A DNA stretch of 64,000 bases, from the IMG/VR virus record IMGVR_UViG_3300009093_000036, positions 131,356-195,355 of that record. The stretch is one strand, 5' to 3'. This document shows, one piece after another, positions 1 through 64,000 of this stretch. Source of the DNA: a virus. The notes beneath the pieces were generated by a model, which was not told the DNA's origin, did not search any database, and worked only from the letters and a program-made list of their open reading frames with translations. The position numbers and the translations under genes were made by a program. Numbering within the stretch: the stretch's first letter is position 1; each line of letters opens with the position of its first letter.

Positions 1-283
1 GAGTACTCGCCTCCTGACCCGAGTACATCGGATTGTCCTGGACGGCCTTGGCCATCAGCATCGAGACGCCCTCGATGAAGAGCGTGGTGGTCCCACAGTC
101 TCCGATCGAGGCGTGCCCGTAGCCGACGTAGTAGTCGTCCATGAACTTGCCGGAACCCTTGGCCTCCACCTTCGGGAGATGGTCCTCGACACTCGCAGGG
201 CTGCGTGAGTACAGCGCCTGAAGCATCGCGTTGTCCTCCGGATGGAGGTTGTCCTTGATGATGATCTTGCGGGTCATGTTCAT
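1..283 (-). CDS. thyX: ThyX/Thy1-like flavin-dependent thymidylate synthase (5' part; runs off window start)
   Basis: Not in ORF track; manual translation MNMTRKIIIKDNLHPEDNAMLQALYSRS...DYYVGYGHASIGDCG...EGVSMLMAKAVQDNPMYSGQEAST; GYGHxSI and QExST motifs are ThyX-like; near dcd. Confidence 0.7.
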   Translation of the reverse strand, partial: MNMTRKIIIKDNLHPEDNAMLQALYSRSPASVEDHLPKVEAKGSGKFMDDYYVGYGHASIGDCGTTTLFIEGVSMLMAKAVQDNPMYSGQEAST

Positions 284-307
284 GTTCCTAGTGAGTGACC
301 GCGAGGG

Positions 308-1039
308 TCAGGTGGGGATGCCATCCATGTCACGGATGGCCTTCACCCACTCCGGATCGGTGATGACGATGTCGAAGACGACCCTGTACGGGTCGTCGCT
401 GCTCTCGACTGGACGCACATCGTAGCCGGGCAGCACCTTCGCCCGCGGGAGCAGCAGCAAGAACTCCTCGATCGTCCGCCGCACCTGCTCGCGCTGCTCG
501 GGAGTGTTGGTGAGCGAACGGAAGCGCTTGTTCAGGCTGCGCTGAAGGAAGGTCCCCATGCGTGCCAAGTTCTGGGTCTTCGCAGAGCTCCTCTTCTCTC
601 CGAGCACCTTCCGCTCCGCTTCCGCGAAGCACTGCTCGAAGAAGTCCCACTGCCCGAGCTCCGGCCACGACGTGATGCGCGTCACCGATTCGAGAGCGGC
701 ATGGAACAGCGAGATGACCTTCTTCAGGTCCGTCGGCTTGATGTCGTTGCGCCCACTGAGGTAGGTGAGCTTCTCGTAGAGCGTGGCGGCCAGCTTCTTC
801 GCGACCTCACGCTCCTCGACAACAGCAAGAGCGTCGTCGTTCGAGATCTTCAGCCGCTTCTTCAGCGCCTCGACATCACCTTCGCTCTTGGCGAGGTCCT
901 TCTCCAGACGGCGATTCTGCGTCACGAGGTTCTGGTTGTCGCGGAGGACTTGGTTGAACGCCGCCTCCTTCCTCGCCAGCAGCTCGCGCAGCTCGTCCGT
1001 GGTCATCGTCTCGATGTTGTCAGCCTCAAGTCTGCTCAC
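308..1039 (-). CDS. hypothetical protein with N-terminal coiled coil
   Basis: 243-aa ORF with high-GC3 codons, overlaps dcd stop; heptad-like E/K/L-rich N-terminus. Confidence 0.7.
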   Translation of the reverse strand: MSRLEADNIETMTTDELRELLARKEAAFNQVLRDNQNLVTQNRRLEKDLAKSEGDVEALKKRLKISNDDALAVVEEREVAKKLAATLYEKLTYLSGRNDIKPTDLKKVISLFHAALESVTRITSWPELGQWDFFEQCFAEAERKVLGEKRSSAKTQNLARMGTFLQRSLNKRFRSLTNTPEQREQVRRTIEEFLLLLPRAKVLPGYDVRPVESSDDPYRVVFDIVITDPEWVKAIRDMDGIPT

Positions 1040-1614
1040 TTCTCGCTCCGATCGTTGTGGGCCATGGATGCCGTAGGACCAACCTGGCCCTGGTACTTCG
1101 AGTTGGGCTTCACGCCGTAGGGCTTCTCAGCCGCATGATCGAGCAGCTCGAAGCTGAGCTGTCCGATGCGCCATCCGATCGGAATCTCCAGGGTGTGAGG
1201 CCCGACGTTCGCGAGCTCCAGCGTGATGGTTCCGCTGAACCCCGGGTCGATGTAGCCCGCGCTGTGGATGATGAGACCCAACCGGGCCAACGAGCTTCGT
1301 CCATGGAGCGTACCGAGGAGATCTGGTGGCAACGTCACTTTCTCGACGGTCGAGGCCAGCCAAAACTCGTTCGGCTTGATGCGGAAGTAGTCGCCCTCCT
1401 CGACCACGACGTCCTTCATTCCTGTCGCCGCATCCCATGTGCTGAGGTTGACGACGTACGAGTGGGCGGAGAGCTCGCGGCTGAACCGCTTGAAGTGCCC
1501 GCTGAGACGAAGGTCCAGGCTCGCCGGCTGGATCTGCTCGTCGCTCGGAGCCGGGTCGCACTTCAGCCAACCGGAGTCCAGCGCTTTTCGGATGGAAGAG
1601 TCACACAAGATCAT
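1036..1614 (-). CDS. dcd: dCTP deaminase
   Basis: QIQPASLDLRL, GRSSLARLGL, AGYIDPGFSGTITLEL, IGQLSF, YxGQ motifs. Confidence 0.95.
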   Translation of the reverse strand: MILCDSSIRKALDSGWLKCDPAPSDEQIQPASLDLRLSGHFKRFSRELSAHSYVVNLSTWDAATGMKDVVVEEGDYFRIKPNEFWLASTVEKVTLPPDLLGTLHGRSSLARLGLIIHSAGYIDPGFSGTITLELANVGPHTLEIPIGWRIGQLSFELLDHAAEKPYGVKPNSKYQGQVGPTASMAHNDRSEK

Positions 1615-1622
1615 GTTGATTC

Positions 1623-2105
1623 CTACGCGTCGGAGATGGTCGGTCCGTAGACCTCGACCGGGATGAGGGAGGGGAGAAAGCTCGTAGCTGGGTGCGCAAC
1701 CCCGAGGTCGCGGAAGAGGAGGTGCTCTCCCGTCTTCGGTGCGATGTAGACTCGCATGCCCCCGTACTTCTGGTCCATGTAGAGGACGACCGACCTCTCC
1801 GGAGGGGCATCGTTCAGTGCGATGTCGAGCTCACAGAGGATGCCGGCGACGGTACCCTCCGACAACTTGACCCCAGCTCGAACCGCCACGGCGAACCTTC
1901 GCAGGTCGTCGAGCGAGTCGATCGGATTCGCGGCGTTGATGATGCCGCAGCTCGACCGCGGCTCCTCCGAGCTGTCCTCGGTCGCCGTCATCTTCTTCGT
2001 GCCGACCACGAACCCCGTACCGAGCATCTTGACCTGCTCTCGGTAGTTCTTGTCTGCACCTTGCATGAGCTGCTGAAGCAGCTCTTCGACTGTGAACTTG
2101 GCCAT
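1623..2105 (-). CDS. hypothetical protein
   Basis: Start MAKFTVEELL chosen within the 218-aa track ORF; phage-like codon usage. Confidence 0.6.
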   Translation of the reverse strand: MAKFTVEELLQQLMQGADKNYREQVKMLGTGFVVGTKKMTATEDSSEEPRSSCGIINAANPIDSLDDLRRFAVAVRAGVKLSEGTVAGILCELDIALNDAPPERSVVLYMDQKYGGMRVYIAPKTGEHLLFRDLGVAHPATSFLPSLIPVEVYGPTISDA

Positions 2106-2160
2106 GTGTACATCCTGGCAAAGAGAAGGGAGAGGCGCGTGGCCCCTCCCTTCTTCTACC

Positions 2161-2760
2161 TCAGCCGATCGCGAGCAGCAGGAGCGACCGATGGTCACCC
2201 TGACGACCGCGCCGGTTCTTCTGCTTCCTCTGGTTCTGCTGCTGTTGCTCGTGCTGACGCTGCTGCTCCTGACGTCCACGATGGACTTCCGCCGACAGCT
2301 TGTTGGCGAAGGGGCGCTGCGTCAGTGGCTTCTTGCTCGGGGGAGGCAGGGCGGCCTGCTTCTTCGCGTACTCGTCGAGATGCACCAGCAGCTCTTCGAG
2401 CACCTTGCCGTGGTTGAACAGGTCGGCCGGAAGTGCGGTCTCGACGATGTTGTTGGGGAGGATGTCCATGTCGTCGACGACCTCGACATCTCCTGCTTCG
2501 GTCTGCATCCGCTTCGCGATGCGAACCGTGAGGAACATGAGGAGGCGGAACCCCTTGTCCGGATGCTCCAGGACCATGACCCGCAGACGGGTGCGTCGGT
2601 CCTTCGTCCCTTCCGCGTCAGGCTCGATGACCTTGGCGGTCCAGCCCATCGGCAGATGCTGCATCACCTCGATCGCGCTGCGATTGAGCCGGTTCTCCTG
2701 ACGCGGTCGCTGCTGCTGGTGATGGGGACGTTGGTTGTTGGGGTTCGTGTTCGTGTTCAT
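2161..2760 (-). CDS. hypothetical protein with N/Q/R-rich low-complexity termini
   Basis: Start MNTNTNPNN preceded by GGAGG and a CTATCAG motif. Confidence 0.7.
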   Translation of the reverse strand: MNTNTNPNNQRPHHQQQRPRQENRLNRSAIEVMQHLPMGWTAKVIEPDAEGTKDRRTRLRVMVLEHPDKGFRLLMFLTVRIAKRMQTEAGDVEVVDDMDILPNNIVETALPADLFNHGKVLEELLVHLDEYAKKQAALPPPSKKPLTQRPFANKLSAEVHRGRQEQQRQHEQQQQNQRKQKNRRGRQGDHRSLLLLAIG

Positions 2761-2770
2761 GAAAGACCTC

Positions 2771-2786
2771 CTCATCTCTCTGATAG
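2771..2786 (-). promoter_or_regulatory. CTATNAG-class putative phage promoter (CTATCAGAGAGATGAG)
   Basis: Matches the motif repeated upstream of several non-structural genes; 26 nt before ATG 2760. Confidence 0.55.
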
Positions 2787-2803
2787 GCGATTCATGAAGC
2801 GAA

Positions 2804-3289
2804 CTACGCGAGGAACGTACCTCGCACACCCCAGAAATCTTCGAGAGCTCGGACGTGCGAAGCAAGCAACTCGGAGATGAAGAGCGTGGGCATCGGTCCT
2901 GCACCACGAGCTCCACGCATCCTGCGCTGCAACTCCGCCGCGCTGTACTCCTTGTCGGGCTTGATGTGCTTGCGCCAGGGTCCCGTGATGGTGGAAGCAA
3001 GTCGTGTCGAGAAGAGCTGCGTCGTCTTGAAGGTTCCACGGTCTTCGTCGATCGCAGCAGCGTTCGCTGGAGGAGCGAGTTGGCTATCCGCCAGCAACAC
3101 CATGATGTTCGCCAAGCAGTGCTTCTGTCGAACCTCCTCGCTCAGACCAGAGAGCCCGCTGACGAGCTTCGCGTTACGACGCACCTCTTCGTCTGTCGTG
3201 ATCGTGGTGAGGAAGTTGCGCAGGTCTTTCTGTCGGACGTCGTCGTCTTGGAGCTTCATCACAAGAAGCCCGAGCTCGTCCGGGCTCAT
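2804..3289 (-). CDS. hypothetical protein
   Basis: Start MSPDELGLL overlaps the upstream stop; coding-like codon usage. Confidence 0.6.
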   Translation of the reverse strand: MSPDELGLLVMKLQDDDVRQKDLRNFLTTITTDEEVRRNAKLVSGLSGLSEEVRQKHCLANIMVLLADSQLAPPANAAAIDEDRGTFKTTQLFSTRLASTITGPWRKHIKPDKEYSAAELQRRMRGARGAGPMPTLFISELLASHVRALEDFWGVRGTFLA

Positions 3290-3576
3290 GCTGCCCTGAG
3301 CTGCGACATCAGCACGAGGTCCCGAACCTGAACCTCCAGAACATCCTTCAGCTCCAGCGTGAAGGCGATGTCGGCGAGCTTGTGGCGCCGACCGTACTCC
3401 GCCCACGCGATGGTGACGGCGGACTTGTTCTTGAGGTCTTCCATCAGGTGCAGCAGCTCGACGTCGCGGAGCTGCGCGAGGATGGTGTTCAGGTTGAAGA
3501 GGGTGGTCGGTCGATAGAGCCAGGTGAAGAAACGGTAGAGCCGAGCGCGGTCCGGCACGTTGTTGTTCATGTTCAC
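3286..3576 (-). CDS. hypothetical protein
   Basis: Small ORF coupled at both ends (GTGA/ATGA overlaps). Confidence 0.55.
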   Translation of the reverse strand: MNMNNNVPDRARLYRFFTWLYRPTTLFNLNTILAQLRDVELLHLMEDLKNKSAVTIAWAEYGRRHKLADIAFTLELKDVLEVQVRDLVLMSQLRAA

Positions 3577-3944
3577 ACGTTCGCGTTGAAGTCCCATTGG
3601 TCGAGCTCGGTCCAGCCTACTTCGCCGAGCTCATCGTTCGTGACCGTCGGATAGACGGCGTCCTTAGCCTGCGTGCGCAGGACGTCATCGACATCCGAGC
3701 GCGTGATAGGCCGATCGAGCTGAAGGGTGAATGTCTGCGTCGGAGGCCACCCCAGACCGATGTCGATCCTCGAAGGCGCCTTGCCGCCGCGTTCCATCCA
3801 CCTGATGAGGAGGAAGAAGCGGCGCACGCCGTTGGAGGAGTCGATGCTCTTCTGGAGGGCAACGAGGCCGTCCCTGTCGGTGCGGCGCCCGAAGGCATAG
3901 TCGAGAAGAGCTTCGTACTGATCGCGGTTGATCGAGATGGCCAT
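3573..3944 (-). CDS. hypothetical protein
   Basis: 123-aa ORF; TAGACT lies 6 nt upstream of ATG. Confidence 0.7.
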   Translation of the reverse strand: MAISINRDQYEALLDYAFGRRTDRDGLVALQKSIDSSNGVRRFFLLIRWMERGGKAPSRIDIGLGWPPTQTFTLQLDRPITRSDVDDVLRTQAKDAVYPTVTNDELGEVGWTELDQWDFNANV

Positions 3945-3953
3945 GCGCGGAGT

Positions 3954-4304
3954 CTACTCCGTTCCCTCGTCCCTTTCATTCTCGGTGCTGGGCGTCGATT
4001 CCGCGGCGAACGCTTCGTAGCCCTTCAGCAGAGCATCGGCGTACGTCATCTTCCGCAGCGAGGGGTTCAGCCCCTTCAGGTAGACGTGCTCCTCCAAGCA
4101 GTCACCGCAGACGATGGGGCCACGAATCATGCGCTCCTCGCGCTCGGGGTTCCCGCCCTCGTTGTCCCACCACGCCTTCAGGTCGGTCTGCTTCACGACG
4201 ACGCCCTTGAGGTTGATCGTCCCGCCCTTCTTCGAGAGCGGCAGCGCGAGGCTGGCCTGGACGTGGCAGAGGAGGTTTTCAGACTTGCATCCTTGGCAGC
4301 GCAT
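3954..4304 (-). CDS. putative zinc-ribbon protein
   Basis: CQGC...CGDC pairs; AAGGA SD before MRCQGC. Confidence 0.65.
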   Translation of the reverse strand: MRCQGCKSENLLCHVQASLALPLSKKGGTINLKGVVVKQTDLKAWWDNEGGNPEREERMIRGPIVCGDCLEEHVYLKGLNPSLRKMTYADALLKGYEAFAAESTPSTENERDEGTE

Positions 4305-4339
4305 ATCGATTCCTTCGGAAATACAGAGAGGTTTGGTCA

Positions 4340-4355
4340 CTATAAGGAAGATGAA
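4340..4355 (+). promoter_or_regulatory. CTATNAG-class putative promoter (CTATAAGGAAGATGAA)
   Basis: Near-identical to copies at 35387, 37388 and 61662. Confidence 0.6.
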
Positions 4356-4363
4356 AGGACAAC

Positions 4364-5092
4364 TTGATGTTCACGAAACTCAAGGAAGAGAACCGAATCA
4401 AGCCGGTGAAGAGAATGCCGGCGGAGCACGAGCTCCGGGTGCAGCTCATCAACCCGGCAGGCATGACCCCCGACGACGAGGCCTTCCTCAGCCTGCTCGC
4501 CGAGCACCCGCCGAGGACGAACATGAAGGTGGGGGATCTCGCTCGACTGCTGGAGGTGCCGAGGCATCTCGCAGGTCAGGGCCCGTACCCGAACATCTGG
4601 GAGGTGCGGCTGGTCATCAGTCGGTACCAGTTCGAGCTGCATCGGATCGTGCATCAGACCGGAGGCATGTTCGACTTCGCGGTCGCACAGATCGAAGCGA
4701 GTCGTCGACTTCCGCCGTACAGGTACCACGACCCCGTGTTCTACGCGCACGCCTTCCCGCACGGCCAGTGGCCGTCGAGCGCGGAGTGGTTCCCAGGCTG
4801 GTGCCTGAAGAAGCTGGTGCTGCGAGCTCCGACCCAGGACTGGGAGCCCATCCTCGACGAGTTCAGTACGCCGTACATGGGGTACGACCCTCGCGACTTC
4901 GGCGCCGGCGTCGTCTTCGACCTCGCCCCCGACATCTACGCCGACCAGAGGCAGAAGGCACGCCCCCTCGGCTTCGAGGAAGACAGCTTCCACCGAGCCT
5001 GTCTCCTCGGCCTCGAAGAGACGTGCATGGTGCCCTCCGTCGACGGCGACATCGACGTCACGGCGTCGGACATCATGGACATCTGGGGCTGA
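4364..5092 (+). CDS. hypothetical protein
   Basis: 242-aa ORF, AAAGGA SD, high GC3. Confidence 0.7.
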   Translation: MMFTKLKEENRIKPVKRMPAEHELRVQLINPAGMTPDDEAFLSLLAEHPPRTNMKVGDLARLLEVPRHLAGQGPYPNIWEVRLVISRYQFELHRIVHQTGGMFDFAVAQIEASRRLPPYRYHDPVFYAHAFPHGQWPSSAEWFPGWCLKKLVLRAPTQDWEPILDEFSTPYMGYDPRDFGAGVVFDLAPDIYADQRQKARPLGFEEDSFHRACLLGLEETCMVPSVDGDIDVTASDIMDIWG

Positions 5093-5111
5093 CATAAGAC
5101 AAGGAGTTCTG

Positions 5112-5369
5112 ATGGATCTCGTCAACAAGTTCTTCCGGCACTACAAGGGCGGCCTCTATTTCGTGATCGCTGTGGCCACGGACTCAGACAGAAAGAAAGA
5201 CGGAGATGACCTCGTCATCTATCGCGGAACCGACGGCCGAGTCTGGTATCGCCCTCTCACCGAGTTCACCGAGACCGTGTCTTATGGTCGGAACATCCAG
5301 AGCATCGGAGGACAGGACTTCGACCTCGGAGAGATGAAGGGCCCTCGCTTCACTCCCGAGCTCACTTGA
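5112..5369 (+). CDS. DUF1653-family protein
   Basis: FRHYKGGLYFV...LVIYRG...VWYRPLTEF signature; AAGGAG SD. Confidence 0.8.
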   Translation: MDLVNKFFRHYKGGLYFVIAVATDSDRKKDGDDLVIYRGTDGRVWYRPLTEFTETVSYGRNIQSIGGQDFDLGEMKGPRFTPELT

Positions 5370-5958
5370 TGTAGCTGTCCGCCCACTCACCTGTGGTCTT
5401 CGTGTAGTAGTTGGAGACGATCTGAGCACCGGCGAATCGACGAGCCAACCGTCCCGTGACGATGGCATCGTCGAGCGCCGCGTGCTCGGTCTCGTACTCC
5501 AAGTTGTAGTGCTCGGCGAGCTCGGTAAGCTTTGCCCTTCCCTTGTGCCCCATCTTCCGCGCCTCCACCATCGTGCAGAGGGTGAAGATATTGCGCGGCC
5601 ACTGACGAGGGTCGACCTGCTGGGCGAGCATGCGCGAGTCGAAGCCGAAGTTGTGGGCGACGATGGGGTAGCCACGAAAGAGAAAGTTGTAGCACTCGCG
5701 AGCGACATCTCTCCAGCGCGGGGCGCTGGCGACCATGGAGTCGGTGATGTTGTGCACCTTCGTCGTCTCGGGAGGGATGGGCCGTCCGGGATTGATGATG
5801 TGGTGCATCGTGTCGACGACGCGGTTCCCCTCCATCAGCACTGCCCCGAACTCCACGATCTTGTCCTCCTTGCTGAAGCCCGTCGTCTCCAGGTCGTAGA
5901 TGATGATGGGGACGCTCATCCACGTCATGGAGGCGATCTTCGTGATGTCGATGTTCAT
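5362..5958 (-). CDS. DEDDh 3'-5' exonuclease (DnaQ/epsilon-like)
   Basis: YDLETTG, VAHNFGFD, HAALDDA motifs. Confidence 0.9.
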   Translation of the reverse strand: MNIDITKIASMTWMSVPIIIYDLETTGFSKEDKIVEFGAVLMEGNRVVDTMHHIINPGRPIPPETTKVHNITDSMVASAPRWRDVARECYNFLFRGYPIVAHNFGFDSRMLAQQVDPRQWPRNIFTLCTMVEARKMGHKGRAKLTELAEHYNLEYETEHAALDDAIVTGRLARRFAGAQIVSNYYTKTTGEWADSYIK

Positions 5959-6566
5959 TCGTTCTCCTTGGGTACCTCACCATGCAACGTCTTGTGCACG
6001 GCAGCGTCCGGGTTGATGAAGGCTGCGTGCATCGCCTTCACAGCGATCACGCAAAAGCCCTCTACCTCCTTCATAGGGAGGATGAGGCCCTCACCATCAC
6101 TCGTCGTGGGGAGGCGTGCGAGGAGATCACGAACTGCCTGCGCAGCAACGGCTTGCCGTGCAATGAAGTCGGGGGAGACGTCCTCGACAAGATCATGATG
6201 TTCTTCGGGGTTGCGAAGCACCGACGAGAACTGATCCTCCCACATCCGCAGGATGATCAGCATGAGCTGACCAGCGGGGAGGAACCCCTTCGCGACGAGG
6301 ACACCACGCCTCGCATACTCTTCGGCGAGATGCTTCGCCGCATCAGCAGCACGAGCGTGGAGCTCTGCGGTCTTGACTCCCTGCGGCTCTGGCATCGTGT
6401 GCTCGACGAGAGCCTGATCGAAGAGGACCTTCGCCACTACCTCCGCTACTTCGAGGATCATCCCGATCTCGCAGTGGTGCTGAAGGATCTTCTGGACCTT
6501 CGGGTTGAGGAGACCAGCTCCCTTGACCGTACCGAGCAGATGCTGGAGGGACATGGCGGCGAGCAT
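5955..6566 (-). CDS. hypothetical helical protein
   Basis: ORF coupled to the exonuclease; start uncertain (6566 or 6554; track extends to 6620). Confidence 0.6.
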   Translation of the reverse strand: MLAAMSLQHLLGTVKGAGLLNPKVQKILQHHCEIGMILEVAEVVAKVLFDQALVEHTMPEPQGVKTAELHARAADAAKHLAEEYARRGVLVAKGFLPAGQLMLIILRMWEDQFSSVLRNPEEHHDLVEDVSPDFIARQAVAAQAVRDLLARLPTTSDGEGLILPMKEVEGFCVIAVKAMHAAFINPDAAVHKTLHGEVPKENE

Positions 6567-6591
6567 ACGCTCGTCTGCTGTCGGTAGCAAG

Positions 6592-6847
6592 AAGGAGTGA
6601 AAGGAGTGATTTTCGACCAACTTCGAGGTCGATGGTCTTCAGCCTTTCCTCCTATGGCTGAATCGAGTAAAAGGAGTGATCTTTGACACGACCCACCAAC
6701 ACTAACCCTTTTGACACCACAATACCATTACCCCTCACTCTACCCTTACACTACTTACTCTCTTTACTACTTTAATACTCTTCTGAGAATCAGAGGAAGG
6801 TGTGGAGAAGGGGAGGTGGTGATCCAAAATCACTCTCTTTACTCTTT
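6592..6847. repeat. Divergent intergenic region with GAGT[G/A]A repeats, two TTTGACAC copies and a 71-nt G-free tract (candidate origin/control region)
   Basis: AAGGAGTGA at 6592, 6601, 6671; inverted TCACTC/TTACTC at 6735, 6755, 6830, 6839; no G from 6714 to 6784. Confidence 0.55.
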
Positions 6848-6851
6848 CCAG

Positions 6852-6867
6852 CTATGAGGTAGAAGAG
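6852..6867 (+). promoter_or_regulatory. CTATNAG-class putative promoter (CTATGAGGTAGAAGAG)
   Basis: Degenerate motif copy 24 nt before ATG 6876. Confidence 0.45.
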
Positions 6868-6875
6868 GAGACGCG

Positions 6876-7433
6876 ATGCCCCAAGACAAGCGAACCCACT
6901 TCACGGACAAGGAGAAGGATGAACTCCTCGACCCTCTCCGCATGGACATGGCGAACGGCATGACCGACGATCAAGCTGCGACGCTGACCGGCATACCTCT
7001 TCGTTCGGTGCAGCGCTGGAGGTTGCAGCATGGTCTGAAGAGACCGAGAGGCTTCGAGTCGAAGGAGCTCGCCGACATCTACGCGATCAGCACTCTCGGA
7101 GAAGCTCTCGGTGATGTCCGGCATCGTGTTCAACACAGTCCGGTCTCGGGGACATGGGAGCCTCCGATGTTCGTGGTGCGCGAGCACCTCGACTACTCGC
7201 TCTTCCTTCGGCTCATCGATGCAGCGCATCGTGTCCTCGGCCTCTCCCCCTCCGACATCAGCTCCGCCATGGGCGTCAGCCCTCGCAGCGTTGAGCAAGG
7301 TCTTGAGATCTACACCCGGCACCTCAACACCACCACGAAGAAGTGCCTGATGTGCGAGTCGTTGGTGGACCCGAATGTCAACTCGAACTTCTGCACCCAG
7401 CTCTGTGAGGAACTCTATGTCCGGTCTCGCTGA
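6876..7433 (+). CDS. HTH DNA-binding protein with C-terminal Cys4 finger
   Basis: MTDDQAATLTGIPLRSVQRWR HTH; second HTH-like SPSDISSAMGVSPRSVEQ; CLMC...CTQLC. Confidence 0.7.
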   Translation: MPQDKRTHFTDKEKDELLDPLRMDMANGMTDDQAATLTGIPLRSVQRWRLQHGLKRPRGFESKELADIYAISTLGEALGDVRHRVQHSPVSGTWEPPMFVVREHLDYSLFLRLIDAAHRVLGLSPSDISSAMGVSPRSVEQGLEIYTRHLNTTTKKCLMCESLVDPNVNSNFCTQLCEELYVRSR

Positions 7434-7992
7434 TACCCTCGAACATCAACTTCTGCTCCTCACCCGTCCGGTGCGTGCACTGAAGCGCTTCGGAGTGAAG
7501 GATGCATTGAAGGAACGCTTCGAGCACACCTGGCACCAGCGTCCGCTCTCCTCACACTGGGCGGCAACGATCGGTATGTGGGGAGGTGTCCACAGCCACA
7601 CCGAGATCATGCAGCGCTCGAACACGGACTATGTAGCCCTGAAGAACTTCAAGGCGCAGAACGCCCTCATCACGAGGGTCGGCAACATGGCTGCGCGCAA
7701 GCCACAGTGGACGCTCGCCGTCGACGTCTTCGTGAAGTGGCAGGCGGAGAAGGAGCGCAAGGTCCCGCTGGAGGAGAAGGTCTTTTCGATCTCCAGTCAC
7801 TTCGGCATCCTTCCGATCGAGGCACGCATCTACATCGACCACGTCACGGACATCTGCAAGGACGTCGGCTTCACGCCCGTCGAGCTCCTCGACAACTATG
7901 ACGTCATCGAGTTGGTGTGGGATCAGCACCTCGCGATGATCGACGCGGCTGTCGTTTCGTCGTACCGTCCAACAAGCCATGCCGACACCTAA
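7417..7992 (+). CDS. hypothetical protein
   Basis: Coding-like ORF overlapping both neighbours; start MSGLADT. Confidence 0.6.
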   Translation: MSGLADTLEHQLLLLTRPVRALKRFGVKDALKERFEHTWHQRPLSSHWAATIGMWGGVHSHTEIMQRSNTDYVALKNFKAQNALITRVGNMAARKPQWTLAVDVFVKWQAEKERKVPLEEKVFSISSHFGILPIEARIYIDHVTDICKDVGFTPVELLDNYDVIELVWDQHLAMIDAAVVSSYRPTSHADT

Positions 7993-8479
7993 GAAGCCGT
8001 ACGAGGACTTCCTCAAGGCGCATCTTCCGAAGCTGCCGGACTTCATCGAGACGAACAAGCCTCGGCTGACCCCGACGTTCGAGCTCGGCCCGCCGGTCAC
8101 AGCGATCCACGACAAGTCCCTGATCGAGGTGTACTTCCCCGACCTCCGCCCGCTCGTCGCAGATGTGTTCGGTCGCCCCGAGCACTACAGCGACGCCCAG
8201 AAGGCGATCGTGAGTGCGCTCGAACAGAAGAAGCCTCTCCCTCACGGGACGACGAAGCAGGACCTCGCCGACATCGTGTTCCGCTTCACGGAGAAGACGG
8301 AGCATCGGAAGAAGCGGGAAGCTCTCATCCAGACCGCCCAGAAGAAGATCGAGAAGGCGATCGCGGAAGAGGAAGACCCCACCATCAAGAAGATCTTGGA
8401 GCGTGACCTCCCGACGTTCGAGAAGCAGGACTTCCCGGCGATGATCGGGACGTCCGGCAAGGACATCAAGATCATCTAA
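7979..8479 (+). CDS. hypothetical charged protein
   Basis: 166-aa K/E-rich ORF with high GC3. Confidence 0.7.
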   Translation: MPTPKKPYEDFLKAHLPKLPDFIETNKPRLTPTFELGPPVTAIHDKSLIEVYFPDLRPLVADVFGRPEHYSDAQKAIVSALEQKKPLPHGTTKQDLADIVFRFTEKTEHRKKREALIQTAQKKIEKAIAEEEDPTIKKILERDLPTFEKQDFPAMIGTSGKDIKII

Positions 8480-8511
8480 AACAAAAGGCTCCGAGGTTCA
8501 TCCTCGGAGCC
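8478..8511 (-). terminator. intrinsic terminator
   Basis: GGCTCCGAGG-5nt-CCTCGGAGCC 10-bp stem followed by a T-run on the minus strand, between convergent genes. Confidence 0.8.
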
Positions 8512-8536
8512 CCCTGCCCCCGCGCCTCTTCCGGAA

Positions 8537-10705
8537 CTACATGCCCGCCGGCGACGGCGGACGCATACCCGGCTGGACGCCAGCGTACCGAAGGGGAGTG
8601 GGTGTGGCGGTCGCCAGATGCTGGACGGCATCCACCCCTTTCTTTGCCCCCACGAGACCAGCACCGACAGCACCGACGGCACCAAGACCCAGCGCGAGAC
8701 GGCCGTAGCCGCTGTGCTTGACCTGGTAGTCAGGATTCGCGAGAGCTCGGCCGAGCTCGGCGGCGGCCTTCAGGCTGCCCTGGTTGCCGATCATGTCACT
8801 CTGCCCTGCGACGATCGGCTCCTGAACCTTCGGCGCCGTCACACGTGCGATCGGCTTCGCGAGGGCGTGCGTGATGCCGGGGGCGACCAGACCCAGACCA
8901 CCGATCTCGACGGCCGGATGATGCAGGGCGTGAGCGAGACCTTCGGCGACGGTGTGGCCCTCAGCAGCAAGAGCACCCATCCGCCCACCACGCAGCATCA
9001 GACGCTTCAGTCCGCCGGCGGCAGCATCGGCGAGGTACGGTGACGCGAGCGTCGCGATGCCGACGTCGTCAATGCGATCGGCGATGCGTCCAGTGCGGGG
9101 GTCCTCCGAGGCCGTCTTGCCCGGCATCGGACCGACGCCGCCGTACTGGTGCGGCACCGCCATGTACCCCATCAAGCCCGTGCCGGCAGCCGCACCGACG
9201 AGACCGGCACGGTTCAGCCCCTGGTTCATCACGTTGTGCTGCTGTTCGAGACGGCCTGCTGCCTGCCGGAGCGCCTCTGCCTGCCCACCACGCGATGCCG
9301 CCACCGATTGAGCGAGCTCGGGCTTCATGGTCGCTGCCGGCGTCGAGGAGCCACCCCAGGCCGTCGGGGACATGACCTGCTTCTGCTGGGTGTTGAGGGC
9401 GATGCCTCCCGCCCCGCCTGCCCCGCCCGCGGCCCCGGGCTTGGCGGCGAGGGTGCCACGACCCAGCGCCGGCGGAGCTCCGGCGTGCATCGTCCCAGCG
9501 AGAGCGGGATCCGCGATCGTCTTGCCGGCGATCTGGTGAGCCTCCCGAGCCGCGATCTCCGCCTGACCCGCCTGAGCTCGCAGCGTGTTGAGCTGATGAG
9601 CCCCCTGCGTCTTGAGCGCCGAGATGCCAGCGCCGCCGGCGGCACCAAGCCCAGCCCCAACGAGAGCTCCGCGAAGAGCTCCCTGTTGCCGCTGGCCTGG
9701 ATCGGCGTGCATCAGACCGCCGAGACCGCCGGCGACGGCGCCGATGCCTGCACCCACCCCAGCATGACCGAGGTGACTGATCGCTGTTGGCGAGACCGCG
9801 AGCGCGATCTTCTGGCCATGGTTGTCCTTGTCGAGCACCTTCATCTTGAACTCCTCGAAGGGCATCTCCTTCATCGAACCGAAGAAGCGGGGGTCGTTGT
9901 ACTGCTTGAGGTAGGCAGCCTTCGCCTCCTCTGCGGAGTCGAACCCGAGCATCACCTTCTGCTCGTCGAACTTCGTCCAGGCGACACCGTCCTTCTTGAT
10001 CTCACCCTCGGGCTTCTTCATCTGGTCGACCAAGAAGACCTTGTCCGACTCCTCGTTGGGGCCGAGGTAGACATCGACGTGGTCGCCATCGGTGCCCTTC
10101 GTCATACGGATGTAGCCGTAGTCGAAGTGCATGAAGGTGGAGCCCTTCTCCTTGCCGTGCGGGTCGTACCAGGAGCGCTTGCTGCCCTTGCGGTTCTCGA
10201 TCGCGATGTCGAGGCCCTTGAACATCCGCTCGCCGTGGAGCTTGAAGTTCGAGAGCTTCGCCCCATCAGCGAAGCGGATGTCGTCCGTCGCTGACTTCTT
10301 CTCGGCGCGGTCCCGCTCCTGCTTCTCCTTGAGCTTCTTGGGGTTGTCCATGAAGTACTGGATCATGTCCCCGCACGACTTCTTCTCGCTCTCACCTTCG
10401 ACCTTCTTCAGGCGGATGTAGTAGTCGGGCCGCTCGCGCAGATGATCGATCGCGATCTGCTTGGCGACGGCGGGATGATCGGTGTGCTCCATCTCCACCT
10501 TCTCGCCGGCGTGGAGCTGAACCTTCGGTACCCCAGAGCCACTGTCGTGGGCGTGAGCGAGCAGGCCGCTCTTCTTGACGTGCTCGGGCAACGCCTTGAT
10601 GTCCTTCGTCTCGTGAGCCCAGGCGATCGCAGTTCCCTTGGGGAGCTTCCCCTCCGCTTCCATCGCGAAGAACTTGCGCTGCTGTGCCTTGCTCTTGAAG
10701 GGCAT
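8537..10705 (-). CDS. multidomain putative virion protein: MPFKSKAQ N-terminal motif + DUF5661-like + InPase (inorganic pyrophosphatase-like) + Gly/Ala-rich hydrophobic segments
   Basis: GEKVEMEHT...AIDHLRERPDYYIRL; IAIENRKGSKR...DYGYIRMTKGTDGDHVDVYLG...DQ...DEQKVMLGFDSAEEAKAAYL; KxA/KxS motifs at domain borders. Confidence 0.75.
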   Translation of the reverse strand: MPFKSKAQQRKFFAMEAEGKLPKGTAIAWAHETKDIKALPEHVKKSGLLAHAHDSGSGVPKVQLHAGEKVEMEHTDHPAVAKQIAIDHLRERPDYYIRLKKVEGESEKKSCGDMIQYFMDNPKKLKEKQERDRAEKKSATDDIRFADGAKLSNFKLHGERMFKGLDIAIENRKGSKRSWYDPHGKEKGSTFMHFDYGYIRMTKGTDGDHVDVYLGPNEESDKVFLVDQMKKPEGEIKKDGVAWTKFDEQKVMLGFDSAEEAKAAYLKQYNDPRFFGSMKEMPFEEFKMKVLDKDNHGQKIALAVSPTAISHLGHAGVGAGIGAVAGGLGGLMHADPGQRQQGALRGALVGAGLGAAGGAGISALKTQGAHQLNTLRAQAGQAEIAAREAHQIAGKTIADPALAGTMHAGAPPALGRGTLAAKPGAAGGAGGAGGIALNTQQKQVMSPTAWGGSSTPAATMKPELAQSVAASRGGQAEALRQAAGRLEQQHNVMNQGLNRAGLVGAAAGTGLMGYMAVPHQYGGVGPMPGKTASEDPRTGRIADRIDDVGIATLASPYLADAAAGGLKRLMLRGGRMGALAAEGHTVAEGLAHALHHPAVEIGGLGLVAPGITHALAKPIARVTAPKVQEPIVAGQSDMIGNQGSLKAAAELGRALANPDYQVKHSGYGRLALGLGAVGAVGAGLVGAKKGVDAVQHLATATPTPLRYAGVQPGMRPPSPAGM

Positions 10706-10711
10706 GCCGCG

Positions 10712-10717
10712 ATCCTA
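10712..10717 (-). promoter_or_regulatory. -10-like TAGGAT 6 nt upstream of ATG (leaderless class)
   Basis: TAGGAT-CGCGGC-ATG with no SD. Confidence 0.55.
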
Positions 10718-10729
10718 GCGCATTTCGCC

Positions 10730-10745
10730 CTATCAGCGAAGAGAA
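10730..10745 (+). promoter_or_regulatory. CTATNAG-class putative promoter (CTATCAGCGAAGAGAA)
   Basis: 27 nt before ATG 10757, followed by AAGGAG SD. Confidence 0.5.
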
Positions 10746-10756
10746 GGAGACACATC

Positions 10757-11290
10757 ATGGGCGAGAGCATTCACTGCCGACAAGACGACGACGGCACCTA
10801 CCGTTTCCGCATCTGGGGAAGCACCGTCGATAGCTACCTCACCACCGACCTCACGGAAGAGGAAGTTCATCGCTACGTCCGGCAACGTGGCATGGAGTCA
10901 GCACTGTCGACGTTCGAGATCGATCGGGGCATCGAGCGAGCGAAGAGCGTGGGCTCCTCCGACTACTACACGACGAAGCCGGCATCCCCACTTAGTCAGC
11001 CGTGGAGGAAGGAACGGATCACCCACGAGGAAGCCACCAACGCCACCGATCTCAGCGACATGTTCTTCTTGCTGGCTCACGAGAAGTACATCGACAACGA
11101 CGAGGAGGACACCATCTTCGAGGGTCCGTTCCTGCTGGAGAGGATGAAGACCGATACAGTCGAGCCCAACCAGCGCATCTTCTCTCCGAAGACTGTCGAG
11201 AGCTTCGAGGCGTGGGCGGACCTCTCGTGCTTCGGGGAGGTCTTCCGTGGTGAGGGCTTTCAGATCGTGCGGGTCCTCCCGCCGAAGTGA
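10757..11290 (+). CDS. hypothetical protein (stand-alone cassette)
   Basis: Start MGESIHC with AAGGAG SD; own promoter motif and terminator. Confidence 0.7.
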   Translation: MGESIHCRQDDDGTYRFRIWGSTVDSYLTTDLTEEEVHRYVRQRGMESALSTFEIDRGIERAKSVGSSDYYTTKPASPLSQPWRKERITHEEATNATDLSDMFFLLAHEKYIDNDEEDTIFEGPFLLERMKTDTVEPNQRIFSPKTVESFEAWADLSCFGEVFRGEGFQIVRVLPPK

Positions 11291-11291
11291 G

Positions 11292-11319
11292 GAGAGGGGC
11301 TGCGAGGCCCCTCTCTTTT
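11292..11319 (+). terminator. intrinsic terminator
   Basis: GAGAGGGGC-6nt-GCCCCTCTC-TTTT right after the stop codon. Confidence 0.85.
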
Positions 11320-11472
11320 GCTCCCAACACCAACTCCGAATCACCTATCAATACAATAGGAGATGGGGATTTTCCTGAAGGGGATTCCGAAACAACAACA
11401 AGCCAGAGAAATCTGTTGTGTGGCCCCGAAAGGGGCCGCTGCTTTGCTCTGAACTTGATGTCGTTTTGCCTG

Positions 11473-13239
11473 TCAGACCGACGTCATGATCTTGCCGATT
11501 CGGCCAGAGAACGTGGTGTTCGTACCAGTGAACCCATTACCTCCGACGAAGGCGTTGGCGCTGGCGGCACGAGACCATGGCCCACCACTGAGCGGGAAGC
11601 GAGAGATCGACGGGCCTGCGGTGTAGCCACGTACGCGGAGAGCACCGCGATAAGCCTCCTCATCGAACGTGAGCAGCGTTCCACGCGACCAGGCGAACAA
11701 GGGGCTGCGGTGGTTCGGTGCGCCGATGCTTTCGCCCGAGCTGCTAAACGCTCGATAGTTCTGCTGAATGTACATGGACAAGCCTGCACGTTCTGCGGTC
11801 CCCAACCCCAACACCACCTGGAGGGAAGAGAGCGACGCATTGAACGCACCGGTGGCGTTGTAGAGGGACGTCTGCCAAGACACGATTGTCCAGCCAACAA
11901 CCGCTGATCCACCAACGCCAGAGGTCGCGAACTCATCCACGGAGAAGTCCGGCGCCATTTGAATCGAGTAGCCACGTGCTCCGAACGACGCCGGGAATGG
12001 GTTGGCGTTCGTGATCGAAAAGGTTTCTCCGGTCCGTGCCGCAGTCGCGGCGATCGTCTTGATTGGTGACGTGGGAAACGAGCGTCCCGTCTCAAACTGA
12101 GGACGCCAGACCTGGATCGTGCGAGCCGCTGCGTCGCTCGCGTTGATGATTCGGAACTCGAATGCGCCGGAGGTGTTCACGGCTCCGGTGTCGAGCACGA
12201 ACAAGTCGTAGCGTGCCCACGTCGTCGTCAGGTTCAGGTCGGCCGACGTGTAGATGCGGCCATCCTTGGCGAGCACCTGAAGACGGAACTTCTGCGTGCC
12301 GGATGCGCAGCGGGCCCACACGCTCGCTGAGCCGTTCGTCTGTGTTGCGACGCCCGTGAGGCTCTGCTTCACACCATCGGAAGCGGAGGCCGTCATCGTG
12401 ATCGAACAGACGGTCGCGTCGCCCTTGGGTGATCCACCCAACACACCGAGCCCGGTGGCGCTGCCCATCGCAACCCACGGCGACGTGATGACACCGACGT
12501 TGCTGAACAGGGTCTCGTTCTGGAGCACCTGGTTCGTTGCGGCCACCTCGAACAGGATCATCGGACCGTTGCCATCACCGCGATCTTCGATCGTGACCGT
12601 GTTGTTGACACGATCGGCCATGAACGCTGCGCCGTCGGAGCGAGGAGCCCCCGTGAAGTATGCGCTCACGCCAGCATTGCCGGAGTAGCCGGTGGCTCCA
12701 GCCACGCTCAGGTCGTACGTGTCGCCTGCACCCGTCGTAGGTGCTGCGATCGTCGGCTCTAGAGCGCCCTTCACTAGAGGCATCACTCGAATGATCTTGT
12801 TCGGACCATCGATGTAGATGCGCCAGCCGACGTTGAGGCCGTCGTACGAGAACGGCAGGATGTAGTCCTGGTTCAGACCTGCGGGAGTCGTCCAGAGGCC
12901 ACCGCCGTTCGTCGTCACATCGAGCTTGATGCCGAAGTACGTCCTGACGTTCTTGTGAACTTCGAGTACTGACGACGTCGTCGTGTCCCAGGCGCTCGAA
13001 CCGCTCCCTGGAACGTCGATGACGACCTCGGCGGACGGCTGGAACCGAAGCAGCCCCAGAGCCGTGAGGCTCCGAGCTGTGACAGTTCCAGTGGTGATCG
13101 GAGTTCCCGGATTCGTCACCTTGTTAGCGAACAAGGAGTCGATCGCATCGGCAACCTGCGAGCGCAGGTAGGAGATCTCTCCTGCAAGTCCTCCTGGGCG
13201 TGTCAGGTGTTCCCGAAGACTCGTACGAGGAAAACCCAT
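11473..13239 (-). CDS. putative head/tail fibre with carbohydrate-binding-like beta domains
   Basis: T/S/G/A-rich beta protein; VWRPQFETG..PTSPIKT..AARTGE motif typical of spike/fibre proteins; downstream of tail tube. Confidence 0.6.
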   Translation of the reverse strand: MGFPRTSLREHLTRPGGLAGEISYLRSQVADAIDSLFANKVTNPGTPITTGTVTARSLTALGLLRFQPSAEVVIDVPGSGSSAWDTTTSSVLEVHKNVRTYFGIKLDVTTNGGGLWTTPAGLNQDYILPFSYDGLNVGWRIYIDGPNKIIRVMPLVKGALEPTIAAPTTGAGDTYDLSVAGATGYSGNAGVSAYFTGAPRSDGAAFMADRVNNTVTIEDRGDGNGPMILFEVAATNQVLQNETLFSNVGVITSPWVAMGSATGLGVLGGSPKGDATVCSITMTASASDGVKQSLTGVATQTNGSASVWARCASGTQKFRLQVLAKDGRIYTSADLNLTTTWARYDLFVLDTGAVNTSGAFEFRIINASDAAARTIQVWRPQFETGRSFPTSPIKTIAATAARTGETFSITNANPFPASFGARGYSIQMAPDFSVDEFATSGVGGSAVVGWTIVSWQTSLYNATGAFNASLSSLQVVLGLGTAERAGLSMYIQQNYRAFSSSGESIGAPNHRSPLFAWSRGTLLTFDEEAYRGALRVRGYTAGPSISRFPLSGGPWSRAASANAFVGGNGFTGTNTTFSGRIGKIMTSV

Positions 13240-13286
13240 GATCGCTCCTTGTGCGGTTCAACATCAACTACGGACGGAGACCTGGA

Positions 13287-13997
13287 TCAGGTCGTGAGTT
13301 CGATGCTCTCCAACGCGATCGGCACCGCCATCTCGAACTGGAGGGCCACCGACTCCTGGATGATGACGCCCTGAGCATCCGTCGCCCACGTGTGATTCGG
13401 CAGGACGCAGCTCTCGAAGTAGCAGGAGCCGTAGGCGTCCTGGTTCACGTCCTGGACGACCATCAGCAGACCGATGGGCTGCGAGAAGAGGTCGGACGCC
13501 AGGTTGATGAAGAAGTTCTCGAAGCCCGGCGGGATGACGACGTCGTGCGGGTTCGGCATCGCCGCAGCACCGACGTTCGGGAACACGGCCGGGACGACGA
13601 CGTCCGGCACGAGGTCCTGGTAGTACGCGTACAGGACGCGCAGGATCGAGGGGCCGTGGTACAGGACGCGAGCGAGTGCGAGCTGACCCATCGTGCGGCC
13701 CGAGATGAAGTACGACCGCTCCGAGCCGAGCTCGAAGATGCGGTTGAACTGCCGGTTGTGGGAGATGTTGATCGACTGCGTGAGGCCGACCGGGTACACG
13801 ATCTGTGAGGCCTCGTCGGGAGCCGCGGAGATCGCAGCACCGAGGCTGAGGGCGCCACCGATCGACGCGAGACGCGGCGGACCGGCGAAGAGCCCGGTGT
13901 AGGCGCCGGTGATGAACCGACCGTCCACCATGCCCGGGCCGACGCCGCCCGACTGCACGTAGTTCTTGTAGGTGTTCCAGTTCGCGAACGATGCCAT
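13287..13997 (-). CDS. tail tube protein (T4 gp19-like fold)
   Basis: VGLTQSINISHNRQFNRIFELGS pattern, size and position downstream of the sheath. Confidence 0.7.
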   Translation of the reverse strand: MASFANWNTYKNYVQSGGVGPGMVDGRFITGAYTGLFAGPPRLASIGGALSLGAAISAAPDEASQIVYPVGLTQSINISHNRQFNRIFELGSERSYFISGRTMGQLALARVLYHGPSILRVLYAYYQDLVPDVVVPAVFPNVGAAAMPNPHDVVIPPGFENFFINLASDLFSQPIGLLMVVQDVNQDAYGSCYFESCVLPNHTWATDAQGVIIQESVALQFEMAVPIALESIELTT

Positions 13998-14019
13998 GGC
14001 GTGTTCCTTCCTTCAGCTC

Positions 14020-14406
14020 TCAGGCGAGAGCCCGACGAGCGGCTTCCTGGGGGTCCACACCCTGACGAATCAGCTCCTGCGCGGTCTTCACGGGGTCGAC
14101 CACCGTGAGCTCGCTGGAAGCCGTCTTCAGCGTGTCGAGGAAGGAGTCGAAGCGTTCCGACTTCTCCTCGATGAGGTGGTCGATGTGCTCGCCGGCCCGC
14201 ACGACGTTGAGGTCGGTCGCGAACTTCGAGTTGTCGATGGCGGCGATCTCCTCGGCGATCGAGGGGCGCTGCACGAAGGCCTGAAGGCCCGACTCCTGCA
14301 CCGCAGGGGTCGAGCTCGTCTTGGCCGTGGGCTGGTGGCTCTCCATCACCTTCTCCAGGCGACTGTCGAGATCCGAGCCCGTGTTGTAGATGTCGCGGTC
14401 GGTCAT
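14020..14406 (-). CDS. hypothetical protein (possible tail assembly factor)
   Basis: 128-aa ORF between sheath/HNH and tube. Confidence 0.55.
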   Translation of the reverse strand: MTDRDIYNTGSDLDSRLEKVMESHQPTAKTSSTPAVQESGLQAFVQRPSIAEEIAAIDNSKFATDLNVVRAGEHIDHLIEEKSERFDSFLDTLKTASSELTVVDPVKTAQELIRQGVDPQEAARRALA

Positions 14407-14846
14407 GTTCCCTTCCTCAGCATGGCGGCTTTCAGGTCGTGGAGGAACAGCTCGAAGTCTTCGAGCTTCGCGTCACGTCGCCCGAGGTTCGCCGCCTGCG
14501 ACGTCAGGACCACGTTGGTCTTGCAGTACCCGACTTCGAGGTCGAGGCGATCAAGTGAGACTTGCCAGGGGCCGGAGCTCCTGGTGGTCCTCATTGGCAC
14601 CCCAAGCCAGAAGCACTTGCCCTCCTGGGCCGTGAACTGCTCGTTGAGCCAAGTCTCGTCGAGATCGAAGATGGTGTGAGGATGGTGCTTCTCGTTTCGG
14701 ATCCTCGCGTGAGTGAGCAGGTACCTCATCCACACGCCCGGCTTGGCCAGGTACTTCTGCATGTACCGATGGTTGCGGGCAGACCGCTCCTCCGCGGTGA
14801 GAGGCACCGAAGAAGGAGCAGTCTTGATGTGATGAAGGCTGCCCAT
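14403..14846 (-). CDS. free-standing HNH/His-Me-finger homing endonuclease-like protein
   Basis: QEGKCFWLGVPM...SLDRLD..VGYCKTNVVL...AN motif. Confidence 0.7.
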   Translation of the reverse strand: MGSLHHIKTAPSSVPLTAEERSARNHRYMQKYLAKPGVWMRYLLTHARIRNEKHHPHTIFDLDETWLNEQFTAQEGKCFWLGVPMRTTRSSGPWQVSLDRLDLEVGYCKTNVVLTSQAANLGRRDAKLEDFELFLHDLKAAMLRKGT

Positions 14847-14847
14847 G

Positions 14848-17800
14848 TCAGACGATCAGCGTGATTTTGATCTCGTTGCAAGGATAGAAAACGCCCACGT
14901 CGATGTCGAGGAGCAGCGAGTCCGGCTGATCCGGGTTCTGCACGAGGCGCGAGACGTGGAAGCTCGCGAGGACCTTCTGGACGGTCAGGAAGCTGCCGAG
15001 CCCGTCGAGCGTCGTGCTGATCGAGCTCTGGAGGTTCTGCGAGATGTTGAACCGGCCGATGTAGTTCCGCAGACCGCCGCGGAGGAACTTCGCCGTGAAG
15101 TCGAGCGCCGTGAGGATCGAGAACTCGCGCTCTTCGATCGTGTCGATGGCGGACGTGAGCTGGTGCCGCGTCTGGATGGACTGGCCTGCGGCTTCCTGGA
15201 ACATGTTCCAGAGGCCACCGCCGTCCATGATGCGGTACTGGATCTCACCGTAGCGATCGCTCGCACCGATGAGGCCCGTGAAGCCCTTGATGCCGACGTT
15301 CGTGAGCGGATCGGACGGGTTCTTCGACGCCGTCTTGCCGGCGAGCGCGGCGCAGACGTAGAAGCCCTCGATCTCCTGCTCTAGCCCATCGACCGTCGCC
15401 TTCGCCTTGTCGGGCGTGACGAAGATCATGCGGCGGTTCTTGTAGCCCTGCGGGATCGCGGCGTACGCGATCGCTTCCTCGGTGAGGTCCGCGAGCACGG
15501 TGCCGCGGATGAAGACCGAGAAGGGACGATCGACGATCGGGTTGGCGAACGCCGGCGAGCTGCCAGCGAAATAGAACCCGTCGGCGTTGTCCTCGCTGGT
15601 GCCGGCCGCGAGAGCGCCCGTGCTGACCGTGACGATCGAACCCGCCACCCCGGTGATGAGGTAGTTGTTCGTGTCGTCTTCGAGCTTGAGCACGATGCGA
15701 TCGTCGATGGTGTACGGCGGGGCCGGGTGACCAGCCGCAGCGAGGAGAGCCGGCAGGTTCGCGAGACCCGTGTCGAACGTCGACACGCCGCCCGTGCTGT
15801 TGCCGAGCGAGCCCGAGCCGATGAGGTTGTTCGCCGTGCGCTCCGGACGGGGCGGGTTGTTGAAGACGACGCGTTCGAGACCGACCTCGGGGTCGCTCAT
15901 CGCCGTGACGTGGGCATCCGCGAGGTCCGAGACCGTCGCGTCGTGCGTGAGCTGCGCGATCGCGTACACGTCCTTCGACTCGATGAACGTGTAGGCCTCC
16001 GCCCACGCCCCGAGCGTGCCGAAGGGCTCCGTCACCGTCGCCTCGCCGATGCCGAGACCGAACGTCTCCAGGCCCGAGGCGTTGAGCATCGCGAAGTACA
16101 TGCCGAGGCCCAGGGGGTTCTCGGGGTTGATGGGCGACAGCTTCGACTCCAGCGTGGTGAGGTCACCGATGCGGAGCAGGTTGCTGTTCGTGCCGGCGGC
16201 GGACACGTCGCGACGAAGCGCCGTGTAGCCGAGGTACAAGCCCAGGTCGACCGCGGCCGTGGGGGTGCCGTCAGGAGCACGGAAGATCTCGTGCTTCACG
16301 ACGACTTCGCCAGAGGTCGCGTCGACCTGGAGATCGGCACTCGGACGAGTCGTCGTCTGCGGACCCGTGAGACCGAGCGCGCGGATGTAGAAGTTGACCC
16401 ACGTGGCGGTCAACTGGTACTCCGTGTCGAGACGAAGCCGCGTCACGACGCCCGCCGGAGCGACCTCCGTGATGAGGCCGAGACGGAGACCGTTGCCGTA
16501 GACCTCGTCGCCCACCATCGGAGCGTACGGGTTGCCGACGTAGCGGTTCGCCGTGAGGCCGAGCGTGGTGAGTGCCGTCGAGAGCGAGTTGATGCGGATC
16601 ACGCTCTCCTCGCCGCCCTCGGTCGTGGGCGAGCGGAGGACGAGCTTGTTCGCCCCGTTCAGCGACGCGACCGCAGCGCCTGCGGGCACCTGCCACTTCG
16701 TGTTGATGGCAGCCACTAGCGCCGCAGCGTTCGCGATCGTCGGACCGATGATGAGCGTCTGCTCCGCCTCGCCGTCGATGCTCATGATGAGCGACTGACC
16801 GGGCGTCGCGAACGGGCCGCCGGCACCGTACGTGATGGTCGTGAGGTCCACGGTGGCCTGGACGCGAGCACGGCTGCGACGGCCTGCCGCGTAGTCGCCG
16901 ACGACCAGGCCGAGGTTGCCGGACGTCGCGGTGCCGCCCGTGCGCTCGAACGACGAGCCCGGGCCGGTCGTGCCGGAGGTGAGGACGAGGTGGTTGCTCG
17001 CCCCGAGCGACGCGACGGTCGTACCGAAGGCCGCGTTGATCTGCGAGATGATGTCCGCCGCCGAGGCTGCCGCCGAGAAGTTGACGGTGACCGGGCCGGC
17101 GCCGTCCTTCGAGAAGATGGCGCTCGTGCTGTTCAGCGCGGAGAACGTCGTCGAGAGGTCGGCGGTACCCGTGAGGACCGCGGCACCATCCGTGAAGTTC
17201 TGGCCGGCGAACGTGAGGTACGGCGAGAGGTTGTCGCCATCACCATCGTTGAAGACGCTGACCGCCGCGGTCGCACCACGCAGGAACGTGGTCGTGCGGC
17301 TGACCTCGACGAAGTTGCCGCCACCGATCGCCGCGAACACGCGCACCGTCGAGAAGTCGAGCGTGAGCTCGTCGAGGTTGCTGCGCGGATCCGGGTAGTT
17401 CTCCAGGCCGACGTCGACCTTGAAGTTGTTGTTGTAGCCGCCACGGCCCGTCTCCGTGTAGCCACCACCACGCAAGTTCAGCACGGTGAGGCCGGTGCCG
17501 CCCATGATCGAGAGCGTCGCGAACGGACCCGTGGCCACCGAGTGGAGAACGATGCGCTGCTGCGCACCGCTCGTCTCGATCGCGACGAGCAATCCGACGA
17601 TGTCGAGCGAGTCGATGTACGCCTTCACCTCTTCGACCGTCGGGTTCGCCGGCGAAGCCGGGAACGTGATGGTCTGGGTGGGGCCGTTGTTCACGCTGAG
17701 CTGGAGGGTGAGGCCCCCGAGCGTCGCGTACTGGAACGGCGTCGAGACGTACGGGAACTCGATCCGTGCCGGCAGCGCGAGCAGCGCCTGGCTGTTCAGC

Positions 17801-17949
17801 ACGCCGGTGTCCAGGACAGCCTGAACGACCTCCTTCGCGACACCCATCACGCAGGCGGGCATCGTGGGAACGAAGATCGTGGGGGTGACCTGACGGAACT
17901 CGGTGAAAACCTTGACGCCCGGCCGGGGAAGCATGTTCGGAGTGGTCAT
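14848..17949 (-). CDS. contractile tail sheath protein with repeated insertion domains
   Basis: Sheath-like N-terminus (RPGVKVFTEF) and C-terminus (RHQLTS...RNYIGRFNI...DIDVGVFYPCNEIKITL); 1033 aa. Confidence 0.85.
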   Translation of the reverse strand: MTTPNMLPRPGVKVFTEFRQVTPTIFVPTMPACVMGVAKEVVQAVLDTGVLNSQALLALPARIEFPYVSTPFQYATLGGLTLQLSVNNGPTQTITFPASPANPTVEEVKAYIDSLDIVGLLVAIETSGAQQRIVLHSVATGPFATLSIMGGTGLTVLNLRGGGYTETGRGGYNNNFKVDVGLENYPDPRSNLDELTLDFSTVRVFAAIGGGNFVEVSRTTTFLRGATAAVSVFNDGDGDNLSPYLTFAGQNFTDGAAVLTGTADLSTTFSALNSTSAIFSKDGAGPVTVNFSAAASAADIISQINAAFGTTVASLGASNHLVLTSGTTGPGSSFERTGGTATSGNLGLVVGDYAAGRRSRARVQATVDLTTITYGAGGPFATPGQSLIMSIDGEAEQTLIIGPTIANAAALVAAINTKWQVPAGAAVASLNGANKLVLRSPTTEGGEESVIRINSLSTALTTLGLTANRYVGNPYAPMVGDEVYGNGLRLGLITEVAPAGVVTRLRLDTEYQLTATWVNFYIRALGLTGPQTTTRPSADLQVDATSGEVVVKHEIFRAPDGTPTAAVDLGLYLGYTALRRDVSAAGTNSNLLRIGDLTTLESKLSPINPENPLGLGMYFAMLNASGLETFGLGIGEATVTEPFGTLGAWAEAYTFIESKDVYAIAQLTHDATVSDLADAHVTAMSDPEVGLERVVFNNPPRPERTANNLIGSGSLGNSTGGVSTFDTGLANLPALLAAAGHPAPPYTIDDRIVLKLEDDTNNYLITGVAGSIVTVSTGALAAGTSEDNADGFYFAGSSPAFANPIVDRPFSVFIRGTVLADLTEEAIAYAAIPQGYKNRRMIFVTPDKAKATVDGLEQEIEGFYVCAALAGKTASKNPSDPLTNVGIKGFTGLIGASDRYGEIQYRIMDGGGLWNMFQEAAGQSIQTRHQLTSAIDTIEEREFSILTALDFTAKFLRGGLRNYIGRFNISQNLQSSISTTLDGLGSFLTVQKVLASFHVSRLVQNPDQPDSLLLDIDVGVFYPCNEIKITLIV

Positions 17950-17965
17950 CGCGAGAATCTCCTTC

Positions 17966-18802
17966 TCAGGTCTTGAAGCGGACCGTCAGAGGCTTCGACG
18001 ATTGTGCCTCGGACAGGTCGTTTTGGGGAAGGGCGGGCGCTTCTTTCGACAGCACCGGCGAAACCGGACGAGTCGGGACCTTCACCGGCTCCTCCGATAG
18101 CACCGTCGTTCCCACCAGGGCGCGACGAGGACGAAGCTTCTGACGAGGCCCTGTTGCCGTCGCAACAGTCACCACTTCACGAAGCACCGGCTTGTTCAAC
18201 GGGCTCGCCACCGTCATGTGCTGAAGGTAGACAGGCATGTTGATGCTGACGCAGATCCAGTTCTCCTCAGAGTCTGGGCCCGAGATCAAAGATCCGGCTG
18301 GCGTCGGTGGGGCCAGCGATGGACGCTGACCCAAGTACAAGATGAAGGTGTTCCCGCGCATGAGCTCGTTGCGCAGGTTCCAGATGTTCTCGGTGACGAA
18401 CCAAGCCAGCTCCTCCGCCTCGAACTTGTTCCGAGACAAGACGTTGATGCTGCTGGTCGTGGGGATCATGTCCATCTTGACGTGAGCCCCCGTCTTCACA
18501 TCGACGTAGGCTTGATCACCAAGACCGACTCCGTGGAAGGCCGCAGGGCCTCGACCGACGGTGATGGCTGGACGATTCGCGACGATCTCGGGATCGACCG
18601 GATTCTCCGTACCGATCCAGATCTCGGAACCCTCTTGGTCTTGCGATGTCCCCGAGCTCTGCATCCAGTGGTAGGCGCCCGGAGGACACTGAGCGAACAG
18701 ACCGCGGACGAACCCCACCACAACCCGCTGGAGAGCTACCAGCGGACTGCTCGTCTCATCCGAGGGCTGCCCCTCGGGAGTCTGTGCACCCATGATCGTC
18801 AT
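17966..18802 (-). CDS. putative tail terminator/completion protein
   Basis: RPAITVGRG motif; position between neck genes and sheath. Confidence 0.45.
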   Translation of the reverse strand: MTIMGAQTPEGQPSDETSSPLVALQRVVVGFVRGLFAQCPPGAYHWMQSSGTSQDQEGSEIWIGTENPVDPEIVANRPAITVGRGPAAFHGVGLGDQAYVDVKTGAHVKMDMIPTTSSINVLSRNKFEAEELAWFVTENIWNLRNELMRGNTFILYLGQRPSLAPPTPAGSLISGPDSEENWICVSINMPVYLQHMTVASPLNKPVLREVVTVATATGPRQKLRPRRALVGTTVLSEEPVKVPTRPVSPVLSKEAPALPQNDLSEAQSSKPLTVRFKT

Positions 18803-19317
18803 CGGAAGATCTTGTACCGGCTGTCCTCACGCCAGGGGTCCTGACGACGTGCCTGGATCATCGGAGTCGGAGCTCCGCCCAGCTTCGGCGGAGGAGAGTT
18901 CACCGGAGTCTGAGGCTCCTGCTCGCGCTCAGCCGTCATCGTGCCACCAGCTTCGCGGTCCACCTTCTTGTCGTTCAGTGAAGCAGTGTCACGACGCTCC
19001 TTCATCTTGTTCCGCTGAACGGACAGCAGGTACGTGCCGAGACCGCCGGTTGCGGCAACAGCCGCCGGCAACATCCTCTTGAGCCCCTCCTGTGAAGAGG
19101 GGGTGTTGAAGATCTTGGGCGCCAGGTACTCCGCCCCAGTGCGTCCGAGAGCGTAGCCCCCGGCAGTGCCGAGGACAGCGAGGGGCAAGTCCTTCAGGAC
19201 CTGCTTCCACTTCGCCTTGTCCATCTCCTCGTACGTGTGCGGTGAAGACCCGTAGCCCTCGGTGCTGAGCTTCATGAGCTCCGCGTGCATCGCACGCAGC
19301 GAGAGCGGGGTCGTCAT
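18799..19317 (-). CDS. putative internal head protein (KxA family, two hydrophobic helices)
   Basis: Start MTTPLSLRAMHAELMKLST; Gly-rich hydrophobic segments. Confidence 0.55.
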   Translation of the reverse strand: MTTPLSLRAMHAELMKLSTEGYGSSPHTYEEMDKAKWKQVLKDLPLAVLGTAGGYALGRTGAEYLAPKIFNTPSSQEGLKRMLPAAVAATGGLGTYLLSVQRNKMKERRDTASLNDKKVDREAGGTMTAEREQEPQTPVNSPPPKLGGAPTPMIQARRQDPWREDSRYKIFR

Positions 19318-19318
19318 C

Positions 19319-19639
19319 TCAGTACCTCCGCCCGCCGCCGGTGAGGGCCGAGCCCGCAGCGAGAGCTCCTGCGCCGGCGAGACCGCCGCCCACGAGCTTC
19401 GAGAGGTTGGCACCCCCACCGACAGCCTGGCCAGCACGGAGGAGACCCCCGCTGACAGCCTGACCGATCGCCGGCGACGCCCGACCGGCAAGCGTCGTCG
19501 CGCCCGTGAGTGCCTTCGATCCGAGCTGCCCGAGCATGTTGCCCACGGGAGCCAGGTTGATGGCGGTCTTGATGTGAGCGAGCTCGTCGCCCATGGCCGC
19601 CAGAACGGCGCCGTCGAAGGTGGATGCCTGCTTCTTCAT
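19319..19639 (-). CDS. small Gly/Ala-rich putative internal head protein
   Basis: KQAS, GDELAHIKTA, glycine-zipper C-terminus. Confidence 0.6.
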   Translation of the reverse strand: MKKQASTFDGAVLAAMGDELAHIKTAINLAPVGNMLGQLGSKALTGATTLAGRASPAIGQAVSGGLLRAGQAVGGGANLSKLVGGGLAGAGALAAGSALTGGGRRY

Positions 19640-19646
19640 CGTGTCC

Positions 19647-20558
19647 TCAGCTCTCGTTCGGGTCGTAGGGCGTGGTGCCGTAGTACGCGAACACGTTCGG
19701 CGTCTTCTCGTCGACCGTGTTGTTGAAGTTGTGCGGGTTCGTGTACATGCGACCCGGACTTGCTTGGATGTCCTTCAGTGGCGACTGAAGATTGAGTGGC
19801 AACTTGTATTCTACGTCGGTCGGCATGATTGCGCGAAGCGTGAGCTCCTGCTTGATCGGGGCTCGAAGGCGCTCCGATGTCACGACATTCACGACTCGCC
19901 AGCGCTGGTTCTCCAGCTCGGTGAGGACGTCCCCTACCTTCACCACGGGGTAGAAGGTGAGACGACCCGTCGTCATCTGGTCCTGGTTCTTCTGCAACGA
20001 CTGGAGCTGAACGGCCTTGCCCACCGGGTCGATCTGCGCCCACACCTCGATCGGGTTGAGGTAGCCACGCACGAAGCTGGTGTCGTAGCAAGAGATGCAG
20101 TTCGAGCGCTTCTTCGCCGAGAGCTTGGAGTCCCAGCAGTTCTTGCAGCGCATCCCGAAGGTGCGTCGCGGGAACAGCCAGCACATGCGGCCGATGACCT
20201 GTGTGAAGGCGGTCTGCTCCAGACGACGAATCGCCGAAGCGATGAGGTCAGGTTCCGCTTCCTGGATGACCGGGCCGAAGATCGCGGTCTCGTTGCTCGC
20301 CTTGTGACGAACACGAAGTTGGTACCAGAACTGCCGGAACTTGTACGACGTCGGGACACGACGGTCGACGAAGATGAAGCGGTCCTCGAACTCCTCGGTG
20401 ATCGGATCGAAGGGACCTTCGCCGCTCTCGGAGCGGAACACCTGGAAGGTGTAGTCCAGCACCTCGACGTCGGTGACACTCGTCTCCCACGTCACTTCCT
20501 GGACCGCGATGTCCAGAGACCGCACACGAAGCCGATCGATTTTCAGCGCGACAGGCAT
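19647..20558 (-). CDS. putative head-closure/neck protein (Fn3-like N-terminus, Zn finger)
   Basis: YTFQVFRSES Fn3-like segment; CKNC...CISC; PVVKVGDVL...RWRV stopper-like beta barrel; position. Confidence 0.5.
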   Translation of the reverse strand: MPVALKIDRLRVRSLDIAVQEVTWETSVTDVEVLDYTFQVFRSESGEGPFDPITEEFEDRFIFVDRRVPTSYKFRQFWYQLRVRHKASNETAIFGPVIQEAEPDLIASAIRRLEQTAFTQVIGRMCWLFPRRTFGMRCKNCWDSKLSAKKRSNCISCYDTSFVRGYLNPIEVWAQIDPVGKAVQLQSLQKNQDQMTTGRLTFYPVVKVGDVLTELENQRWRVVNVVTSERLRAPIKQELTLRAIMPTDVEYKLPLNLQSPLKDIQASPGRMYTNPHNFNNTVDEKTPNVFAYYGTTPYDPNES

Positions 20559-21457
20559 CAGCGAGAAGATCCCACGGCAGCGCCCATCTGTCGTGCGTCA
20601 TACCGGGCCTTCTGCACTGCGGACTCCCCGGCCTTTGCCAGGCGCTTGGCTGCCGAGCTCTGGCGAAGCGCTTCGAGGGTCTCCGTGACGCTCTTCGGCG
20701 TCAGCGTGTTCGGCGGGTTGAACGCCGCCGTCTTCTTGGGGAGCAGCCCCGCTTGCTGGGCGAGCTGTTCGAGGAGCTCGGGAACGGTGACTCCGTTCAC
20801 CTTGAGCTTCTTGGTCTTCTTCACCGGATCGGCAGCACCGAACACGTTGGGCGTGCCGTAGCCGACCTCGTTCCGGGGCTGGTTCTTCATCCGCCCCATC
20901 GAGACTTCGACTTCCTTCGGCAAGGACTGCGAGTACTCACGCTCGATCGCAGCAGCCAGCTTGCCGAACGGCATCTGGGAGAGGTGATCGAGGACGCTTG
21001 CACTTCCGATGACCGGAGCTCCGTGCTGGACGGCGCCCTGGATGACCTTCTGTGGGCCGAGCTGCTGAGCAGCATGCTGGAGCACTGACCCTTGAGAGAA
21101 CGCCATCGTGGGCGTCTTCTTGGCGACGACTCCTGCCACCTGCGAGGCCGCAGCTTGGGCCTTCTGAGCGGAGAGCGTCAGCGCATGCTGAGCGGCCTGC
21201 GTCCCTGCCGACGACCCCAAGTTCTTGTAGTAGCCGGCGAGCTCGGCGACTGCGGCACGACGAGCAGGATCGACACCCTGCTGTGCGATGCGAGCAGCCT
21301 GGTTGACGTGCTTGCCGACCTGACCCGCTTCGAGCCCGATGGTGCTCATCAGGTTCGACTTCTTGACCTTGCCGAGGGCAGTCCACGGCGCACGCCGTAC
21401 GTGAGGACGTACGGCCACCGCGGCTGCCTTCGTGATGAGGTCGAGGTCGAACATCAC
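20558..21457 (-). CDS. putative internal head protein (KxA family)
   Basis: KAAA, KLAA, KTAA motifs; Q/A-rich. Confidence 0.6.
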   Translation of the reverse strand: MMFDLDLITKAAAVAVRPHVRRAPWTALGKVKKSNLMSTIGLEAGQVGKHVNQAARIAQQGVDPARRAAVAELAGYYKNLGSSAGTQAAQHALTLSAQKAQAAASQVAGVVAKKTPTMAFSQGSVLQHAAQQLGPQKVIQGAVQHGAPVIGSASVLDHLSQMPFGKLAAAIEREYSQSLPKEVEVSMGRMKNQPRNEVGYGTPNVFGAADPVKKTKKLKVNGVTVPELLEQLAQQAGLLPKKTAAFNPPNTLTPKSVTETLEALRQSSAAKRLAKAGESAVQKARYDARQMGAAVGSSR

Positions 21458-22395
21458 TTCCTCAGCGAGGACTGGATGAGCTCGGCGAGGCTGGCGGTCT
21501 TCCCGTCCTGCACCTGCCGAAGGGCACGACCACCCTCGACTGCGATCGGAGCGCCGTACGCGGCACCGATCATCGAGCCGATGCCACGAGCGAAGCCGGG
21601 GTCGTGCATCTTGAGCACCTTCGCGGCGCCGTGTCCGACGAGAGCACCCATCGCGGCACCGCCGCCGGCACCCGCGGCGCCCATGAGAGCGCCCTGGCCA
21701 CCGTCAGCCAGCGAACCACCGAGACCGCCACCGATCGCGGAGCCGATCATCGACTTGGGGGTGAAGTCCAGCGAGTGACCGAAGCCGGGGGAGCCGAGGA
21801 AGTGACCGGCGGTCGCGCCGATGCTCGCCCTGTCGAAGCGCTTCTTCTGATCCGTCTGCTCCTTGGTCTTCTCCTTGGCCGCGAACTTCGTGATGAGCGA
21901 AGCGAGCTTGCCAGCGGCCGGCTCCTGCACCGGAGCACCGCCCGCAGCGCCGCCACCGATCTCCGCACCGAGCTGACCGCCGGCTGCGGGATCGGGGGTA
22001 CCGATCACGGCCTGCCCCGGAGGAGTCGGCTGACCGACACCCATCACCTTCATCTTGTGAAGCTGGATGGTGAGCCCGAGCTTCTGGAGACGCATCGCCT
22101 CGCGCTCGTCGCACTCCTTCGAGTAGTCGTACATCGGCTGCTGAGCAGACCGAGCCATGCGCTCCTGGAGATGGCGCTGCTCCATCGCGAGCTCCTGCTC
22201 GCAGAGAGCGATCGCCTGCGGAGCGAGGGGCGAGCCATCGAAGGCTTGGAGGAACTTCTCGTCCATGGCGCCCTCGTGGAAGGCACGCTTGAACGCGAAG
22301 CGGTCGTACGCGTTCGGTTCGACCACCTCGATCGGAGTGGCCGAGGCCGTCTTCGCGCCGAAGGTGCTGATCAAGAATGCGTTGAGCTCGTCCAT
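21454..22395 (-). CDS. putative internal head protein with glycine zipper
   Basis: Start MDELNAFL with GGAG SD; KTAS x2, KLAS, KFAA; GxxxG-rich C-terminal half. Confidence 0.65.
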   Translation of the reverse strand: MDELNAFLISTFGAKTASATPIEVVEPNAYDRFAFKRAFHEGAMDEKFLQAFDGSPLAPQAIALCEQELAMEQRHLQERMARSAQQPMYDYSKECDEREAMRLQKLGLTIQLHKMKVMGVGQPTPPGQAVIGTPDPAAGGQLGAEIGGGAAGGAPVQEPAAGKLASLITKFAAKEKTKEQTDQKKRFDRASIGATAGHFLGSPGFGHSLDFTPKSMIGSAIGGGLGGSLADGGQGALMGAAGAGGGAAMGALVGHGAAKVLKMHDPGFARGIGSMIGAAYGAPIAVEGGRALRQVQDGKTASLAELIQSSLRK

Positions 22396-22405
22396 GGTTG
22401 CTCCT

Positions 22406-24934
22406 TCAGTATTGCGACGGATCGTTGGGGGAAGCGGTGAGCGCCTTCGTACCGAGGATGCCGGTACCGAGGCCAGCGACGAACGCCGGCAGGTGCTCGC
22501 GAAGATGCGGGCCGAGAGCCTGAACACCGCGATGTGCAGAGGCGACGCCGTGGTTGACGGCGGCGTTCACCGCAGCTTCGACAGTGTCGCCGGCACGATG
22601 CGAGCTCGTCTTCGCACGACGGATCCCCTCGGCCACGGACTCCGCCATGTCGGACTTGCGCTGAGCGCGATCGTGCATGCCCTTGGCGGCGAGGAGGCCT
22701 CCGCCGGCGAGAGCCGCGGCGCCCGCGTTCGGAGCGTGCTTCGCAAAAGCCTCGGTCGCCGCCTCGCCCATGCCGTGAGCGATGCTGCGTCCGGTCGCAC
22801 GACCCACGGAGTCGACGACTCCCGCGCTCTTGTCGCGGTTCGCCATCGCACCGCCGGCGAGAGCGAGGCCACCAGCCGCCGCACCCGCCGCCGGCAGGTA
22901 CGGACGAGCCTTCTGGATGAGAGCTCCGAGGCCGCTCGCAGCAGGCGCAGCAGCCGCACCGACGGCGCCACGCACACCACGCTTGCCCACGATCGTCGCG
23001 ACGTCGACCGAGGTTTTCACCGTGACGTGCGTGCCGGGCTTGCCGCCCTTGTCGTCGCCCTTGGCCTCACCACCGCCGGAGTCACCCGACGGCTGCTGTT
23101 CCTGGCCTCCTGCGGCCTGCTCCTGACCCCCCGGTGCAGAACCCTGGGAATCCTGCCCCGGGGTTCCTTCTTGACCGGGAGCGACGCCCGTCTGTGCAGC
23201 GAGCTCGGCCTCCGCCTGCTGCTGCGGAGTGGCCGGCATCCCCTGAGCGGCGAGGTCGCTGACCGTGGCTGCGGACTCGGCGACCGGGTCCTGCATCACG
23301 AAGTTGGCGAGCTCCTGACGCATCTGATTGACGCGCATGCCGAGCTGCATCTTCTGGATGGAGTGATCCGCCGCACGGCCTTCCGCTTCCGCGGCCTGCT
23401 GCGTCGCCATCATCGCCTGCTGCGAGTCCATCTGGGACTGCTGCGTGAGCTGCTCGACCTGCTGCTGGGCCTGCATGAGCTGCTGCTGGGCAGCCTGGGC
23501 TTCCGCCTGCGCCTGCTGAGCTGCCTGCGAGGCCTGCATCGCGACGGTCTTGGCGTGCGAAGCCTCGGCCATCGCCTGCGCCGCACCGAGCTGCTGCTCA
23601 CGCTCGATGTACGCCTCGGGGGAGTCGGCGTTCGGCATCACCATATCCGACTTCTTCTCCTGCTCCTTGTGCTTCTTGAAGAAGTCGGTGCCGTTCGACA
23701 GCACGGCACCTCCGACGTAGGCCGCGGACTTCGCCTTCTCGATGAGGTCGACCAGCGACACCGGAGCCTCGACCGGCTTGACCGAGACGTCCTTCGGCGA
23801 CTTCGTGTTGGGCGACGTCTTCTGGACGTCCGGCTTCTCGGAGCGCAGAGCCGCGGGCGACAGAGGCGTCAGCTCCACACGGACCTGGTCCTTGTGGTGG
23901 ATGACGTCCATGTCCTTGTTGAGGTCGGCGATGCGCTTCTGGAGGAAGCCCTTCATCGCCGCCTTCTTCTCGTGCTCGGCGTGGATGCCGGGGAACTTCT
24001 TCTCCACGGCGGCACGCACCTTCGCCTTCTCGTCGGAGGTGCCGTGCATGCCCACCATCCCGAGAGCAGCGAGAGCGTGATCCTTGTCATGGATGGGGTA
24101 CTTGCGTTCCGCGGGGAACACGAAGTTGCTGTCCTTGATCTCGGACCGGGCGCCGGCGGTGAGGTCGGCGGCCTTCTTGTCCTTCTCCTTGCCGGAGTAG
24201 GAGGGGTCCATGCCGGCACGACGGAGCTGCTCGTACGTCGCGACCGCAGCGGCCTTCGGCTGCTCGGGCGTCGTCTCGACCTGCACCTTCGTCGACGCCG
24301 GCTGCGCCTGAGCGGGCTGCTCGGTCTCGGCCGGAGCTTCGGCCGTGGGCATGGCAGGCAGAGCCGTGGGCTCGACGAGCTGCCAGAGCTCGTCCTGGTG
24401 CTCCTCCTCGCGCTGGAGGAACTGCTCGATCGTGAACTTCATGGGCGTGTCGCCGCAGATGCTGTGGAGCTGCTTCCACAGCGTGAGCCCCATCTGCTCG
24501 ACGACGATCATCGCCTGCACGATCTCGTTCGGATCGTGAAGCGGCTCCGGCGGCGGGTACGGCGGGATCGAGACACCACCGGGCGACAGCACGCTCATGC
24601 GGCGCAGCAGGTAGTCGGCATGCTCCAGCTCGTGGCTGGCGTGCTCCATGAACTCCTCCGCGATCCCCTCGTGCGAGAGACCACGCATCATGTTCGCGTA
24701 GTAGACGTAGTACGTCTGCGTCTTGAACTCGTTCGAGACCATCTGCGCGATGAGCTCGACGGCCTGCGGAAGCGGAACGAGGAACGGGCCCTCGACCTCG
24801 CCGCCAGGTGCCGGCATCTCGCCCTCTGCCATCTTCCGGATCCCGGCGATGAACAGCGAGCCGTCGACGAGCCCGATGGGGTTCGTCGGCTTGAAGGACA
24901 TGATCAGGGTCTTGTCGAGGTCCATGATGCTCAC
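22406..24934 (-). CDS. ferritin-like domain + DUF6582-like + Q-rich coiled coil + glycine-zipper polyprotein (putative virion protein)
   Basis: SNE...AEEFMEHASHELEHADYLLRR...EQ...EEEHQDEL diiron four-helix pattern; FVFPAERKYPIHDKDHA...EKAKVRAAVEKKFP. Confidence 0.75.
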   Translation of the reverse strand: MSIMDLDKTLIMSFKPTNPIGLVDGSLFIAGIRKMAEGEMPAPGGEVEGPFLVPLPQAVELIAQMVSNEFKTQTYYVYYANMMRGLSHEGIAEEFMEHASHELEHADYLLRRMSVLSPGGVSIPPYPPPEPLHDPNEIVQAMIVVEQMGLTLWKQLHSICGDTPMKFTIEQFLQREEEHQDELWQLVEPTALPAMPTAEAPAETEQPAQAQPASTKVQVETTPEQPKAAAVATYEQLRRAGMDPSYSGKEKDKKAADLTAGARSEIKDSNFVFPAERKYPIHDKDHALAALGMVGMHGTSDEKAKVRAAVEKKFPGIHAEHEKKAAMKGFLQKRIADLNKDMDVIHHKDQVRVELTPLSPAALRSEKPDVQKTSPNTKSPKDVSVKPVEAPVSLVDLIEKAKSAAYVGGAVLSNGTDFFKKHKEQEKKSDMVMPNADSPEAYIEREQQLGAAQAMAEASHAKTVAMQASQAAQQAQAEAQAAQQQLMQAQQQVEQLTQQSQMDSQQAMMATQQAAEAEGRAADHSIQKMQLGMRVNQMRQELANFVMQDPVAESAATVSDLAAQGMPATPQQQAEAELAAQTGVAPGQEGTPGQDSQGSAPGGQEQAAGGQEQQPSGDSGGGEAKGDDKGGKPGTHVTVKTSVDVATIVGKRGVRGAVGAAAAPAASGLGALIQKARPYLPAAGAAAGGLALAGGAMANRDKSAGVVDSVGRATGRSIAHGMGEAATEAFAKHAPNAGAAALAGGGLLAAKGMHDRAQRKSDMAESVAEGIRRAKTSSHRAGDTVEAAVNAAVNHGVASAHRGVQALGPHLREHLPAFVAGLGTGILGTKALTASPNDPSQY

Positions 24935-25410
24935 CCCTGGATGAAGGCGACGTACTGACGGCTGAGAGGCTCGATGAGGATCTCGATGATGTCGGTCGGG
25001 TTGGTGGGCGACTGCGTCAGCTTTGGGTCCGCCGTCGTCGTCGAGAACCCGAAGTACGAGTTGGCCGTCCCCGTTTCGAGCAGAACGACGGGTGTCGTGT
25101 CGTTCCAGAGAACGAGGACCTGCCCACCGTTGTCGTCGGACTTCATGAGATGGGCGACCACGGAACCCACCGCAGCGTTGATCTCTGAGACGATGTGGTG
25201 GAGATCGAGGTTGGCGGAGAACGTGACCGTCCCCGCCGGAGTAGCGAAGTTCAGGGTGAGGCCGCCGACCGGGTGCTTGTAGAGGTCACCCGTCACAGCG
25301 AGCGGACCTTGGTCACGCCCCACCGAGAGGTTCGTCTTGCTGGACACCAGCCCGTTCAGGAGACGGGAGAGCTGCTCCGGATCCTTGGCCTTGATGAAAG
25401 AGATCGTCAT
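24931..25410 (-). CDS. small structural protein sharing a domain with the sheath insertions
   Basis: TVTFSANLDLHHIVSEINAAVGSVVAHL versus sheath TVNFSAAASAADIISQINAAFGTTVASL. Confidence 0.6.
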   Translation of the reverse strand: MTISFIKAKDPEQLSRLLNGLVSSKTNLSVGRDQGPLAVTGDLYKHPVGGLTLNFATPAGTVTFSANLDLHHIVSEINAAVGSVVAHLMKSDDNGGQVLVLWNDTTPVVLLETGTANSYFGFSTTTADPKLTQSPTNPTDIIEILIEPLSRQYVAFIQG

Positions 25411-25437
25411 GAGGTCATCCTCTCACGGAAGGGGCTG

Positions 25438-25947
25438 TCACCAGAACCCGAGGGCGTAGAGCCCGAAGTAGTCGGAGTGGACTCCGCTCGGACCAAGGTC
25501 GAGGAGTTGTTCGATGTTCAGCGCGGTCTTCACCTGGCGCTTGTTCTGCTCGTACCCGGCTTGGAAGAGCTGGAGCATGGACTGGATGATCGGAGCCTTG
25601 TCGTTGATCGCCACCGACATGCCGCCATCCGAGAACGGCAAGTAGTTGCGGGCGTGGAGGATCATCACGCTCTGTAGAAGCGTGATGACCGTCCCACGGA
25701 CCATCAGGTTCTGGAGGCTCCTCGATGCGAGCTCGTTCAGGGCGTACCCGGTGAAGGGCGGCGTCCCGTTGAAGTCGGACAGGAAGTCCTGCGTCGCCCA
25801 GACGATCATGCGATCCGAGCTCTCCTCCCCACGGATGAGGAGGTTGAGCTCGGCGAAGTCGCGCATGAAGAGCCGGACCGACTCGATGTGACCTCGAAGC
25901 ACCGATCGCGGATCGAAAGGCTGTCCGAGTCCCTGAACGAACGGCAT
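25438..25947 (-). CDS. putative head-tail adaptor
   Basis: Helical 169-aa protein, VRLFMRD...FSDGGMSV pattern, position after the MCP block. Confidence 0.5.
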   Translation of the reverse strand: MPFVQGLGQPFDPRSVLRGHIESVRLFMRDFAELNLLIRGEESSDRMIVWATQDFLSDFNGTPPFTGYALNELASRSLQNLMVRGTVITLLQSVMILHARNYLPFSDGGMSVAINDKAPIIQSMLQLFQAGYEQNKRQVKTALNIEQLLDLGPSGVHSDYFGLYALGFW

Positions 25948-27029
25948 CAGTTACCTCCCAGCCACGCCTCCAGCGCCGAGATGAGGTTCGCCTTGCTGAC
26001 CTGGTCGGGCATCTTGGCGCCCGACGTGGTGATGAGCTCCTTGAGCTTCGGGTTGGAGAGGCCACGCCAGCCCTCGGGCAGCGTGCGGCCCGTGGACGGC
26101 TTCGCCTCGGCGACGTCGTCACTCTTCGCTTCCTCGACCTTCGCTTCCTCGACCTTCGTCTCTTCGACGACGGGTGTGGTCTCCTCGGGCTTCGAGAAGT
26201 CCATCTGCTCGGGGCTCGTCTTCGACGGGATGCCGGCTTCGGCCTCGACGTGCGGGGGAGCATCGGCATCCGACGGGGGCGGAGCGTCGTCGTGCGGAGG
26301 CTCGTTGGTCTCCTCGACCTTCGGAGCTTCCTGCGTCTCCTCGACGACCGGCTTCTTCGCATCTTCGGCCTTCTGGGCTTCGATGCGAGCTGCCTCTTCG
26401 TCGGCCTTCTGCTTCTCCAGCTCGGCCTGAGCACGAGCCTGCTCTTCCTCTTGCGCCTTGACGGCTTCGCGAGCTGCCTTCACCACCAGCTCCTCGGCCT
26501 CGATGTCGGCCTTCACCTTGGCGAGGGCTTCCGAGAGGACGAGATCCGTTGCGCTCGTGTCGAGCCCGAGCTGGGCGACGCGGGGCGAGTAGTCCATGAG
26601 GTGATGAACGCGGGTCTCGATGCTCGGCAGATCCGAGTCCGTCGACGAGAGCGAGCGAGAGACGAACGCCTCCCAGACCTCTTGTGTCGGACGCTCGGTG
26701 CGCATCAGCTCCATGAGCTGAGCGAGCGGCATCGTGGTGTAGTCCGGGGCGTCGGGGGTGCCGACGAGCGCCGCGAACGCTTCGTTGATCTCCACGACCG
26801 TGTAGACGTTGTCGTCTCCACTGCGGAGCTGGAGGATCCCCTGCGAGATCTTGTGGAGCAGCTCGTCCTTGTGGGGCGCGAGCCGCGGGAACTCGACGGG
26901 CACGCTGCGAGCGGGACGCACCGTCCACGGCCCGAGGCGGAACACCATCTGGCGGGGCTTGGCGGCATGCCGGAGCGTCCTCGTTTCCGAGTCGCGACCC
27001 GAGCCGTACAGATACACGATCTTGTCCAT
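25947..27029 (-). CDS. hypothetical protein with acidic linker and C-terminal SAP/Rho-N/HeH-like domain
   Basis: E/P/A-rich linker; WRGLSNPKLKELI...VSKANLISALE at the C-terminus; typical post-MCP position. Confidence 0.65.
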   Translation of the reverse strand: MDKIVYLYGSGRDSETRTLRHAAKPRQMVFRLGPWTVRPARSVPVEFPRLAPHKDELLHKISQGILQLRSGDDNVYTVVEINEAFAALVGTPDAPDYTTMPLAQLMELMRTERPTQEVWEAFVSRSLSSTDSDLPSIETRVHHLMDYSPRVAQLGLDTSATDLVLSEALAKVKADIEAEELVVKAAREAVKAQEEEQARAQAELEKQKADEEAARIEAQKAEDAKKPVVEETQEAPKVEETNEPPHDDAPPPSDADAPPHVEAEAGIPSKTSPEQMDFSKPEETTPVVEETKVEEAKVEEAKSDDVAEAKPSTGRTLPEGWRGLSNPKLKELITTSGAKMPDQVSKANLISALEAWLGGN

Positions 27030-27064
27030 GTCTCTCCTCGTTCGTTTTCAGGTTCATCAACACA

Positions 27065-27100
27065 ATGGGCCGGAAGGCCGTCTCCAGCCAACCGGCCCAT
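27065..27100 (-). terminator. hairpin downstream of MCP (possible read-through terminator/stabiliser)
   Basis: ATGGGCCGG...CCGGCCCAT 9-bp inverted repeat; weak U-tract. Confidence 0.5.
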
Positions 27101-27134
27101 CGTAGCTGGTCCCAGCCCGAGCCGGGCTCCTCGA

Positions 27135-28247
27135 TCAGAAGGAGACGACGCCCGGGAAGAACGTGCGATCCGCGGCGCGGTTGTTCGGCGCCCCGAGATC
27201 CTCCTCCACCTTCGGCGAGACCGAGGAGAGGATCGAGTCCGTGTTCAGCGACGTCGCGTCACCGGAGTAGAGCTCCAGCTTGCGGACCGACGCCACGTTG
27301 ACGATCGACATGCCGACGTCCTTCCACGCGACGAACTTGATCAGGTTGATCACCTTGTCGATGTAGAACTTGACGTTGTTCAGGATGTAGAAGCGACCCA
27401 GGAACTCCGGCGACGTGTACGCGTACACGTTGCCCGGACGGAGGATGTCCGTCTTGATGGTCCGGATCAGCTTCTTGCCGAGCAGGGTGTTGAACTGCCA
27501 GCCCTGAACGGTGGTCTCGCTCTGCACCTTCGAGCCCTGGTCCTCGATCGTCCACTGGAGGACGTCGTCGAGATCCTTGCTCGTGATGAGGATGAGCTCG
27601 CACTCCAAGCGGTTGCCGTCGAGTAGCTTCATCAGGTTGACGATGTCCGGGCGCTGGATCGGACGAACGATCGCGTCGTTCGTCGAAGCCGCACGCGCGA
27701 GCTCGCCCTTGATGACCGAGAACTCCACCGGCGGCGTGCCGCTCTGGAGACCCGTCGCGTTGAGCGCCGTCGTCGAGCCGTTGGCCTCGGTCTGGAGCGC
27801 CTGCACCGCGGCCTCGGAGTAGATCAGGAACTGACGGTCCTGGATCTCGCCGATGTCGCGGATCGAGTTCTGCTCGACCACCTTCCCGAGCGGGTACGGG
27901 TAAGCCAGGAACTCCTGCTCCGGCTTCTGGTACATCTCGCTCATGATGGTGATGAACGGCACCTCGACGCGCTCGCCGCGGAGCAGCCGAGCCGAGGGCT
28001 CGCCACGGAAGGTGACCACCATGGCGCGCGAACGCGGCTCCAGGTGCTCGATCTTCACGAGCGAGTCGTGGTTGACCGAGATCTGGCAGTCGCTGCGCGT
28101 GACGGTCTGGGGCGGGAGGACCCGCTCCAGGAACGACGCCTCGCGCAGGCGATCTCGGATGTAGCCCCCGACCTCCGCCGCGAGCTTCGTCTTCGCGTCG
28201 GGGTTCGAGAGGTGCTGAATGGTCAGCTCCTTTGCATCGTGCAGCAT
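27135..28247 (-). CDS. major capsid protein (HK97 fold inferred)
   Basis: 370 aa, strong SD (AAAAGGAGATAGGAG), follows protease/scaffold/decoration genes; KLAA near the N-terminus. Confidence 0.75.
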   Translation of the reverse strand: MLHDAKELTIQHLSNPDAKTKLAAEVGGYIRDRLREASFLERVLPPQTVTRSDCQISVNHDSLVKIEHLEPRSRAMVVTFRGEPSARLLRGERVEVPFITIMSEMYQKPEQEFLAYPYPLGKVVEQNSIRDIGEIQDRQFLIYSEAAVQALQTEANGSTTALNATGLQSGTPPVEFSVIKGELARAASTNDAIVRPIQRPDIVNLMKLLDGNRLECELILITSKDLDDVLQWTIEDQGSKVQSETTVQGWQFNTLLGKKLIRTIKTDILRPGNVYAYTSPEFLGRFYILNNVKFYIDKVINLIKFVAWKDVGMSIVNVASVRKLELYSGDATSLNTDSILSSVSPKVEEDLGAPNNRAADRTFFPGVVSF

Positions 28248-28302
28248 GATGTTCTCCTATCTCCTTTTCTGTCTGTCCGTCCGTCCCGACTTGCCGTCCG
28301 GA

Positions 28303-28785
28303 TCAGACCGCCGTCTGAAGGAAGCGGAGACGACCACCGTTGGTGATCGCCAGCCGCGTCACGTAGCCGATGATGAGGTTGGAGCCCGTGCGGAGGATGA
28401 GCCCCGAACGCGTCTGCCCACCGACCGTGCACGCGCCCGTCATGAGCGGGCTGTGGAGGACGAGCGACGTCGTGTCGTACACGATCGTGTCCGCCTCGTA
28501 CGTGCCGCCCTTGAGGATGGCCGCCTTGCCGGTCGCCTGCATCCCGAGGTCACCGCGCCACTCCAGGAAGGCGTAGGCGGGGACGAGCGGGCCCTGGTCC
28601 GTCGCGCGGACGAGCTTGTACGTGCTGTCCTCCGTGACGAACTCACCGTCCATCAGCGGGACCTTGCCCGAGATGTTGGGGTTGAGAAGGTCCTTGTCCG
28701 CGACCTCCATCGCCGGGCGCATCAGGCGATCCCAGGACGTCGGGAACACCACCTCGAACTTCCGATCGTTCGTGCTCATGATCAT
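28303..28785 (-). CDS. putative capsid decoration/cement protein
   Basis: 160-aa beta-rich protein immediately upstream of MCP. Confidence 0.55.
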   Translation of the reverse strand: MIMSTNDRKFEVVFPTSWDRLMRPAMEVADKDLLNPNISGKVPLMDGEFVTEDSTYKLVRATDQGPLVPAYAFLEWRGDLGMQATGKAAILKGGTYEADTIVYDTTSLVLHSPLMTGACTVGGQTRSGLILRTGSNLIIGYVTRLAITNGGRLRFLQTAV

Positions 28786-28812
28786 CTCTCCTGTCTGGTT
28801 CCTCGGTGTGGA

Positions 28813-29217
28813 TCAGCCAATCGCCTGAACGAGCGCGTCCAGGTGATTGTAGTTCGCCGAGGAACCGAGCTCCCCGGACAACGTCGTCGACCCCGCACCG
28901 TGCGAAGACGAGGTCTCCTCGTCGGTGCGGAGCGTCGCCAGCTTGAAGCCGCCTGCGCTCATCTCGACGGCGGCTTCGATGCCGTCGAGCTTCGAGGGAT
29001 CGACGGCGCTGAGCATCGCGACCTTCTCGGTCAGCGACAGAGCGGGCTCCAGGCCGCGCTCGTGCATCCGCATCGCGAGCTTGTGCACGTGAAGCTCACG
29101 CTCCACGGCCGTGTTGGTGGCCTGGAGCTCCAGGTTGTCGGACGCGAGCTTCCGGATCGTCTTGGCGCCCTCCAGGAGGACGGCCGGCGAATCGGAAGCG
29201 AGCTTCGTGAGGTCCAT
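28813..29217 (-). CDS. scaffold-like helical protein (KxA family)
   Basis: KLAS x2, KLAT; coiled coil. Confidence 0.55.
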   Translation of the reverse strand: MDLTKLASDSPAVLLEGAKTIRKLASDNLELQATNTAVERELHVHKLAMRMHERGLEPALSLTEKVAMLSAVDPSKLDGIEAAVEMSAGGFKLATLRTDEETSSSHGAGSTTLSGELGSSANYNHLDALVQAIG

Positions 29218-29229
29218 GTTCGTCTCCCT

Positions 29230-30135
29230 TCAGGCGGCCGTGCTGGCCGCCGCCTTGCGTGCTGCCGCGGTGTTGAGGATGGAGGCGATCTTCGCCCCTT
29301 CGATGTGGTCGAGGTTGTCGGAGAGGCCCTTGTCGGTCTTCGCCGAGAGGGCGGTCTCCGAGACGTGCTTGCCGGCCTCGGTGCGGACGTCCTTCGTCTT
29401 GGCGTCGCGCTTGGTCATCGAGATCATACCCGCGTTGTCGCGGACCGGACCCGTGGGGACCGGGAGGTCGCCCTGGTTGCGGTTCGTCGGCAGCGTCTTG
29501 GGGTTGCCGTGGACGAGCTTCGTGGAGGCGTCCTCCTCCTCGTACGCCTTCTTGGCGCGATCGAAGTCGGCGCGAGCCGCGTTCGCGAGGTCGGTGGCTT
29601 CCTTCGCACGGCCGACCGCGAGCAGAGCATTGCTCTGAGCGATCTTCGCCATGAGGACTTCCTCGGCCGCGCTCTTGGACTTGCTCCAGTTCGCGTCGTT
29701 CTTGTTCGTCTCGATGTGCATGCCGCTGCCCGGGCCACCGCCCGAGTGCGCACGCTGCGCCGGGATCGACGACGCGGACGTCATCGTGTCCTTCGTCGGG
29801 CCCTTGTCGGGCGAGACGAGGACCTCGGGGCCGCTGCGGTCCTGCACGTTCGTGCTGCCGCCGCCCCGATTCGTGCCCATCTCGGCGAGCTTGGGCATCA
29901 CGAGCGCGAGGTGTTCCATCACCTCGACGACCTTCACGGCCTCGGCCGCCGTCGAGACCACGCTGGCGCGCTTCTCGGCTTCCTTCGTGCGGACCGGAAC
30001 GGCGGCTGCCGCTGCGGCGCGCTTCTCGGCTGCGGCGACCTTCGCGGCCTCCGCTGCCTTCGCATCGACCGTCGAAGCGATCTTCTCGCTTGCCGACTCG
30101 ATGGCGGAACTCACCAATGCACTGAGCTTTCGCAT
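29230..30135 (-). CDS. scaffold/core-like protein (KxA family)
   Basis: Start MRKLSAL; KIAS x2, KVAA, KRAS, KLAE. Confidence 0.6.
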   Translation of the reverse strand: MRKLSALVSSAIESASEKIASTVDAKAAEAAKVAAAEKRAAAAAAVPVRTKEAEKRASVVSTAAEAVKVVEVMEHLALVMPKLAEMGTNRGGGSTNVQDRSGPEVLVSPDKGPTKDTMTSASSIPAQRAHSGGGPGSGMHIETNKNDANWSKSKSAAEEVLMAKIAQSNALLAVGRAKEATDLANAARADFDRAKKAYEEEDASTKLVHGNPKTLPTNRNQGDLPVPTGPVRDNAGMISMTKRDAKTKDVRTEAGKHVSETALSAKTDKGLSDNLDHIEGAKIASILNTAAARKAAASTAA

Positions 30136-30145
30136 GACGTCTTCC

Positions 30146-30379
30146 TCACTGCACCGGCGGAGGCGGTGCGTTCTTCTGCGCCAACGAGCTATCGCTGGGG
30201 GTTGCTTGGGACGGGTTCGGCGACGACCACTGCGACTTGCTGGGTGCGTTGGTCGACTTGAGCTTCTGTGACGCATCACCCATCCCAGACGAGGCGTACG
30301 ACGAGCTCGGCCTGATGGAGGCGGTGGACGCCGTCTTCAGGAAGCTGTCGAACATCAAGTTGGGATGGGTGCTCATCAC
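30146..30379 (-). CDS. small S/P-rich protein with KTAS
   Basis: 77-aa ORF fills the gap in the head operon; FLKTAS motif. Confidence 0.45.
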   Translation of the reverse strand: MMSTHPNLMFDSFLKTASTASIRPSSSYASSGMGDASQKLKSTNAPSKSQWSSPNPSQATPSDSSLAQKNAPPPPVQ

Positions 30380-30400
30380 GGTGTTGCTCAGGTGCCGGGC

Positions 30401-31234
30401 TCAGCCGACCTTGTAGCCCTTCAGGGCGAGGAGGTTGATGGCGGCGGCGTCGACCTGCTCTTCGGCGGAAGCGAACTTCGCGCTCGTGGCCGGGTTGACC
30501 CCGTTCTCGATGAGGATCTGAGCGGCGCGGAGCTCCGCGACCTTGGCGAAGTTGGCCTTCTTCTCGGCCTCTTCCTTCTCCTTCTTCTCGTCCTCGTCCT
30601 TCTTCTCGTTCTTCTCGTCCTTGCCCTTGCCGTGCATGTGCTCGGCGAACTGCGGGGGCATGCCACCGGCGGTCTTCGCGCGGAGCTCACGAACGAGAGC
30701 GGCCTTCTTCTCGTTCTTCTCTTCCTCGCGCTTCTCCTCGTCGGTCTTGCCGGCGGCGACCTTGTTCGCCTCGGCGATCTTCGAGAGCTCGTCGACGTAG
30801 GAGTGCGCCATCACGCGACCGATCGCATCGGCCTCCGCGAGCTTCTCCTGGAACGCGGCCTGCTTCGTCGCGTAGGTGGGGTCGCTCATGAGCTCCGCCA
30901 TCTTCACGACGGCATCGTTGAGCTCCGCCGGCGACGCCTTCGTCAGGTCGTACCCGTTCGCCGCGGCGACCTTCACGACCTCGGCCATCGCCATGCCGTA
31001 GTCGACCTGCGGCTGCTCGCCCGCCACCTTCTCGGGCTGCGCCGCCGGGGCCGCTGCCTGGGGAGCCGTACCCGCCGGGGGCGTGGTCTCGGTCGCGACC
31101 TTGGGCTCGTTCATGAGCATCTCCAGGAGGTCCATCGACTCCTGCTCCGTGAAGTCGCTCAGCGTGAGGCCGCGGTCCGCCGCCAGCTTCACCAGAGCAT
31201 CACCTGCCGCTGCGATCTTCGTCTCGAAATCCAT
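30401..31234 (-). CDS. putative prohead scaffolding protein
   Basis: Highly charged helical protein directly after the protease; more than 10 KxA motifs; EADAIGRVMAHSYVDELSKIA. Confidence 0.6.
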   Translation of the reverse strand: MDFETKIAAAGDALVKLAADRGLTLSDFTEQESMDLLEMLMNEPKVATETTPPAGTAPQAAAPAAQPEKVAGEQPQVDYGMAMAEVVKVAAANGYDLTKASPAELNDAVVKMAELMSDPTYATKQAAFQEKLAEADAIGRVMAHSYVDELSKIAEANKVAAGKTDEEKREEEKNEKKAALVRELRAKTAGGMPPQFAEHMHGKGKDEKNEKKDEDEKKEKEEAEKKANFAKVAELRAAQILIENGVNPATSAKFASAEEQVDAAAINLLALKGYKVG

Positions 31235-31300
31235 GATCTACCTCGTCGTTCGTCGTTGCCCGATCGTCGGTGGCCGCGCGAAGCAGCCTCGGAAGGGGAG

Positions 31301-33106
31301 TTACAGAGCAACCTGCACTGCGTTCCGGAGACCGGAGATGAAGTTGGTGTTCCGATTCATCGTGGAGCAGACCTCGTCACCGAGAGCGCTGAGCTTGCGG
31401 TAATCGGGGCTTGTCATCACGTACTCCACAGCAACACCAAGTTCCTCTTCGACCTCTGCCACCTTTTCGAGGTGAGCCGAAATCCAATGTACCACGGTGG
31501 ATGAAGACAGGAGAAGACCCGCCAGGGAAGATGTCTTCGTCAACTCCCTGAAGTCGGGCGGGCACGCCTCGTGGTACTTGGGCATCAGATGCTCCGCCTG
31601 CTTCAGCAGAGAAGCCCGGTACCCGTTGTAGAGAGCCGCGACATCATGAACGAAGACGGCGTCGAGTAGTTGTGGAACAGGGGCCGAAGCCGTCTTCGAC
31701 ATCATGCCCAGCCGGTAGTGCAGATGCGGGGCAAACGAAGAGCGATGCTCCACGTACGGCATGAGCCTCTCGGCCAGCTTCAACGAGAAGAGCTGGGGGT
31801 CCACGGCATACCCAGTCTCGTACTCCGGCAACGACGTTTTGAACGTCATGTTGTGGTCGGCGGCCATCGACGCGACCTTCGCGTGGAACGGGTGCTCGGT
31901 GCCGACGACGCCATGGAACTCGTTCGGCTTGAGCATGATGCCCAGACCCGCGAGTGTGGACAGCAGAGTGCGAGCACCGACCTCCTTCGAGAAGTCAGCC
32001 AGCTCTCCGAACGGGATGTCCATCTCTCCGTTGGCACAGAGCTCGACCTTGCGAGCGATGCCACCAGGGATCTCCTTCTCCATCGCCGTCTTCTTGATGT
32101 TCCTGATGTGCTCTCGGGTAAGAAGGGTTCCAGGGCCTGCCTTCTCACTGGCCGTCTTCGACATGTCTGAGGCCCCCTTCAAGAGCTCACCGATGCTCTG
32201 CGGACGCTGACGAGCTCCGGCACGACTGCCGCTTGCACTCATGAAGAACATGACTCGTGCAGTACGGTCCGCACCGATCCACACGAAGCTGATGTCGAAG
32301 AAGCGCGGGTAGTCGTTGTAGACGAAGACCTTCTGGCCGTCGTCGAGCACCTGACCGCGCTGCTTGACCATGTGGTCGCAGTAGTCGGCCTTCGTGATCG
32401 CAAGACCACGAATGGGCTTCACGGTCCGGTGGTACACGAGGATGGCGACGCCGGGGCTGGCGTGACGCTTCGGGTCGTACGCCTTCTTCGCCTTCTTGAC
32501 GGTCTCCCAGTCCGTGCAGATCGAGCAGAAGTCGAAAGGCACCTTGCAGCCCATCGAGACATCGACTCGATCACCCCGGCCGATCCTATCAAGAATCGCA
32601 GAGTGACCCCGTTGCATGGCGAGGTCGACATCGACCCGCATCACGAGCTCGATGCGCTTCTGCGCCTCGTTGCGTGCGACGAAAACGACGTCACCGAAGC
32701 CCAGCGACGTGGGGTCCGTGTTCTTGTGGTGGGCGTAGACGGTCGCGCCGTAGTAGCTGGGGTAGCCGAAGGGCCAGCTCTTCGCGATGCGAGCCTGAAC
32801 GACGGGATCCGTCTCCCAGTTCTCGTACTCGCCATGGAGGTGACACGTCTCGGGGGCGTGCAGCAGACCGTTGAAGTCGAGGTGCGGGTTGTACCCGTAG
32901 TAGTCGACGTTCGAGTTCGGCCCGTAGTACTCCGAGTACCCCATCGCGTTCACGTGCGTGAACATGTACTTGGGGTCCGGGCGAAGACGCGAGATGAAGT
33001 CCTCGACGAGCGGCAGAGCGCCGGCCACTTTCGTCATGTGGCCGGCCTCGATGAGATGAACCGGCGGCTCGCCTTCAGCCGACGAGAACGCGCGCTTCAG
33101 CATCAT
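31301..33106 (-). CDS. prohead (maturation) protease with long C-terminal extension
   Basis: YAHHKN, DVSMGCKVPFDFCSIC and FFDISFVWIGADRTA match HK97/assemblin-fold prohead proteases; position upstream of scaffold/MCP. Confidence 0.7.
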   Translation of the reverse strand: MMLKRAFSSAEGEPPVHLIEAGHMTKVAGALPLVEDFISRLRPDPKYMFTHVNAMGYSEYYGPNSNVDYYGYNPHLDFNGLLHAPETCHLHGEYENWETDPVVQARIAKSWPFGYPSYYGATVYAHHKNTDPTSLGFGDVVFVARNEAQKRIELVMRVDVDLAMQRGHSAILDRIGRGDRVDVSMGCKVPFDFCSICTDWETVKKAKKAYDPKRHASPGVAILVYHRTVKPIRGLAITKADYCDHMVKQRGQVLDDGQKVFVYNDYPRFFDISFVWIGADRTARVMFFMSASGSRAGARQRPQSIGELLKGASDMSKTASEKAGPGTLLTREHIRNIKKTAMEKEIPGGIARKVELCANGEMDIPFGELADFSKEVGARTLLSTLAGLGIMLKPNEFHGVVGTEHPFHAKVASMAADHNMTFKTSLPEYETGYAVDPQLFSLKLAERLMPYVEHRSSFAPHLHYRLGMMSKTASAPVPQLLDAVFVHDVAALYNGYRASLLKQAEHLMPKYHEACPPDFRELTKTSSLAGLLLSSSTVVHWISAHLEKVAEVEEELGVAVEYVMTSPDYRKLSALGDEVCSTMNRNTNFISGLRNAVQVAL

Positions 33107-33109
33107 GGA

Positions 33110-33727
33110 TCAGGTCTCGGGAGTGCTGCTGCTGGCGTTTCGGCGCATCCTCTGAACGTGGCTCTTGAGCATGCGGTTGTGCCGCTGCGAGACGTTGAGG
33201 TCGTGGCGCAGGCCTTCCGACTTGTCCTTCTTCGAGGCATCGCCCATGCGGAGGATGACGTCGCTGAGGTCCTTGCCGAAGTGACCCGGCTCCGGACGCT
33301 TGAGGGCGCTGAGCTGACGAGCCTGCTCGAACAACGCGGCGTGGGGGTTCGTCGGGTTGTTCATAGTCGCCATGTTGTTCACGAAGCTGGCCGCGACCGT
33401 GGGGTCGTTGGCGAGCTCCGGGTTCAGGCGATGCAGCGTGTTGAAGTAGCGCTGGACGTCCTCCGCGTTCCTGTCGTGCAGGTGCGGGTTCTGCGCCATC
33501 ATCGTCTTGTAGGCGTCGGCCTTGCGGGTGGCTTCGGTCATCTTCGAGATGACGGCCCCGATGCCCTGAGCTGCGAGCGTGGCGAGCGGAACGGCGATCG
33601 GAGCCACCTCCATCATCGTGCGCCCCAGGCCCTTCAGGTGCTGAAGGTCACCGGGACCGACGAGAGCGGAGGTCTTGGCGACGACACCGACGTACTCGCG
33701 AGCGCTTGCATGCTTGGAGATCAACAT
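33110..33727 (-). CDS. putative head protein (KxA family)
   Basis: KHAS, KTSA; NPHL...FNTLHRLNPELANDP. Confidence 0.6.
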   Translation of the reverse strand: MLISKHASAREYVGVVAKTSALVGPGDLQHLKGLGRTMMEVAPIAVPLATLAAQGIGAVISKMTEATRKADAYKTMMAQNPHLHDRNAEDVQRYFNTLHRLNPELANDPTVAASFVNNMATMNNPTNPHAALFEQARQLSALKRPEPGHFGKDLSDVILRMGDASKKDKSEGLRHDLNVSQRHNRMLKSHVQRMRRNASSSTPET

Positions 33728-34062
33728 CAGTAGTACCCTCCTCCACCGCTACCGAAGTCGCCAGGGCGAGAACCGAAGTCCCTCGGGATGAGGGCGGACC
33801 CGACCGCGTTGCCGGCAGCACCCATCTGCTGACCGAGCCACGCCTTGCCGCGACGGGTGGGAGCGTACTGGTTGGCGGCGTGGTTGGCGACCAGAACGGG
33901 AGCTGCATAGCCCACCGTCTTGCCGATCGCCTCCGAGCCGAGGTTCTTGCCGATGGCTCCCCCCACGCTTCCAGCGGCCTGGAACACCTTGCCGGTAGCC
34001 TTGCCTACGGTCTTCGCAGCCTCGGCAAGGCCGGCCAGCTTCAGAAGCGTGATGGGGTTCAT
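33727..34062 (-). CDS. small Gly/Ala-rich putative head protein
   Basis: KLAG at the N-terminus; translationally coupled. Confidence 0.55.
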   Translation of the reverse strand: MNPITLLKLAGLAEAAKTVGKATGKVFQAAGSVGGAIGKNLGSEAIGKTVGYAAPVLVANHAANQYAPTRRGKAWLGQQMGAAGNAVGSALIPRDFGSRPGDFGSGGGGYY

Positions 34063-34865
34063 CGGTGACTCCGCAGGAAGTCCGACACGCGGACGAGCTC
34101 GCTCTCGACTTCACGAAGCGCCTCGCAGGCGACCTCGTAGTCGTGAGCATGCTTCACGAACGCAGCGAACGTCGAGCGGATCGGGTGACCTTCCGAGATC
34201 ACCCGGCTTGCCGTCTTCACGCCGTGAGGCGCACGAGTGGGGTTGAGCGCCGAGAGGAGCTCGACGGCGTGCTTGGGGGAAACGCTGCCCCAGGCTCGCT
34301 CGAAGTCCTCGAAGAACGCCCCATCGAGACAGGCGCTCTTCACGAGCCCTGCCAGCTTCTGGACGTCCTCGGTGACGTAGTAGCTGCTCACGGTGACCCG
34401 CTCTGCGAGGTCGACGTGCGTAGCCTGGAGCTGCTCGCGCAGCTCGCTGATGTCGGCGAGGGCTGCCCGCTTCTCCGAGACGTCGTGGACGCCCGACTGC
34501 GACGAGACGCTCGCGGTCTTGCGAACGGGCTCCATCGAGTACTCCGACATGCTGCGTGCACGTGCCGGGGCCGAGGCCGCCTTGAGGCGCTCGATGACGG
34601 CGCTCGCATCGGCCGGACCGCCGTCGAGCTCGACCACACGCATGGACGGGTCCATGGAGGCGAACTTCCGGTGGAAGGCCTCGTGATTCGCGGCCTCGAC
34701 GACGCGACGGATCTGCTGCTCGTTGAGCTTCGTCATGCCGATCGAACGCACTGCGGCGTCCGTCAGGGACATGCCCGACGTCTCCGCAGTCTGAGCGGCC
34801 GTCTTGCCGAGCTGCGTGAGCTGCTCTGCCGAAGTCGTGTGCCAGGTGTTTGCTTCGAGGTTCAT
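34059..34865 (-). CDS. putative head protein (KxA family)
   Basis: AGGAG SD; KTAA, KFAS, KTAS x2, KRAA, KLAG. Confidence 0.65.
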   Translation of the reverse strand: MNLEANTWHTTSAEQLTQLGKTAAQTAETSGMSLTDAAVRSIGMTKLNEQQIRRVVEAANHEAFHRKFASMDPSMRVVELDGGPADASAVIERLKAASAPARARSMSEYSMEPVRKTASVSSQSGVHDVSEKRAALADISELREQLQATHVDLAERVTVSSYYVTEDVQKLAGLVKSACLDGAFFEDFERAWGSVSPKHAVELLSALNPTRAPHGVKTASRVISEGHPIRSTFAAFVKHAHDYEVACEALREVESELVRVSDFLRSHR

Positions 34866-34945
34866 CTTCGTGCTCCTGTTGATGCAGGGGCCCAGGTCAG
34901 TGCCTAGGATAGCTCAGGATCCTGCAAGTAGGGAAGGAAACACAC

Positions 34946-35401
34946 ATGAACCATGCCAGGCTCCTCGATCTCGAAGTTGACGTCGTCACTCTGCGGCGTC
35001 GTCTTGATGCTCTGGAGGCCCGTCTCACCGGCTCTGTGCAGGACCTCAACGGGCCGCAGCCGTTGTTCGACTTGTACTCCCACCTGCTGCTGGACGGCCT
35101 AGAACCAAGCCCCGATGCTGTCGCTCTGCTGCGCACCTGTGTGATGTTGATGACGCCTCGTGCGTTGCTCGACCTCGCACGACTGACCGGCGACATGTTC
35201 GCGTGGAGGCCGTTCCTCTCCGCGCTCGACGTCATGCACACCCGTGGCTACGACGTCACAGAAGCGTCAGAGTGGCTCGTGAGCTCTGCGCAGGACCTCC
35301 TGCGAGCCCAAGGCCTCGGGATGCTGCGGCCCGAGGATGTCCTTCGTTCACCCATGGGACCGATCGCTACGATGAAGCGGATCGCCCTATCAGGAAGGTG
35401 A
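34946..35401 (+). CDS. hypothetical protein
   Basis: 151-aa ORF, AAGGA SD. Confidence 0.6.
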   Translation: MNHARLLDLEVDVVTLRRRLDALEARLTGSVQDLNGPQPLFDLYSHLLLDGLEPSPDAVALLRTCVMLMTPRALLDLARLTGDMFAWRPFLSALDVMHTRGYDVTEASEWLVSSAQDLLRAQGLGMLRPEDVLRSPMGPIATMKRIALSGR

Positions 35402-35402
35402 A
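35387..35402 (+). promoter_or_regulatory. CTATNAG-class putative promoter (CTATCAGGAAGGTGAA)
   Basis: 28 nt before the gyrB ATG. Confidence 0.6.
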
Positions 35403-35414
35403 GGGATCACTTCT

Positions 35415-37364
35415 ATGACGAAGACGACCGCCAGCAAGAACAAGTACGACGCCTCCAGCATCCGCCAGCTCAAGGGGCTGGAAGCTGTCCGGGAGCGTCC
35501 CGGCATGTACCTCGGTGACCCTACGAGCGGTGATGCCCTCCACCACTGCGTGTGGGAGGCAGTCGACAACGCCGTCGATGAGCACCTGGGTGGTCATGCC
35601 TCGAACATCGCCGTCTCCCTGATGCCCGACGGCTGGGTCAGCGTGGAGGACGATGGCCGTGGCATCCCCGTGGGGATCCATCCCGAGGAGGGGATCTCCG
35701 CCCTCCAGATGGTGATGACCTCCCTGCACGCCGGCGGGAAGTTCGACCACAACAGCTACGACCAGAGCGCCGGCCTCCACGGCGTCGGCATCTCCGCGGT
35801 GAACGCTGTGAGCTCGGAGATGCAGGTCTTCGTGAACCGCGACGGGCACAGCTACATGCAGAGCTACGCGCGCGGCGTCCCCACGAGCGGAGTCGAGACC
35901 GTGGGGAAGTCGAAGCTGACGGGAACGAAGGTAGCGTTCCAGCGCGACCTCGACATCTTCCACGGCGTCATCGACTACGACTACGACATCATCGACACCC
36001 GGCTCCAGGAGCTCGCGTTCCTGAACCCCGGGCTCGTCATCACGTTCTCCGACACCCGCGGTAAGAAGCCGAAGCAGGTGCGCTACCACTACCAGGGCGG
36101 CATCAAGGAGTATGTCGAGGACTTGGTCTCGAAGAAGAAGCCGCTGATCCCCGTCCTCCACCTCCAGTCGTTCACGAAGAAGGTGGGCGCCGAGGTTGCC
36201 CTGACATGGACGGATGTTGCGAGCGACGACATCCGCTGCTTCGCCAACAACACGAAGAACCGCGACGGAGGGACCCACCTCACCGGGTTCAAGGCCGGCA
36301 TCACGAAGGTCGTCACCGACTACATCAAGACCCACGAGCTCGGGAAGTCGCTCGAAGACGGTGTCACCGGGGAGGACATCCGCACCGGGCTCGTCGCGGT
36401 CGTCAGCATCCGTATCCCCGACATCAGTTTCAGCTCGCAGACGAAGGACAAGCTCGTCACCGCCAGCGCCCGCAAGCTGGTCGAGGACCTCCTCACCGAG
36501 AAGCTCGAAGACTGGATGTCCGGCCACACCGATGCCGCCAAGCGCATCGCCGACCGAGCCGTCCTGAACGCGAAGGCGCGAGAGGCAGCCCGCCGTGCTC
36601 GGGAGGGCGTCTACCGCAAGTCCGAGATGGACATGCTCTCGCTGCCGGGGAAGCTGGCCGACTGCCAGAACAAGAACCCGGCGGAGTGCGAGATCTACAT
36701 CGTCGAGGGCGAGTCCGCCGGCGGGAGTGCGAAGGCGGGCAGAGACCGGAAGTATCAGGCCATCCTGCCGTTGCGCGGCAAGGTCCTGAACGTGGAGCGT
36801 GCTTCGTTGGAGGCGGTGGCAGAGAACGCCGAGCTCGGCACCCTCATCACGGCACTCGGCTGCGGGATGGAGGCGACCCGCAACTTCAACGTGAAGAACC
36901 TCCGCTACCACAAGATCGTCATCATGACCGACGCTGACGTCGATGGGTCGCACATCCGGACCCTCCTGCTGACGTTCTTCTATCGGTACACCCCCAGGCT
37001 CGTGTACGAGGGCTTCCTCTACATCGCGGTCCCGCCACTCTTCAAGTTGAAGAAGGGCTCGGTCGAGCGCTTCTTCACGGACGAGCAAGAGCTGCGGGCG
37101 TACTTCGTCTCGCAGGGGCTGTCCCCGCAGGAAGCTGGCGACCGCGGGTATCGGATCACCCGGTACAAGGGCCTCGGGGAGATGAACCCCGAGACGCTGT
37201 GGGCGACCACGATGAATCCGGAGGTCCGTGTGCTCAAGCAGGTGACGGTCGAGGACGCCCTGGAGAGCGAGCGCATGTTCGACTTGCTCATGGGGGCCGA
37301 CGTCGACAGCCGCCGCAGCTACATCGAGGCCAACGCCCTGGCTGTGCAGAACCTCGACATCTAG
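35415..37364 (+). CDS. gyrB: DNA gyrase subunit B (type IIA topoisomerase B subunit)
   Basis: EAVRERPGMYLG, DNAVDE, DDGRGIP, LHAGGKF, GLHGVG, PGKLADC, VEGESAGG, LPLRGK, MTDADVDGSHI, RYKGLGEMNP; GyrB-like end NALAVQNLDI. Confidence 0.95.
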   Translation: MTKTTASKNKYDASSIRQLKGLEAVRERPGMYLGDPTSGDALHHCVWEAVDNAVDEHLGGHASNIAVSLMPDGWVSVEDDGRGIPVGIHPEEGISALQMVMTSLHAGGKFDHNSYDQSAGLHGVGISAVNAVSSEMQVFVNRDGHSYMQSYARGVPTSGVETVGKSKLTGTKVAFQRDLDIFHGVIDYDYDIIDTRLQELAFLNPGLVITFSDTRGKKPKQVRYHYQGGIKEYVEDLVSKKKPLIPVLHLQSFTKKVGAEVALTWTDVASDDIRCFANNTKNRDGGTHLTGFKAGITKVVTDYIKTHELGKSLEDGVTGEDIRTGLVAVVSIRIPDISFSSQTKDKLVTASARKLVEDLLTEKLEDWMSGHTDAAKRIADRAVLNAKAREAARRAREGVYRKSEMDMLSLPGKLADCQNKNPAECEIYIVEGESAGGSAKAGRDRKYQAILPLRGKVLNVERASLEAVAENAELGTLITALGCGMEATRNFNVKNLRYHKIVIMTDADVDGSHIRTLLLTFFYRYTPRLVYEGFLYIAVPPLFKLKKGSVERFFTDEQELRAYFVSQGLSPQEAGDRGYRITRYKGLGEMNPETLWATTMNPEVRVLKQVTVEDALESERMFDLLMGADVDSRRSYIEANALAVQNLDI

Positions 37365-37387
37365 GTGAGAAAACGGCGCAGAACCCC

Positions 37388-37403
37388 CTATAAGTAAGAT
37401 GAA
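37388..37403 (+). promoter_or_regulatory. CTATNAG-class putative promoter (CTATAAGTAAGATGAA)
   Basis: Near-consensus copy in the intergenic gap after gyrB. Confidence 0.55.
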
Positions 37404-37466
37404 CGAGAAGATGCCGCTCGTTCAGCATGGGCCCAGGCATTGAGTTCGATACGGAGAAACAGGAAC

Positions 37467-37898
37467 ATGAACACCCAGCAGCACGGCGAGACGAACGAGA
37501 ACGAGCGACCCCACGGCGGCACCGAGCACGGCGACCGTGCTTGGGCGGCGCGCATGAGCAAGGAGAAGGAGGACCGGGATATCGAGCGCCACAAGCAGGT
37601 CCTCGGCAGCATCGAGGAGATCGCCTCGGGCATGGCCCGCAGCGCGGTCGAGAACGATGCGAAGCTGAAGGCCATCTTCGACACGGTGGTCCCGCCGGTG
37701 CCGACGTCGGCGTTCGGCCGCGCCATCGTGCAGGCGGACAACCTGCTGAAGCGCGCGCTCCCGGCGCTGCGGGTGACCGCCGCCGCCGCGGTGGTCATCG
37801 GCGGCAGCATGCAGGGCGTGGCGAGCGCGCAGCGGTACTTCGAGCGTCGTGAGGCGGCGAAGAACGCCGCGGCGCATCCGGCGAAGAAGACCCAGTAG
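37467..37898 (+). CDS. hypothetical protein with one hydrophobic helix
   Basis: AGGA SD; charged N-terminus; ALPALRVTAAAAVVIGGSM segment. Confidence 0.6.
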   Translation: MNTQQHGETNENERPHGGTEHGDRAWAARMSKEKEDRDIERHKQVLGSIEEIASGMARSAVENDAKLKAIFDTVVPPVPTSAFGRAIVQADNLLKRALPALRVTAAAAVVIGGSMQGVASAQRYFERREAAKNAAAHPAKKTQ

Positions 37899-37904
37899 GT
37901 CGGG

Positions 37905-37940
37905 AAGGGGATGGTGCGAAAGCACTGTCCCTTTTCTTTT
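37905..37940 (+). terminator. intrinsic terminator (possibly bidirectional)
   Basis: AAGGGGATGGTGC-GAAA-GCACTGTCCCTT stem followed by a T-run, between convergent genes. Confidence 0.8.
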
Positions 37941-37943
37941 GCC

Positions 37944-39734
37944 CTACGTGTTGTTGAAGCCGTCGCCCGGATCGCCGTACGAGACGGGGATGTCCCCGTC
38001 GTAGGCGTCATCGCTGACGAAGCCGGCGAGCCGCGACTCTTCCTCCTCCTTGAACGGAGCGATGATGTCGGGCCGCTTGTGCTCCAGCATCGAGGCGAGG
38101 AGGCAGTACAGCGAGGCGTGGAACGAATCGTCGGTCTTCCCCTTCGGCTTGTCGTACTTGATCATGCGGAGGTTCTCGGAGTCCTCGGCATGGATGTTCA
38201 AGATGTCCTCGCCGTACGGACGCTCGATGGACGACCACTTCGGAAGGCGCACCTTCCGGCGCTTCAGCGCAACGAACATGTCCGACATCAGCGGCGTACG
38301 GAACGCGATGGTTCGGTGCAGGGTGCGGACGTACTTCAGCTTCATGTTCAGACGCGGGGCGTACTCGAACGGGAAGATGCGGTGCATGCCGAACCGAGAG
38401 AGCAGCCGCTTGTTCTGGTAGAAGCCGAAGCCGAAGTCGGTGCCGACGTACTTCGGACGGAACTTCTGGATGAGAGCTTCGATCTCATCCATCTGAGCGA
38501 GCGGGTCGGTCAGCGGGCCCGTGAAGCGCATCATGAAGAAGATCTGGAACGCCGCATCATCACGGCAGTAGGCGCCCATGGTGAGGACGGTGAAGGCCCT
38601 CTCGCCGCTGCCCCAGTCGATGCCGAAGAACGTGGTGTTGTTCTGCGCGATCTTGTACGCGACCTCCAGGTTGTTCTCGATCTTCGGCTCGCAGGCCTGG
38701 ATGAGCTCCAGCTTGGAGATCGGCTTCGAGGCGGAGTCGTACGAGATCGCGAGGACCTCGTTCATGAACTGCGCCGTGGGGTAGCGCTCGCGGGCGGCGA
38801 GAATCTCCTTCCACTTCTTCGGAGACTTCCAGAACCAGGGCACCATCAGACGGCAGACGCGGTAGCCCTCGAAGGTGATGCGCTCGTTGTCGAGCTTCTG
38901 CATCTCCACCCAGCGAGCGTACGGATGCTCGGGGTTGATGGGTTTGCCACAGCGATCACAGATGGGTCCTTCCTTGCCCAGGTTCTTCTCGCTGAGGATG
39001 TTCCAGTGCCACGTCGCCGGCATGTTCGGCAGGCCGTGGTGCTCGCACGGAATGCACCACTCGCTGGCGGTCGAGTTGTCCGCCCAGTAGTGGTGGATGT
39101 TGTTGTCCATGCTCTTGGGCGTGCCCGAGTACACGAACAAGGTGTCCTGGTGGTGGGACGTCGTCTCTTCGATGACGGGCATGGTCGTGGAGACCAAGTC
39201 CTGGATCTCGTCGAGGAAGAGGTCGTTCACGGACAGACCGCGGATACGATCGGCGGTGAGGAAGGCGTACCGGAGGTAGATCTTCGAGCCGTTCGCGAAG
39301 TGCTTCTCGAACAGGTTGTTCGTGAGAGCCTCGTGGGTCTGTGCCTTGATGAGCGGACTGATGTCGATGATCTCGTTCAGGCGGGTCTTCGAGAAGACGG
39401 CCGTCTGCATCGCAGAGGGAGAGACGAACAGCGACGTGTGCCCAGGCCGCATCCCGGCGCGGCCGAAGATGCGGTTGCCGATCGTCGTGCTCTTCTCGGT
39501 CTGACGAGACGTGAAGAGCAGCACCTTGCGGGCCGGCGTGTCGTAGATGCGCTTGAGGTACTTGCGCTCGTCGAACACGAGAGGGACTGCTGTGCCGGTG
39601 TCACCGTCCTTGATGCGGATGAAGGCGGTCACCCACTCGGAGGTCAGGAGCTGGATCCTTCCGGTCTGGGCTTGCTTCGCGGAGCTCAGCTTGTACTCCA
39701 GGTCGTTGACACGTACACCGTACTCCACGGCCAT
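37944..39734 (-). CDS. terL: terminase large subunit
   Basis: TSRQTEKSTT (Walker A variant), RIRGLSVNDLFLDEIQD (Walker B), YSGTPK, GIDWG nuclease motif; start may extend to 39788. Confidence 0.9.
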   Translation of the reverse strand: MAVEYGVRVNDLEYKLSSAKQAQTGRIQLLTSEWVTAFIRIKDGDTGTAVPLVFDERKYLKRIYDTPARKVLLFTSRQTEKSTTIGNRIFGRAGMRPGHTSLFVSPSAMQTAVFSKTRLNEIIDISPLIKAQTHEALTNNLFEKHFANGSKIYLRYAFLTADRIRGLSVNDLFLDEIQDLVSTTMPVIEETTSHHQDTLFVYSGTPKSMDNNIHHYWADNSTASEWCIPCEHHGLPNMPATWHWNILSEKNLGKEGPICDRCGKPINPEHPYARWVEMQKLDNERITFEGYRVCRLMVPWFWKSPKKWKEILAARERYPTAQFMNEVLAISYDSASKPISKLELIQACEPKIENNLEVAYKIAQNNTTFFGIDWGSGERAFTVLTMGAYCRDDAAFQIFFMMRFTGPLTDPLAQMDEIEALIQKFRPKYVGTDFGFGFYQNKRLLSRFGMHRIFPFEYAPRLNMKLKYVRTLHRTIAFRTPLMSDMFVALKRRKVRLPKWSSIERPYGEDILNIHAEDSENLRMIKYDKPKGKTDDSFHASLYCLLASMLEHKRPDIIAPFKEEEESRLAGFVSDDAYDGDIPVSYGDPGDGFNNT

Positions 39735-40059
39735 GTCGCGATCTTCATCTTCCCCGAAGCCAACCCTGACAGCCATCTCTGGAACCATCCTGAAGGCGCT
39801 CGACGCCCTCGTCGTTCAATCTGCCACCACTACCGAAGGCGTGTGGCACCGCGTGTCGCGTTCACACTCTCCTGAGCTCAAGGATGCGCTCAGGAACTAC
39901 GTGAAGGCAAACAACAAGTACTACCACACGCGCTTCGAGGTCCACTTCCCGAAGCCCTTCGTGCTCCGGATCAGTGAGAGACCGGAGCCCCCTCGATCTG
40001 CTCCAGGAACCGCTGGACGAGCAGCCGAAGGTCCGGCGCGATCACGCCCTGCACGATGA
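39733..40059 (+). CDS. possible small antisense-oriented gene
   Basis: Codons 39790-39970 are strongly coding-like (AAG/AAC/TAC/TTC) and the same-register minus frame is closed. Confidence 0.35.
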   Translation: MSRSSSSPKPTLTAISGTILKALDALVVQSATTTEGVWHRVSRSHSPELKDALRNYVKANNKYYHTRFEVHFPKPFVLRISERPEPPRSAPGTAGRAAEGPARSRPAR

Positions 40060-40363
40060 TGAAGAACGAGTTGAACTCGGTCTCGAACCCGGCGTGCACG
40101 TTGCTGACCTCGAACGACTGCGGGATGGCGTAGTCGAGACGCTTGTCCATCGCGAAGGAGTCGTCCCAGCGCTCGGAGACGTTGTCGCCCTCGATGTGCG
40201 GGAAGATGTGGATGACCAGCGCGTTGTCGCGCTCCCGAACACCCCACTCGATGGTGTAGCGGGGGCGGGCGATCGCCTGCATCTCGGGGAGGTCGGGGCG
40301 GATGCGCTCCTCCTCGCTGAGGTTCGTGATGTTCTGGAGCTCGATGCGGTGCGGGGTGGTCAT
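39971..40363 (-). CDS. hypothetical protein
   Basis: 130-aa ORF coupled to the upstream gene. Confidence 0.6.
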   Translation of the reverse strand: MTTPHRIELQNITNLSEEERIRPDLPEMQAIARPRYTIEWGVRERDNALVIHIFPHIEGDNVSERWDDSFAMDKRLDYAIPQSFEVSNVHAGFETEFNSFFIIVQGVIAPDLRLLVQRFLEQIEGAPVSH

Positions 40364-41259
40364 GATGCGTTTCCTTTTTCTGTGTTCTGCGCCTCCAGCA
40401 TGTTGTAGAGGGGCAGCTCCTCGACGCTCGTCAAGCGCTTGGGATCGTACTTGGTGTCCATCTTCCGAAGCTCATCGAGGAGCTCGGCGCTACCACCGCG
40501 ACGCATGTCGACCTGCTCCTGTGCAGCGATGAGGGCGTTCACGAGCGCTTGCATCGCGGTCGCCTTCTGCATGCCGGGGTAGCGGGTGGCGGTCAGCTTG
40601 ATGAACTCCATGAACGTGGTGTCCCGGGCGTACCGGAACATGATCGACTCCTTGGGGATGCCGCCGGCGCCACGTGACGCGACGAACACGCTCATCGCCG
40701 CACCGACCTGGCTGCGTGGAGCGAGGAACACGGTCTGGTAGTCGTGAGACGCCGGGATGCTCTCCAGCAGCGCCGGCCACTTCGTCATCGGGACAGCCTC
40801 GATGTTCCAGAAGAAGTGCGCGTAGTAGCGGACCGTCGAGATGTTCATCACCTCGGGGTCGAGGCCATGGCCGATCGCGAGGCGCTTGGCGATGTCTCGG
40901 TAGTTGAGGGGACCGAGCAACATGATCTCCAGCTCGCGGCGTACCGAAGGCTGGTCGAGGATGTCGATCGCGAACATTGCGTGGGGCTCGCGGGCCCACA
41001 GGTCGTAGATGCGATGCGAGTGAAGGAACAGCGCAGTCGGCTTGTGCTTCAGGTTGGACGGGTCGTAGCCCGCCGGGAACTGAAGCTGGCGTTGCGCGAG
41101 CTGAAGCGTCTCCATGAAGGCGCTGAGCACCTTCTCCTCCTTCGACACCGGCATGTTCTGTCGCATGAGCTGGGCGATCAGCTCATTGACCTTGTACCGG
41201 CGCTGCGAGAGGAGGAAGACGATGTAGTTGCGGGCGGGGTGTTCGATGTTGATGTTCAT
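40360..41259 (-). CDS. hypothetical protein with HTH-like segment (terminase small subunit candidate)
   Basis: YRDIAKRL...ISTVRYY HTH-like segment; two genes upstream of terL; the TerS call is positional only. Confidence 0.45.
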   Translation of the reverse strand: MNINIEHPARNYIVFLLSQRRYKVNELIAQLMRQNMPVSKEEKVLSAFMETLQLAQRQLQFPAGYDPSNLKHKPTALFLHSHRIYDLWAREPHAMFAIDILDQPSVRRELEIMLLGPLNYRDIAKRLAIGHGLDPEVMNISTVRYYAHFFWNIEAVPMTKWPALLESIPASHDYQTVFLAPRSQVGAAMSVFVASRGAGGIPKESIMFRYARDTTFMEFIKLTATRYPGMQKATAMQALVNALIAAQEQVDMRRGGSAELLDELRKMDTKYDPKRLTSVEELPLYNMLEAQNTEKGNAS

Positions 41260-41262
41260 GTT

Positions 41263-43332
41263 TCACGATGCGGCGGCAGCCGACGGAGTCCCGTCGGTCT
41301 CTGCGGTGCGCATCGCGAGGCCCTTGAGGCCCTGGATGACCTCGTCGAGAGCACGAGCCGCACGAGCCGCCGCCGTCTCCGGAACCTCGGTCATGCCGAG
41401 GCGAGAGAACAGCGTGAGCTCGCAGACGGTGTTGAGCGCTCGATCGAGGTACGGCAGCTTGCCGACGTACACCCGCAGGTTCTCGGGGTTCAGGAAGTTC
41501 AGCGAGAGGACGCTGTCGACGGTCTGGATGTCGGGCAGCACCGAAGCCTCCTTGATGAGGTCCTTCCGGAGAGCGCGGACCTGGGCGACCTTCTCGGACG
41601 CCGTCTTCTCGATGTCGCGCATGAACGTCTCGACGGGGCGGACGTCGTGGACACCGATCACGTGCTCGGTGCGCATCGTGTGCGACGCGTGCTTGATGAT
41701 CTCGTGCGCCTTCAGCGGAGCCATGCCTGCCGCACAGAGCACGAAGACCGCATCGTCGATCGACGCGACCTTCGGGGCCGTCGCCTCCAAGCCGGGCAGC
41801 TTGTGGAAGGTGAGGTCGATGATGTCCCCGCCGTGACGCAGAGCGATGAACGGCTGCGCGAAGGCGGACGTCTTGACGGCTTCGAGGTCGTCGACGAGCG
41901 GGACGGCCGTCTCCTTGTTCAGCGCGAGGAAGCGCGCCGAAGCAGGCAGCGAGCACTCCTCGTCGCCCGGCATCATGTGCTGGAGGCCGGGCACGAGGCG
42001 GACGACGTGCGGCTGGCCGGTGAGGGTGGTGACGTGCACGAGGTCTCCGCCGTCCATCGAGGCTTCACGTCCCTCGATCTTGAACGGCACGGTCGCCTCG
42101 ATGCCGCTCGGGGTCACGACGTAGAAGAGACCCGAACCCGCCGGCTTGTCCTCGGGGAGCCCCATCGTGGCGTCGGAGATCTTCGCTCCGACGATCGAGC
42201 CCTGGACCGCAGCCGTCGCGCCGTTCGTGAACACGGCCATGGGGACACGAGTCCCATCGAAGTCGACGAGCGAGGGGAGAACCCAGCCCATCATCTCCTG
42301 GCCGTCGATGTTGCGGACACGATAGACGCCGGGCTTCTCGATGACCTCCCAGCGATCGTTCGTCGTGTCGAGCGGAGCCGTGTCCTTCGCGGGCTCGGAG
42401 ATCGTGACGGTCCCCTCCGTGTCGACCTTCTTCGTGATGTCGGGGCCGGCGAGCTTGAGCATCTGCCCGCGATCGATGTCGTCGCGGTTGATGCCGAAGA
42501 TCGAGCGCGACGCCGTCTTCATCCAGTACGTCCCACGGATCTCGTCCCAGCCGAACTGAGCGACTTCGACCGGAGCGTAGCTGGCCGCCTTGTCCATGAG
42601 GAGGTCGGCATCCCCTTCCGTGAGGAGGCGGCCGTCGAAGCTGGCCAAGTGCGACATGACCGCGAGGAAGGCCGGGTTCTGCTGAAGCTGCGGCTCCAGC
42701 CCCATCGACGAGATCTTCTCGCCGAGCGCATCCAGGTCGAGCTGCGACAGCGTCGGGGCGATGTGGTGGAGCAGCGACTCCTCGACGGCGAGGGAGGCCT
42801 GCTTCATGCCCGGGCCGTAGACGTAGCCGACGTTGTCTCCCGAGCCTGCGGAGAAGCCCGAGGTCGGGGAGTTCGAGGCGCGGCCCGGCGGGTAGAACAT
42901 CGAGTAGAGGCTCTGGTCTCCCGAGTCGTCCGTCATCATGTCGAACGTGTTCGGACGGAACAGCGCCTCACGAAGGCGGATGCCGTTGAGCGGGTACACC
43001 TTCTTGTCCTGCGTCATCACGATGTCGAGCGGGCAGAGCTCGGTGTTCTTGATGATGACGGGGATCAGCGCCTTCTTCGACGTCGGCTGCTCGTTGCCGG
43101 CCATCGAGAGTGCGGAGTCGGTCTGCCCCGAGATGACGATGACACCCAAGGCGAAGCCCTGTTCGTCATCCTGCCGCAGCATCACGACCTGCGGGTTGTA
43201 CTCGGAAGCCTCCGGCACCTGGCGGAAGAGCTCTTGGAGGATCTGCGGCCCCCACTTCGCCGCATCTTCGTCGAGCGGGACGGCAGCGACCTTGTCCTGG
43301 AAGATGGGGGCGACGTTCGTGAAGAGGTCCAT
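41263..43332 (-). CDS. large putative head-associated protein (KxA family)
   Basis: About 10 KxA/KxS motifs (KVAA, KQAS, KAAS, KTAS, KVAS, KHAS, KEAS); TAGGAT 7 nt before MDLF start. Confidence 0.7.
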   Translation of the reverse strand: MDLFTNVAPIFQDKVAAVPLDEDAAKWGPQILQELFRQVPEASEYNPQVVMLRQDDEQGFALGVIVISGQTDSALSMAGNEQPTSKKALIPVIIKNTELCPLDIVMTQDKKVYPLNGIRLREALFRPNTFDMMTDDSGDQSLYSMFYPPGRASNSPTSGFSAGSGDNVGYVYGPGMKQASLAVEESLLHHIAPTLSQLDLDALGEKISSMGLEPQLQQNPAFLAVMSHLASFDGRLLTEGDADLLMDKAASYAPVEVAQFGWDEIRGTYWMKTASRSIFGINRDDIDRGQMLKLAGPDITKKVDTEGTVTISEPAKDTAPLDTTNDRWEVIEKPGVYRVRNIDGQEMMGWVLPSLVDFDGTRVPMAVFTNGATAAVQGSIVGAKISDATMGLPEDKPAGSGLFYVVTPSGIEATVPFKIEGREASMDGGDLVHVTTLTGQPHVVRLVPGLQHMMPGDEECSLPASARFLALNKETAVPLVDDLEAVKTSAFAQPFIALRHGGDIIDLTFHKLPGLEATAPKVASIDDAVFVLCAAGMAPLKAHEIIKHASHTMRTEHVIGVHDVRPVETFMRDIEKTASEKVAQVRALRKDLIKEASVLPDIQTVDSVLSLNFLNPENLRVYVGKLPYLDRALNTVCELTLFSRLGMTEVPETAAARAARALDEVIQGLKGLAMRTAETDGTPSAAAAS

Positions 43333-43377
43333 GGTGTGCATCCTAACATCGAAAACGCGTTCAGGAGGAGAGCTGCT

Positions 43378-44478
43378 TCAGACGAGCTTGAACTTCTGAG
43401 CCAAGATCGAAGGAGGCGGAGGGCCCACACCCGCGGCGGTGCCAAGAGTGGTCAGGTACGTCATGAGCTGGTTGCCACAGACTCCAGGCTCGATCGCCGT
43501 AGCACCGCCAGCCAGGACGCTGCCATCGAGGATGACCTGGGCGCCCTTCACGCGGGCCTCGGAGCCACCCTCGACCTTCGCCTTGCCGTTGGCCTTCATG
43601 CTGAGGTCGCCATCGACCTGGACGTCGTAGTTGCCCTTCACGCGGAGGGAGTAGTTCGAGCCGACCATCTCGGTCTTCGTCCCGTCCATCTTCAAGAGCA
43701 TGCTGTAGGTGGCGTTCGTGACCTCGCCCGTCTCCGTGTTGATGCCCTGAGCGGCAACCATCACCTCCCAGACCTGTGCATCACCGCCGTCGGGTCCACG
43801 CAGCGGGAAGTGACGGACACGGAACGAAGCCTTCGCGTCCTGCGCGTACTCGTTCATGTGGAAGACGTACGAGGACGGGGCATTGCCTCCCGCATCGTTC
43901 TCTTGGCGCTCGGTCGTCCAGCGGATGTTCCCGCCGAACGTGTCCATCGTGTAGTTCTCGGCGAAGTCCCGCACGTAGTTGTTGATGGGGATGTAGATGC
44001 GTTGAGCGAGCTCGGTCGAGCCGAGCTGAAGGACACCACCACGCCGAAGCAAGATGAAGTTCTCGTCTCGCGTCGTCAGGAAGATGTCCCCGGGCTGCAT
44101 GTCGAGACGACGTCCGCGGAACGAGACGTCGGTCGTGCTGCCACCTGCGGACGTGCTGTGGGTGGGGGTGCCATCGTCGCTCTCGACGGACGACGGGATG
44201 GCGATGAAGCCGAGGATGAACGGCGGGGTTGTGTCGTTGCCTCGGAAGATCTGACAGCGAGCTCCTACCTCGGGGAGAAAGGAGATCCCCTCCCCGTTGT
44301 CGTTGTGGAAGTACGGCAGCGCGCACTGAAGGTCCTGGAAGGGCTTCTGCGTGTGACGGGTGACGACGTCCACGGTGAAGTTCGCCTTGTTGACGTTCGT
44401 CACCATCGCTTCCTCGATGACGGCGGGGAAGAACTCGGACGTCGAGGGTCCGCTTGCGCTGTAGTGACCGTCGCCCAT
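43378..44478 (-). CDS. baseplate central spike (gp5/GpV-like OB fold + beta-helix)
   Basis: N-terminal VTNVN...TVDV...GEGISFLPEVGARC OB pattern; C-terminal VKGNYDVQVDGDLSMKANG beta-repeat. Confidence 0.65.
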   Translation of the reverse strand: MGDGHYSASGPSTSEFFPAVIEEAMVTNVNKANFTVDVVTRHTQKPFQDLQCALPYFHNDNGEGISFLPEVGARCQIFRGNDTTPPFILGFIAIPSSVESDDGTPTHSTSAGGSTTDVSFRGRRLDMQPGDIFLTTRDENFILLRRGGVLQLGSTELAQRIYIPINNYVRDFAENYTMDTFGGNIRWTTERQENDAGGNAPSSYVFHMNEYAQDAKASFRVRHFPLRGPDGGDAQVWEVMVAAQGINTETGEVTNATYSMLLKMDGTKTEMVGSNYSLRVKGNYDVQVDGDLSMKANGKAKVEGGSEARVKGAQVILDGSVLAGGATAIEPGVCGNQLMTYLTTLGTAAGVGPPPPSILAQKFKLV

Positions 44479-47400
44479 CAGTACCTGGAGACCCCACGAC
44501 CGTTGCCGAACTCGGCCCCGTGCGCAAGCCCAGGGATCGGATGCAGGCCGTGGATGTCCGACTTCTCGTTGAGCGCCGCCGCCGTCATGATGTGCTCCTG
44601 GAGGCGGTTCGACTGAAGTCGCGCCATCCAGTCGTGCTGCTTCAGCGCCGTCGTGGTCTCCGTGGCCTTCAGCACCGGACGCACCTCGATCGGCTTTTGG
44701 TTCTTGAGCACGGTGCGGTTGATCTCCTCGACCACCGGGAACTGCATGTGGTCCCCGCGGAGGATGGTCGGGTGGTCACCGGGGTCCGAGACCTCGACGG
44801 TGCTCGTTGCGTTGCGCACCGTGAGCTCGACGTGACGACGAAGGACATCCTCCTTCTCGTAGATCTTGCCGATGCGATCGACCATGTGGTCCTGCGTCGC
44901 TTCGAGGCCACGGGTCTTGAGCAGCATGTTGAGGTTCGGGTCTCCCTCGGAGAGCTGCTCGCCACGCTGGAACTTGTAGCCGGCCTTCACGTGCGGAAGG
45001 AGGGGCTGACGAGAGTAGAGATCGACCTTGCTCTCTGCGAAGCGGACCTTGTGACCGCCCTGCGGCTGAGCCTCGACACGAGTGACGACGCCTGCACGCG
45101 GAGCGATGATGGCGTCGACCGGCGACCGCTTCGCGACACCGAACACGCGCTCGACGGTGCTGAACTCGTCGACGGCTCCACGCTGCGTCGGGACGATGCC
45201 CTGGTTGTGGGTCTGCTTCAGCATGAGCTGTGCAGCGCGCTCTCCGATCGCCTGCGCCGCCATGATGCCGACGTTGTCGCCCAAGTCGTAGTTGACGCCG
45301 GACGGGTGCTTGCCCATGCAGGTCGAGCACACCCCGTGCGGCATGCGGCACTTCAGGGGCGAGCGAACGAACAGGTTCGTGACGCCAGCCTTCGAGAAGG
45401 TCTGCTGGAGGCCGGGGGTGATGACGGTGCCCGCAGGGATCGTCTTGCCTCCGGCGGTGACGGGAGAGGCGAGATAGCGGTCGACGAGGTCGCGGTCGTT
45501 GACGCCCAGGCTGATGCCCGAGTGCGTCCCGCAATCCATCGCCGTGATGGGCGAGTCGATGTTGGACTGAATGAGCTCCTTCGTGAGGACGCCCGGGTCT
45601 CGAACTGCGTCGACCTTCTGGATCGTGCCCTTTCGTGCTCCAGCCGCCTGGAGGAAGTAGCCGCCAACGTCGACACCCTCGGAGAACGACCGCGTGATCG
45701 GAACCTTCGAGGCGTGGCCGAGGTGGTTCTCGACGAGCATCGGGGCGATCACGAGGCCCTGGAACTGCTCCTTCTTCGCCTTGATGCCCGAGGACCGCAT
45801 GTCCGAGATGTTCGTCGGATGCTTCTTGAAGTGCTCGTCGTAGGTCTCGTGCAGCTTCTTGGTGGCGTCCACCCAGATCTGCGTGCGCTCTGCGTCGGGC
45901 TTCCCTTCGGCACGGCTCTTCGCCGCCGCGATGATCTTCGCCCGCTCCACGCGCATCGGCTCCAGGTCCGAAAGACGAACGGTGTGTCCGCTCTCGAAAG
46001 CCATCTTGAAGCCGAGCTGGGTGAGGTTGCGGGTGAACGGCTCGAAGATCGCCGGGGCATGCTGTGCGGTCTGCCGAAGCATGTCCGTGACGAACTTCTT
46101 CGAGATGGGGGTATCGATGCCGGTGAGGACCTGCGCCTTGTACTGGTCGGGCACGATGTGAGAGATGCGGACACGGCCGAGCGTCGTGCGGTCCTTACCG
46201 ACCGTGATGACGTCGTCGAGGTTGATCTTGTTGTTGACGAACGCCGCCTCCGCTTCCTTCGCGGAAGCGAACGTCTGGTTGGTCTCCCGCTTCTTCAACG
46301 ACATGCGGTAGAGAGCGAGCATCGATTCGTTCGTCGGCGTGAACAGGACTTCACCCGTGCTCGCCGAGATGGAACGGTTCGACGGCAAGAGCTTGTAGGC
46401 CTCCTGCACCGCGGCATGCTGGATGGGGAGCATGAGCGCGACCGTGTCGCCGTCGATGTCTCCGCCGAGCGGGGGAAGAACGAGAGGACTCACCTTGATG
46501 GCTCGCGAGTCCGTGAGCTTCACCTTCTGACCGATGATGCCGTACTGATGGAGCACGGGGTCGCGCTTCATCAGGACCGGGCGCTCCTCGATCTCACGCC
46601 GCAGAGCAGCCTCGGCGACAGCGGAGCGCTTCGAGATCTCCTGCTGTGCCTGGATCGGGTTGTAGCCCATCTGCGTGAGGCGATGACCCACCATCGGTCG
46701 GAAGAGCTCGAACGCGATCTTCTTCGGTACGCCGATCTCGTCGGCCCCGAGCCCGGGGTCTGCGACGATCGTGGCTCGCGCCGTGTAGTCCTGCTTCTTG
46801 CCGATGACCTTGTCCTGGAAGAAGCCGTCCTTCGGCGAGTCGCCGGCGATCGTGTGCAGGATGCCGGGGAGGAAGCGGCCTCGCACCGGGTTGCCTTGGA
46901 AGTCGATGTCGAGAGCCTTCTTCCCCTTCGGGGTCGTACCGAAGAGGTTCTGGATCTCCTGGTAGAGATCTCCCTGTGCCTGAAGAAGACGGCGATCGGG
47001 GATGCCCTCCTTCTTCGAGGTCTCCAGGGACGAGTTCACCATGCCGAGCCGGCGATAGAGCTGATTCAGCGGATCGATGCGGTCCGTACCTTCCGCGCTC
47101 TCCTGGAAGGGGCGGTAGATCGGAGGCAGCACCGGCAGCAGCTTCATCGTGTACGCCTCGGAGGGCGTCTTGCCGTGCTCCTTCAGCGCACGCAGCGACT
47201 TGTACGCGAAGACCGCGTTGTTGAGCTCGCTGCTCTTCACCTTCGGGTCGTCGATCATCGACTTGTAGTGCTTCAGCCTCTGCTCGACATTGATCTTGGC
47301 GAGTCCGTCACGGATCGCCTCGCCTCCCGTCTTGCCGTTCAGCTTCATCTCACCCGAGACGATCTTCTGGATGTCCTGCTTCTGGATGCCCAGCAGCGAC

Positions 47401-50400
47401 GAGATCGAGTCCGCGAAGATCGGATTCGGCATCGGGGCCGCGAGCTCGATGTAGCCCCAGCGCTGCTTGTCCGGACCGAAGATGTGCGGATCGAAGATGC
47501 CTCCGCTCTTGGGCTTCATGTTCTTGGCGGCAACCGTCAGCGAAGGCTCGGTGACCTTGCCGCTCTTGCCACCCGCCCACTTCAGCGTCTCCTCGTCCGT
47601 CTGCGGGACGAGGCTGAGCATGCTGCCCTTTTTCTCCAGGTTCAGGCCCGTGGCCTGGAGAAGAGCACCGAACTTGTTGTAGACGTACGGAACCTGCGGA
47701 GGAGGGATCATCCGACCGTTCGCAAGAGCTGCCCACAGTGCCTCAGCCTGCGGCCGATCGGACTTGAGGGTCTGCATCTCGCCCAGGTTCTGACGGAGAC
47801 CAGCAGCGAGTGCGCCGTACACACCGAGAGAGCCCAGGCTCTGAGCGCCACTCTCACCACCGCCACGAGGGACGAGGTTCGTGTCGTACTGGATGTGCGG
47901 CATCCCGGTTGACTTGATGTAGGCGCCGCCGTGACGAACGTGCGTCTTCTTGTCGATCTGGTGTTCGAGCTGGAACACGTAGTGCGGGCCGACGGTCACC
48001 TCGCCGAGCTTGCGATCGGTCTTGGGGTCGACGAGGAGCTCAGTCTCCTTGAGGCCGTGGTGCTTCAGCTCGTCCTGGATCTTCTTCAGGTAGTCGGTCT
48101 GCCCGTCGAAGTTCTTGACGATGTAGGGCTGTCCCGTCTTCTCCGCGATCTTGCCCGCTGCCGTCTCCAGGATCTGCCCCGGGTTCATGCGGCCCGGCAC
48201 GGAGACCGGGTTGATCAGCATCTCGACGTGCTCGTGCTTGCCGTTCTTCGTGTAGTACGGCATCTCGTTGTCGGGCAGGATCTGCGTGACGATGCCCTTC
48301 GCGCTGTGGCGGGTCGAGACCTTCGAGCCAACGATCATCGGCTCCTTCGTCTTGACGTGAACGGTGATGTTCTTGCCCGAGCGAACGACACGCACGACCT
48401 CGCCGGTGTGCTCGTGGTCCCACGTCAGAGCCGCGTTCGTGTAGTCGAGGCGGCCCTTCTTGGTGAGCCGGTCGAGCATCTTCGCGTCGATCGTGTCGGG
48501 GTTCTTCTCTTCACGAAGAGCGAGAACGAGCGGGTCGCCGGGATGAACCGTGGCTCCCTCCTTCACAACACCATCATCACCGATGTGGTTGTACTGCGTG
48601 GGCTGGAAGGCCGTGCCCTTGTGCGCGACGAAGCGGTTCTTGTCGATGACGTGGTCATCCGTCACGTAGAACGACGGCTTCAGGAGATGCTCGGTCCCCA
48701 TCTTCTTGGCCGCGGACTCGGAGAGCGCGATGCCATCCTCGTGGTTCGCCCCGTTCGCCAAGTACGCGACGCGGACGTTCGTCCCCAGGGCGAGCGTCCC
48801 GTTCTTCGTGAAGGAGTGATCGGCAAGTACCTGACCTGTGTGAACTCGGTCGCCCACCTTCACGAGGGGCTTCGAGTTCAACATCGTCTTCTTTTCGTTG
48901 AGCGGGTAGTGGTCGTAGATGTGAACGGAGTGTTCATGACCCGCCGGATCTCGCACCACGATCTCGTCCGACAGCACCTTCGTCACGAAGCCCGCCACCG
49001 GGGCCTTGTGGGAGAGGAACGTCTCACCAATCCGCTTCTCGAACGAAGCCCCAGGTGCCGCCTGCACCTGCACGAGAGGAGCTTCGCGCCCCGTCAGTGA
49101 GAGCGCCTGCGCCATGTGACGCGCCGACATCGTCGTGCGTCCTGCTGCGTCGTTGCCCATGAACGGGACGAGGTTAGTCTCGGTGGAGAACACCTGCGTC
49201 GGAGAGATGAGTGCGTACTGCGCTTCCTTCAGCGGACGCTCTTCGATGTCGCCGTGCTGGTTCGAGACACGGACCTTCTCGTTGATGGCGCGCGGAACAC
49301 CGCCATGCCACGTGATCTGGTCGGGCAGCACCACGATCGACTTCGCTGCTTCCGCGGGTGTGAGCTCCTCGACCTTCCCCGTCTTGAGGTTGTAGAGCTT
49401 CGTGTACGGCTTGCGATCACGGACCACGATGCCGGACGTGAGGTGGGTGGTCGTGCCCGGGGAGCCCTCGGGGGTGAAGACGGGGTCGACGAAGCCGAGC
49501 TGAGAGGGATCCACGCTCGTGTTCGAGAGCGTGACCTGATGTTCGGACTTGATGCCTCCCGGGCCCATGATCGTCGTCTGGCTACGGTCGGCCAGCATCG
49601 ACACGGGGTTCGTCTGCTTCGGGGTCGAGGTCAGCCCCGTGATGCCGAAGACGTGGTTGATCGGCTTCTGGATGAGGTCCGGCATCACGATGTCGCGCAG
49701 CACCGACTGCGAGCCCGCAGTGAGCGCTTCCTGCGTCGACTTCTTGCCGAGGGACTTCAGGACACGACCGTGGATGTCGTTCTTCGAGGCATGCAGCCGC
49801 TCGATGAAGTGGTCCGCCGGCGTCCACAGCTCCTTGAACTCCAGGGAGTCGATGGGATCGGGCCGCGTACGCTCCGCGCTGACGTCGATGAGCTTGCCAC
49901 TCGCTCGAAGGAGCGCCTCTCCCGAGACCTGATCGAAGCCCTTCCCCAGCGTCGTCTTCGTGACGGCCGGATCCATCTTCGTCTCGCTGAAGTACTTCAC
50001 GATCGCAGCCGGCAGGTCGGTACCCGTCGGAACGTTCGCATCCTTCATCGCCGTGTAGAACGAGTTGAGGTCCTGCGAGTACCGGGACTTCTTCAAGTTG
50101 GCGTCGAAGTTCTTGTCGCCCCAGGCCTTCTTCATCTCGTCGTCGGTGATGCCCGTGGCCTTGAGGACCGAGTAGAGGGGGATCTTGCGGGCCCCCGTCT
50201 TCACGAAGAGGTAGCCGCTGCCAGGCTCCATCTGCACATCGAAGGGACGGCCCTTCGCGAGCTGGAACTGCGCCTCGAACTCTCCGGCCTTCTCGGTCGC
50301 TTTCACGTAGGCACCCGGACGGAGACGCCACTGGTTCGTGACCGACTTCTCCTGGCCACCGTGGATGAAGGTGTAGTGGCGCGTCAGCTTCGGGATGTCG

Positions 50401-50675
50401 GCGATCTTCATCCGACGACCGACCAAGGTCTTGCCGGCGCGATCGACCACCTCGACGTCAGCGACGACCGGCGCCGTGTACGACCGACCAGAGAGGCGGG
50501 CCTGCATCTGACCCTTGATGTCGTCGGTCCCGAGCGTGGAGTCCGACACCTCCAAGTTCTTCACCCGAACCTCGATCCCCGTCTTCGGGTCCGAGACCGG
50601 GAACGTGGCCTGGATCTCCGCGAGGAACCTCGACTTCAGGTCCTCGTACTGACGGTTCGGGTCGGTGTTCAGCAC
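44478..50675 (-). CDS. rpoBC: single-chain DNA-directed RNA polymerase, beta-beta' fusion
   Basis: beta motifs (QTNP..GPGG, TPEG, LVPFMGND, GSKVSTRHSAKG, NPVSVPGRMNPGQ, EMQTLKSD) then beta' motifs (GIFDPHIFGP, PVLPPIYRP, GKKQDYTAR, RDPVLH, GGDIDGD, RSPLKC..CSTC, AAQAIGE) in one frame. Confidence 0.95.
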   Translation of the reverse strand: MLNTDPNRQYEDLKSRFLAEIQATFPVSDPKTGIEVRVKNLEVSDSTLGTDDIKGQMQARLSGRSYTAPVVADVEVVDRAGKTLVGRRMKIADIPKLTRHYTFIHGGQEKSVTNQWRLRPGAYVKATEKAGEFEAQFQLAKGRPFDVQMEPGSGYLFVKTGARKIPLYSVLKATGITDDEMKKAWGDKNFDANLKKSRYSQDLNSFYTAMKDANVPTGTDLPAAIVKYFSETKMDPAVTKTTLGKGFDQVSGEALLRASGKLIDVSAERTRPDPIDSLEFKELWTPADHFIERLHASKNDIHGRVLKSLGKKSTQEALTAGSQSVLRDIVMPDLIQKPINHVFGITGLTSTPKQTNPVSMLADRSQTTIMGPGGIKSEHQVTLSNTSVDPSQLGFVDPVFTPEGSPGTTTHLTSGIVVRDRKPYTKLYNLKTGKVEELTPAEAAKSIVVLPDQITWHGGVPRAINEKVRVSNQHGDIEERPLKEAQYALISPTQVFSTETNLVPFMGNDAAGRTTMSARHMAQALSLTGREAPLVQVQAAPGASFEKRIGETFLSHKAPVAGFVTKVLSDEIVVRDPAGHEHSVHIYDHYPLNEKKTMLNSKPLVKVGDRVHTGQVLADHSFTKNGTLALGTNVRVAYLANGANHEDGIALSESAAKKMGTEHLLKPSFYVTDDHVIDKNRFVAHKGTAFQPTQYNHIGDDGVVKEGATVHPGDPLVLALREEKNPDTIDAKMLDRLTKKGRLDYTNAALTWDHEHTGEVVRVVRSGKNITVHVKTKEPMIVGSKVSTRHSAKGIVTQILPDNEMPYYTKNGKHEHVEMLINPVSVPGRMNPGQILETAAGKIAEKTGQPYIVKNFDGQTDYLKKIQDELKHHGLKETELLVDPKTDRKLGEVTVGPHYVFQLEHQIDKKTHVRHGGAYIKSTGMPHIQYDTNLVPRGGGESGAQSLGSLGVYGALAAGLRQNLGEMQTLKSDRPQAEALWAALANGRMIPPPQVPYVYNKFGALLQATGLNLEKKGSMLSLVPQTDEETLKWAGGKSGKVTEPSLTVAAKNMKPKSGGIFDPHIFGPDKQRWGYIELAAPMPNPIFADSISSLLGIQKQDIQKIVSGEMKLNGKTGGEAIRDGLAKINVEQRLKHYKSMIDDPKVKSSELNNAVFAYKSLRALKEHGKTPSEAYTMKLLPVLPPIYRPFQESAEGTDRIDPLNQLYRRLGMVNSSLETSKKEGIPDRRLLQAQGDLYQEIQNLFGTTPKGKKALDIDFQGNPVRGRFLPGILHTIAGDSPKDGFFQDKVIGKKQDYTARATIVADPGLGADEIGVPKKIAFELFRPMVGHRLTQMGYNPIQAQQEISKRSAVAEAALRREIEERPVLMKRDPVLHQYGIIGQKVKLTDSRAIKVSPLVLPPLGGDIDGDTVALMLPIQHAAVQEAYKLLPSNRSISASTGEVLFTPTNESMLALYRMSLKKRETNQTFASAKEAEAAFVNNKINLDDVITVGKDRTTLGRVRISHIVPDQYKAQVLTGIDTPISKKFVTDMLRQTAQHAPAIFEPFTRNLTQLGFKMAFESGHTVRLSDLEPMRVERAKIIAAAKSRAEGKPDAERTQIWVDATKKLHETYDEHFKKHPTNISDMRSSGIKAKKEQFQGLVIAPMLVENHLGHASKVPITRSFSEGVDVGGYFLQAAGARKGTIQKVDAVRDPGVLTKELIQSNIDSPITAMDCGTHSGISLGVNDRDLVDRYLASPVTAGGKTIPAGTVITPGLQQTFSKAGVTNLFVRSPLKCRMPHGVCSTCMGKHPSGVNYDLGDNVGIMAAQAIGERAAQLMLKQTHNQGIVPTQRGAVDEFSTVERVFGVAKRSPVDAIIAPRAGVVTRVEAQPQGGHKVRFAESKVDLYSRQPLLPHVKAGYKFQRGEQLSEGDPNLNMLLKTRGLEATQDHMVDRIGKIYEKEDVLRRHVELTVRNATSTVEVSDPGDHPTILRGDHMQFPVVEEINRTVLKNQKPIEVRPVLKATETTTALKQHDWMARLQSNRLQEHIMTAAALNEKSDIHGLHPIPGLAHGAEFGNGRGVSRY

Positions 50676-50681
50676 CGGGGA

Positions 50682-50687
50682 AGTCTA
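50682..50687 (-). promoter_or_regulatory. -10-like TAGACT 6 nt upstream of the RNAP GTG (leaderless class)
   Basis: TAGACT-TCCCCG-GTG with no SD. Confidence 0.55.
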
Positions 50688-50765
50688 CGCGCTGCCCTCG
50701 TAGTGGGTCAACGAACCCCGCGGAAATAGCCTCTCCGCAGACCTATCAACATGAAGGAGAGAGCC

Positions 50766-50888
50766 ATGCCCAACAAAGAAGACGAAGACGCCAGGGACAC
50801 CCTCACGCAGTACGAGGACTTCGTCCAAGAGGCGATCACCGAATCCATTCAGGAGAACGAGACGGATGTGGAGTCTGTTGCTGCTTAG
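50766..50888 (+). CDS. 40-aa highly acidic peptide
   Basis: Not in track; GAAGGAG SD; MPNKEDEDARDTLTQYEDFVQEAITESIQENETDVESVAA. Confidence 0.6.
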   Translation: MPNKEDEDARDTLTQYEDFVQEAITESIQENETDVESVAA

Positions 50889-50976
50889 CGTTGCGACCGG
50901 CTTCGTTCTCGGCCTTCACGCCTATCTGTCGATGCTCCTCGCGCGAGCACAGGCACAGGCGGCGGTGTCCGCATGA
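50866..50976 (+). CDS. 36-aa hydrophobic (single-TM) peptide
   Basis: Not in track; AGGAG upstream; MWSLLLLSVATGFVLGLHAYLSMLLARAQAQAAVSA; ATGA overlap with the next gene. Confidence 0.45.
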   Translation: MWSLLLLSVATGFVLGLHAYLSMLLARAQAQAAVSA

Positions 50977-51452
50977 GAAGAAAGCCCACCTACCATCCCA
51001 GAGTCATCGTGGAGGCACACGTGAGTGAGAACGACGGCGAGACGCCGCTTTGTGCGATCTGTAGCGAGCACGTCGGTGAACACACCGACGGGATGCTCAT
51101 GCTCCGAGGCCAGTTCTTCTACGTGAAGAACGAGGGCTACTCGATGTTCGTGCTCGACCCCGACACGAAGCTCCAGTTCATCGAGCTGCCGGACGCCCTC
51201 GGGCCCGGGCAGCCGCAGTTCGCGTTGGTGATCAACCCGACGACCCCCGAGCCGATTGTCCCGGCGCACGCCGAGTGCGTAACGGATGAGCTTTCGCTCG
51301 ATGACGACGATGACGACGATGTGCTCCCACCAGACGACCACCTCGATGAGCTGAGTGCCGAGATGCACGACGCCATGGAGCGCGACTTCGACCGCGAGCT
51401 CGAAGAAGCCGAAGTCGAGTGGAACAAAGACGACACCCTGACCTTGAGGTAG
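50973..51452 (+). CDS. Zn-finger protein with poly-acidic tail
   Basis: CAIC...HAEC; D-rich C-terminus. Confidence 0.65.
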   Translation: MRRKPTYHPRVIVEAHVSENDGETPLCAICSEHVGEHTDGMLMLRGQFFYVKNEGYSMFVLDPDTKLQFIELPDALGPGQPQFALVINPTTPEPIVPAHAECVTDELSLDDDDDDDVLPPDDHLDELSAEMHDAMERDFDRELEEAEVEWNKDDTLTLR

Positions 51453-51455
51453 ACG

Positions 51456-52604
51456 ATGCCGAAGTTCTCAGAAGCCAGACAGGAAGCTCTTCAAGAGCTG
51501 ACGGTGCAGTACAAGCACCGCTACCTCAGCATCCCGTGCCTGCTTGGAGGCGTCGGCCTCGGCAAGACCGAGATGGCTGCCGAGCTCGCCATCGAGATGG
51601 GTGAGAAGGTCATCGAGGACAGCCTCATCTTCGAGGCGATTCCCACAGGGGAAGCCTCCGACCCCACCGACACCGCCGGCATCCCGTGGGTCATCCCTGT
51701 GGAAGGGACCAACATCTCCAAGAAGGACTTCCGAGTCCTGTGGGCGCTGAACCGAGCCGCGTTCGATGCCTGCCACCGCCCGACGATGTTGCTCTTCGAC
51801 GACATCGACAAGGCCACGCCTATCGTCACGAACTCGCTGCTGCACCTCTTCGTGCACCGGCGGTTCAAGGACTTCGCCCTGCACGAGAAGTCGTTGATGA
51901 TGTGCGCGGGCAACCGCACCACCGATGACATTCATGCCAACGCGATGTCGGAGTCCCTCAAGACGCGTGTCACGGCCATCGAGGTGGAGGCCGACTTCGA
52001 CGACTTCTCGAAGTGGGCACTGAGCGTCGAGGAGGACAAGCCCTCTCGCATCCACCCTGTGCTTCTCGGGTTCTTGAACCACAAGCCCGAGCTCCTGCAC
52101 AAGCACGAGGAGAACGTCATCCGCTTCCCTACGCCTCGTGGCTACAGGGAGACCTCGCTGCACATGATGGAGTTCCCCGACCCGAAGACGTGGCTTCGCA
52201 CGCTGACGCGAAAGATCGGCCAGGGTGCCGCGAACGACTTCTGGGCCTGGTACACCGTCCTCTCGAAGGTGGACGTCGACTACATCCTCGAACACGGGAC
52301 GTTCAAGGAGCCCATCAAGAGCGACAACCCGAAGACTCCTCTGGAGGTCGTGCAGAAGATGGCGGAGTTCGCTGCCGTCTTCGCAGTCACGGACCGCCTC
52401 AACAAGAAGATGTCTCCGAAGTACTCGGGGCTCGAAACCTTCATCGCGTCCCTGGCTCCGGAGCTGCGCGTCGCGTTCCTCCTTCAGATGCGGGATGGGA
52501 CGAAGCGCGAGTTCAGGAACTTCTACCCGAAAGCGTCAGGCAAGATCATGGGCACCATCATCAAGGACGCCAGCTCTTCGCCGGCGAACGGAACTGGGCC
52601 GTGA
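51456..52604 (+). CDS. MoxR-like AAA+ ATPase
   Basis: GGVGLGKT Walker A, LLFDDIDKA Walker B, AGNR sensor, SLKTR. Confidence 0.85.
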   Translation: MPKFSEARQEALQELTVQYKHRYLSIPCLLGGVGLGKTEMAAELAIEMGEKVIEDSLIFEAIPTGEASDPTDTAGIPWVIPVEGTNISKKDFRVLWALNRAAFDACHRPTMLLFDDIDKATPIVTNSLLHLFVHRRFKDFALHEKSLMMCAGNRTTDDIHANAMSESLKTRVTAIEVEADFDDFSKWALSVEEDKPSRIHPVLLGFLNHKPELLHKHEENVIRFPTPRGYRETSLHMMEFPDPKTWLRTLTRKIGQGAANDFWAWYTVLSKVDVDYILEHGTFKEPIKSDNPKTPLEVVQKMAEFAAVFAVTDRLNKKMSPKYSGLETFIASLAPELRVAFLLQMRDGTKREFRNFYPKASGKIMGTIIKDASSSPANGTGP

Positions 52605-53842
52605 TCCTCAGCGACGCGGACCAGGTGTACAACAACCGGATGACGAAAGCGGCCACGTCGCTCGTCATCCGGTTTCCTTTTTTCGGCTACTTGTTGTTCG
52701 GCAGCTCCGTGCGAGTGCAGGCAGACGACTGCGCCACCATGGAGACCGACGGCATCGGCATCTTCTGCGGGAGGAAGTTCGCGGCCACCGAGGACTTCGA
52801 GATCTTGATGTTCGGGTTGCTGCACGAGCTCTTGCATGTCTACTTCAACCACCACGGCCGCAGAGAGAACCGCGACCCGAAGCTCTGGAACATCGCTGCC
52901 GACATCTTCGTCAACGGGCAGTGCGGTGAACTGCTCGGCTCCCTCGACGTCCGTGGTCAGCTCGTTCGTTGGCCGGTACCGAAGCGCTTCATCCAGTACG
53001 TCTTCTGGGCGGACGGGAAGACCGTCGAGGAAATCTACACCGTCCTGAAGAAGGAAGAAGAAGCCAAGGCCGGGTCGACCAAGCAGTACCTCCCCGAGGG
53101 CGGTGAGAACGACGAGGTCGGCAACGGGACCGATATGCGTGAGCCACCGTCAGCCCCCGCTGGCGAAGAGGAAGGCGTCGACAGCGGCCCGCAGCAGATG
53201 AACAAGGACTTCCAGGAAGCCTTTCGTCAGGATGTCGCTCACGCCAAGACGATGTCGGAGCACAGCCCACTGCACAAGGACCTCTCCCAGATCGTTCGAG
53301 AGAGGATGGACAAGGTTCTGCGGCCGACGCTTCCGTGGGGCTCCTTGGTGCGTGGAGGTCTCAGCACGGACTTGGGCTGGGACGAGGCGACGTATGCGCC
53401 ACCCAAGATGAAGTACTACCCGATCATCCTTCCGCAGACGCGGGTGGTGAAGGAGCGTGTTCTTCTTCTCGGCATCGATGTCAGCACGAGCGTCACGGAT
53501 GCCCTCATCCGTATCTTCATCACGAACGTGCAAGCTGCGGCGCATCGAGCCACGAAGGTGATCGTCGTCACCTTCGACGCCATTGTTCGAGAGCAGTACA
53601 CGACTACCCAGCCCCGCCACATCTTCGACCATGTCAAGTTCAAGAGCGGAGCTCACTCATACACGTCGGCCATCGAGCTGTTCGAGATCGCGGCGAAGGA
53701 GAAGCCGAGCGCGATCTGCATCCTGACGGATGGCCACATCAAGTTGCCGGACAAGCCGGTCAAGAAGACGACGTTCGTGATCCCCACAGGAGGCCTGAAG
53801 CCTCCATGGGGGACGACGTACGTCATGGAGTATCCCTGGTGA
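52601..53842 (+). CDS. DUF2201-type metallopeptidase-like + vWA protein
   Basis: GTG start overlapping the upstream stop; PFFGYL, TDG, HELLH, WNIAADIFVN, GIDVSTSV MIDAS-like, ILTDG. Confidence 0.85.
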   Translation: MILSDADQVYNNRMTKAATSLVIRFPFFGYLLFGSSVRVQADDCATMETDGIGIFCGRKFAATEDFEILMFGLLHELLHVYFNHHGRRENRDPKLWNIAADIFVNGQCGELLGSLDVRGQLVRWPVPKRFIQYVFWADGKTVEEIYTVLKKEEEAKAGSTKQYLPEGGENDEVGNGTDMREPPSAPAGEEEGVDSGPQQMNKDFQEAFRQDVAHAKTMSEHSPLHKDLSQIVRERMDKVLRPTLPWGSLVRGGLSTDLGWDEATYAPPKMKYYPIILPQTRVVKERVLLLGIDVSTSVTDALIRIFITNVQAAAHRATKVIVVTFDAIVREQYTTTQPRHIFDHVKFKSGAHSYTSAIELFEIAAKEKPSAICILTDGHIKLPDKPVKKTTFVIPTGGLKPPWGTTYVMEYPW

Positions 53843-55263
53843 TGACGATCTACGAGTCCCTCGCCCACGCCCTCATCAACGAGCACGGGCGAGGACTCTT
53901 CACTGGCTCGAACTTCAGCAGCCTCACCCATGGCTTCGCCCCGAAGGTGTGGAGGTGGCTGCTCATCGCCTACGGAGAAAAGCTCGAAGAGCTGCCGACC
54001 CAGATGGGGCTGCCTCCGATCCCGAAGCGACCGGCCCCCTACAACTTCCCGGCGTACACGATCGGCAAGGTCATGCACCTTGGAATCCCGCTGAAGGAGG
54101 CGATGCAGTTCAAGGCCATCCGCGGATACACGGCCAATCACACCCCCATCCAGCTCGCTACGGCGCTGCTGGAGCACGGGACAGCGATCGAGGCTCTGGA
54201 GGCCGAGGACATCCTTCAGTTCGAGTTCTTGCGGAAGTTCTACGAAGACCACACCCCGCACAAGTTCATCGACTCCATCACCCTCAACCCGTACGCACCG
54301 TCGCGGTACAACCTCAACCCGTATCCGATCGAGTTGTTGTTGGACCACGACCAGAAGCCCATCCCCCTCGACACGCTAGGGAGCGCGATGTGGTTCCCCA
54401 AGGAGTACATCAAGAAGCTCCTTCAGCAGACCGAGCCTCCGATGTGGTACTCCCACCTCTGCCGCCTCAACACCTTCTTCGGAGGGAAGTGGACCGACAT
54501 GGTGGAGTCTGCTTCGTACAAGATGTTGTACGGAGCGAACCCTCCGAAGGAGGTGACCAACGCGGCAAGGTACGTACGGAACCTGTCGTCGGCGCAAGCT
54601 CATGCTTATCTCGCCAGGCTCACCGGAGTGCGTGAAGGGCTTCGTGTTGTGCGTCACGATGCCTCAGCGGAGACGATGGCCTCCGGCCTCAAGGCGATCT
54701 CGGGGTCGGCGAAGAACGACGAGTACTACAGGCTCATTGGTCGAGCCCTGACGATCGAGGACTTCCGAAAGATGTCGCCGAAGGCAGCACTACGGACCCT
54801 CTACTCTGTGAACCATGAGACCGTGAGGGCGGTCATCGAGTCCCACAGCGAAGAGCTCGGGGCACTGTTCTTCACGCTGACGGGCAAGGAGGACCTGCCG
54901 ATGGTGATGAACTCGATGTCGCCTCACACCAGCCGAACGGACAAGTGGCACCCGGACACCACCGAAGGGAACGTGGCAGCCTTCGAGTCCTTCAACAAGA
55001 CCCCCAAGGAGTCCTGGGACGCGCAGATGAAGCCGTTGGTCGAGTCCTACATCCGAGCCCGAGACTGGAGAGACACCGCCATCGAGCTCGGGGAGCCCGC
55101 CGTCATTTTCCTCGCGCTGATGCTGTGGGCCTCCAAGCCCGAGGACCCTGTGCCGCGTCCAGCGATCGAGAGTGTGCTGCGGTCACACCACAGCATCAGC
55201 ATCATCGAAGAGCGCTGCAAGGAGATGCCCGAGTTCTACAAGAACACGGAGTCGTATCTGTGA
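53842..55263 (+). CDS. hypothetical 473-aa protein, third gene of the MoxR-vWA operon
   Basis: TGATG coupling; high GC3; no recognisable motif. Confidence 0.7.
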   Translation: MTIYESLAHALINEHGRGLFTGSNFSSLTHGFAPKVWRWLLIAYGEKLEELPTQMGLPPIPKRPAPYNFPAYTIGKVMHLGIPLKEAMQFKAIRGYTANHTPIQLATALLEHGTAIEALEAEDILQFEFLRKFYEDHTPHKFIDSITLNPYAPSRYNLNPYPIELLLDHDQKPIPLDTLGSAMWFPKEYIKKLLQQTEPPMWYSHLCRLNTFFGGKWTDMVESASYKMLYGANPPKEVTNAARYVRNLSSAQAHAYLARLTGVREGLRVVRHDASAETMASGLKAISGSAKNDEYYRLIGRALTIEDFRKMSPKAALRTLYSVNHETVRAVIESHSEELGALFFTLTGKEDLPMVMNSMSPHTSRTDKWHPDTTEGNVAAFESFNKTPKESWDAQMKPLVESYIRARDWRDTAIELGEPAVIFLALMLWASKPEDPVPRPAIESVLRSHHSISIIEERCKEMPEFYKNTESYL

Positions 55264-55292
55264 GAGGAGGGGCCGCAAGCCCCTCTTCTTTT
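55264..55292 (+). terminator. intrinsic terminator
   Basis: GAGGAGGGGC-5nt-GCCCCTCTTC-TTTT. Confidence 0.85.
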
Positions 55293-57249
55293 ACCCGCCA
55301 GCTCCGCCGAGGGAGAGACGGCGGGGCGGCTTCTGGCTCGGCAGCGGTCGCATGTCCACGCCACCAGTGTCGGGGGATGCCGACTGACCGACGATGTGCT
55401 GCTTCACGAGCTCGGCGAGCTCGGGCTGCGTCTGAGCGAGGTGATCGATCGACTGCGTCTGCATGTCGCGCGGCTGCGCCGAGATCTGATTCGCCAAGCC
55501 CGCGGCCACCTGATCGAGCGGAATGCCCGTCGGAGCGGCCGTCAGTCCCGAGCCCATCTCGTCGGAGAACGGGGTCGAAGGTGCGGCCCCCATCCCACCA
55601 CCGGCAGCTCCAGCCGCTGCACCCGGGTTGTTGGGATCCATGGGCATCGGCATCAGGCCCTTCTGCTGCAACTTCAACTGGGCCTCCGCCATGATCTCCT
55701 GCGCCTGCGCCTGGTAGCGCGCCTGCACGACCATCGCCTCGCCCTGGATCTCGGCCTGGATGAGCTGCTGCTTCTTCAGCGCCTCGGCACGGATCTGCGT
55801 CTCCTTCACCTGGAGGCTCGACTCGTCCTCGACGTTGAAGTCCATCATCGCGAGCAGCGACGTGTCGCTGATCTTCGACTGCTGGTTCATCGACGCCGCG
55901 AGCGCCATGCGCTGAAGGTCGTCCGCCATCTTGAACGGCTTGAAGCGAGCAGTCGGAACGCTCCAGTTCAAGTAGTGGCCGGTGCGACCCATGAACCAGT
56001 GGATGAGCCGGTAGTGGTTCTGCACGTTCGACAAGAAGAAGTTCTCGACCATACGCATCGAGACCGACGTTCCTGCGTACGTCCCCTGACCGAAGACGAG
56101 GTCGGACGGGAAGCCCATGCCGATCGCGATGAGCTCCGCGATCATGCGGATCTCCTGCATCAGCAGCAGAGCCTTGCCGTTCTCTCCGATGATCTGATGG
56201 CCGAGCGGGAACGGCAGGATGCCGTAGTAGCTGGGGTCGACGCGCTGACGAGCGAGCTCGCGCTGGATGTGCCCACGCCAGTCGGCGAGGTTGATCGTGC
56301 TGAACGGATCGGCGCCGGCGGTCGCCGGCTGCGGGTACAAGAAGATCTGCGGGACCATGTGCGTGAGCAACACGGTCTCCTGGGACTTCTTCATCAACTG
56401 CATGTAGAAGGCGTCCTTCATGACCGGCATGAGGAGCGGAACACCCCAGCCCTGGTCCATGCTGGACAGCGCCGGACGGCGCATGTGGAACACCTCGCGC
56501 TTGTCGAAGACGAGGGAGCGCTTCTCCTTGACGGCCTGGAGGAAGAGCTGAGGAGTCGTGGCGATGATGTCCTTGCGACCCATCGCCACGAGGCTGCGGA
56601 ACTTCGCAGAGAGGTCGAGGGAGTAGTCCATCCTCCCGGTCGCCTCGTTGTGGAAGATCGAGACGTTCTCCGGGTTCCAGCGGACCATGTTGATCTCGCT
56701 GGGCTTCGGCTGGTAGTCGTCCGTGGCGTTCGCGAAGTCGCTCTGTCCGCACTTCGGGCACGTCAGGTAGAAGCGATGATCGGTGTACCGCCAGTGCCGG
56801 CGGAAGTTGATCGCATCGATGCGGGCGTTGCACGCCGAGCAGATGATCAACTTGCGGAAAGGGAACGAGGGGGAGATCAGCGCGTTGCCGTACACGTAGT
56901 AGTCGAGGTTCACCTCGAACTGGTGCATGCGGTAGTTGAGGTCTCCCAGCATCAGGTTCCGCCAACGATCGACGACGCCGCGATCCTTGTGCGTGAAGAT
57001 GATGTCGGTGATCGGGTACTCGGCCGCCTTCGTGCAGATGGCGTTGATGACGCCGTGCGTGAGGAAGTAGTAACGGCAGAAGCCGAAGAGGTTGCGGACC
57101 GTCTGCGGCGTGTACGTCGACGCCTGATCGAAGAACGGGTTCGCGAACGACTGATACTGCCGCCCGAGGATGCTGGTCCGGTTAAAGGAACCGCCGAGAG
57201 AAGCTCCGCGGTTCTCCGCCAGCCCCATGGGTCCGCCGAAGAACGTCAT
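55291..57249 (-). CDS. portal protein with Zn-ribbon insertion
   Basis: DYYVYGNA, RWNPENV, VFHMRR...GWGVPLL, ELIAIGMGFP portal-like motifs; Q/M/P-rich tail; CSAC...CPKC insert. Confidence 0.8.
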   Translation of the reverse strand: MTFFGGPMGLAENRGASLGGSFNRTSILGRQYQSFANPFFDQASTYTPQTVRNLFGFCRYYFLTHGVINAICTKAAEYPITDIIFTHKDRGVVDRWRNLMLGDLNYRMHQFEVNLDYYVYGNALISPSFPFRKLIICSACNARIDAINFRRHWRYTDHRFYLTCPKCGQSDFANATDDYQPKPSEINMVRWNPENVSIFHNEATGRMDYSLDLSAKFRSLVAMGRKDIIATTPQLFLQAVKEKRSLVFDKREVFHMRRPALSSMDQGWGVPLLMPVMKDAFYMQLMKKSQETVLLTHMVPQIFLYPQPATAGADPFSTINLADWRGHIQRELARQRVDPSYYGILPFPLGHQIIGENGKALLLMQEIRMIAELIAIGMGFPSDLVFGQGTYAGTSVSMRMVENFFLSNVQNHYRLIHWFMGRTGHYLNWSVPTARFKPFKMADDLQRMALAASMNQQSKISDTSLLAMMDFNVEDESSLQVKETQIRAEALKKQQLIQAEIQGEAMVVQARYQAQAQEIMAEAQLKLQQKGLMPMPMDPNNPGAAAGAAGGGMGAAPSTPFSDEMGSGLTAAPTGIPLDQVAAGLANQISAQPRDMQTQSIDHLAQTQPELAELVKQHIVGQSASPDTGGVDMRPLPSQKPPRRLSLGGAGG

Positions 57250-58199
57250 GGCACGATCCTACCCGATCCCGCTGTTGCGTTCGCGATCGGCTTCTGACCG
57301 ATGCGGCCAAGACGACTCGCTGCGAAGTCCGTGATGCCACCGACGACGTTGCCGGCGGCGATGGGGAGACCTCCGAAGAGGAGACCTCCACCGATGTTCG
57401 CCGCACCTCGCACAGCCTTCTCCTGCATCGAGGGGCCGCCTGTCGCTCGCTCGTCTCCCTTGGCGAGAGAAGCGGCCGTGATAGCCACCGGAGCTCCAAG
57501 ACCGAGAGCGACGCTCGTGCGGCCACCAGAGCGGACCTGGTTCCAGATCGCTTTCGAGGCTTCGCGCGGATTCGTAGCCATCGCCTTCACGGCGCCGGGT
57601 GCGTTCGTCATCCCGAGCTCACGGAAGCGATCGCCGACTGCACCTTCTGCTGTCAGCCCCTTCACCTGCTCGTGCAGGTCCTTGTGGATGGCCTCGGTGC
57701 CCTTCTGCCGGGCGACGTAGTCCTTCATCGACGCCCCTTGCGGGAGGTGCTGAAGGTCGTCTTGAGCTCGCAGGTTCAGCAGACGGGCCTGGCGTGAAGA
57801 TGTGCCGGAGCCTGCGATGCCGATGCGATCGAGGTACGCCGAATCACCTGCACCGCGACCAGTGAGGCCGTGCACCTGACGTTCCGCGAAGTTCGACAAG
57901 CCCTCGCCTGCACGAGCGACCGTCTTCTTCGCGATGTCCATGCCCTGAAGGCGAGGATGCAACAGCATCGTGTCGCGAGCTGCGTGAGCGATGCCTCCTC
58001 CGATGCCACCTAGCGTGCCTCCGATGGCTGCTCCTTGAAGAGCGCCTCCGAGGTAGTTGCGCTCTCCTTCGCCCTTCAGCGCCTCACGCCCTGCACCGAG
58101 AGCGGCACCGACGCCTGCACCGATACCGGCGGTCGCACCGGGATTCTTGGCGATGAGACGACCGACGCTCGCCAGATTGGGCATGGAGACCTTCAGCAT
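57246..58199 (-). CDS. glycine-zipper putative internal virion/membrane-active protein
   Basis: Multiple GxxxG hydrophobic helices. Confidence 0.6.
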   Translation of the reverse strand: MLKVSMPNLASVGRLIAKNPGATAGIGAGVGAALGAGREALKGEGERNYLGGALQGAAIGGTLGGIGGGIAHAARDTMLLHPRLQGMDIAKKTVARAGEGLSNFAERQVHGLTGRGAGDSAYLDRIGIAGSGTSSRQARLLNLRAQDDLQHLPQGASMKDYVARQKGTEAIHKDLHEQVKGLTAEGAVGDRFRELGMTNAPGAVKAMATNPREASKAIWNQVRSGGRTSVALGLGAPVAITAASLAKGDERATGGPSMQEKAVRGAANIGGGLLFGGLPIAAGNVVGGITDFAASRLGRIGQKPIANATAGSGRIVP

Positions 58200-58239
58200 C
58201 GTGTGCCTCTTGTACCACGCCGTGGCCCATCCGTGAGGA

Positions 58240-59205
58240 TCAGCCCTTCAGCATGTGGAGCTGTTCGAGGAGCTGAGCCCGCACTTGGTTGCGGTACTCG
58301 TTGTGCGTGAGGAGCTTGTAAGCGGCCTCGCCAGCTCCATCCGTCCCGAGACCTTCAACTGCTTGTTCGAGGGGAAGTCGGCGGCGCTCGTTGAAGAGCT
58401 TCGAGGTCTGATCGCGCAGAGCCTCGAAGACGCCAGGAAGGTGCTTCAGGTCCTTCGATCCACAGGCGACGCACTTGATGTCGTGGTCGTCCTTGTCCTT
58501 CGTTCCGCAGTTGCCACAGAGGATGTGTCGATCGTCGAGCTCCTCCTGGGCGAACTGGATCGGCGGAGGGGCGTACGCGATGCCGCGGTCACGCAGCACG
58601 GCAGCCGTGAACTTGTCGATGTCCTCCGCAAACGGGCGCTTGCGGTCCATCATCTTCATGGTGTCGACCCCGGCCATGATGAAGCCGATCTCGGGGCGCT
58701 CCATGTACACGAAGCTCGGGGGACGACCGGCGAGGCCCGTCACCACCCAGTGGAACTGCTCCCACTGACGCCACGGAGCCGGACTCATCAGCACGACGCG
58801 AGCTGCGAGCATCTTCGTCCAGACCGAGTCCGAGATGAGGATGTTGTCGCGCTTCAGCATGCCGCGTAGAGTTTCGGGCTCCCACGTCGCGAACTCGGTG
58901 CCGTACCGATCCACGAGCATGAGGGTGAGGATCATCGGGTGCGCATTCGGATGGCGCCAGATGTTCTTCTCCGTCACCGACGGGAGGGCTTCCTCCGTAC
59001 CGAGACGAGCAGAGGCGAACTTCGAGATGCCTGGCGGGAGGTCAGCCTGCATCTCGGGAAGCTCCGCGACCACACCCTGAAGGAGTTCCTCCGGGGTGTG
59101 GTCCTCGTAGCTGATCTCCGCACGCTTCTCGATGTCCCCGAGCTGCGGGTCAGCGACGGCCGTGGGGTGCGGCCATCGCGACATGCTCATGCGCTCAAGG
59201 GACAT
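58240..59205 (-). CDS. hypothetical protein with Zn ribbon (KxA family)
   Basis: KRAE, KFAS; WEPETL; CGNC...CVAC; start could be 59190. Confidence 0.65.
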   Translation of the reverse strand: MSLERMSMSRWPHPTAVADPQLGDIEKRAEISYEDHTPEELLQGVVAELPEMQADLPPGISKFASARLGTEEALPSVTEKNIWRHPNAHPMILTLMLVDRYGTEFATWEPETLRGMLKRDNILISDSVWTKMLAARVVLMSPAPWRQWEQFHWVVTGLAGRPPSFVYMERPEIGFIMAGVDTMKMMDRKRPFAEDIDKFTAAVLRDRGIAYAPPPIQFAQEELDDRHILCGNCGTKDKDDHDIKCVACGSKDLKHLPGVFEALRDQTSKLFNERRRLPLEQAVEGLGTDGAGEAAYKLLTHNEYRNQVRAQLLEQLHMLKG

Positions 59206-59211
59206 CTACGA

Positions 59212-60294
59212 TCACGCCGACTTCGGGATGTAGACCAGGACGTACTCGCGCACGCCGTTGATCGGGATCGAGCTGTCGGGGATGTAGCGGCCGTAGGGCC
59301 CCGCGTTCGCGATCGACGAGTCGTCGACCACACCCGCCGTGGGAACCGACCAGGCGCTGTTCGCGTCCGCACGGCTCGCCTCGCGGAGAACCGCCACCGC
59401 CTCGACGTCGCTGATCGGGTCCATCGCCAGACCGAGCTCGGTCTCCAGCGGAGCGACCGCGCACGTGCCCGTCGTGTTGCCCTGCGCGGGGATCGTGATG
59501 CGCTCGACCGTCAGGAAGAACTTGTCGGTGGAGACCGTCGAGCCGCCGCCGTTCGGAACGGCGATGTTCGAGGTGATGGTCTTGCCGCGCACGTCACGAC
59601 CACGCACGACGATCGTCGTCGAGATCCAGCTCGCGTCGCTGTTGAAGATGAACGAGATGCGGCGTGCATACTTCGCCGGACGGTTGCCCCGACGCGAGCG
59701 GTTCCACTTCGTGTTGTCCGTGCCGTCGATGACCTGCGCGACCGTGTTCGAGGTGAGCGACGCGATCGATGCCGTGTCCGCCGCCACGCCGAGCGTGAGC
59801 TGCGCCGCCGTGCCGCTGGCCGCCGGGAGGGTGACCTGCGTCACCGTCGCGAAGTAGTTGAGCGTGGTCGTCGTGCCCGCGCCCGCCGCCGTCGTGATGT
59901 CCTCGACCAGGGCGTGACCGTCGGCGTCCGTGCCCGTGATCTCGACGACGCCGCCGAGCCAGTTCGCCGGCGTGCCACCACCACCGACGGTGAAGGTGAC
60001 CTTCTTCGGGGTGTTGATGATCGCCGGGCCCGTGCCGGGAGCGAGAACGCCATCGAAGTCCGTGTTCACGAGCGTGGTCGGCGACGCCGTCGACGCGAAC
60101 TGGAGCTTGATGCCGTTCGCCAGCACGAGGCCGGTGGACGGGCCGACCCGACGCATGACGTGGGGCGTCGCCTGCTCGATGACGTCGAACGCGTCCGAGA
60201 CGTCCTTGCGGACCTTGCCGACTTCGCCGGCGACGCCGCTCTGCCCGCGAGTGATGTGCTCGACGCGCGGACCCTTGGTGAATGCCAGACTCAT
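59212..60294 (-). CDS. putative head fibre/decoration protein with tandem beta domains
   Basis: Internal duplication (GTDADG..EDI..YFATV / GRDVRG..SNI..FFLTV); N-terminus shared with the 11473 gene. Confidence 0.6.
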   Translation of the reverse strand: MSLAFTKGPRVEHITRGQSGVAGEVGKVRKDVSDAFDVIEQATPHVMRRVGPSTGLVLANGIKLQFASTASPTTLVNTDFDGVLAPGTGPAIINTPKKVTFTVGGGGTPANWLGGVVEITGTDADGHALVEDITTAAGAGTTTTLNYFATVTQVTLPAASGTAAQLTLGVAADTASIASLTSNTVAQVIDGTDNTKWNRSRRGNRPAKYARRISFIFNSDASWISTTIVVRGRDVRGKTITSNIAVPNGGGSTVSTDKFFLTVERITIPAQGNTTGTCAVAPLETELGLAMDPISDVEAVAVLREASRADANSAWSVPTAGVVDDSSIANAGPYGRYIPDSSIPINGVREYVLVYIPKSA

Positions 60295-60315
60295 GGTGCT
60301 CTCTCCTCGACTCGC

Positions 60316-61620
60316 TCAGCTCTTGGAATCGTCGGCGGCGAGTCGCGCGATGACGATTTTCTGCGGGTCCGGCATCGAGACGAAGGTCCCGATTGGGTCT
60401 TTTTGGAAGTCCTTCCGGAAATCCATTCCGAAAGCTCGATCGAGGCTCTGGTAGCGGTTGGTGGCGAGGTCGGTCAACTGCATGTCGTTGACGTACTCGT
60501 TCCCTTCCGACCAGGACCACATCGTCTTGTTCTCCGCGACCTTTCCGAAGACGGCTTGGAAAGGGTCACGGAAGCCAAGGGGTGCATCGTACTTCGTCGC
60601 AGCCCCGGTGGCGAGGTCTGCCTCGTGCAGGATCTCGACCATCACGTGAGCGGGCGTGGAAGCACGCTTCTCCAGCAGGACTTCGTAGACGGCCTCGTGG
60701 CCGGTCCCCTCGAAGTCGCGGATGCGAGCCATGAGCTCGACGTCGATGTTCACGCCGTACTCGTGCCCGGCGTACTTCGCGACGAAGCCGGTGACGGGGA
60801 GCCCGAGCTCCTCCAGGCGGTTCGAGAGGTTGACGGCGAACTCGCGCCGATCGTTGAGCTCGAACTTCTCCCAGTGCTCGTCGAAGTACGCCGAGGCGGT
60901 CTTCACGTTCTCGTACGAGTCGATGGGGTAGCGCTGCGTGGTCGGCATCGCGTACTTCGAGACGGCCTTCGCGGTCTTGTCGACCGGCCGGTGAGAAGTG
61001 AGATCACCGCCGTGCTCCCACGCCCCCTGCTTCGAGCTCGGGGAACTGGAAGTCCCCTTCGCCGTGTTCCGGGGAGAAGGCAGCGTTGCGATCGAGCCGG
61101 ACATCGGCATCATCTCGGTGCCGTTCAGGTCCGCACGCTTCTGCATGTCCGAGGACATGCCTGCCTGCGCAGCGCGGAAGCCGTCCATGTTCGACTTGGA
61201 CTGCGCGTGTGCGTTCTCCATGCGGCTTTTCACGTCGAGAGCCCCGACTGCGGCATCGAGCACGCTCGCTCGCTTCACGAGCTCGTCCGGAGGCTGAAGG
61301 TCGTACCACTGGCAGGCCGCGATGAGGTTTCGGGCTGCGGACTTCTGCATCGTCGGCGGGAGGAGGTGACCCTTCTCCAGGAAGTAGACGATCGACGTCG
61401 TGACGTGGGAGTCGTCGTGCATCGCGTACTTGCGCACGATGCCATCCCCGTTCGTGGCGACGAGGGCGAAGAGACGATCCGGGAGCAGCGCGAGCTCCGC
61501 CGGATCGAGCAGCGTCGAGTCGCCGAGCGCCTCCGGAAGCGCCTGCCCGGCGAGCTTGTCCCGCAGGACCGTAGCCGTCGGATCGTCGTAGATGTCGAGG
61601 ACCACGTCAGACAGGTGCAT
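60316..61620 (-). CDS. tandem DUF6582-like domain protein (KxA family)
   Basis: LPDRLFAL...RKYAMHD and YAMPTTQRYPIDSYENV; KRAS x2, KRAD, KTAS. Confidence 0.65.
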   Translation of the reverse strand: MHLSDVVLDIYDDPTATVLRDKLAGQALPEALGDSTLLDPAELALLPDRLFALVATNGDGIVRKYAMHDDSHVTTSIVYFLEKGHLLPPTMQKSAARNLIAACQWYDLQPPDELVKRASVLDAAVGALDVKSRMENAHAQSKSNMDGFRAAQAGMSSDMQKRADLNGTEMMPMSGSIATLPSPRNTAKGTSSSPSSKQGAWEHGGDLTSHRPVDKTAKAVSKYAMPTTQRYPIDSYENVKTASAYFDEHWEKFELNDRREFAVNLSNRLEELGLPVTGFVAKYAGHEYGVNIDVELMARIRDFEGTGHEAVYEVLLEKRASTPAHVMVEILHEADLATGAATKYDAPLGFRDPFQAVFGKVAENKTMWSWSEGNEYVNDMQLTDLATNRYQSLDRAFGMDFRKDFQKDPIGTFVSMPDPQKIVIARLAADDSKS

Positions 61621-61627
61621 GGGGTCA

Positions 61628-61633
61628 AGAATA
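61628..61633 (-). promoter_or_regulatory. -10-like TATTCT 7 nt upstream of ATG (leaderless class)
   Basis: First gene of the minus block; no SD. Confidence 0.45.
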
Positions 61634-61661
61634 CGGCGGCAAAGCCGGGGCGGTCAATCCG

Positions 61662-61677
61662 CTATCAGGAAGATGAA
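61662..61677 (+). promoter_or_regulatory. CTATNAG-class putative promoter (CTATCAGGAAGATGAA)
   Basis: Consensus copy, 30 nt before ATG 61692, followed by AAGGAGG SD. Confidence 0.6.
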
Positions 61678-61691
61678 GAAGAAGGAGGTTT

Positions 61692-62273
61692 ATGTCGAAC
61701 GTAGAAGGTCTGGTTGGCGGTGAAGAAAGCCCGGCGGGCAAGCCGATGAACTGCAATAGCTGGGGCACGTACGAGGCTCCCGGCACTTCCGACACCGCTC
61801 CGCTGTGCAGCGGCGGCATCGTCGACGATGTTCTGTGGGCGCCGTGCCCGTCGAAGGAGGAGTGCCGCAAAGCGAAGAACGATCGAGTCCTCAGCGACGC
61901 TCGACAGCGTGCTGCGCAGACGACGCATCTCCCCGTCATGCCTGCTCGGTCGAGCTTCAACTTCGTCGGAGGAGCACCTCGCCCGATGACCGGGATGACG
62001 GGAGCCGCGACCACTCTGCCTCAGAAGCCGATGGGTGGTCCCGCGACGATCATCACACCCGAGGGGACGAACCCTCATCTCACCACGCCGCGCGTCCTGA
62101 CGCCGACACGCCCGGGCATGCACTCGCCGACGTTCCTCCCCAAGAAGAACGAGAACTGGCTGCTGCGTCTCGGCAAGAACATGTTCCAGGGTGCGCTGAA
62201 CGCGTTCGGGTGGCACACCCACGACTTCACGCAGCACGTGGATCTCTTCCCGCACAAGGATGACGAGGACTGA
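61692..62273 (+). CDS. hypothetical protein with four-Cys cluster and Pro-rich linker
   Basis: C..C..C..C in the N-terminal 60 aa; strong SD. Confidence 0.65.
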   Translation: MSNVEGLVGGEESPAGKPMNCNSWGTYEAPGTSDTAPLCSGGIVDDVLWAPCPSKEECRKAKNDRVLSDARQRAAQTTHLPVMPARSSFNFVGGAPRPMTGMTGAATTLPQKPMGGPATIITPEGTNPHLTTPRVLTPTRPGMHSPTFLPKKNENWLLRLGKNMFQGALNAFGWHTHDFTQHVDLFPHKDDED

Positions 62274-63667
62274 TGGAGTTTCTTCTTCGCGACCCCGAGG
62301 CCGCGTACCTCGACACGCACCTCTGGCTTCCGAAGAAGTACTGGAGCGACGCCCAACTCAAGGCGGCGCTCCAGTACTTCATCCCCCGGACCGGAGAGCT
62401 GATCGAGACGTACGTCGAGATGCCGAGCCACTTCAAGGTGCCTCGCAACTTTTTGTCCTGGGGTGCGTTCGCCAAGCTCCCCTACAAGGTGTACGACGCC
62501 CGCTTCACCAACTTCCCGAAGGTCGAGTTCAAGAGCAGCGTCGTGCTCGACTCCCAGGACCCGACGCAGACCTTCCAGCACGAGGCTGCGGAGGCGCTCT
62601 TCCAGACCTACGATGGCATCCTCACGCTTCGGTGTGGGGCTGGCAAGACAGTCGTCGCACTTCATGTTGCGGCTGCCTTCGGTCACCCCATCCTCGTCAT
62701 CGTTCAGGACAAGGGGCTCGCCAAGCAGTGGGTCGAGGAGATCGAGCAGTTCCTCGGCATCCCCGAGAAGGAGATCGGACGCATCGGTGGCGACCGCTCC
62801 CCATTCACGTGGAAGAACACGAAGATCACGATTGCGATCGTGAACACCCTCGCCCTGCGTGTGCAGGACGGGACTCTGCCTCCGGAGATGACGCGCTACT
62901 TCGGCACCATCATCTGCGACGAGGCTCATCTGATGGCCGCCCCCTTCTTCAACTTGGCGGTGCCTCCCTTCCATGGGCGGCGCATCGGTCTGAGTGCGAC
63001 GCCGACTCGCGAAGACGGCTTCGATTCCTTGCTCAGCTACACGTTCGGCAACGTCGTGTACCGCTACCTGAAGCCGGCGCTCATGCCGTTCGTGTACTTC
63101 AGGAAGCTGCCGACGACGCTCGATCTCTCTGACGAGGACATCGTGCAGAAGACGCACGACTCAACGAGAGCTCTGCACTTCGGGAGGCTGTACGACTACT
63201 TCTCGACGATCGATGCGCGTGTCGAGAAGATCGCACAGGACGTGAAGGCGGCACTGAAGGAGGGTCGACAGATCCTCATCCTCACGCACAGCCGAGCGAT
63301 GTGCGATGCGCTTCACGCGAAACTCCCCACGGCTGGCGTGTGTCATGGAGGGGTCGGGGAAAAGGAACGCCTTCGCCGTATCAAGACAATGAATCCTGTG
63401 ATTGCGATCATGCGCCTCGGAAAGCAGGCGTTGAACAAGCCGAGCCTCGACACGCTCTACGTCGTCGAGCCGTTTCGGAAGACCGCGATCCTCCAGCAGA
63501 CGATGGGTCGCATCTTGCGGATCTACACTGGCAAGAAAGAACCTGTCGTGGTCTTCTACGAGGACTCGCTCATCGAGCCGATGTTCAAGTTGTGTCGGGC
63601 CATCCGTCGCAGCTTGAGTAACTGGCCCGCGCACAAAGGCGGGCGCATCCGTTTCAAGGACAAGTGA
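62273..63667 (+). CDS. superfamily 2 helicase (UvsW/SSL2-like)
   Basis: CGAGKT, IICDEAH, GLSATP, QTMGRILR motifs. Confidence 0.9.
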   Translation: MEFLLRDPEAAYLDTHLWLPKKYWSDAQLKAALQYFIPRTGELIETYVEMPSHFKVPRNFLSWGAFAKLPYKVYDARFTNFPKVEFKSSVVLDSQDPTQTFQHEAAEALFQTYDGILTLRCGAGKTVVALHVAAAFGHPILVIVQDKGLAKQWVEEIEQFLGIPEKEIGRIGGDRSPFTWKNTKITIAIVNTLALRVQDGTLPPEMTRYFGTIICDEAHLMAAPFFNLAVPPFHGRRIGLSATPTREDGFDSLLSYTFGNVVYRYLKPALMPFVYFRKLPTTLDLSDEDIVQKTHDSTRALHFGRLYDYFSTIDARVEKIAQDVKAALKEGRQILILTHSRAMCDALHAKLPTAGVCHGGVGEKERLRRIKTMNPVIAIMRLGKQALNKPSLDTLYVVEPFRKTAILQQTMGRILRIYTGKKEPVVVFYEDSLIEPMFKLCRAIRRSLSNWPAHKGGRIRFKDK

Positions 63668-63669
63668 AC

Positions 63670-64000
63670 ATGAACAACGAAGAGTATCCCTCCGTCACGC
63701 TCGCCTATCCCGGCGCCGAAGACGTCAAGCTCTCCTTCGACCCGCTCGATCGGGACAGTAGCTGGGCGAAGCACATTCTCTTTCTCCCCTGGACGACGCC
63801 TTCGCGCATGCTCGGGTTCATCCATCCCGAGGCCGAGAAGGACATCGGCGTCAAGCCGTTCACGCTCTTCGGCACGTTCATCTACATGGGCTCCGTCGGC
63901 TTCGAGAAGGCGGACGCCGCAGGCCAGACGCGTGTCATGCAAGGCCCGAAGCTCGTCCTGCCCTACGACATGATCACCCCGCTCGACATCCACATCGGAG
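63670..64000 (+). CDS. hypothetical protein (runs off window end)
   Basis: Not in track; open frame MNNEEYPSVTLAYPG... to the end of the window. Confidence 0.6.
   Translation, partial: MNNEEYPSVTLAYPGAEDVKLSFDPLDRDSSWAKHILFLPWTTPSRMLGFIHPEAEKDIGVKPFTLFGTFIYMGSVGFEKADAAGQTRVMQGPKLVLPYDMITPLDIHIG

Follow-up and report, generated by a model that had tools for sequence, protein, structure and literature searches.

A CTAT[C/A]AG element as a probable phage promoter of non-structural genes in a soil phage encoding a fused RNA polymerase and a sigma-family protein

Our present results describe a DNA element, CTAT[C/A]AG followed by AAGRTGAAGG, that precedes about 30 non-structural gene units of a 195-kb soil phage genome (G000). 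This placement, together with conservation of the element in relatives (G001, G002 and G003), makes a promoter of the phage's own its most likely identity. On the strength of sequence comparison we consider it rather probable that this clade of phages has here a promoter of its own, whose core is read by a phage sigma, most likely on the fused beta-beta' polymerase. Phage-specific promoters for phage-encoded polymerases are already known as a kind. For phages with cellular-type beta-beta' and a recognisable sigma-70-family factor no promoter has been described so far, and the motif presents a concrete, testable DNA target for a polymerase plus sigma system.

The signal spans 16-24 bases. At 93 sites from four genomes it consists of an A/T-rich triplet 4-6 nt upstream of the core, a near-invariant C-CTAT[C/A]AG, one free base and AAGRTGAAGG; at every one of these sites the A at position 2 of the core TATMAG follows from the search pattern used, CTATNAR. 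Matches of a pattern-free matrix that lack the CTAT core have low scores and lie mostly within coding sequence. The last core position is G in 77 sites, A in 16 and T in none of the CTATNA sites listed, so the TAnnnT -10 hexamer of sigma-70/sigma-A promoters is not found in the motif, as the earlier note had remarked of TATNAG; nor is a -35 (TTGACA-like, 16-18 nt upstream). Columns -40 to -7 all carry at most 0.3 bits, the only upstream signal being the A/T-rich -6 to -4. The 5-mers enriched upstream of the sites are words of terminator stems, and only about 15 of the 93 are preceded, at 19-23 nt, by a loose GGAAA box.

In the window, by which we mean the whole 64,000-nt stretch analysed, the earlier note listed seven exact CTATVAG sites and one partial site, and all eight coordinates were verified (Table 1). 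The bare 7-mer is found 7 times against 5.2 expected, a count reached in 23 of 100 shuffles and thus not above chance, while the extended 16-mer CTATVAGNNRRRWGAR is found 7 times against 0.02 expected and no shuffle of 100 reaches this number. The genome-wide search that had been suggested was performed with a matrix built from the two distant relatives G001 and G003 only. It yields 30 sites of at least 16 bits in G000, 25 of them intergenic, compared with 0.2 in Markov nulls. Within the window it recovers all eight sites at or above this threshold and adds two, 11345(+) and 6076(-). An independent count of upstream 7-mers shows the strongest enrichment for CCTATCA/CTATCAG in G000, G002 and G001, and for CCTATAA/CTATAAG in G003, the most distant relative.

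Table 1. Motif sites and related features. Bits refer to the independent matrix built from G001 and G003.
Feature	Position	Strand	Context	Bits
Motif site CTATCAGAGAGATGAG	2771..2786	-	26 nt 5' of 199-aa gene 2161-2760	23.0
Motif site CTATAAGGAAGATGAA	4340..4355	+	27 nt 5' of 241-aa gene 4367-5092	24.3
Additional weaker site CTATGAAGGAGGTAGA	6061..6076	-	within coding sequence 5955-6566	17.7
Motif site CTATGAGGTAGAAGAG	6852..6867	+	24 nt 5' of 185-aa double-HTH protein gene 6876-7433	17.3
Motif site CTATCAGCGAAGAGAA	10730..10745	+	27 nt 5' of 177-aa gene 10757-11290	23.8
Additional site CTATCAATACAATAGG	11345..11360	+	intergenic	16.1
Motif site CTATCAGGAAGGTGAA	35387..35402	+	28 nt 5' of gyrB (35415-37364)	23.3
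Motif site CTATAAGTAAGATGAA	37388..37403	+	3' of gyrB, 5' of gene 37467-37898	22.4
Single-polypeptide beta-beta' RNA polymerase, 2065 aa	44478..50675	-	Rpb2_6 8e-51; Rpb1 domains 1, 2, 5	
Host-type promoter of polymerase gene	50682..50711	-	TTGACC-N18-TAGACT, 6 nt, then GTG start (leaderless)	
Variant site CTATCAACATGAAGGA	50743..50758	+	position 7 A, not G	16.1
Motif site CTATCAGGAAGATGAA	61662..61677	+	30 nt 5' of 193-aa gene 61692-62273, then helicase gene 62273-63667	24.5
Sigma-70-family protein, 262 aa	G000:C1:34875-35663		outside window	

A start codon 23-30 nt downstream had been noted for seven of the eight sites; measured from the C of CTAT, the nearest start lies in this range at all eight, with the caveat that at 37388(+) the nearest ATG opens a frame of only 10 codons, the probable start of the gene being 79 nt off. 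The leader of about 79 nt behind this site is conserved at the nucleotide level. SD-like purine runs were found after most sites, again in line with the earlier description. The site at 35387(+) overlaps the 3' end of an upstream 151-aa gene, and that at 50743(+) heads the unit 50766-55263 on the plus strand, which diverges from the polymerase gene. The additional copy at 11345(+) is flanked by two terminator-like hairpins, has no annotated gene downstream and possesses an orthologous copy at 125940 in G002; the one at 6076(-), 118 nt 5' of the gene 5362-5958, may be an internal promoter or a chance match.

Equal frequency inside genes or in antisense orientation had been named as an outcome that would speak against a promoter, and the opposite was found. 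Core matches are intergenic in 27 of 44, 31 of 49, 31 of 56 and 21 of 32 cases in the four genomes, where intergenic DNA makes up 4-7% of each (binomial p 1e-20 to 1e-26), and the downstream neighbour is co-oriented for 24 of 27, 27 of 31, 30 of 31 and 21 of 21 of these intergenic matches. Distances to the start codon are bimodal, with clusters at 21-33 and 41-56 nt and some longer. The downstream half of the motif is conserved undiminished in long-leader sites, and is therefore not simply an SD. A strict hairpin with T-run lies 4-11 nt upstream of the motif at 21 of the 93 sites, compared with 1% of random positions and 12 of 331 other upstream regions. Most plus-strand islands that have a divergent upstream neighbour are opened by the motif; the plus-strand unit at 34946 has a TAGGAT start without it.

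Motif-led genes with recognisable function comprise gyrB, the helicase operon, the double-HTH protein and, outside the window, DNA ligase; the motif also leads the sigma operon and many small genes without known family. The orientation of all sites towards non-structural genes, as first proposed, thus holds for genes of known function, and none of the genes downstream of the motif matches a structural PHROG; the other downstream genes have no family by which to place them. Zero motif sites were found in the tail sheath, major head protein and terminase blocks. A separate class serves the RNA polymerase gene and the large virion-cluster genes, which are preceded by host-type leaderless promoters (TTGACC/TAGRMT). 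This canonical class is found at 14 genes in G000 compared with 2 in a shifted control. Upstream of the polymerase gene the same TTGACC/TAGACT arrangement recurs in G002, G003 and G001, and with its TGn extension TTGACC-N18-TAGACT matches ordinary bacterial sigma-A promoters. Motif and host-type leaderless promoters are interleaved back-to-back, 5-12 nt apart: the site at 61662(+) begins 5 nt past the -35 hexamer of a divergent host-type promoter, and 12 nt separate that at 10730(+) from the divergent leaderless TAGGAT promoter of a 722-aa gene.

Conservation in relatives gives further weight to the element. Orthologs retain the motif in 20 of 22 cases in G002, 8 of 13 in G001 and 3 of 4 in G003; the background rate is 3-4% (7/197, 5/149 and 4/100, respectively). 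In alignments of orthologous upstream regions the motif forms an island of identity amid diverged flanks, and it is kept at orthologous positions though the proteins of the relatives are merely 30-50% identical. The 18-nt consensus, start region included, is constant across phages at 42-81% mean protein identity. Among the window sites, 4340(+) and 61662(+) are kept in G002, G001 and G003, 2786(-) and 10730(+) in G002 and G001, and 6852(+) in G002 only; the variant at 50743(+) corresponds to CTATCAA in G002 and CTATCAG in G001. Comparison of gyrB flanks in eight loci also revealed conservation of the motif. It lies directly upstream of gyrB in L006, L007 and L008, while in L004 and L005 the closest upstream copy is about 640-660 nt off; the spot of 37388(+), behind gyrB, is occupied in L004, L005, L006, L007, L008 and L009. 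Intergenic enrichment, orientation, start distance, terminators, ortholog conservation and the existence of a separate host-type class all argue for the promoter class that the earlier note had put forward. The more distant polymerase-encoding phages compared (Salmonella phage Arash, Vibrio phage D69, Rhizobium phage Y65, G006 and G007) gave 0 matches, and the link of fused polymerase and sigma to CTATMAG is therefore drawn from one clade.

The polymerase is a single polypeptide, and a paralog search of the genome found no second RNA polymerase. A search for T7-type polymerase families gave no match, with the search control silent as well. Homologs of the fused enzyme form more than 120 clusters of about 2060-2080 aa in metagenomes, and the best phage match is 29-32% identical. 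The second component is a 262-aa protein with homology to sigma regions 2, 3 and 4. It is homologous to gp10 of phage Arash (1.3e-11), and its profile matches RpoD/SigA with E 1e-10 (query 81-254 on RpoD 376-565, regions 2.3-4.2). Pfam alone misses it; its homologs carry PF04539. An AlphaFold model (pLDDT 74) was compared by Foldseek, and the 50 best listed matches are all sigma chains or sigma-containing RNA polymerase complexes, with probability 1.0. In the RpoD alignment, counterparts of the Q and T that contact -12 and an aromatic residue at the A-11 position are retained, in roles that we take over from E. coli sigma-70. Region 4 of the protein contains a helix-turn-helix, yet the motif has no shared -35, an observation that speaks against the sigma as reader.

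Sigma residues 68-85 are predicted to contact polymerase residues 1189-1240, the beta' clamp helices, with a score of 0.81 compared with 0.01 for the best control; the mark used is reached by 58 of 80 solved complexes and by 2 of 110 mismatched pairs, and as the sigma/clamp-helix pair is a textbook interface, the pass may reflect likeness to, or memory of, solved holoenzymes. Agreement between runs is 48% of contacts or more, and the partner is modelled with a pLDDT of 68 or higher. Recognition by the phage's own polymerase or a phage factor, as suggested in the earlier note, is plausible and gains strength from the sigma-70-family gene, which lies beyond the DNA that the note covered, and from this predicted contact. 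We propose that the core would act as a -10-type element (T-12, A-11, T-10) for the 262-aa sigma, most likely bound to the fused polymerase. The start of transcription would then fall close to the G of GRTG, some 13 nt past the C of CTAT, leaving a leader of 10-15 nt with an SD or of 30-45 nt with a hairpin at its opening. A search for RNA runs containing the DNA of this phage found none. In positions 7-12 (nAAGAT), the A at 8 and the T at 12 recall the TAGGAT box of the host-type class, which makes a second register conceivable, in which the start would move about 6 nt downstream; the start a few nt past TATNAG that had been predicted is one of two possible registers. The motif would drive the units of gyrase B, helicase, ligase, the HTH protein, small unknown genes and the sigma operon, and the polymerase gene and large virion-cluster genes would use the host-type promoters instead. 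By analogy with Arash, virions may carry the holoenzyme, which would then read motif promoters early in infection.

Phage sigmas that redirect the host core enzyme are the common case in known phages, T4 and SPO1 among them, and the motif could likewise be read by host core RNA polymerase with the phage sigma (compare T4 gp55 and SPO1 gp28), the fused polymerase being left to another class or task. The 262-aa protein would suit this arrangement, for the helix by which sigma-2 binds clamp helices is still present in it, and this surface is conserved among bacteria. We regard it as unlikely, given that the phage itself encodes a complete beta-beta' enzyme on whose clamp helices the sigma is predicted to dock, and that Arash virions hold a sigma homolog alongside phage beta and beta'. 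It is still less probable that CTATMAG and GRTG are read by the polymerase core or another phage factor, as by the non-virion polymerases of phiKZ and AR9 with their short motifs that overlap the start, and that the sigma serves TTGACC/TAGACT. Its regions 2 to 4 do resemble -35/-10 readers, such promoters occur in the genome, and a protein extending from sigma-2 to sigma-4 could equally be the reader of that class, leaving CTATMAG to another factor. Against this, promoters of ordinary sigma-A type have no need of a phage factor, and the invariant TA of the core fits recognition at -12 and -11, where the sigma keeps the presumed contact residues. The R-T-G near the presumed start is loosely like the phiKZ late T-3 A T G+1 (PMC7598289), in favour of the core or another factor as reader.

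The motif might instead be no promoter at all, being an RNA-level or DNA-binding leader signal such as a processing site, a translational operator or the site of a regulator, for example the double-HTH protein. It always lies in the leader region near the SD, its downstream half is purine-rich like an SD, and actinophage start-associated sequences, conserved leader motifs of unknown function next to start codons, offer a precedent. Those sequences occupy a fixed spot near the start codon and have the SD inside, unlike our motif with its bimodal distance; a spread of 21 to 56 nt or more means that our motif keeps no set position relative to the ribosome site. Many sites moreover lie directly past intrinsic-terminator hairpins, so that transcription has to start afresh there; the motif is asymmetric and opens plus-strand islands beyond divergent genes, unreachable by read-through; and the copy at 11345 heads a short terminator-bounded unit without a gene. 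Such a signal is accordingly improbable. Very unlikely indeed is recognition of the motif, as a plain host promoter, by a primary or alternative host sigma. The TAT with which the core begins is like the front half of a -10 box. Nevertheless T-7, with A-11 the most conserved -10 position, occurs at 0 of 93 sites, there is no -35, a sigma-70 scan of window positions 1-12000 called no promoter at motif sites, a clearly different canonical class serves other genes in the same genomes, and the 18-nt consensus is held more tightly than in usual host promoters. The phage's own sigma on its own polymerase remains our preferred reader of the motif.

If that reader is correct, two genes and a 20-bp promoter could reconstitute the system, which offers a compact model of sigma-2 reading a -10 element without T-7, a test of enzyme function without alpha and omega, and perhaps an orthogonal expression system. 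As the fused polymerase family is common in metagenomes, the two-class layout, in which replication genes carry the phage motif and virion genes and the polymerase gene have leaderless promoters of host type, can be tested as a model of how infection is programmed in a large uncultured group. Tentatively, we suggest as a possibility that this clade of soil phages of about 170-200 kb relies on a minimal sigma-dependent system of two polypeptides (2065-aa fusion and 262-aa sigma, no alpha or omega) with its own 18-24-bp promoter grammar (TAT-MAG core without T-7, no -35, GRTGAAGG start), packaged in the virion and responsible for early and middle transcription. Occupancy of back-to-back promoters by one enzyme could then exclude the other and form a temporal switch.

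Among the closest known systems is that of Salmonella phage Arash; its virions contain homologs of beta, beta' and sigma (PMC10585845), and its group is the polymerase-encoding Caudovirales lineage of PMC7481178. Arash shares a polymerase about 30% identical, a syntenic sigma, a pyrophosphatase-domain protein and the location of the polymerase gene among virion genes; its beta and beta' are separate genes, whereas they are fused here. CTATMAG has 0 matches in the 180.8 kb of Arash and no intergenic copies in its first 50 kb, and a literature search found no published promoter analysis for Arash and related phages. Promoters of jumbo-phage multisubunit polymerases include the AT-rich phiKZ early, the phiKZ late T-3ATG+1 and the AR9 late A-11ACA-N6-TA (PMC7598289). 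Common to jumbo phages and our phage are a cellular-type polymerase, a phage-specific motif found before sets of genes by bioinformatics, and conservation reaching the start site. Jumbo phages, however, have polymerases of 4-5 polypeptides in virion/non-virion pairs and no recognisable sigma-70-family factor; here one fused 2065-aa enzyme with a sigma is accompanied by an unrelated motif in a genome of 62% G+C, not AT-rich.

T4 late promoters (TATAAATA at -10, with gp55, gp33 and the gp45 clamp) are likewise -10-only without -35 and depend, as we infer here too, on a phage-encoded sigma-family protein. TATAAGnA/TATCAGnA match TATAAATA at only 5-6 of 8 positions, position 6 being G here and A in T4, and the conserved AAGRTGAAGG start region is missing from T4 late promoters. 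T4 moreover employs the host core enzyme, a minimal region-2-only sigma and a sliding-clamp activator, compared with a sigma of regions 2-4 and the phage's own polymerase here. In the preferred model, a packaged enzyme for non-structural phage promoters and host-type promoters for virion genes and the polymerase gene would recall N4, in which the virion polymerase serves early genes and host polymerase late genes; the N4 enzyme is single-subunit and T7-like, with hairpin promoters on single-stranded DNA, and packaging in our phage is an analogy only. Class promoters of the T7 group (23 bp, -17 to +6) are read by a single-subunit polymerase without sigma; they too are long, tight and phage-specific, include the initiation region and, like our motif, often lie directly past a terminator and near an SD.

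Seven copies of CTATVAG and one partial copy had been reported in the window as a recurrent element ahead of start codons. All eight sites are present where they were reported, and a start codon follows the C of CTAT at a distance of 23-30 nt; at 37388 the near ATG opens a frame of a mere 10 codons, and the likely gene start lies 79 nt off, behind a leader with nucleotide-level conservation in relatives. The bare 7-mer shows no enrichment across the window (7 vs 5.2 expected), whereas the extended CTATVAGNNRRRWGAR does (7 vs 0.02 expected); the non-randomness resides in the longer common context. A simple codon model with a bonus for Shine-Dalgarno (SD) sequences gave about 265 genes and 95% coding sequence in the whole phage genome (G000). 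Unbiased 7-mer counts in the 80 nt upstream of all its genes ranked CCTATCA, CTATCAG and CCCTATC at the top, and a matrix iterated on the genome found ~25-30 strong sites, almost all of which lie between genes and share the orientation of a gene located 22-52 nt downstream. A cleaner test employed a matrix trained solely on sites of two distantly related genomes, G001 and G003, with a cut-off of 16 bits and a first-order Markov null. This genome-wide scan, which the earlier note had called for, gave 30 G000 sites of at least 16 bits against 0.2 in the null, 25 of them intergenic; it recovered 8/8 of the reported sites and added 11345 (plus) and 6076 (minus) in the window. The latter match, CTATGAAGGAGGTAGA (6061-6076, minus strand, 17.7 bits), is located within the coding sequence 5955-6566, 118 nt ahead of the next gene, and may be an internal promoter or chance.

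The window (G000:C1:131356-195355) is 64 kb long and forms the end of a virus record of rhizosphere metagenome origin, which measures 195,355 bp and has a G+C content of 62.5% and a CheckV rating of complete. A search for near-identical phage records returned none, and the sequencing runs matching window positions 33000-41000 were DNA only (one rhizosphere metagenome, possibly the source, and two small soil shares), with no RNA run listed. Related loci, eight in number and 41-92% identical, were retrieved from IMG/VR with the GyrB protein. The motif lies immediately 3' of gyrB in L004, L005, L006, L007, L008 and L009, and immediately 5' of it in L006, L007 and L008; in L004 and L005 the closest upstream copy is ~640-660 nt ahead of gyrB. 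Among whole genomes, reciprocal best hits to G000 average 81% identity in G002 (195.8 kb, with terminal repeats), 52% in G001 (191.7 kb) and 42% in G003 (168.9 kb). Per-genome k-mer enrichment in these relatives placed CCTATCA/CTATCAG at the top, the G003 form being CCTATAA/CTATAAG/TATAAGC. Matches to CTATNAR are intergenic in 27/44, 31/49, 31/56 and 21/32 cases in the four genomes (binomial p 1e-20 to 1e-26), the intergenic share of each genome being only 4-7%, and the next downstream gene is co-oriented for 24/27, 27/31, 30/31 and 21/21 of them. The earlier note had named equal frequency within genes or in antisense orientation as damaging to its claim; the motif does not behave in this way, which favours it. 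Ahead of reciprocal-best-hit orthologs of G000 motif genes it is kept in 20/22 (G002), 8/13 (G001) and 3/4 (G003) cases, compared with a background of 7/197, 5/149 and 4/100, respectively, before the remaining orthologs, and in alignments of diverged upstream regions it forms a conserved island.

More distant polymerase-encoding phages delimit the motif. The pattern had no match in Salmonella phage Arash, which encodes beta, beta' and sigma homologs, in Vibrio phage D69, Rhizobium phage Y65 or the more distant IMG/VR relatives G006 and G007; absent from these five, it cannot be assigned to the entire polymerase family. By inspection, Arash 1-50 kb contains CTATNAR only scattered within genes, and some sigma-70-like promoters.

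Across 93 sites, C-T-A-T is invariant at positions 0-3; position 4 holds C or A, position 5 holds A, and position 6 is G in 77 sites and A in 16. The upstream part is A/T-rich at -6 to -4 with C at -1, and the downstream half reads A-A-G-R-T-G-A-A-G-G at 8-17. Distances to the start codon are bimodal, 21-33 nt (peak 25-27) and 41-56 nt.

The earlier claim that the motif belongs to non-structural genes fits those of recognisable function, namely gyrB, the helicase unit 61692-63667, a double-HTH protein and, beyond the window, an ATP-dependent DNA ligase. No motif site falls in the window's unbroken structural blocks on the minus strand (11473-34865, 37944-50675 and 55291-61620). Other motif genes are without a family, and PHROGs and Pfam searches of 30 motif-associated or large proteins gave no family for most.

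Genes and promoter sites of the phage (window positions unless a contig is named)
Feature	Coordinates	Strand	Details
Fused beta-beta' RNA polymerase, 2065 aa	44478-50675	minus	Pfam Rpb2_6 8e-51; Rpb1 domains 1, 2, 5
gyrB	35415-37364		
Tail sheath protein	14848-17949		
Major head protein	27135-28247		
Large terminase	37944-39776		
Helicase	62273-63667		
Polymerase-gene promoter	50682-50711	minus	TTGACC-N18-TAGACT-N6-GTG
Leaderless-class sites	10703-10717, 43330-43345, 57247-57261, 61618-61633	minus	TAGGAT, TAGACT or TATTCT; 6-7 nt to start codon
Leaderless-class site	34905-34910	plus	TAGGAT, TAGACT or TATTCT; 6-7 nt to start codon
Sigma-70-family gene, 262 aa	G000:C1:34875-35663		about 96 kb before window start

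A second promoter class precedes 14 G000 genes, with TAnnnT (mostly TAGGAT or TAGACT) 5-9 nt 5' of the start codon; a shifted control gave 2. Only some sites have TTGACC 18 nt upstream. The class is conserved in the four genomes, with an identical layout at the polymerase gene and a frequent TGG extension in G003. It serves the polymerase, the 722-aa InPase-domain protein and 689-, 652- and 434-aa virion-cluster genes, and elsewhere in G000 genes of 1182, 1227 and 605 aa; the plus-strand unit at 34946 also has a TAGGAT start instead of the motif. These sites look like ordinary bacterial (host) sigma-A promoters with leaderless starts, which hints at a host using leaderless mRNAs. They resemble Streptomyces promoters and may point to an actinobacterial or similar host; a WhiB gene, searched for as a host clue, was not found. 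The 722-aa protein (8537-10705, minus, leaderless TAGGAT promoter) combines InPase and DUF5661 domains, and may be compared with the pyrophosphatase of Arash, which is detected in virions.

The two classes also meet back to back. Within 10703-10745, TAGGAT on the minus strand (10712-10717) and CTATCAG on the plus strand (10730) are separated by 12 nt, and within 61618-61677 the -35 of the minus-strand promoter 61618-61657 ends 5 nt ahead of CTATCAG at 61662. Such spacing would make simultaneous occupancy by both transcription complexes difficult, and this could act as a switch.

The fused polymerase is the sole polymerase gene found, with no paralog in the genome; a T7-type family search gave no match, but this negative carries no information, its control being silent as well. 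Its homologs form a large metagenomic family of >120 clusters of ~2060-2080 aa, and some reach ~2400-2980 aa with intein or homing-endonuclease domains. The metal-binding motif (residues 1403-1412) reads GGDIDGD, unlike NADFDGD of cellular polymerases, and 30 homologs all keep D1406, D1408 and D1410. The 262-aa sigma was reached only through a weak Sigma70_r2 match in a six-frame search and comparison with Arash gp10, an annotated sigma factor, which it matches at 1.3e-11 in a locus syntenic with gp9-gp10; Pfam on the protein alone gave no match, and a Sigma70_r4 family search was negative. Thirty metagenome homologs were collected, some with PF04539, and their profile matches RpoD/SigA chains over regions 2.3 to 4.2 (E 1e-10). 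All 50 best listed Foldseek matches of the AlphaFold model (pLDDT 74) are sigma-factor chains or sigma-containing RNA polymerase complexes. In its operon (G000:C1:34875-35992), where sigma is encoded on the minus strand, a CTATCAG site and a 110-aa gene lie ahead of sigma in all four genomes; judged from this arrangement, the sigma gene is probably autoregulated.

Our preferred reading, held with moderate confidence, is that the motif is a promoter specific to this clade and recognised by the phage sigma, with the fused polymerase as the most likely core enzyme. TATMAG would then occupy -12 to -7, and transcription would be expected to start near the G of GRTG. An alternative register takes nAAGAT (positions 7-12) as the -10, with the start ~6 nt further downstream; the SD content conserved in short leaders speaks against it. 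A rival to the fused polymerase is the host core enzyme carrying the phage sigma. In a predicted complex, residues 68-85 of sigma dock on residues 1189-1240 of the polymerase, its expected clamp-helix region, with a score of 0.81 (best control 0.01), contact agreement among runs of at least 48% and partner pLDDT of at least 68. The mark used is attained by 58/80 solved complexes and 2/110 mismatched pairs; as the sigma-clamp contact is a textbook interface, a passing score shows likeness, not proof. Another rival has the polymerase core, or some other factor, recognise the motif in place of sigma. In its alignment to RpoD, sigma keeps the residues that correspond to Q437 and T440 and an aromatic residue where RpoD has Y430, and lacks the W433/W434 pair (E. 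coli sigma-70 numbering).

Reading by a host sigma is a further rival, to be set beside the host-type class with its TAnnnT boxes: upstream of the 93 motif sites no common -35 element was found, and only about 15/93 have a loose GGAAA box between -19 and -23. A leader or regulator site likewise counts among the less likely readings. In long leaders a hairpin, judged by eye, usually opens directly after GRTGAAGG; the downstream half is equally conserved with leaders of at least 40 nt and with short ones, and thus is not merely an SD. On the 5' side, 21/93 sites have a strict terminator-like hairpin with T-run whose end lies 4-11 nt from the core, compared with 1% of random positions and 12/331 other upstream regions.

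Arash virions contain abundant polymerase subunits and sigma (PMC10585845). On a timing model borrowed from Arash, a packaged holoenzyme would read the motif sites early, and host polymerase would make virion proteins and new polymerase late. Near analogues are the T4 late promoters (-10-only, phage sigma), which differ in sequence, and the N4 scheme, the T7 class promoters and the phiKZ and AR9 polymerase promoters (PMC7598289), none of which has the motif sequence in common. A literature text search for CCTATCAG or CCTATAAG as phage promoter gave nothing relevant, and in papers on polymerase-encoding Caudovirales no promoter analysis was found.

Two further stretches deserve mention; an Rfam scan of the entire window matched no family. 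Behind the 37388 site, the nucleotide sequence of 37404-37466 (plus) is kept across relatives (ATGCCNCCGTTC...TGGGCCCAGGCAT) and the reading frame is not, a pattern that points to a conserved RNA element and not to a peptide. At 11345 (plus; window 11292-11445), an orphan copy of the motif, also present in G002, is flanked by terminator-like hairpins at 11292-11321 and about 11413-11445. The unit of ~80-90 nt has no annotated gene, no Rfam match and a fold z-score of only -1.9, and is directed into the 3' end of a convergent structural operon; it is a candidate small RNA or 29-codon micro-ORF.

What the first reader, a model, noticed from the sequence alone, without database searches (positions are those of the whole stretch)
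24365..24770. Ferritin/bacterioferritin-like diiron domain at the N-terminus of a head-operon polyprotein
Seen: E(SNE)...EEFMEHASHELEH...EQ...EEEH pattern forming a four-helix ferroxidase-like centre, fused to a DUF6582-like domain, a Q-rich coiled coil and glycine zippers within the neck/head operon. Known: this E/ExxH spacing defines ferritin-like proteins. Inference: an iron-binding or oxidative-protection cargo packaged in the capsid (DNA protection, or a metal supply at infection).
Basis: partly seen in the sequence, partly recalled or inferred. Interest (0 to 1): 0.75.

Follow-up and report, generated by a model that had tools for sequence, protein, structure and literature searches.

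The report
Ferritin domain on phage head-module protein
An uncultured 195-kb contractile-tailed phage encodes, between its capsid and tail-sheath genes, an 842-residue modular protein that starts with a genuine iron-oxidising ferritin-type domain, and sequence signs suggest but do not prove that this mini-ferritin is loaded into the phage head.

Summary
Window 24365-24770 is residues 56-190 of an intact 842-aa ORF (22406-24934, minus strand). It passes Pfam Ferritin (E 4e-12). It folds confidently as a four-helix bundle (pLDDT 87.6). It matches dodecameric mini-bacterioferritin and Dps-like proteins at Z about 18-19.

The six di-iron ligands (E69, E102, H105, E146, E176, H179) and Tyr76 are each conserved in 72-99% of 186 cluster representatives. 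It is not a true bacterioferritin, because the haem-ligand Met is Leu and there is no fifth helix.

The gene is a syntenic core gene of the head-to-tail module in 25 related viral contigs. No relative was found in GenBank phages.

Packaging in the capsid is inferred, not shown. The evidence is:
- a conserved roughly 35-residue leader ending in K-x-A;
- conserved K-x-A sites at module borders;
- about 3-fold enrichment of K-x-[AS]-[AS] in the structural block after correcting for composition;
- a neighbouring InPase protein with the same build.

The protease itself could not be identified. The best reading is a head-loaded, protease-processed DPSL-type ferroxidase/peroxidase that protects phage DNA.

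Earlier notes of this scan describe the same kind of protein on three other genomes, with one follow-up reaching a similar verdict.

The parts
22406..24934 (-). Whole ORF, 842 aa (P0001). The GTG start overlaps the TGA stop of the upstream 159-aa gene (GTGA), which suggests translational coupling. The build is leader, ferritin domain, linkers, DUF6582-like module, coiled coil and Gly-zipper tail.
   Evidence: An identical protein starting 3 residues later (P0002) and 59 homologues of 480-1341 aa were found. 207 cluster representatives score E<1e-10, and nearly all carry the domain at about residues 40-190.
24824..24934 (-). N-terminal leader, residues 1-37, ending in K34-M-A-E. It is a candidate capsid-targeting propeptide with a cleavage site.
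   Evidence: F28 is conserved in 147/186, K34 in 164/186 and A36 in 151/186. The model shows two low-confidence helices at 3-13 and 22-37. 76 of 95 family members have K-x-[AS]-[ASDE] in the leader.
24374..24772 (-). Ferritin-like four-helix di-iron domain, residues 55-187. The helices are 55-82, 86-116, 135-159 and 164-185, with a long Pro-rich crossover loop at 117-134. The ligands are E69, E102, H105, E146, E176 and H179, with Tyr76 nearby.
   Evidence: Pfam PF00210 E 4e-12. AF2 pLDDT is 93-99 across the helices. Foldseek and VIA give Z 18.8 to mBfr 9qq5, 18.2 to PaDpsL 8w1e and 18.4 to Bfr 4cvs. PDB sequence hits are DPSL 8w1d at 5e-7 and 2clb at 1.5e-5.
24245..24256 (-). K227-A-A-A, the first K-x-A-A site after the ferritin domain. 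It is a candidate site that would release the roughly 190-residue ferritin piece.
   Evidence: 80 of 95 family members have a strict K-x-[AS]-[AS] within 120 residues after the domain. The family consensus keeps K-x-A at two post-domain linker positions where all else is variable.
23978..24178 (-). DUF6582-like small phage module, residues 253-319, preceded by K253-K-A-A and containing the KYPIHDKDH motif.
   Evidence: Pfam PF20223 E 0.0014, below the cut-off. phrog_16160 E 1.1e-10. Atlas structural and feature matches are to Uroviricota-only clusters that carry DUF6582.
23255..23623 (-). Conserved Gln/Ala-rich helical (coiled-coil-like) region, residues about 438-560.
   Evidence: It is the most conserved part outside the ferritin domain in the 59-sequence alignment consensus. 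It has no Pfam or PDB sequence match.
22409..23017 (-). C-terminal tail, residues about 640-842, starting at the conserved V-K-T-S. It has Gly/Ala-rich weakly hydrophobic segments (654-697, 814-835) and a C-terminal H-L-P...G-x-G...G-T-K segment.
   Evidence: Hydropathy scan. An 'HP + Gly/Ala-rich' C-terminal segment recurs in distant family members. There is no paralogue elsewhere in the genome.
27135..28247 (-). Major capsid protein (370 aa), with K-L-A-A at residues 21-24.
   Evidence: phrog_2522 major head protein E 1.2e-8. 27% identity to the Salmonella phage Arash MCP. The N-terminal K-[IL]-A-A at residues 20-23 is conserved in relatives L003, L016 and L027.
21454..22398 (-). Next gene downstream, about 314 aa from Met44 of the listed ORF. 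It has K-T-A-S twice, K-L-A-S and K-F-A-A, a Gly-zipper C-terminal half, and an N-terminus that resembles the ferritin protein's (MD-x-L-x-x-F-L-I-S-T-F).
   Evidence: Sequence. The start is supported by relatives. It is syntenic in several loci.
8537..10705 (-). 722-aa protein with DUF5661 and an InPase domain, followed by a Gly-zipper-rich tail. It has the same 'enzyme head + Gly-rich tail' build as the ferritin protein.
   Evidence: Pfam PF18823 E 1.2e-36 and PF18905 E 7.5e-9. Ferritin homologue P0139 itself carries DUF5661. InPase polyvalent proteins are predicted to be virion-packaged (PMC5512222).
31301..33106 (-). 601-aa conserved protein upstream of the scaffold-like genes. The N-terminal 290 residues have invariant H83, H126, H127 and D182-x-S184-M-G. 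The C-terminal half carries K-T-A-S three times. It is a candidate prohead protease, unproven.
   Evidence: Invariant columns. Atlas feature neighbours include Peptidase_S77/S80 clusters at 0.90-0.91, which is a lead only.
14848..17949 (-). Tail sheath (1033 aa), which marks the tail end of the module.
   Evidence: phrog_2839 and phrog_279 tail sheath, E about 1e-7.

Best explanation
The domain is a functional Bfr/DPSL-type intrasubunit di-iron ferritin-like domain. It forms the N-terminal module of a conserved, late-expressed, multi-module head-associated protein of a clade of uncultured 120-200-kb myophages.

The proposed mechanism has three steps.
1. The precursor enters the procapsid through its roughly 35-residue N-terminal leader, together with the two downstream Gly-zipper proteins and the InPase protein.
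2. The prohead protease cuts at K-x-[A/S]-[A/S]-type linkers. This releases a roughly 20-kDa mini-ferritin (about residues 38-226), the DUF6582 module, the coiled coil and the Gly-rich tail.
3. The mini-ferritin, probably as dimers or Dps-like 12-mers, oxidises Fe2+ with O2 or H2O2 at its di-iron centre. That suppresses Fenton damage to the tightly packed genome in the virion and, if it is ejected with the DNA, at entry into the host.

What is shown: the fold, the ligand set, the conservation, the synteny and the motif statistics. What is inferred: encapsidation, cleavage, oligomer state, catalysis and biological role.
For: Domain identity:
- Pfam E 4e-12.
- AF2 pLDDT 87.6.
- Z 18-19 and rmsd about 2 A to mBfr, PaDpsL and Bfr.
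- HMMER alignment of all ligand segments to DpsL.

Purifying selection on the metal site: E102 96%, E146 98%, H179 96% and Y76 99% of 186 representatives.

Core structural gene: the same position between the MCP and the sheath in 25 loci, with MCP identity down to 45%, and in an NCBI MAG.

Leader and processing signs:
- K34 88% and A36 81% conserved.
- K-x-A persists in the consensus of otherwise variable linkers.
- In the structural block the motif is observed 59 times against 17.9 expected; in the rest of the genome it is 46 against 53.8.
- An N-terminal motif occurs in 9/27 block proteins against 10/181 elsewhere, Fisher p 1e-4.
- The same roughly 3-fold excess is seen in seven relatives, and the ferritin orthologues together show 29 against 12.9.

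Analogy: the InPase protein has the same build and shares the DUF5661 module with a ferritin homologue. InPase polyvalent proteins are predicted to be packaged (PMC5512222). A ferritin-like protein was detected in phage G particles (PMC12484599).
Against: There is no direct evidence of encapsidation or cleavage.

In this protein alone the motif count is not significant (p 0.09). Orthologue counts are not independent of each other.

The protease is unidentified. The g601 model has pLDDT 46, there is no Pfam hit, and hhalign against T4 gp21 gives probability 0.4%.

The gene lies after the MCP, next to neck and tail genes, a position also compatible with an external neck or collar protein.

Lys/Ala-rich helical proteins may carry K-x-A-A for compositional or structural reasons beyond the simple composition correction used.

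No cultured relative exists against which to check.
Confidence: 0.5

Rival explanations
1. It is an external virion protein. The coiled coil forms a neck or collar fibre, or a decoration, that displays the ferritin domain on the particle surface. There it binds environmental iron (a 'Ferrojan horse'-type use of iron for receptor access) or shields the particle from oxidants.
For: The gene sits between the head-completion-like and tail genes. It has a long conserved Gln/Ala helical region. In T4 the neck whisker gene lies among the neck genes; this point is my own knowledge.
Against: The protein shares the leader and linker K-x-A signature with scaffold-like and capsid proteins but not with the sheath or other tail proteins. 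The Gly-zipper tail and the modular enzyme-head build resemble packaged or injected proteins. The ferritin domain is N-terminal behind a conserved leader rather than at a distal fibre tip.
Confidence: 0.15
2. It is a non-virion late protein. The fusion acts in the infected cytoplasm, or at the membrane via the Gly-rich tail, to buffer iron and peroxide during particle assembly. That would make it effectively an auxiliary metabolic function that merely lies in the late operon.
For: Stand-alone Dps and ferritin genes in phages are usually read this way (PMC8008677). The weakly hydrophobic Gly/Ala segments could associate with membranes.
Against: Auxiliary genes are typically patchy, whereas this one is present at the same position in all 25 related loci. 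It is always fused behind a conserved leader. It sits inside a tightly coupled structural gene string with a GTGA overlap.
Confidence: 0.15
3. The domain has a structural or assembly role. It serves mainly as an oligomerisation hub (dimer or 12-mer) that nucleates or organises an internal core or scaffold, with metal binding kept for stability rather than catalysis. Alternatively, after ejection it acts on DNA, since the nearest solved relative, PaDpsL, nicks DNA in vitro.
For: All the closest solved relatives are obligate 12-mers. PaDpsL has nickase and endonuclease activity (PMC11150526). The protein contains a scaffold-like coiled coil.
Against: The full catalytic ligand set and the redox-active Tyr position are conserved more strongly than most surface positions. 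Some distant members change H105 to D or E, which are still ligands, rather than losing the site.
Confidence: 0.15

Closest known systems
Dps-like proteins (DPSL): P. aeruginosa PA4880/DpsL (8w1d, 8w1e), S. solfataricus DPSL (2clb), P. furiosus DPSL (7stw), B. fragilis thioferritin (2vzb)
   Same: These are the best sequence hits in the PDB (5e-7 and 1.5e-5). Z is 17-18. They share the Bfr-type di-iron site buried within one four-helix subunit, and they have no fifth helix. PaDpsL oxidises Fe2+ with O2 or H2O2 (PMC11150526).
   Different: Identity is only 20-24%. No conserved Cys pair of the thioferritin type appears among the invariant columns. Here the domain is never seen free-standing among the best 150 hits; it is fused behind a leader and in front of 300-1150 further residues. 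The 12-mer state is untested.
Mini-bacterioferritin of Ca. Methanoperedens (9qq4, 9qq5; PMC13168243)
   Same: It is the best structural match: Z 18.8, rmsd 2.0 A over 132 of 136 residues, TM 0.87 by target. It is a roughly 139-residue four-helix subunit with an intrasubunit di-iron ferroxidase centre.
   Different: mBfr binds Fe-coproporphyrin at the dimer interface. The phage domain has Leu at the position equivalent to the Bfr haem Met, with Met in only 10 of 186 representatives. Sequence E is only 0.003.
Bacterioferritin (E. coli Bfr 1bcf, P. aeruginosa BfrB)
   Same: It shares the same six ligands with nearly the same spacing, and a Tyr seven residues after the first Glu (Tyr25 in Bfr, Tyr76 here). 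Z is about 17.5.
   Different: There is no haem-ligand Met and no E helix for a 24-mer four-fold axis. The helix ends at residue 185 and a Pro/Ala-rich linker follows.
Phage-encoded Dps/ferritin-like proteins (Lactobacillus phages, 'Gratiaviridae', phage G gp346)
   Same: These are ferritin-superfamily proteins encoded by tailed phages. Phage G's was detected in particles by proteomics (PMC12484599). BFVD lists weak structural matches to them.
   Different: Those are mostly short stand-alone Dps-type proteins. No sequence similarity to them was found by tblastn in 50,697 GenBank phage records, even at E<=1. BFVD also lists ferritin-like folds inside proteins named 'prohead protease'; I could not examine these.
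T4 internal proteins/Alt and phage 'polyvalent' packaged proteins (PMC5512222)
   Same: These are works-like comparisons only: an enzyme module behind a short N-terminal targeting peptide removed by the prohead protease, or multi-module proteins encoded among virion genes. The InPase and DUF5661 modules occur in the same phage and family.
   Different: There is no sequence relation. The T4 cleavage motif (L/I-x-E, from my own knowledge) differs from K-x-A-A. Ferritin is not among the domains catalogued in that paper (0 occurrences). Packaging is not demonstrated here.
Encapsulin with ferritin-like cargo (Flp, EncFtn, double-ferritin-fold ferroxidases)
   Same: Both would place a ferritin-superfamily enzyme inside an HK97-fold shell, directed by a terminal peptide.
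   Different: This is a true phage with a terminase, a sheath and a 195-kb genome. The candidate signal is N-terminal, whereas the encapsulin loading peptide is C-terminal. The C-terminal G-x-G...G-T-K segment, which loosely recalls a loading peptide, occurs in only 17-21 of 186 family members.

Membership tests
Ferritin-like superfamily (Pfam PF00210 Ferritin) | Score above the curated Pfam gathering threshold | tested here: met
   46.7 bits against a 24.5 cut-off, E 4e-12, residues 60-187. 52.1 bits in the six-frame genome search.
Ferritin-like superfamily (Pfam PF00210 Ferritin) | Up-down-down-up four-helix bundle with a long crossover loop between helices B and C | tested here: met
   The AF2 model has helices 55-82, 86-116, 135-159 and 164-185, a loop at 117-134 and pLDDT 93-99. 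Z 18.8, rmsd 2.0 A over 132 residues to 9qq5.
Ferritin-like superfamily (Pfam PF00210 Ferritin) | Di-iron ligand set E / ExxH / E / ExxH within one subunit | tested here: met
   E69, E102, H105, E146, E176 and H179 align to the ligand segments of PaDpsL. They are conserved in 58-60/61 and in 72-98% of 186. Inter-ligand distances in the model could not be measured.
Ferritin-like superfamily (Pfam PF00210 Ferritin) | Ferroxidase activity / iron binding | not testable with these tools
   This needs recombinant protein.
Bacterioferritin sensu stricto | Haem-ligating Met (Met52 in E. coli Bfr) directly after the second ligand Glu | tested here: not met
   Position 103 is Leu. Across 186 representatives it is L 93, T 25, I 15, A 15 and M 10.
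Bacterioferritin sensu stricto | Fifth (E) helix and 24-mer shell | tested here: not met
   No helix follows residue 185. A Pro/Ala-rich linker comes next, with pLDDT falling to 72. The oligomer state itself is untested.
DPSL / mini-bacterioferritin (12-mer with Bfr-type site) | Dps-size four-helix subunit with an intrasubunit Bfr-type di-iron centre | tested here: met
   The top PDB sequence and fold matches are DPSL and mBfr. The ligand set is as above.
DPSL / mini-bacterioferritin (12-mer with Bfr-type site) | Dodecameric shell | not testable with these tools
DPSL / mini-bacterioferritin (12-mer with Bfr-type site) | Conserved Cys pair next to the di-iron site (thioferritin-type DPSL) | tested here: not met
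   No Cys appears among the invariant or nearly invariant columns. The only Cys in the domain, C160, is not conserved.
Canonical Dps | Ferroxidase site at the dimer interface, built from two subunits | tested here: not met
   The ligand pattern is the intrasubunit Bfr type. Dps chains score only E 0.35-0.39 by sequence.
Prohead-protease-processed internal head protein (T4 IP/Alt-like, works-like class) | N-terminal targeting propeptide ending in the phage's protease motif | tested here: inconclusive
   The leader with K34-x-A36 is conserved, and the motif is enriched in the block. However, the motif is unverified as a cleavage site and the protease is unidentified.
Prohead-protease-processed internal head protein (T4 IP/Alt-like, works-like class) | Presence in purified virions | not testable with these tools
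   There is no cultured relative.
Encapsulin cargo | Encapsulin shell gene without portal/terminase/tail, and a C-terminal cargo-loading peptide | tested here: not met
   A terminase, a sheath and a 195-kb virus record are present. The C-terminal Gly-rich motif is not family-wide.

The most novel reading that the evidence does not exclude
This phage clade may be a natural counterpart of the encapsulin-ferritin system: an HK97-type capsid that actively loads a ferritin-like nanocage enzyme, with other enzymes such as InPase, through terminal targeting peptides and a K-x-A-A-specific maturation protease. If so, 'ferritin inside an HK97 shell' exists in bona fide viruses. It could mark the kind of internal-protein loading from which encapsulin cargo loading arose, or to which it reverted.
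Probability: 0.15. Interest if true: 0.85.

Novelty: new variant of a known kind. Interest (0 to 1): 0.6.

Why it matters
Ferritin-superfamily genes in phages have so far been treated as sporadic stand-alone accessory genes. Here a DPSL/mini-Bfr-type di-iron domain is a fixed, leader-bearing N-terminal module of a core head-module protein. It occurs in at least 200 sequence clusters (50% identity) of uncultured large myophages.

If it is packaged, these viruses would carry their own iron and peroxide detoxifier next to the genome. That is a new kind of virion cargo. It would also be a testable answer to how large phages limit oxidative DNA damage in the particle or at entry. It would give a natural parallel to encapsulin-ferritin compartments, and a candidate natural targeting peptide and protease-site system for loading enzymes into capsids.

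If it is not packaged, it is still an unusual fusion. It would extend the DPSL/mini-Bfr branch of the ferritin family into viruses.

Tried and rejected
- Complex prediction, for the dimer or oligomer of the domain, was not available.
- The 'atlas' fold library was not available.
- tblastn of the whole protein (E 1e-5) and of the domain alone (E<=1) against 50,697 GenBank phage records gave no match.
- The remaining 647 residues gave no PDB sequence match and no NCBIfam match.
- No paralogue of any part exists in the 195-kb genome.
- Attempts to identify the prohead protease centred on g601 (31301-33106):
  - The profile search against PDB found nothing.
  - The AF2 model of the N-terminal 305 residues had pLDDT 46, too poor to search with.
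  - Pfam on all 12 orthologues found nothing.
  - hhalign against T4 gp21 gave probability 0.4%.
  - Only language-model neighbours hinted at Peptidase_S77/S80.
  - I therefore do not call it a protease.
- An encapsulin-like C-terminal loading peptide was considered. The G-x-G...G-[TS]-K segment is present in only 17-21 of 186 family members, so it is not a family feature.
- A true bacterioferritin was rejected, because there is no haem Met and no E helix.
- Canonical Dps was rejected, because the ligands are intrasubunit.
- Literature searches found no paper describing a ferritin domain fused to phage head proteins, nor any paper on DUF6582.
Full report
**Where the finding lies.** The window is the last 64 kb of a 195,355-bp IMG/VR virus record that CheckV rates as complete. 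The coordinates 24365-24770 fall on the minus strand, inside an uninterrupted 842-codon ORF at 22406-24934. They correspond to residues 56-190. The GTG start overlaps the TGA stop of the upstream 159-aa gene (GTGA). A 89%-identical orthologue starts in the same way.

- Pfam PF00210 (Ferritin) matches residues 60-187 at E 4e-12, 46.7 bits against a cut-off of 24.5. Rubrerythrin gives a weaker overlapping hit.
- Against PDB sequences the best matches are Dps-like proteins: 8w1d at 5e-7 and 2clb at 1.5e-5. Mini-bacterioferritin and bacterioferritins follow at 3e-3 to 4e-2. HMMER places the four ligand-bearing segments opposite those of P. aeruginosa DpsL.
- An AlphaFold2 model of residues 1-200, built on 59 family sequences, has mean pLDDT 87.6. 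It shows four long helices (55-82, 86-116, 135-159, 164-185) joined by a Pro-rich crossover loop.
- Foldseek and the VIA re-alignment give Z 18.8 (rmsd 2.0 A over 132 residues) to mini-bacterioferritin 9qq5. They give 18.2 to PaDpsL 8w1e, 18.4 to apo-Bfr 4cvs and 17.2 to Sulfolobus DPSL 2clb.
- The ligand set is E69, E102-x-x-H105, E146 and E176-x-x-H179, with a Tyr seven residues after the first Glu, as in bacterioferritin.

**Conservation of the metal site.**
- In 61 close homologues each ligand is kept in 58-60.
- In 186 representatives of clusters at 50% identity the figures are:
  - E69: 83%
  - E102: 96%
  - H105: 72%, plus 23% D or E
  - E146: 98%
  - E176: 87%
  - H179: 96%
  - Tyr76: 99%
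- The metal site is therefore under purifying selection.
I could not read the model coordinates to measure distances.

**What kind of ferritin it is.**
- It is not a bacterioferritin in the strict sense. The residue after E102, which is the haem-ligating Met in Bfr, is Leu here and Met in only 10 of 186. No fifth helix follows helix D.
- It is not a canonical Dps, whose iron site lies between subunits.
- It best fits the DPSL / mini-Bfr grade: small four-helix subunits with a Bfr-type internal di-iron centre that, where solved, form 12-mers (PMC11150526, PMC13168243).
- It lacks the Cys pair of thioferritin-type DPSL.

**Genomic context.** All genes from about 8.5 to 50.7 kb of the window run on the minus strand. 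In transcription order they are:
- a single-ORF RNA polymerase beta-beta' fusion (44478-50675) and the large terminase (37944-39788);
- a conserved 601-aa protein (31301-33106);
- Lys/Ala/Glu-rich scaffold-like proteins;
- the major capsid protein (27135-28247; phrog_2522; 27% identity to the orphan Salmonella phage Arash);
- three small or medium proteins;
- the ferritin protein;
- two Gly-zipper proteins;
- a Zn-ribbon protein and two further small proteins;
- the 1033-aa tail sheath.

This order is kept in 25 related IMG/VR contigs, with capsid identity down to 45%, and in an NCBI MAG contig.

**Family size and distribution.** An exhaustive HMMER search found 329 cluster representatives at E<=1e-3 and 207 at E<=1e-10. 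Nearly all of the best 150 are 400-1340 aa, with the ferritin domain at about residues 40-190. The domain therefore always sits behind a roughly 40-residue leader and in front of a long variable body. No GenBank phage has a BLAST-detectable relative.

**The rest of the protein.**
- After a Pro/Ala-rich linker comes a small Uroviricota-only module (residues 253-319). It is DUF6582-like, matching phrog_16160 at 1e-10 and Atlas structure matches.
- Next are a variable stretch and then a strongly conserved Gln/Ala helical region (about 438-560).
- A Gly/Gln/Glu-rich low-complexity stretch follows.
- The protein ends in a tail with weakly hydrophobic Gly/Ala segments.
- Long homologues insert further modules. 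One carries DUF5661. In this phage DUF5661 sits on a separate 722-aa protein (8537-10705) together with an InPase domain and a very similar Gly-zipper tail.
- InPase-bearing phage proteins were predicted to be packaged and injected (PMC5512222). That paper does not mention ferritin.

**Is it a processed capsid cargo?** Notes from other first-stage readers of this scan pointed to a K-x-[A/S]-[A/S] motif, and I tested it.
- Genome-wide there are 105 occurrences against 71.7 expected from each protein's own composition.
- The 27 minus-strand proteins of the structural block hold 59 against 17.9 expected. The other 181 proteins hold 46 against 53.8.
- The excess is concentrated in the scaffold-like proteins, the 601-aa and 692-aa proteins, and the ferritin protein and its neighbours. 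The sheath and the small neck-like proteins have almost none.
- A motif within the first 45 residues occurs in 9 of 27 block proteins against 10 of 181 others (Fisher p 1e-4). This includes the capsid protein at residue 21, a position kept in relatives.
- Seven divergent relatives show the same roughly 3-fold excess.
- For the ferritin protein alone the count is 5 against 2.45, which is not significant (p 0.09). Seven orthologues together give 29 against 12.9, but they are not independent.
- Position is more telling than count. K34 and A36 of the leader are conserved in 88% and 81% of 186 representatives. The family consensus keeps K-x-A at two sites after the ferritin domain and two before the coiled coil, where everything around them is variable. 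In homologue P0139 near-identical A-A-M-R-M-A-K-x-A-A linkers precede successive modules.
- The N-termini of the ferritin protein and of the next gene also resemble each other within each phage.

These features are what one expects of a prohead-protease recognition code and an N-terminal targeting peptide, as in T4 internal proteins. They are still only sequence patterns.

**The protease remains unidentified.** I could not confirm the enzyme. The 601-aa protein has invariant His and Asp-x-Ser-Met-Gly residues, and language-model neighbours include Peptidase_S77/S80 clusters. Every direct test failed:
- the PDB profile search;
- the AF2 model, with pLDDT 46;
- Pfam on 12 orthologues;
- hhalign against T4 gp21.

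**Most likely mechanism (confidence about 0.5).** The precursor is made late. It enters the procapsid by its leader and is cut at K-x-A-type linkers. This frees a roughly 20-kDa mini-ferritin that, as a dimer or 12-mer, oxidises Fe2+ with O2 or H2O2 and so limits Fenton damage to the packed genome. It may be ejected with the DNA. The rivals, each at about 0.15, are:
- an external neck or collar protein that displays the domain;
- a cytoplasmic or membrane late protein that is not in the particle;
- a mainly structural or oligomerising role, or a DNA-nicking role.

**Comparison with what is known.** Stand-alone Dps or ferritin-like genes are known in Lactobacillus phages and in 'Gratiaviridae' (PMC8008677), and a ferritin-like protein was found in phage G particles (PMC12484599). 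BFVD contains weak structural matches to such proteins, and to several uncultured-phage proteins named 'prohead protease' that contain a ferritin-like fold. I found no paper describing a ferritin domain fused into a head-module protein. I class the finding as a new variant of a known kind.

**Earlier notes of this scan.** The scan had already noted the same protein type on three other genomes. One follow-up reached much the same verdict as I do here: observation confirmed, first reading partly supported, DPSL closest.

Noticed in passing
window 44478-50675 (-): A single 2065-aa ORF carries both RpoB-type (Rpb2 domains 3 and 6) and RpoC-type (Rpb1 domains 1, 2 and 5) RNA polymerase domains. It lies in the same minus-strand gene string as the terminase and virion genes.
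   Followed up: partly
window 8537-43341 (-) and 60316-61620 (-): K-x-[AS]-[AS], often K-T-A-S, is concentrated in about a dozen head-module proteins. The 692-aa protein at 41263-43341 has 10 against 0.84 expected, and the 268-aa protein at 34059-34865 has 6 against 0.68. The excess is reproduced in seven related phages. It is a candidate maturation-protease code.
   Followed up: partly
window 8537-10705 (-): This 722-aa protein has DUF5661, a polyvalent-type InPase domain (E 1e-36) and a long Gly-zipper-rich tail. It is a probable second packaged enzyme.
   Followed up: partly
window 31301-33106 (-): This 601-aa protein is conserved across the clade. It has invariant H83, H126, H127, D182-V-S-M-G and a Cys cluster (C194, C243). 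Its C-terminal half carries K-T-A-S three times. It could be a new prohead protease family, but all tests were negative or inconclusive.
   Followed up: yes
window 35415-37364 (+): A DNA topoisomerase II large subunit gene (phrog_543, E 3e-159) sits on the opposite strand in the middle of the minus-strand virion gene string.
   Followed up: no
window 19647-20558 (-): This 303-aa protein is conserved in all long related loci at 41-94% identity. It has a C-x-x-C ... C-x-x-C zinc-ribbon-like motif and lies between the Gly-zipper proteins and the sheath. It is possibly a neck or adaptor protein.
   Followed up: no
BFVD entries A0A6J7WIS1, A0A6J7WPK9, A0A6J7XDU5 (not in the window): Uncultured-phage proteins of 333-763 aa named 'Prohead protease' give weak Foldseek matches to the ferritin model. 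This hints at independent ferritin/head-protein fusions in other phages.
   Followed up: no
window 22398 and 24934; loci L003, L013, L027: Within each phage, the N-termini of the ferritin protein and of the gene directly downstream resemble each other. In L013 both begin M-S-H; here they begin M-D-L-D-K-T-L-I-M-S-F and M-D-E-L-N-A-F-L-I-S-T-F. This may be a shared targeting helix.
   Followed up: partly

Follow-up and report, generated by a model that had tools for sequence, protein, structure and literature searches.

Fusion of the two large RNA polymerase (RNAP) subunits is known from Helicobacter and Wolbachia, whose RpoBC proteins (NF007172, NF011417) also read beta and then beta′ in frame, with a very short junction. 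These are cellular orthologues of 2840-2890 aa that use alpha, omega and the host sigma. Such cellular fusions depend on alpha, as does assembly of the bacterial core in general, which is thought to proceed through the alpha dimer. Among phages, the beta/beta′ relatives encoded by the phiKZ/AR9 type have neither alpha nor omega, and virions carry one of the RNAP sets for early transcription (PMC7598289, PMC7824862). Cultured homologues of the enzyme described here occur in Salmonella phage Arash (Gp206, 1525 aa, and Gp216, 606 aa; OQ632216.1), where the available part of the Arash report annotates the genes plainly as beta and beta′ subunits and makes no mention of a fusion (PMC10585845). Full-text literature searches turned up no account of a phage RNAP with beta and beta′ fully fused, and homologues were found annotated in the Arash paper only. 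Here, we characterize an uncultured soil phage of 195 kb (IMG/VR record IMGVR_UViG_3300009093_000036) in which both large RNAP subunits, of bacterial type, lie on one 2065-residue chain. The stretch analysed, hereafter the window, comprises 64,000 nucleotides (positions 131,356 to 195,355 of the record), and the fused protein, P0001, is laid out within it as follows:

44478..50675, minus strand: fused beta-beta′ RNAP (P0001), a single ORF of 2065 aa with a GTG start and no internal stops
47622..50675, minus strand: beta module, aa 1-1018, with lobes, fork, flap, double-psi barrel and both active-site lysines (GSKVSTRHSAKG), by alignment to E. coli beta
47586..47648, minus strand: beta/beta′ junction, aa 1010-1030, ...GLNLEKKGS/MLSLVPQTDEE..., by alignment
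44481..47621, minus strand: beta′ module, aa 1019-2065, with clamp helices, catalytic barrel, bridge helix, trigger loop and second Zn site, by alignment
47466..47471, minus strand: point at which 33 aa are deleted, so that the beta′ zinc-binding domain is gone together with its four Cys (E. coli beta′ 66-98), by alignment
46446..46466, minus strand: Mg-binding motif GGDIDGD, aa 1404-1410 (canonical NADFDGD), by alignment
46176..46199, minus strand: position at aa ~1493-1500 where beta′ is split in relatives, continuous here, by comparison of homologues

P0001 is a 100% match to the open frame in the genome and has a mass of 228 kDa. Pfam domains follow one another in one frame in the order Rpb2_3 (aa 353-414), Rpb2_6 (558-921), then Rpb1_1, Rpb1_2 and Rpb1_5 (1173-1968), and the NCBIfam rpoB and rpoC models align at aa 323-1014 and 1110-2040, respectively. 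The C-terminus of E. coli beta (...GINIELEDE) aligns with ...GLNLEKKGS at aa 1010-1018, and beta′ begins immediately after; residues 1-18 of E. coli beta′ lack a counterpart. This junction is kept throughout the family, Arash and Vibrio phage D69 included. The initial annotation had read the locus as a bacterial-like, in-frame fusion of beta and then beta′, and it was right on both counts, given the order of the Pfam and NCBIfam matches and the preserved catalytic motifs. Its estimate that the protein is about 680 aa shorter than E. coli beta plus beta′ also agrees with the count (1342+1407-2065 = 684), but the term "minimal" was too strong: 457 of the 684 absent residues belong to E. coli lineage-specific inserts (beta i4, i9 and i11, and SI3, which is missing from the beta′ module) that S. 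aureus lacks as well. What remains of that claim is a loss of only about 125 aa relative to both E. coli and S. aureus, chiefly the beta′ zinc-binding domain, whose deletion Arash and D69 share with the rest of the family.

P0001 is a bacterial-type two-barrel RNAP with an intact catalytic core. The aspartates of the DxDGD triad within GGDIDGD (D1406, D1408 and D1410) are invariant in family alignments of 14 and 30 sequences, and K785 and K793 of the beta barrel are likewise invariant across the family alignment; GSKVSTRHSAKG aligns with GDKMAGRHGNKG, so that these active-site lysines correspond to E. coli K1065 and K1073. Alignment with the bacterial counterparts extends to the bridge helix and to the trigger loop with its His (..LKQTH), and the second Zn site is retained. 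Folded as separate AlphaFold2 models, both halves were predicted with confidence (pLDDT 83.2 for beta and 83.5 for beta′) and superposed on whole bacterial chains, with Foldseek TM-scores of 0.74-0.79 against beta and 0.81-0.86 against beta′. Inteins of relatives are located at precisely the catalytic motifs, with GGDIDGD as the main insertion site, as would be expected of essential sites. In the alignment, residues Q513, F514, D516, H526, R529 and S531 of E. coli beta, the main rifampicin contacts, are all substituted in P0001. Since every one of these contacts is changed, phage transcription is predicted to be insensitive to rifampicin, a prediction that draws on the alignment and on what is established about the rifampicin pocket, and that would provide a simple experimental handle.

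The fused family comprises more than 100 clusters of 2040-2150 aa; the best 150 representatives at 50% identity are all of the fused type or fragments thereof, and the single frame is present in more than 150 clusters at 50% identity and in about 50 IMG/VR loci. An intact frame with clearly conserved catalytic residues is seen over an identity range of 87% to about 25%. The beta-beta′N and beta′C parts are separate genes in Arash, in the Vibrio phages and in some 10 IMG/VR relatives, and since these split forms make up one nested clade in the beta′ tree (99*), the split is derived. The full fusion is thus real and ancestral. As for any metagenomic contig, there is the general possibility of an artefact, a pseudogene or an rpoBC taken recently from a host and without a dedicated role in the phage. 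This explanation is effectively refuted. The identical, intact frame stands on hundreds of independent metagenomic contigs, which disposes of an assembly artefact or a pseudogene. Recent capture can be rejected as well, because P0001 scores below the NCBIfam cut-offs (392 vs. 963.5 bits for rpoC and 307.6 vs. 896 bits for rpoB, with TIGR02013, NF001616 and TIGR02386 as the cellular rpoB/rpoC equivalogs), the family forms its own clade and it was absent from the isolate bacterial genomes in which it was looked for. True rpoC genes of MAGs score 1140-1500 bits. The beta′ tree, a quick search with long-branch warnings and only eight bacteria from about five phyla, places the family on its own branch (99*) outside those bacteria, which are monophyletic (100*). 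The family is restricted to phage-like contigs, and a megablast of the RNAP locus against cultured phages gave no match. The family branches separately from the sampled bacterial RNAPs and is not a captured host gene. Nor does it descend from the cellular RpoBC type: P0001 falls far under the NF007172 and NF011417 cut-offs (395 vs. 5372 and 336 vs. 4632 bits, with matches in 4-5 separate stretches), which indicates an independent fusion in a separate lineage.

No alpha, omega or sigma gene lies in the window, as had been noted initially. Alpha (PF01000) and omega (PF01192) were likewise absent when the whole 195-kb genome (G000) and 16 related genomes were searched; the controls came up in 14 of 14. 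The search for accessory subunits did, however, recover an SNF2 ATPase and a sigma-70-family protein, P0122 (262 aa), and the latter removes the support for the sigma-independence that had been proposed. The P0122 gene is the only sigma-like gene found and lies at ~34.9-35.7 kb of G000 in whole-genome coordinates, about 96 kb before the window's start. Its family profile matches RpoD/SigA structures over sigma regions 2.4-4 (E 9e-11), and the protein is homologous to Arash gp10 (E 1.3e-11); among 22 homologues, Pfam sigma region 3 was detected in 10 and region 4 in seven. A single sigma copy is present in 15 of the 16 related genomes. Additionally, the parts on which sigma docks in bacteria, namely the clamp helices of beta′ and the flap tip of beta, are kept in the alignment and the model, and P0122 probably pairs with the fused RNAP. 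The SNF2 ATPase shares 40% identity with Arash gp217, and by coordinates its gene adjoins or is near the RNAP locus in several relatives. As a homologue was found in only 7/16 relatives, a count from a search that may miss matches with long queries, SNF2 was rejected as a universal RNAP partner. The whole 195-kb genome contains no second beta/beta′ locus; a T7-type RNAP was not found in it either, a weak negative given that the PF00940 control was silent.

The family-wide absence of alpha and omega makes alpha-independence of the fused RNAP plausible from sequence. Fusion by itself says nothing on this point, since the cellular beta-beta′ fusions still use alpha. Indeed, the chain might be a catalytic core only, completed by the host's alpha dimer, omega and/or sigma, with the phage sigma serving the host RNAP. 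The need for alpha in Helicobacter, Wolbachia and bacterial core assembly and the near-complete bacterial folds of both modules speak for such an arrangement, as does the fact that phage sigmas retargeting the host RNAP are common, for example in many large phages that have no RNAP (PMC7824862). On the other hand, P0001 is only about 21-26% identical to any bacterial beta or beta′, and the hosts of the family seem very diverse, so that conservation of a contact surface for host alpha appears unlikely. The RNAPs of phiKZ and AR9 function without alpha or omega (PMC7598289), sigma accompanies the RNAP in nearly all of the related genomes, and in Cobetia phage Carin-5 the sigma gene directly precedes beta′-beta. 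Completion by host subunits is accordingly quite improbable in our view, and we favor a phage enzyme that works with its own sigma.

The initial annotation had also placed the RNAP inside a virion gene cluster, and its neighbors bear this out:

43378..44478, minus strand: 366-aa hub-like gene whose start overlaps the RNAP stop, with weak baseplate-hub/gp5-like matches
41263..43341, minus strand: 692-aa gene next in the operon, function not assigned, conserved in 40 related loci
37944..39788, minus strand: large terminase, closing this minus-strand block
55291..57249, minus strand: portal protein, homologue of Arash gp204 (E 1.6e-64)

The portal gene is immediately upstream of the RNAP in most relatives, the 366-aa gene is directly downstream of it in 37 related loci, and the order portal-RNAP-hub-terminase is conserved across 37-45 loci. 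The RNAP stop and the start of the next gene overlap as TGATG at 44478, as had been reported, but the label "baseplate-spike" given to that gene depends only on weak PHROG matches (E 6e-5 and 4e-4) over a 50-60-aa stretch.

Candidate promoters near the RNAP gene and elsewhere in the window were as follows:

50682..50711, minus strand: TTGACC-18-TAGACT, sigma-70-like by consensus only, with its end 7 nt upstream of the GTG start
50742..50749, plus strand: CCTATCAA, a variant of the CCTATCAG...GATG element, facing a plus-strand cassette and away from the RNAP gene
35387..35393, plus strand: copy of the CTAT[CA]AG-N2-3-G[AG]TG element, 21 nt before the topoisomerase II gene
starting at 2780 on the minus strand and at 4340, 6852, 10730, 37388 and 61662 on the plus strand: six further copies of the element in the window (seven in all)

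The element occurs 17 times where 2.7 copies are expected, and its extended form 15 times where 0.18 are expected. Thirteen of 20 CCTATCA copies are intergenic, although intergenic sequence makes up 7.9% of the genome, and the orientation of the element agrees with that of the downstream genes. CCTAT[C/A]AG-N2-3-GATG stands 4-45 nt ahead of genes read as non-structural, and the structural block, RNAP gene included, is without it. PHROG annotation of the genes behind the element was mostly uninformative; the annotated cases are topoisomerase II, a DNA helicase and the sigma operon, and since most of the others are unannotated, the label "non-structural/early" comes from few cases. Enrichment of the CCTATCAG...GATG element was not found in 16 distant relatives (<=37% identity), and its occurrence is confined to the close clade. 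We infer that CCTAT[C/A]AG-N2-3-GATG is the best candidate for the promoter used by the fused RNAP.

A pointer to whether the enzyme travels in the particle comes from Arash, in whose virion proteome Gp206 has the most spectra of all proteins (3516, vs. 1333 for the major capsid protein), and in which Gp216 (1210), the helicase Gp217 (1148) and sigma Gp10 (467) were detected as well (PMC10585845). Extrapolated from this relative of about 31% identity, a packaged, sigma-dependent early polymerase would be the likeliest reading. An RNAP that stays in the cell for middle or late transcription, like the non-virion RNAPs of phiKZ and AR9, would be the alternative, in which case the position of the locus would reflect late timing or genome history. 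There is one RNAP locus per genome, so the enzyme cannot be assigned to either member of a virion/non-virion pair, and the sigma-70-like match ahead of the RNAP gene means that host RNAP may express it. Moreover, the Arash "virion" list comprises 116 proteins, ribonucleotide reductases among them, which makes carry-over of abundant infected-cell proteins possible, and its authors themselves caution that abundant enzymes may merely contaminate particle preparations (PMC10585845). Contamination fits less well with Gp206 exceeding the major capsid protein, with sigma and SNF2 being detected in the same particles, or with the family-wide linkage to the portal, hub-like and terminase genes and the overlap with the hub-like start; we therefore regard a non-packaged enzyme as unlikely.

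Packaging being preferred, the following course of events can be proposed. The ORF would yield a working bacterial-type two-barrel RNAP core, beta then beta′, as one polypeptide, expressed along with the particle genes (portal, RNAP, hub-like gene and so on to terminase), possibly from host-type promoters that serve the whole structural block. The enzyme would most likely be packaged in the virion with the phage sigma-70-family factor; both would enter the cell with the phage DNA, and the RNAP could then start phage transcription without the host enzyme, alpha or omega, possibly assisted by the phage SNF2 ATPase. Taken as a whole, this account, in which a one-chain core is made with the particle genes, packaged with its sigma and used for host-independent early transcription, is in our judgement a reasonably probable one. 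More tentative, and slightly on the doubtful side, is the broader idea of a self-sufficient RNAP consisting of one catalytic chain and a phage sigma, delivered by the capsid and representing an old viral lineage beside all bacterial RNAPs.

The single-chain layout with a phage sigma and without alpha or omega is common to hundreds of related phages. To our knowledge, sigma-dependent initiation has been studied on five-subunit cores only. If active alone, the fused RNAP would be the smallest and simplest natural sigma-dependent transcription machine and would show how alpha is dispensed with. Another question is how an enzyme of 228 kDa with several domains is packaged and passes through the tail. 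Cultured relatives (Arash and Vibrio phages D69, D148 and D181) offer a tractable model in which these questions are testable now.

Among known systems, the N4 virion RNAP is a single-subunit, T7-like enzyme of unrelated fold and only a functional analogue of P0001, and the crAss-like virion RNAP (gp66-type) is a two-barrel enzyme so extremely divergent that it has no recognisable beta/beta′ Pfam domains. The analogy with both lies in a very large single polypeptide that is packaged, ejected and transcribes early genes. Compact bacterial-type subunits are also encoded by Cobetia phage Carin-5 (sigma-beta′-beta), the IMG/VR loci L080-L092 and Rhizobium phage RHph_Y65 (beta′), but there they are separate genes, beta′ then beta, with only 23-26% identity, and branch outside the fused family. 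The phiKZ/AR9-type RNAPs consist of 4-5 polypeptides, are far more divergent, come as sets of virion and of non-virion paralogues and lack a sigma (PMC7598289, PMC7824862), whereas P0001 is one chain, in one copy, in a genome with a sigma-70-family protein. The initial annotation had considered only crAss- and phiKZ-type phage RNAPs for comparison and missed the cultured homologues in Arash, D69, D148 and D181, as well as the published Arash virion proteomics. Homology of Arash to P0001 is full-length (aa 8-1493 at 31.6% identity, the remainder at E 1e-31), and the two share the junction, the loss of the zinc-binding domain, the portal linkage, sigma (Gp10) and SNF2 (Gp217). They differ in that beta′ of Arash and of the three Vibrio phages is divided between two genes near aa 1493. 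In Arash these are 5 kb apart (gp206, beta plus beta′N; gp216, beta′C), and for D181 and D148 the matched region includes an annotated homing endonuclease. In P0001, the fully fused form of this enzyme, beta and beta′ run through as one chain.

The RNAP (P0001, 2065 aa) is genuine and intact: a beta-beta' enzyme in one chain, found throughout its family and representing a separate viral lineage. Its gene lies in an IMG/VR phage record of 195,355 bp that is rated 100% complete by CheckV and of which the window forms the final 64 kb. The surroundings of the gene in the window are as follows:

37944-39788, minus strand: large terminase, at the end of the RNAP block
44478-50675, minus strand: RNAP gene, one frame of 2065 codons with a GTG start
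within 50676-50711, minus strand: sigma-70-like match TTGACC-18-TAGACT, ending 7 nt before the RNAP GTG
about 50767-55263, plus strand: cassette between portal and RNAP
55291-57249: portal, upstream of RNAP

The minus-strand block runs from RNAP through genes for a weakly hub-like protein (366 aa) and for products of 692, 299, and 130 aa to the terminase, and the order portal, RNAP, hub-like gene, 692-aa gene and, further on, terminase recurs in 37-45 related loci. In most relatives and in the cultured Salmonella phage Arash the portal is directly upstream of RNAP, whereas the source genome (G000) carries the intervening cassette, which comprises a small ORF, a 159-aa ORF, a 382-aa AAA ATPase, and a 642-aa ORF.

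Within the frame, the beta Pfam domains Rpb2_3 and Rpb2_6 (aa 353-921) are followed by the beta' domains Rpb1_1, Rpb1_2, and Rpb1_5 (aa 1173-1968), and NCBIfam alignments assign aa 323-1014 to rpoB and aa 1110-2040 to rpoC. PDB sequence searches match aa 61-1015 with almost all of a cyanobacterial beta chain and aa 1111-2064 with almost all of a Clostridium beta' chain. MAFFT alignment with E. coli places the beta C-terminus at ...GLNLEKKGS (aa 1010-1018), with beta' directly after it. The N-terminus agrees with the family consensus, and the stop codon overlaps the start of the next gene as TGATG. The frame, these alignments, the junction, and the overlap bear out the description of the gene in the initial annotation. 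An artefactual fusion is ruled out by recurrence of the same fused frame, which a word-indexed search found in over 100 clusters (2040-2150 aa; identity 37-87%; many from contigs 160-198 kb long) and which is open over query residues 1-2057 in about 50 of 79 IMG/VR loci. When the beta' half was used as query in an exhaustive HMMER search, the best 150 representatives (50% identity) all had E <= 1e-132 and were all fused proteins or fragments thereof, including intein carriers of up to 4739 aa. In two relatives of low GC content (35-36%), the RNAP frame is continuous apart from in-frame TGA codons (L050:7039 and L050:8851; L074:10261), which suggests that these phages recode TGA.

The catalytic core was found to be intact. 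The Mg triad is retained as GGDIDGD, and the canonical NADFDGD is seen in more remote members of the family. Also retained are both beta active-site lysines (GSKVSTRHSAKG), all four Cys of the second beta' zinc site and, by alignment with E. coli, the bridge helix, the His-ended trigger-loop segment, the beta' clamp helices, and the beta flap tip. Each half was modelled separately with AlphaFold2 from a 30-sequence family alignment, giving mean pLDDT values of 83.5 (beta') and 83.2 (beta), with TM scores of 0.81-0.86 against complete bacterial beta' chains and 0.74-0.79 against bacterial beta chains. Intein sites in relatives fall at DxDGD (>30 clusters), the beta lysine motif, TPEG, NHED, and the trigger-loop His; such insertions typically mark parts of an active site that cannot be dispensed with. 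The family is unusually intein-rich, with proteins of up to 4739 aa, as many as four inserts, and insertions at query positions ~405, ~640, ~787-825, ~972, ~1070, ~1410, and ~1823 (relatives P0027-P0296). No intein is present in the window's own copy. The enzyme had also been called minimal, and E. coli beta plus beta' do exceed it by 684 aa in length; however, 457 of the missing residues are E. coli-lineage inserts (beta i4, 117; i9, 100; i11, 54; beta' SI3, 186) that are absent from S. aureus too. Losses relative to both bacteria total only ~125 aa:

each module: initial 18-19 residues
beta' 66-98: zinc-binding domain, all four Cys
beta' 127-151, 554-569, and 664-676: further deletions

Since these deletions are so small in sum, the core is essentially complete, and its distinctive loss is the zinc-binding domain, whose absence is common to the entire family.

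Among 185,579 species genomes, the only matches were six phage-like contigs binned into MAGs. In all five bacterial MAGs searched there is, in addition, a true rpoC, and these genes reach 1140-1500 bits on TIGR02386 vs. 340-510 bits for the phage copies. The contigs (L008-L013; 91-174 kb) sit in MAGs labelled Desulfatibacillum, Myxococcales, Anaerolineales, and even Thermoplasmatales, and their placement is probably due to binning errors rather than being evidence of a host. A beta' tree (IQ-TREE, LG+C20, 42 rows, 1030 columns) included eight bacteria from the Gammaproteobacteria, Desulfobacterota, Myxococcota, Chloroflexota, and Firmicutes; it was a quick search with limited bacterial sampling and long-branch warnings for other phage lineages. 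In it, the bacteria are monophyletic (support 100), and a branch with support of 99 sets fused and split phage proteins to one side. The RNAP gene is judged not to be a host gene from its restriction to phage-like contigs, the sub-rpoC scores, and this branch apart from the bacteria. The full fusion is ancestral and the split form derived, because the split forms make up one clade (99) nested among fused forms.

The initial annotation further raised possible independence from alpha and sigma. Independence from sigma was not borne out, as G000 encodes a sigma-70-family protein, P0122, outside the window:

G000 ~34,875-35,663, minus strand: P0122 sigma, 262 aa, homologous to Arash gp10 (E 1.3e-11)
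just downstream of sigma: SNF2-family ATPase, 793 aa, 40% identity to Arash gp217

The P0122 family profile (22 sequences) matches RpoD/SigA structures (E 9e-11) over sigma-70 residues 411-599, i.e., regions 2.4 to 4.2; of the 22 homologues, 10 have a Pfam match to region 3 and 7 to region 4. The gene is part of a segment that is collinear with Arash gp6-gp8-gp10-gp13, and 15 of 16 related genomes have one copy. SNF2 homologues were detected in 7 of the 16, directly beside RNAP by coordinates in G013 and G019 and near the RNAP locus in G008 and G017; the G000 protein has an N-terminal extension of ~300 aa that is missing in gp217. An apparent operon (G000:C1:32132-36014, L110) contains a CCTATCAG site, a 110-aa ORF, sigma, a 73-aa ORF, and SNF2. 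Homologues of alpha or omega were found neither in G000 nor in 16 related near-complete genomes (controls positive, 14/14), and possible independence from both is the most interesting point of this enzyme.

A candidate promoter element recurs in G000. In a k-mer screen, 13 of 20 copies of CCTATCA were intergenic, although intergenic sequence makes up 7.9% of the genome. CCTAT[CA]AG occurs 17 times vs. 2.7 in dinucleotide shuffles (maximum 6), and the extended CTAT[CA]AG-N2-3-G[AG]TG 15 times vs. 0.18. Well-formed sites lie 4-45 nt ahead of start codons in gene orientation, for example before topoisomerase II, an operon with a DNA helicase gene, and the sigma-containing operon; a CCTATCAA variant heads the plus-strand cassette. 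No site was found in the RNAP operon or the other long structural blocks. The RNAP GTG has no Shine-Dalgarno sequence, and its transcript may be nearly leaderless. A packaged phage holoenzyme would read non-structural genes via the element, and host-type promoters would drive late genes; we infer that the distribution of the element fits such a division. Relatives at 37% identity or less show no enrichment of the element, which drifting sigma specificity would lead one to expect.

Phage multisubunit-type RNAPs are described as fragmented, sigma-less enzymes in the available portions of reviews and comparative papers (PMC7824862, PMC7598289); no mention of a single-chain beta-beta' architecture was found in those portions, and further literature searches did not find a phage example. 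Another phage lineage (L080-L092; L107, Rhizobium phage RHph_Y65; L108, Cobetia phage Carin-5) has a separate compact beta' (~900 aa) followed by beta (~1010 aa), with 23-26% identity to the G000 RNAP, and the tree places it outside the fused family; in Carin-5, a sigma gene precedes both. When RNAP was compared with 50,697 phage records by tblastn, the only true relatives were Arash and Vibrio phages D69, D148, and D181. Their beta-beta' junction is conserved with that of G000, but a 1525-1527-aa gene encodes beta plus the N-terminal half of beta', and the C-terminal half is on a separate gene (606-609 aa). The cut corresponds to aa ~1493 of the G000 RNAP, near the cyanobacterial rpoC1/rpoC2 division point, and in Arash the larger gene soon follows the portal gene (gp204-gp205-gp206). 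A homing endonuclease is annotated in the matched region spanning both genes in D181 and D148, which hints that the split form may have been produced through mobile-element invasion. In the Arash particle proteome, Gp206 tops all proteins in spectra (3516), with 1210 for Gp216, 467 for the "sigma" Gp10, and 1148 for the helicase Gp217, and its authors caution that abundant intracellular enzymes might co-purify with particles (PMC10585845). We judge that the single-chain RNAP belongs among the phage-encoded bacterial-type RNAPs, with relatives already in culture.
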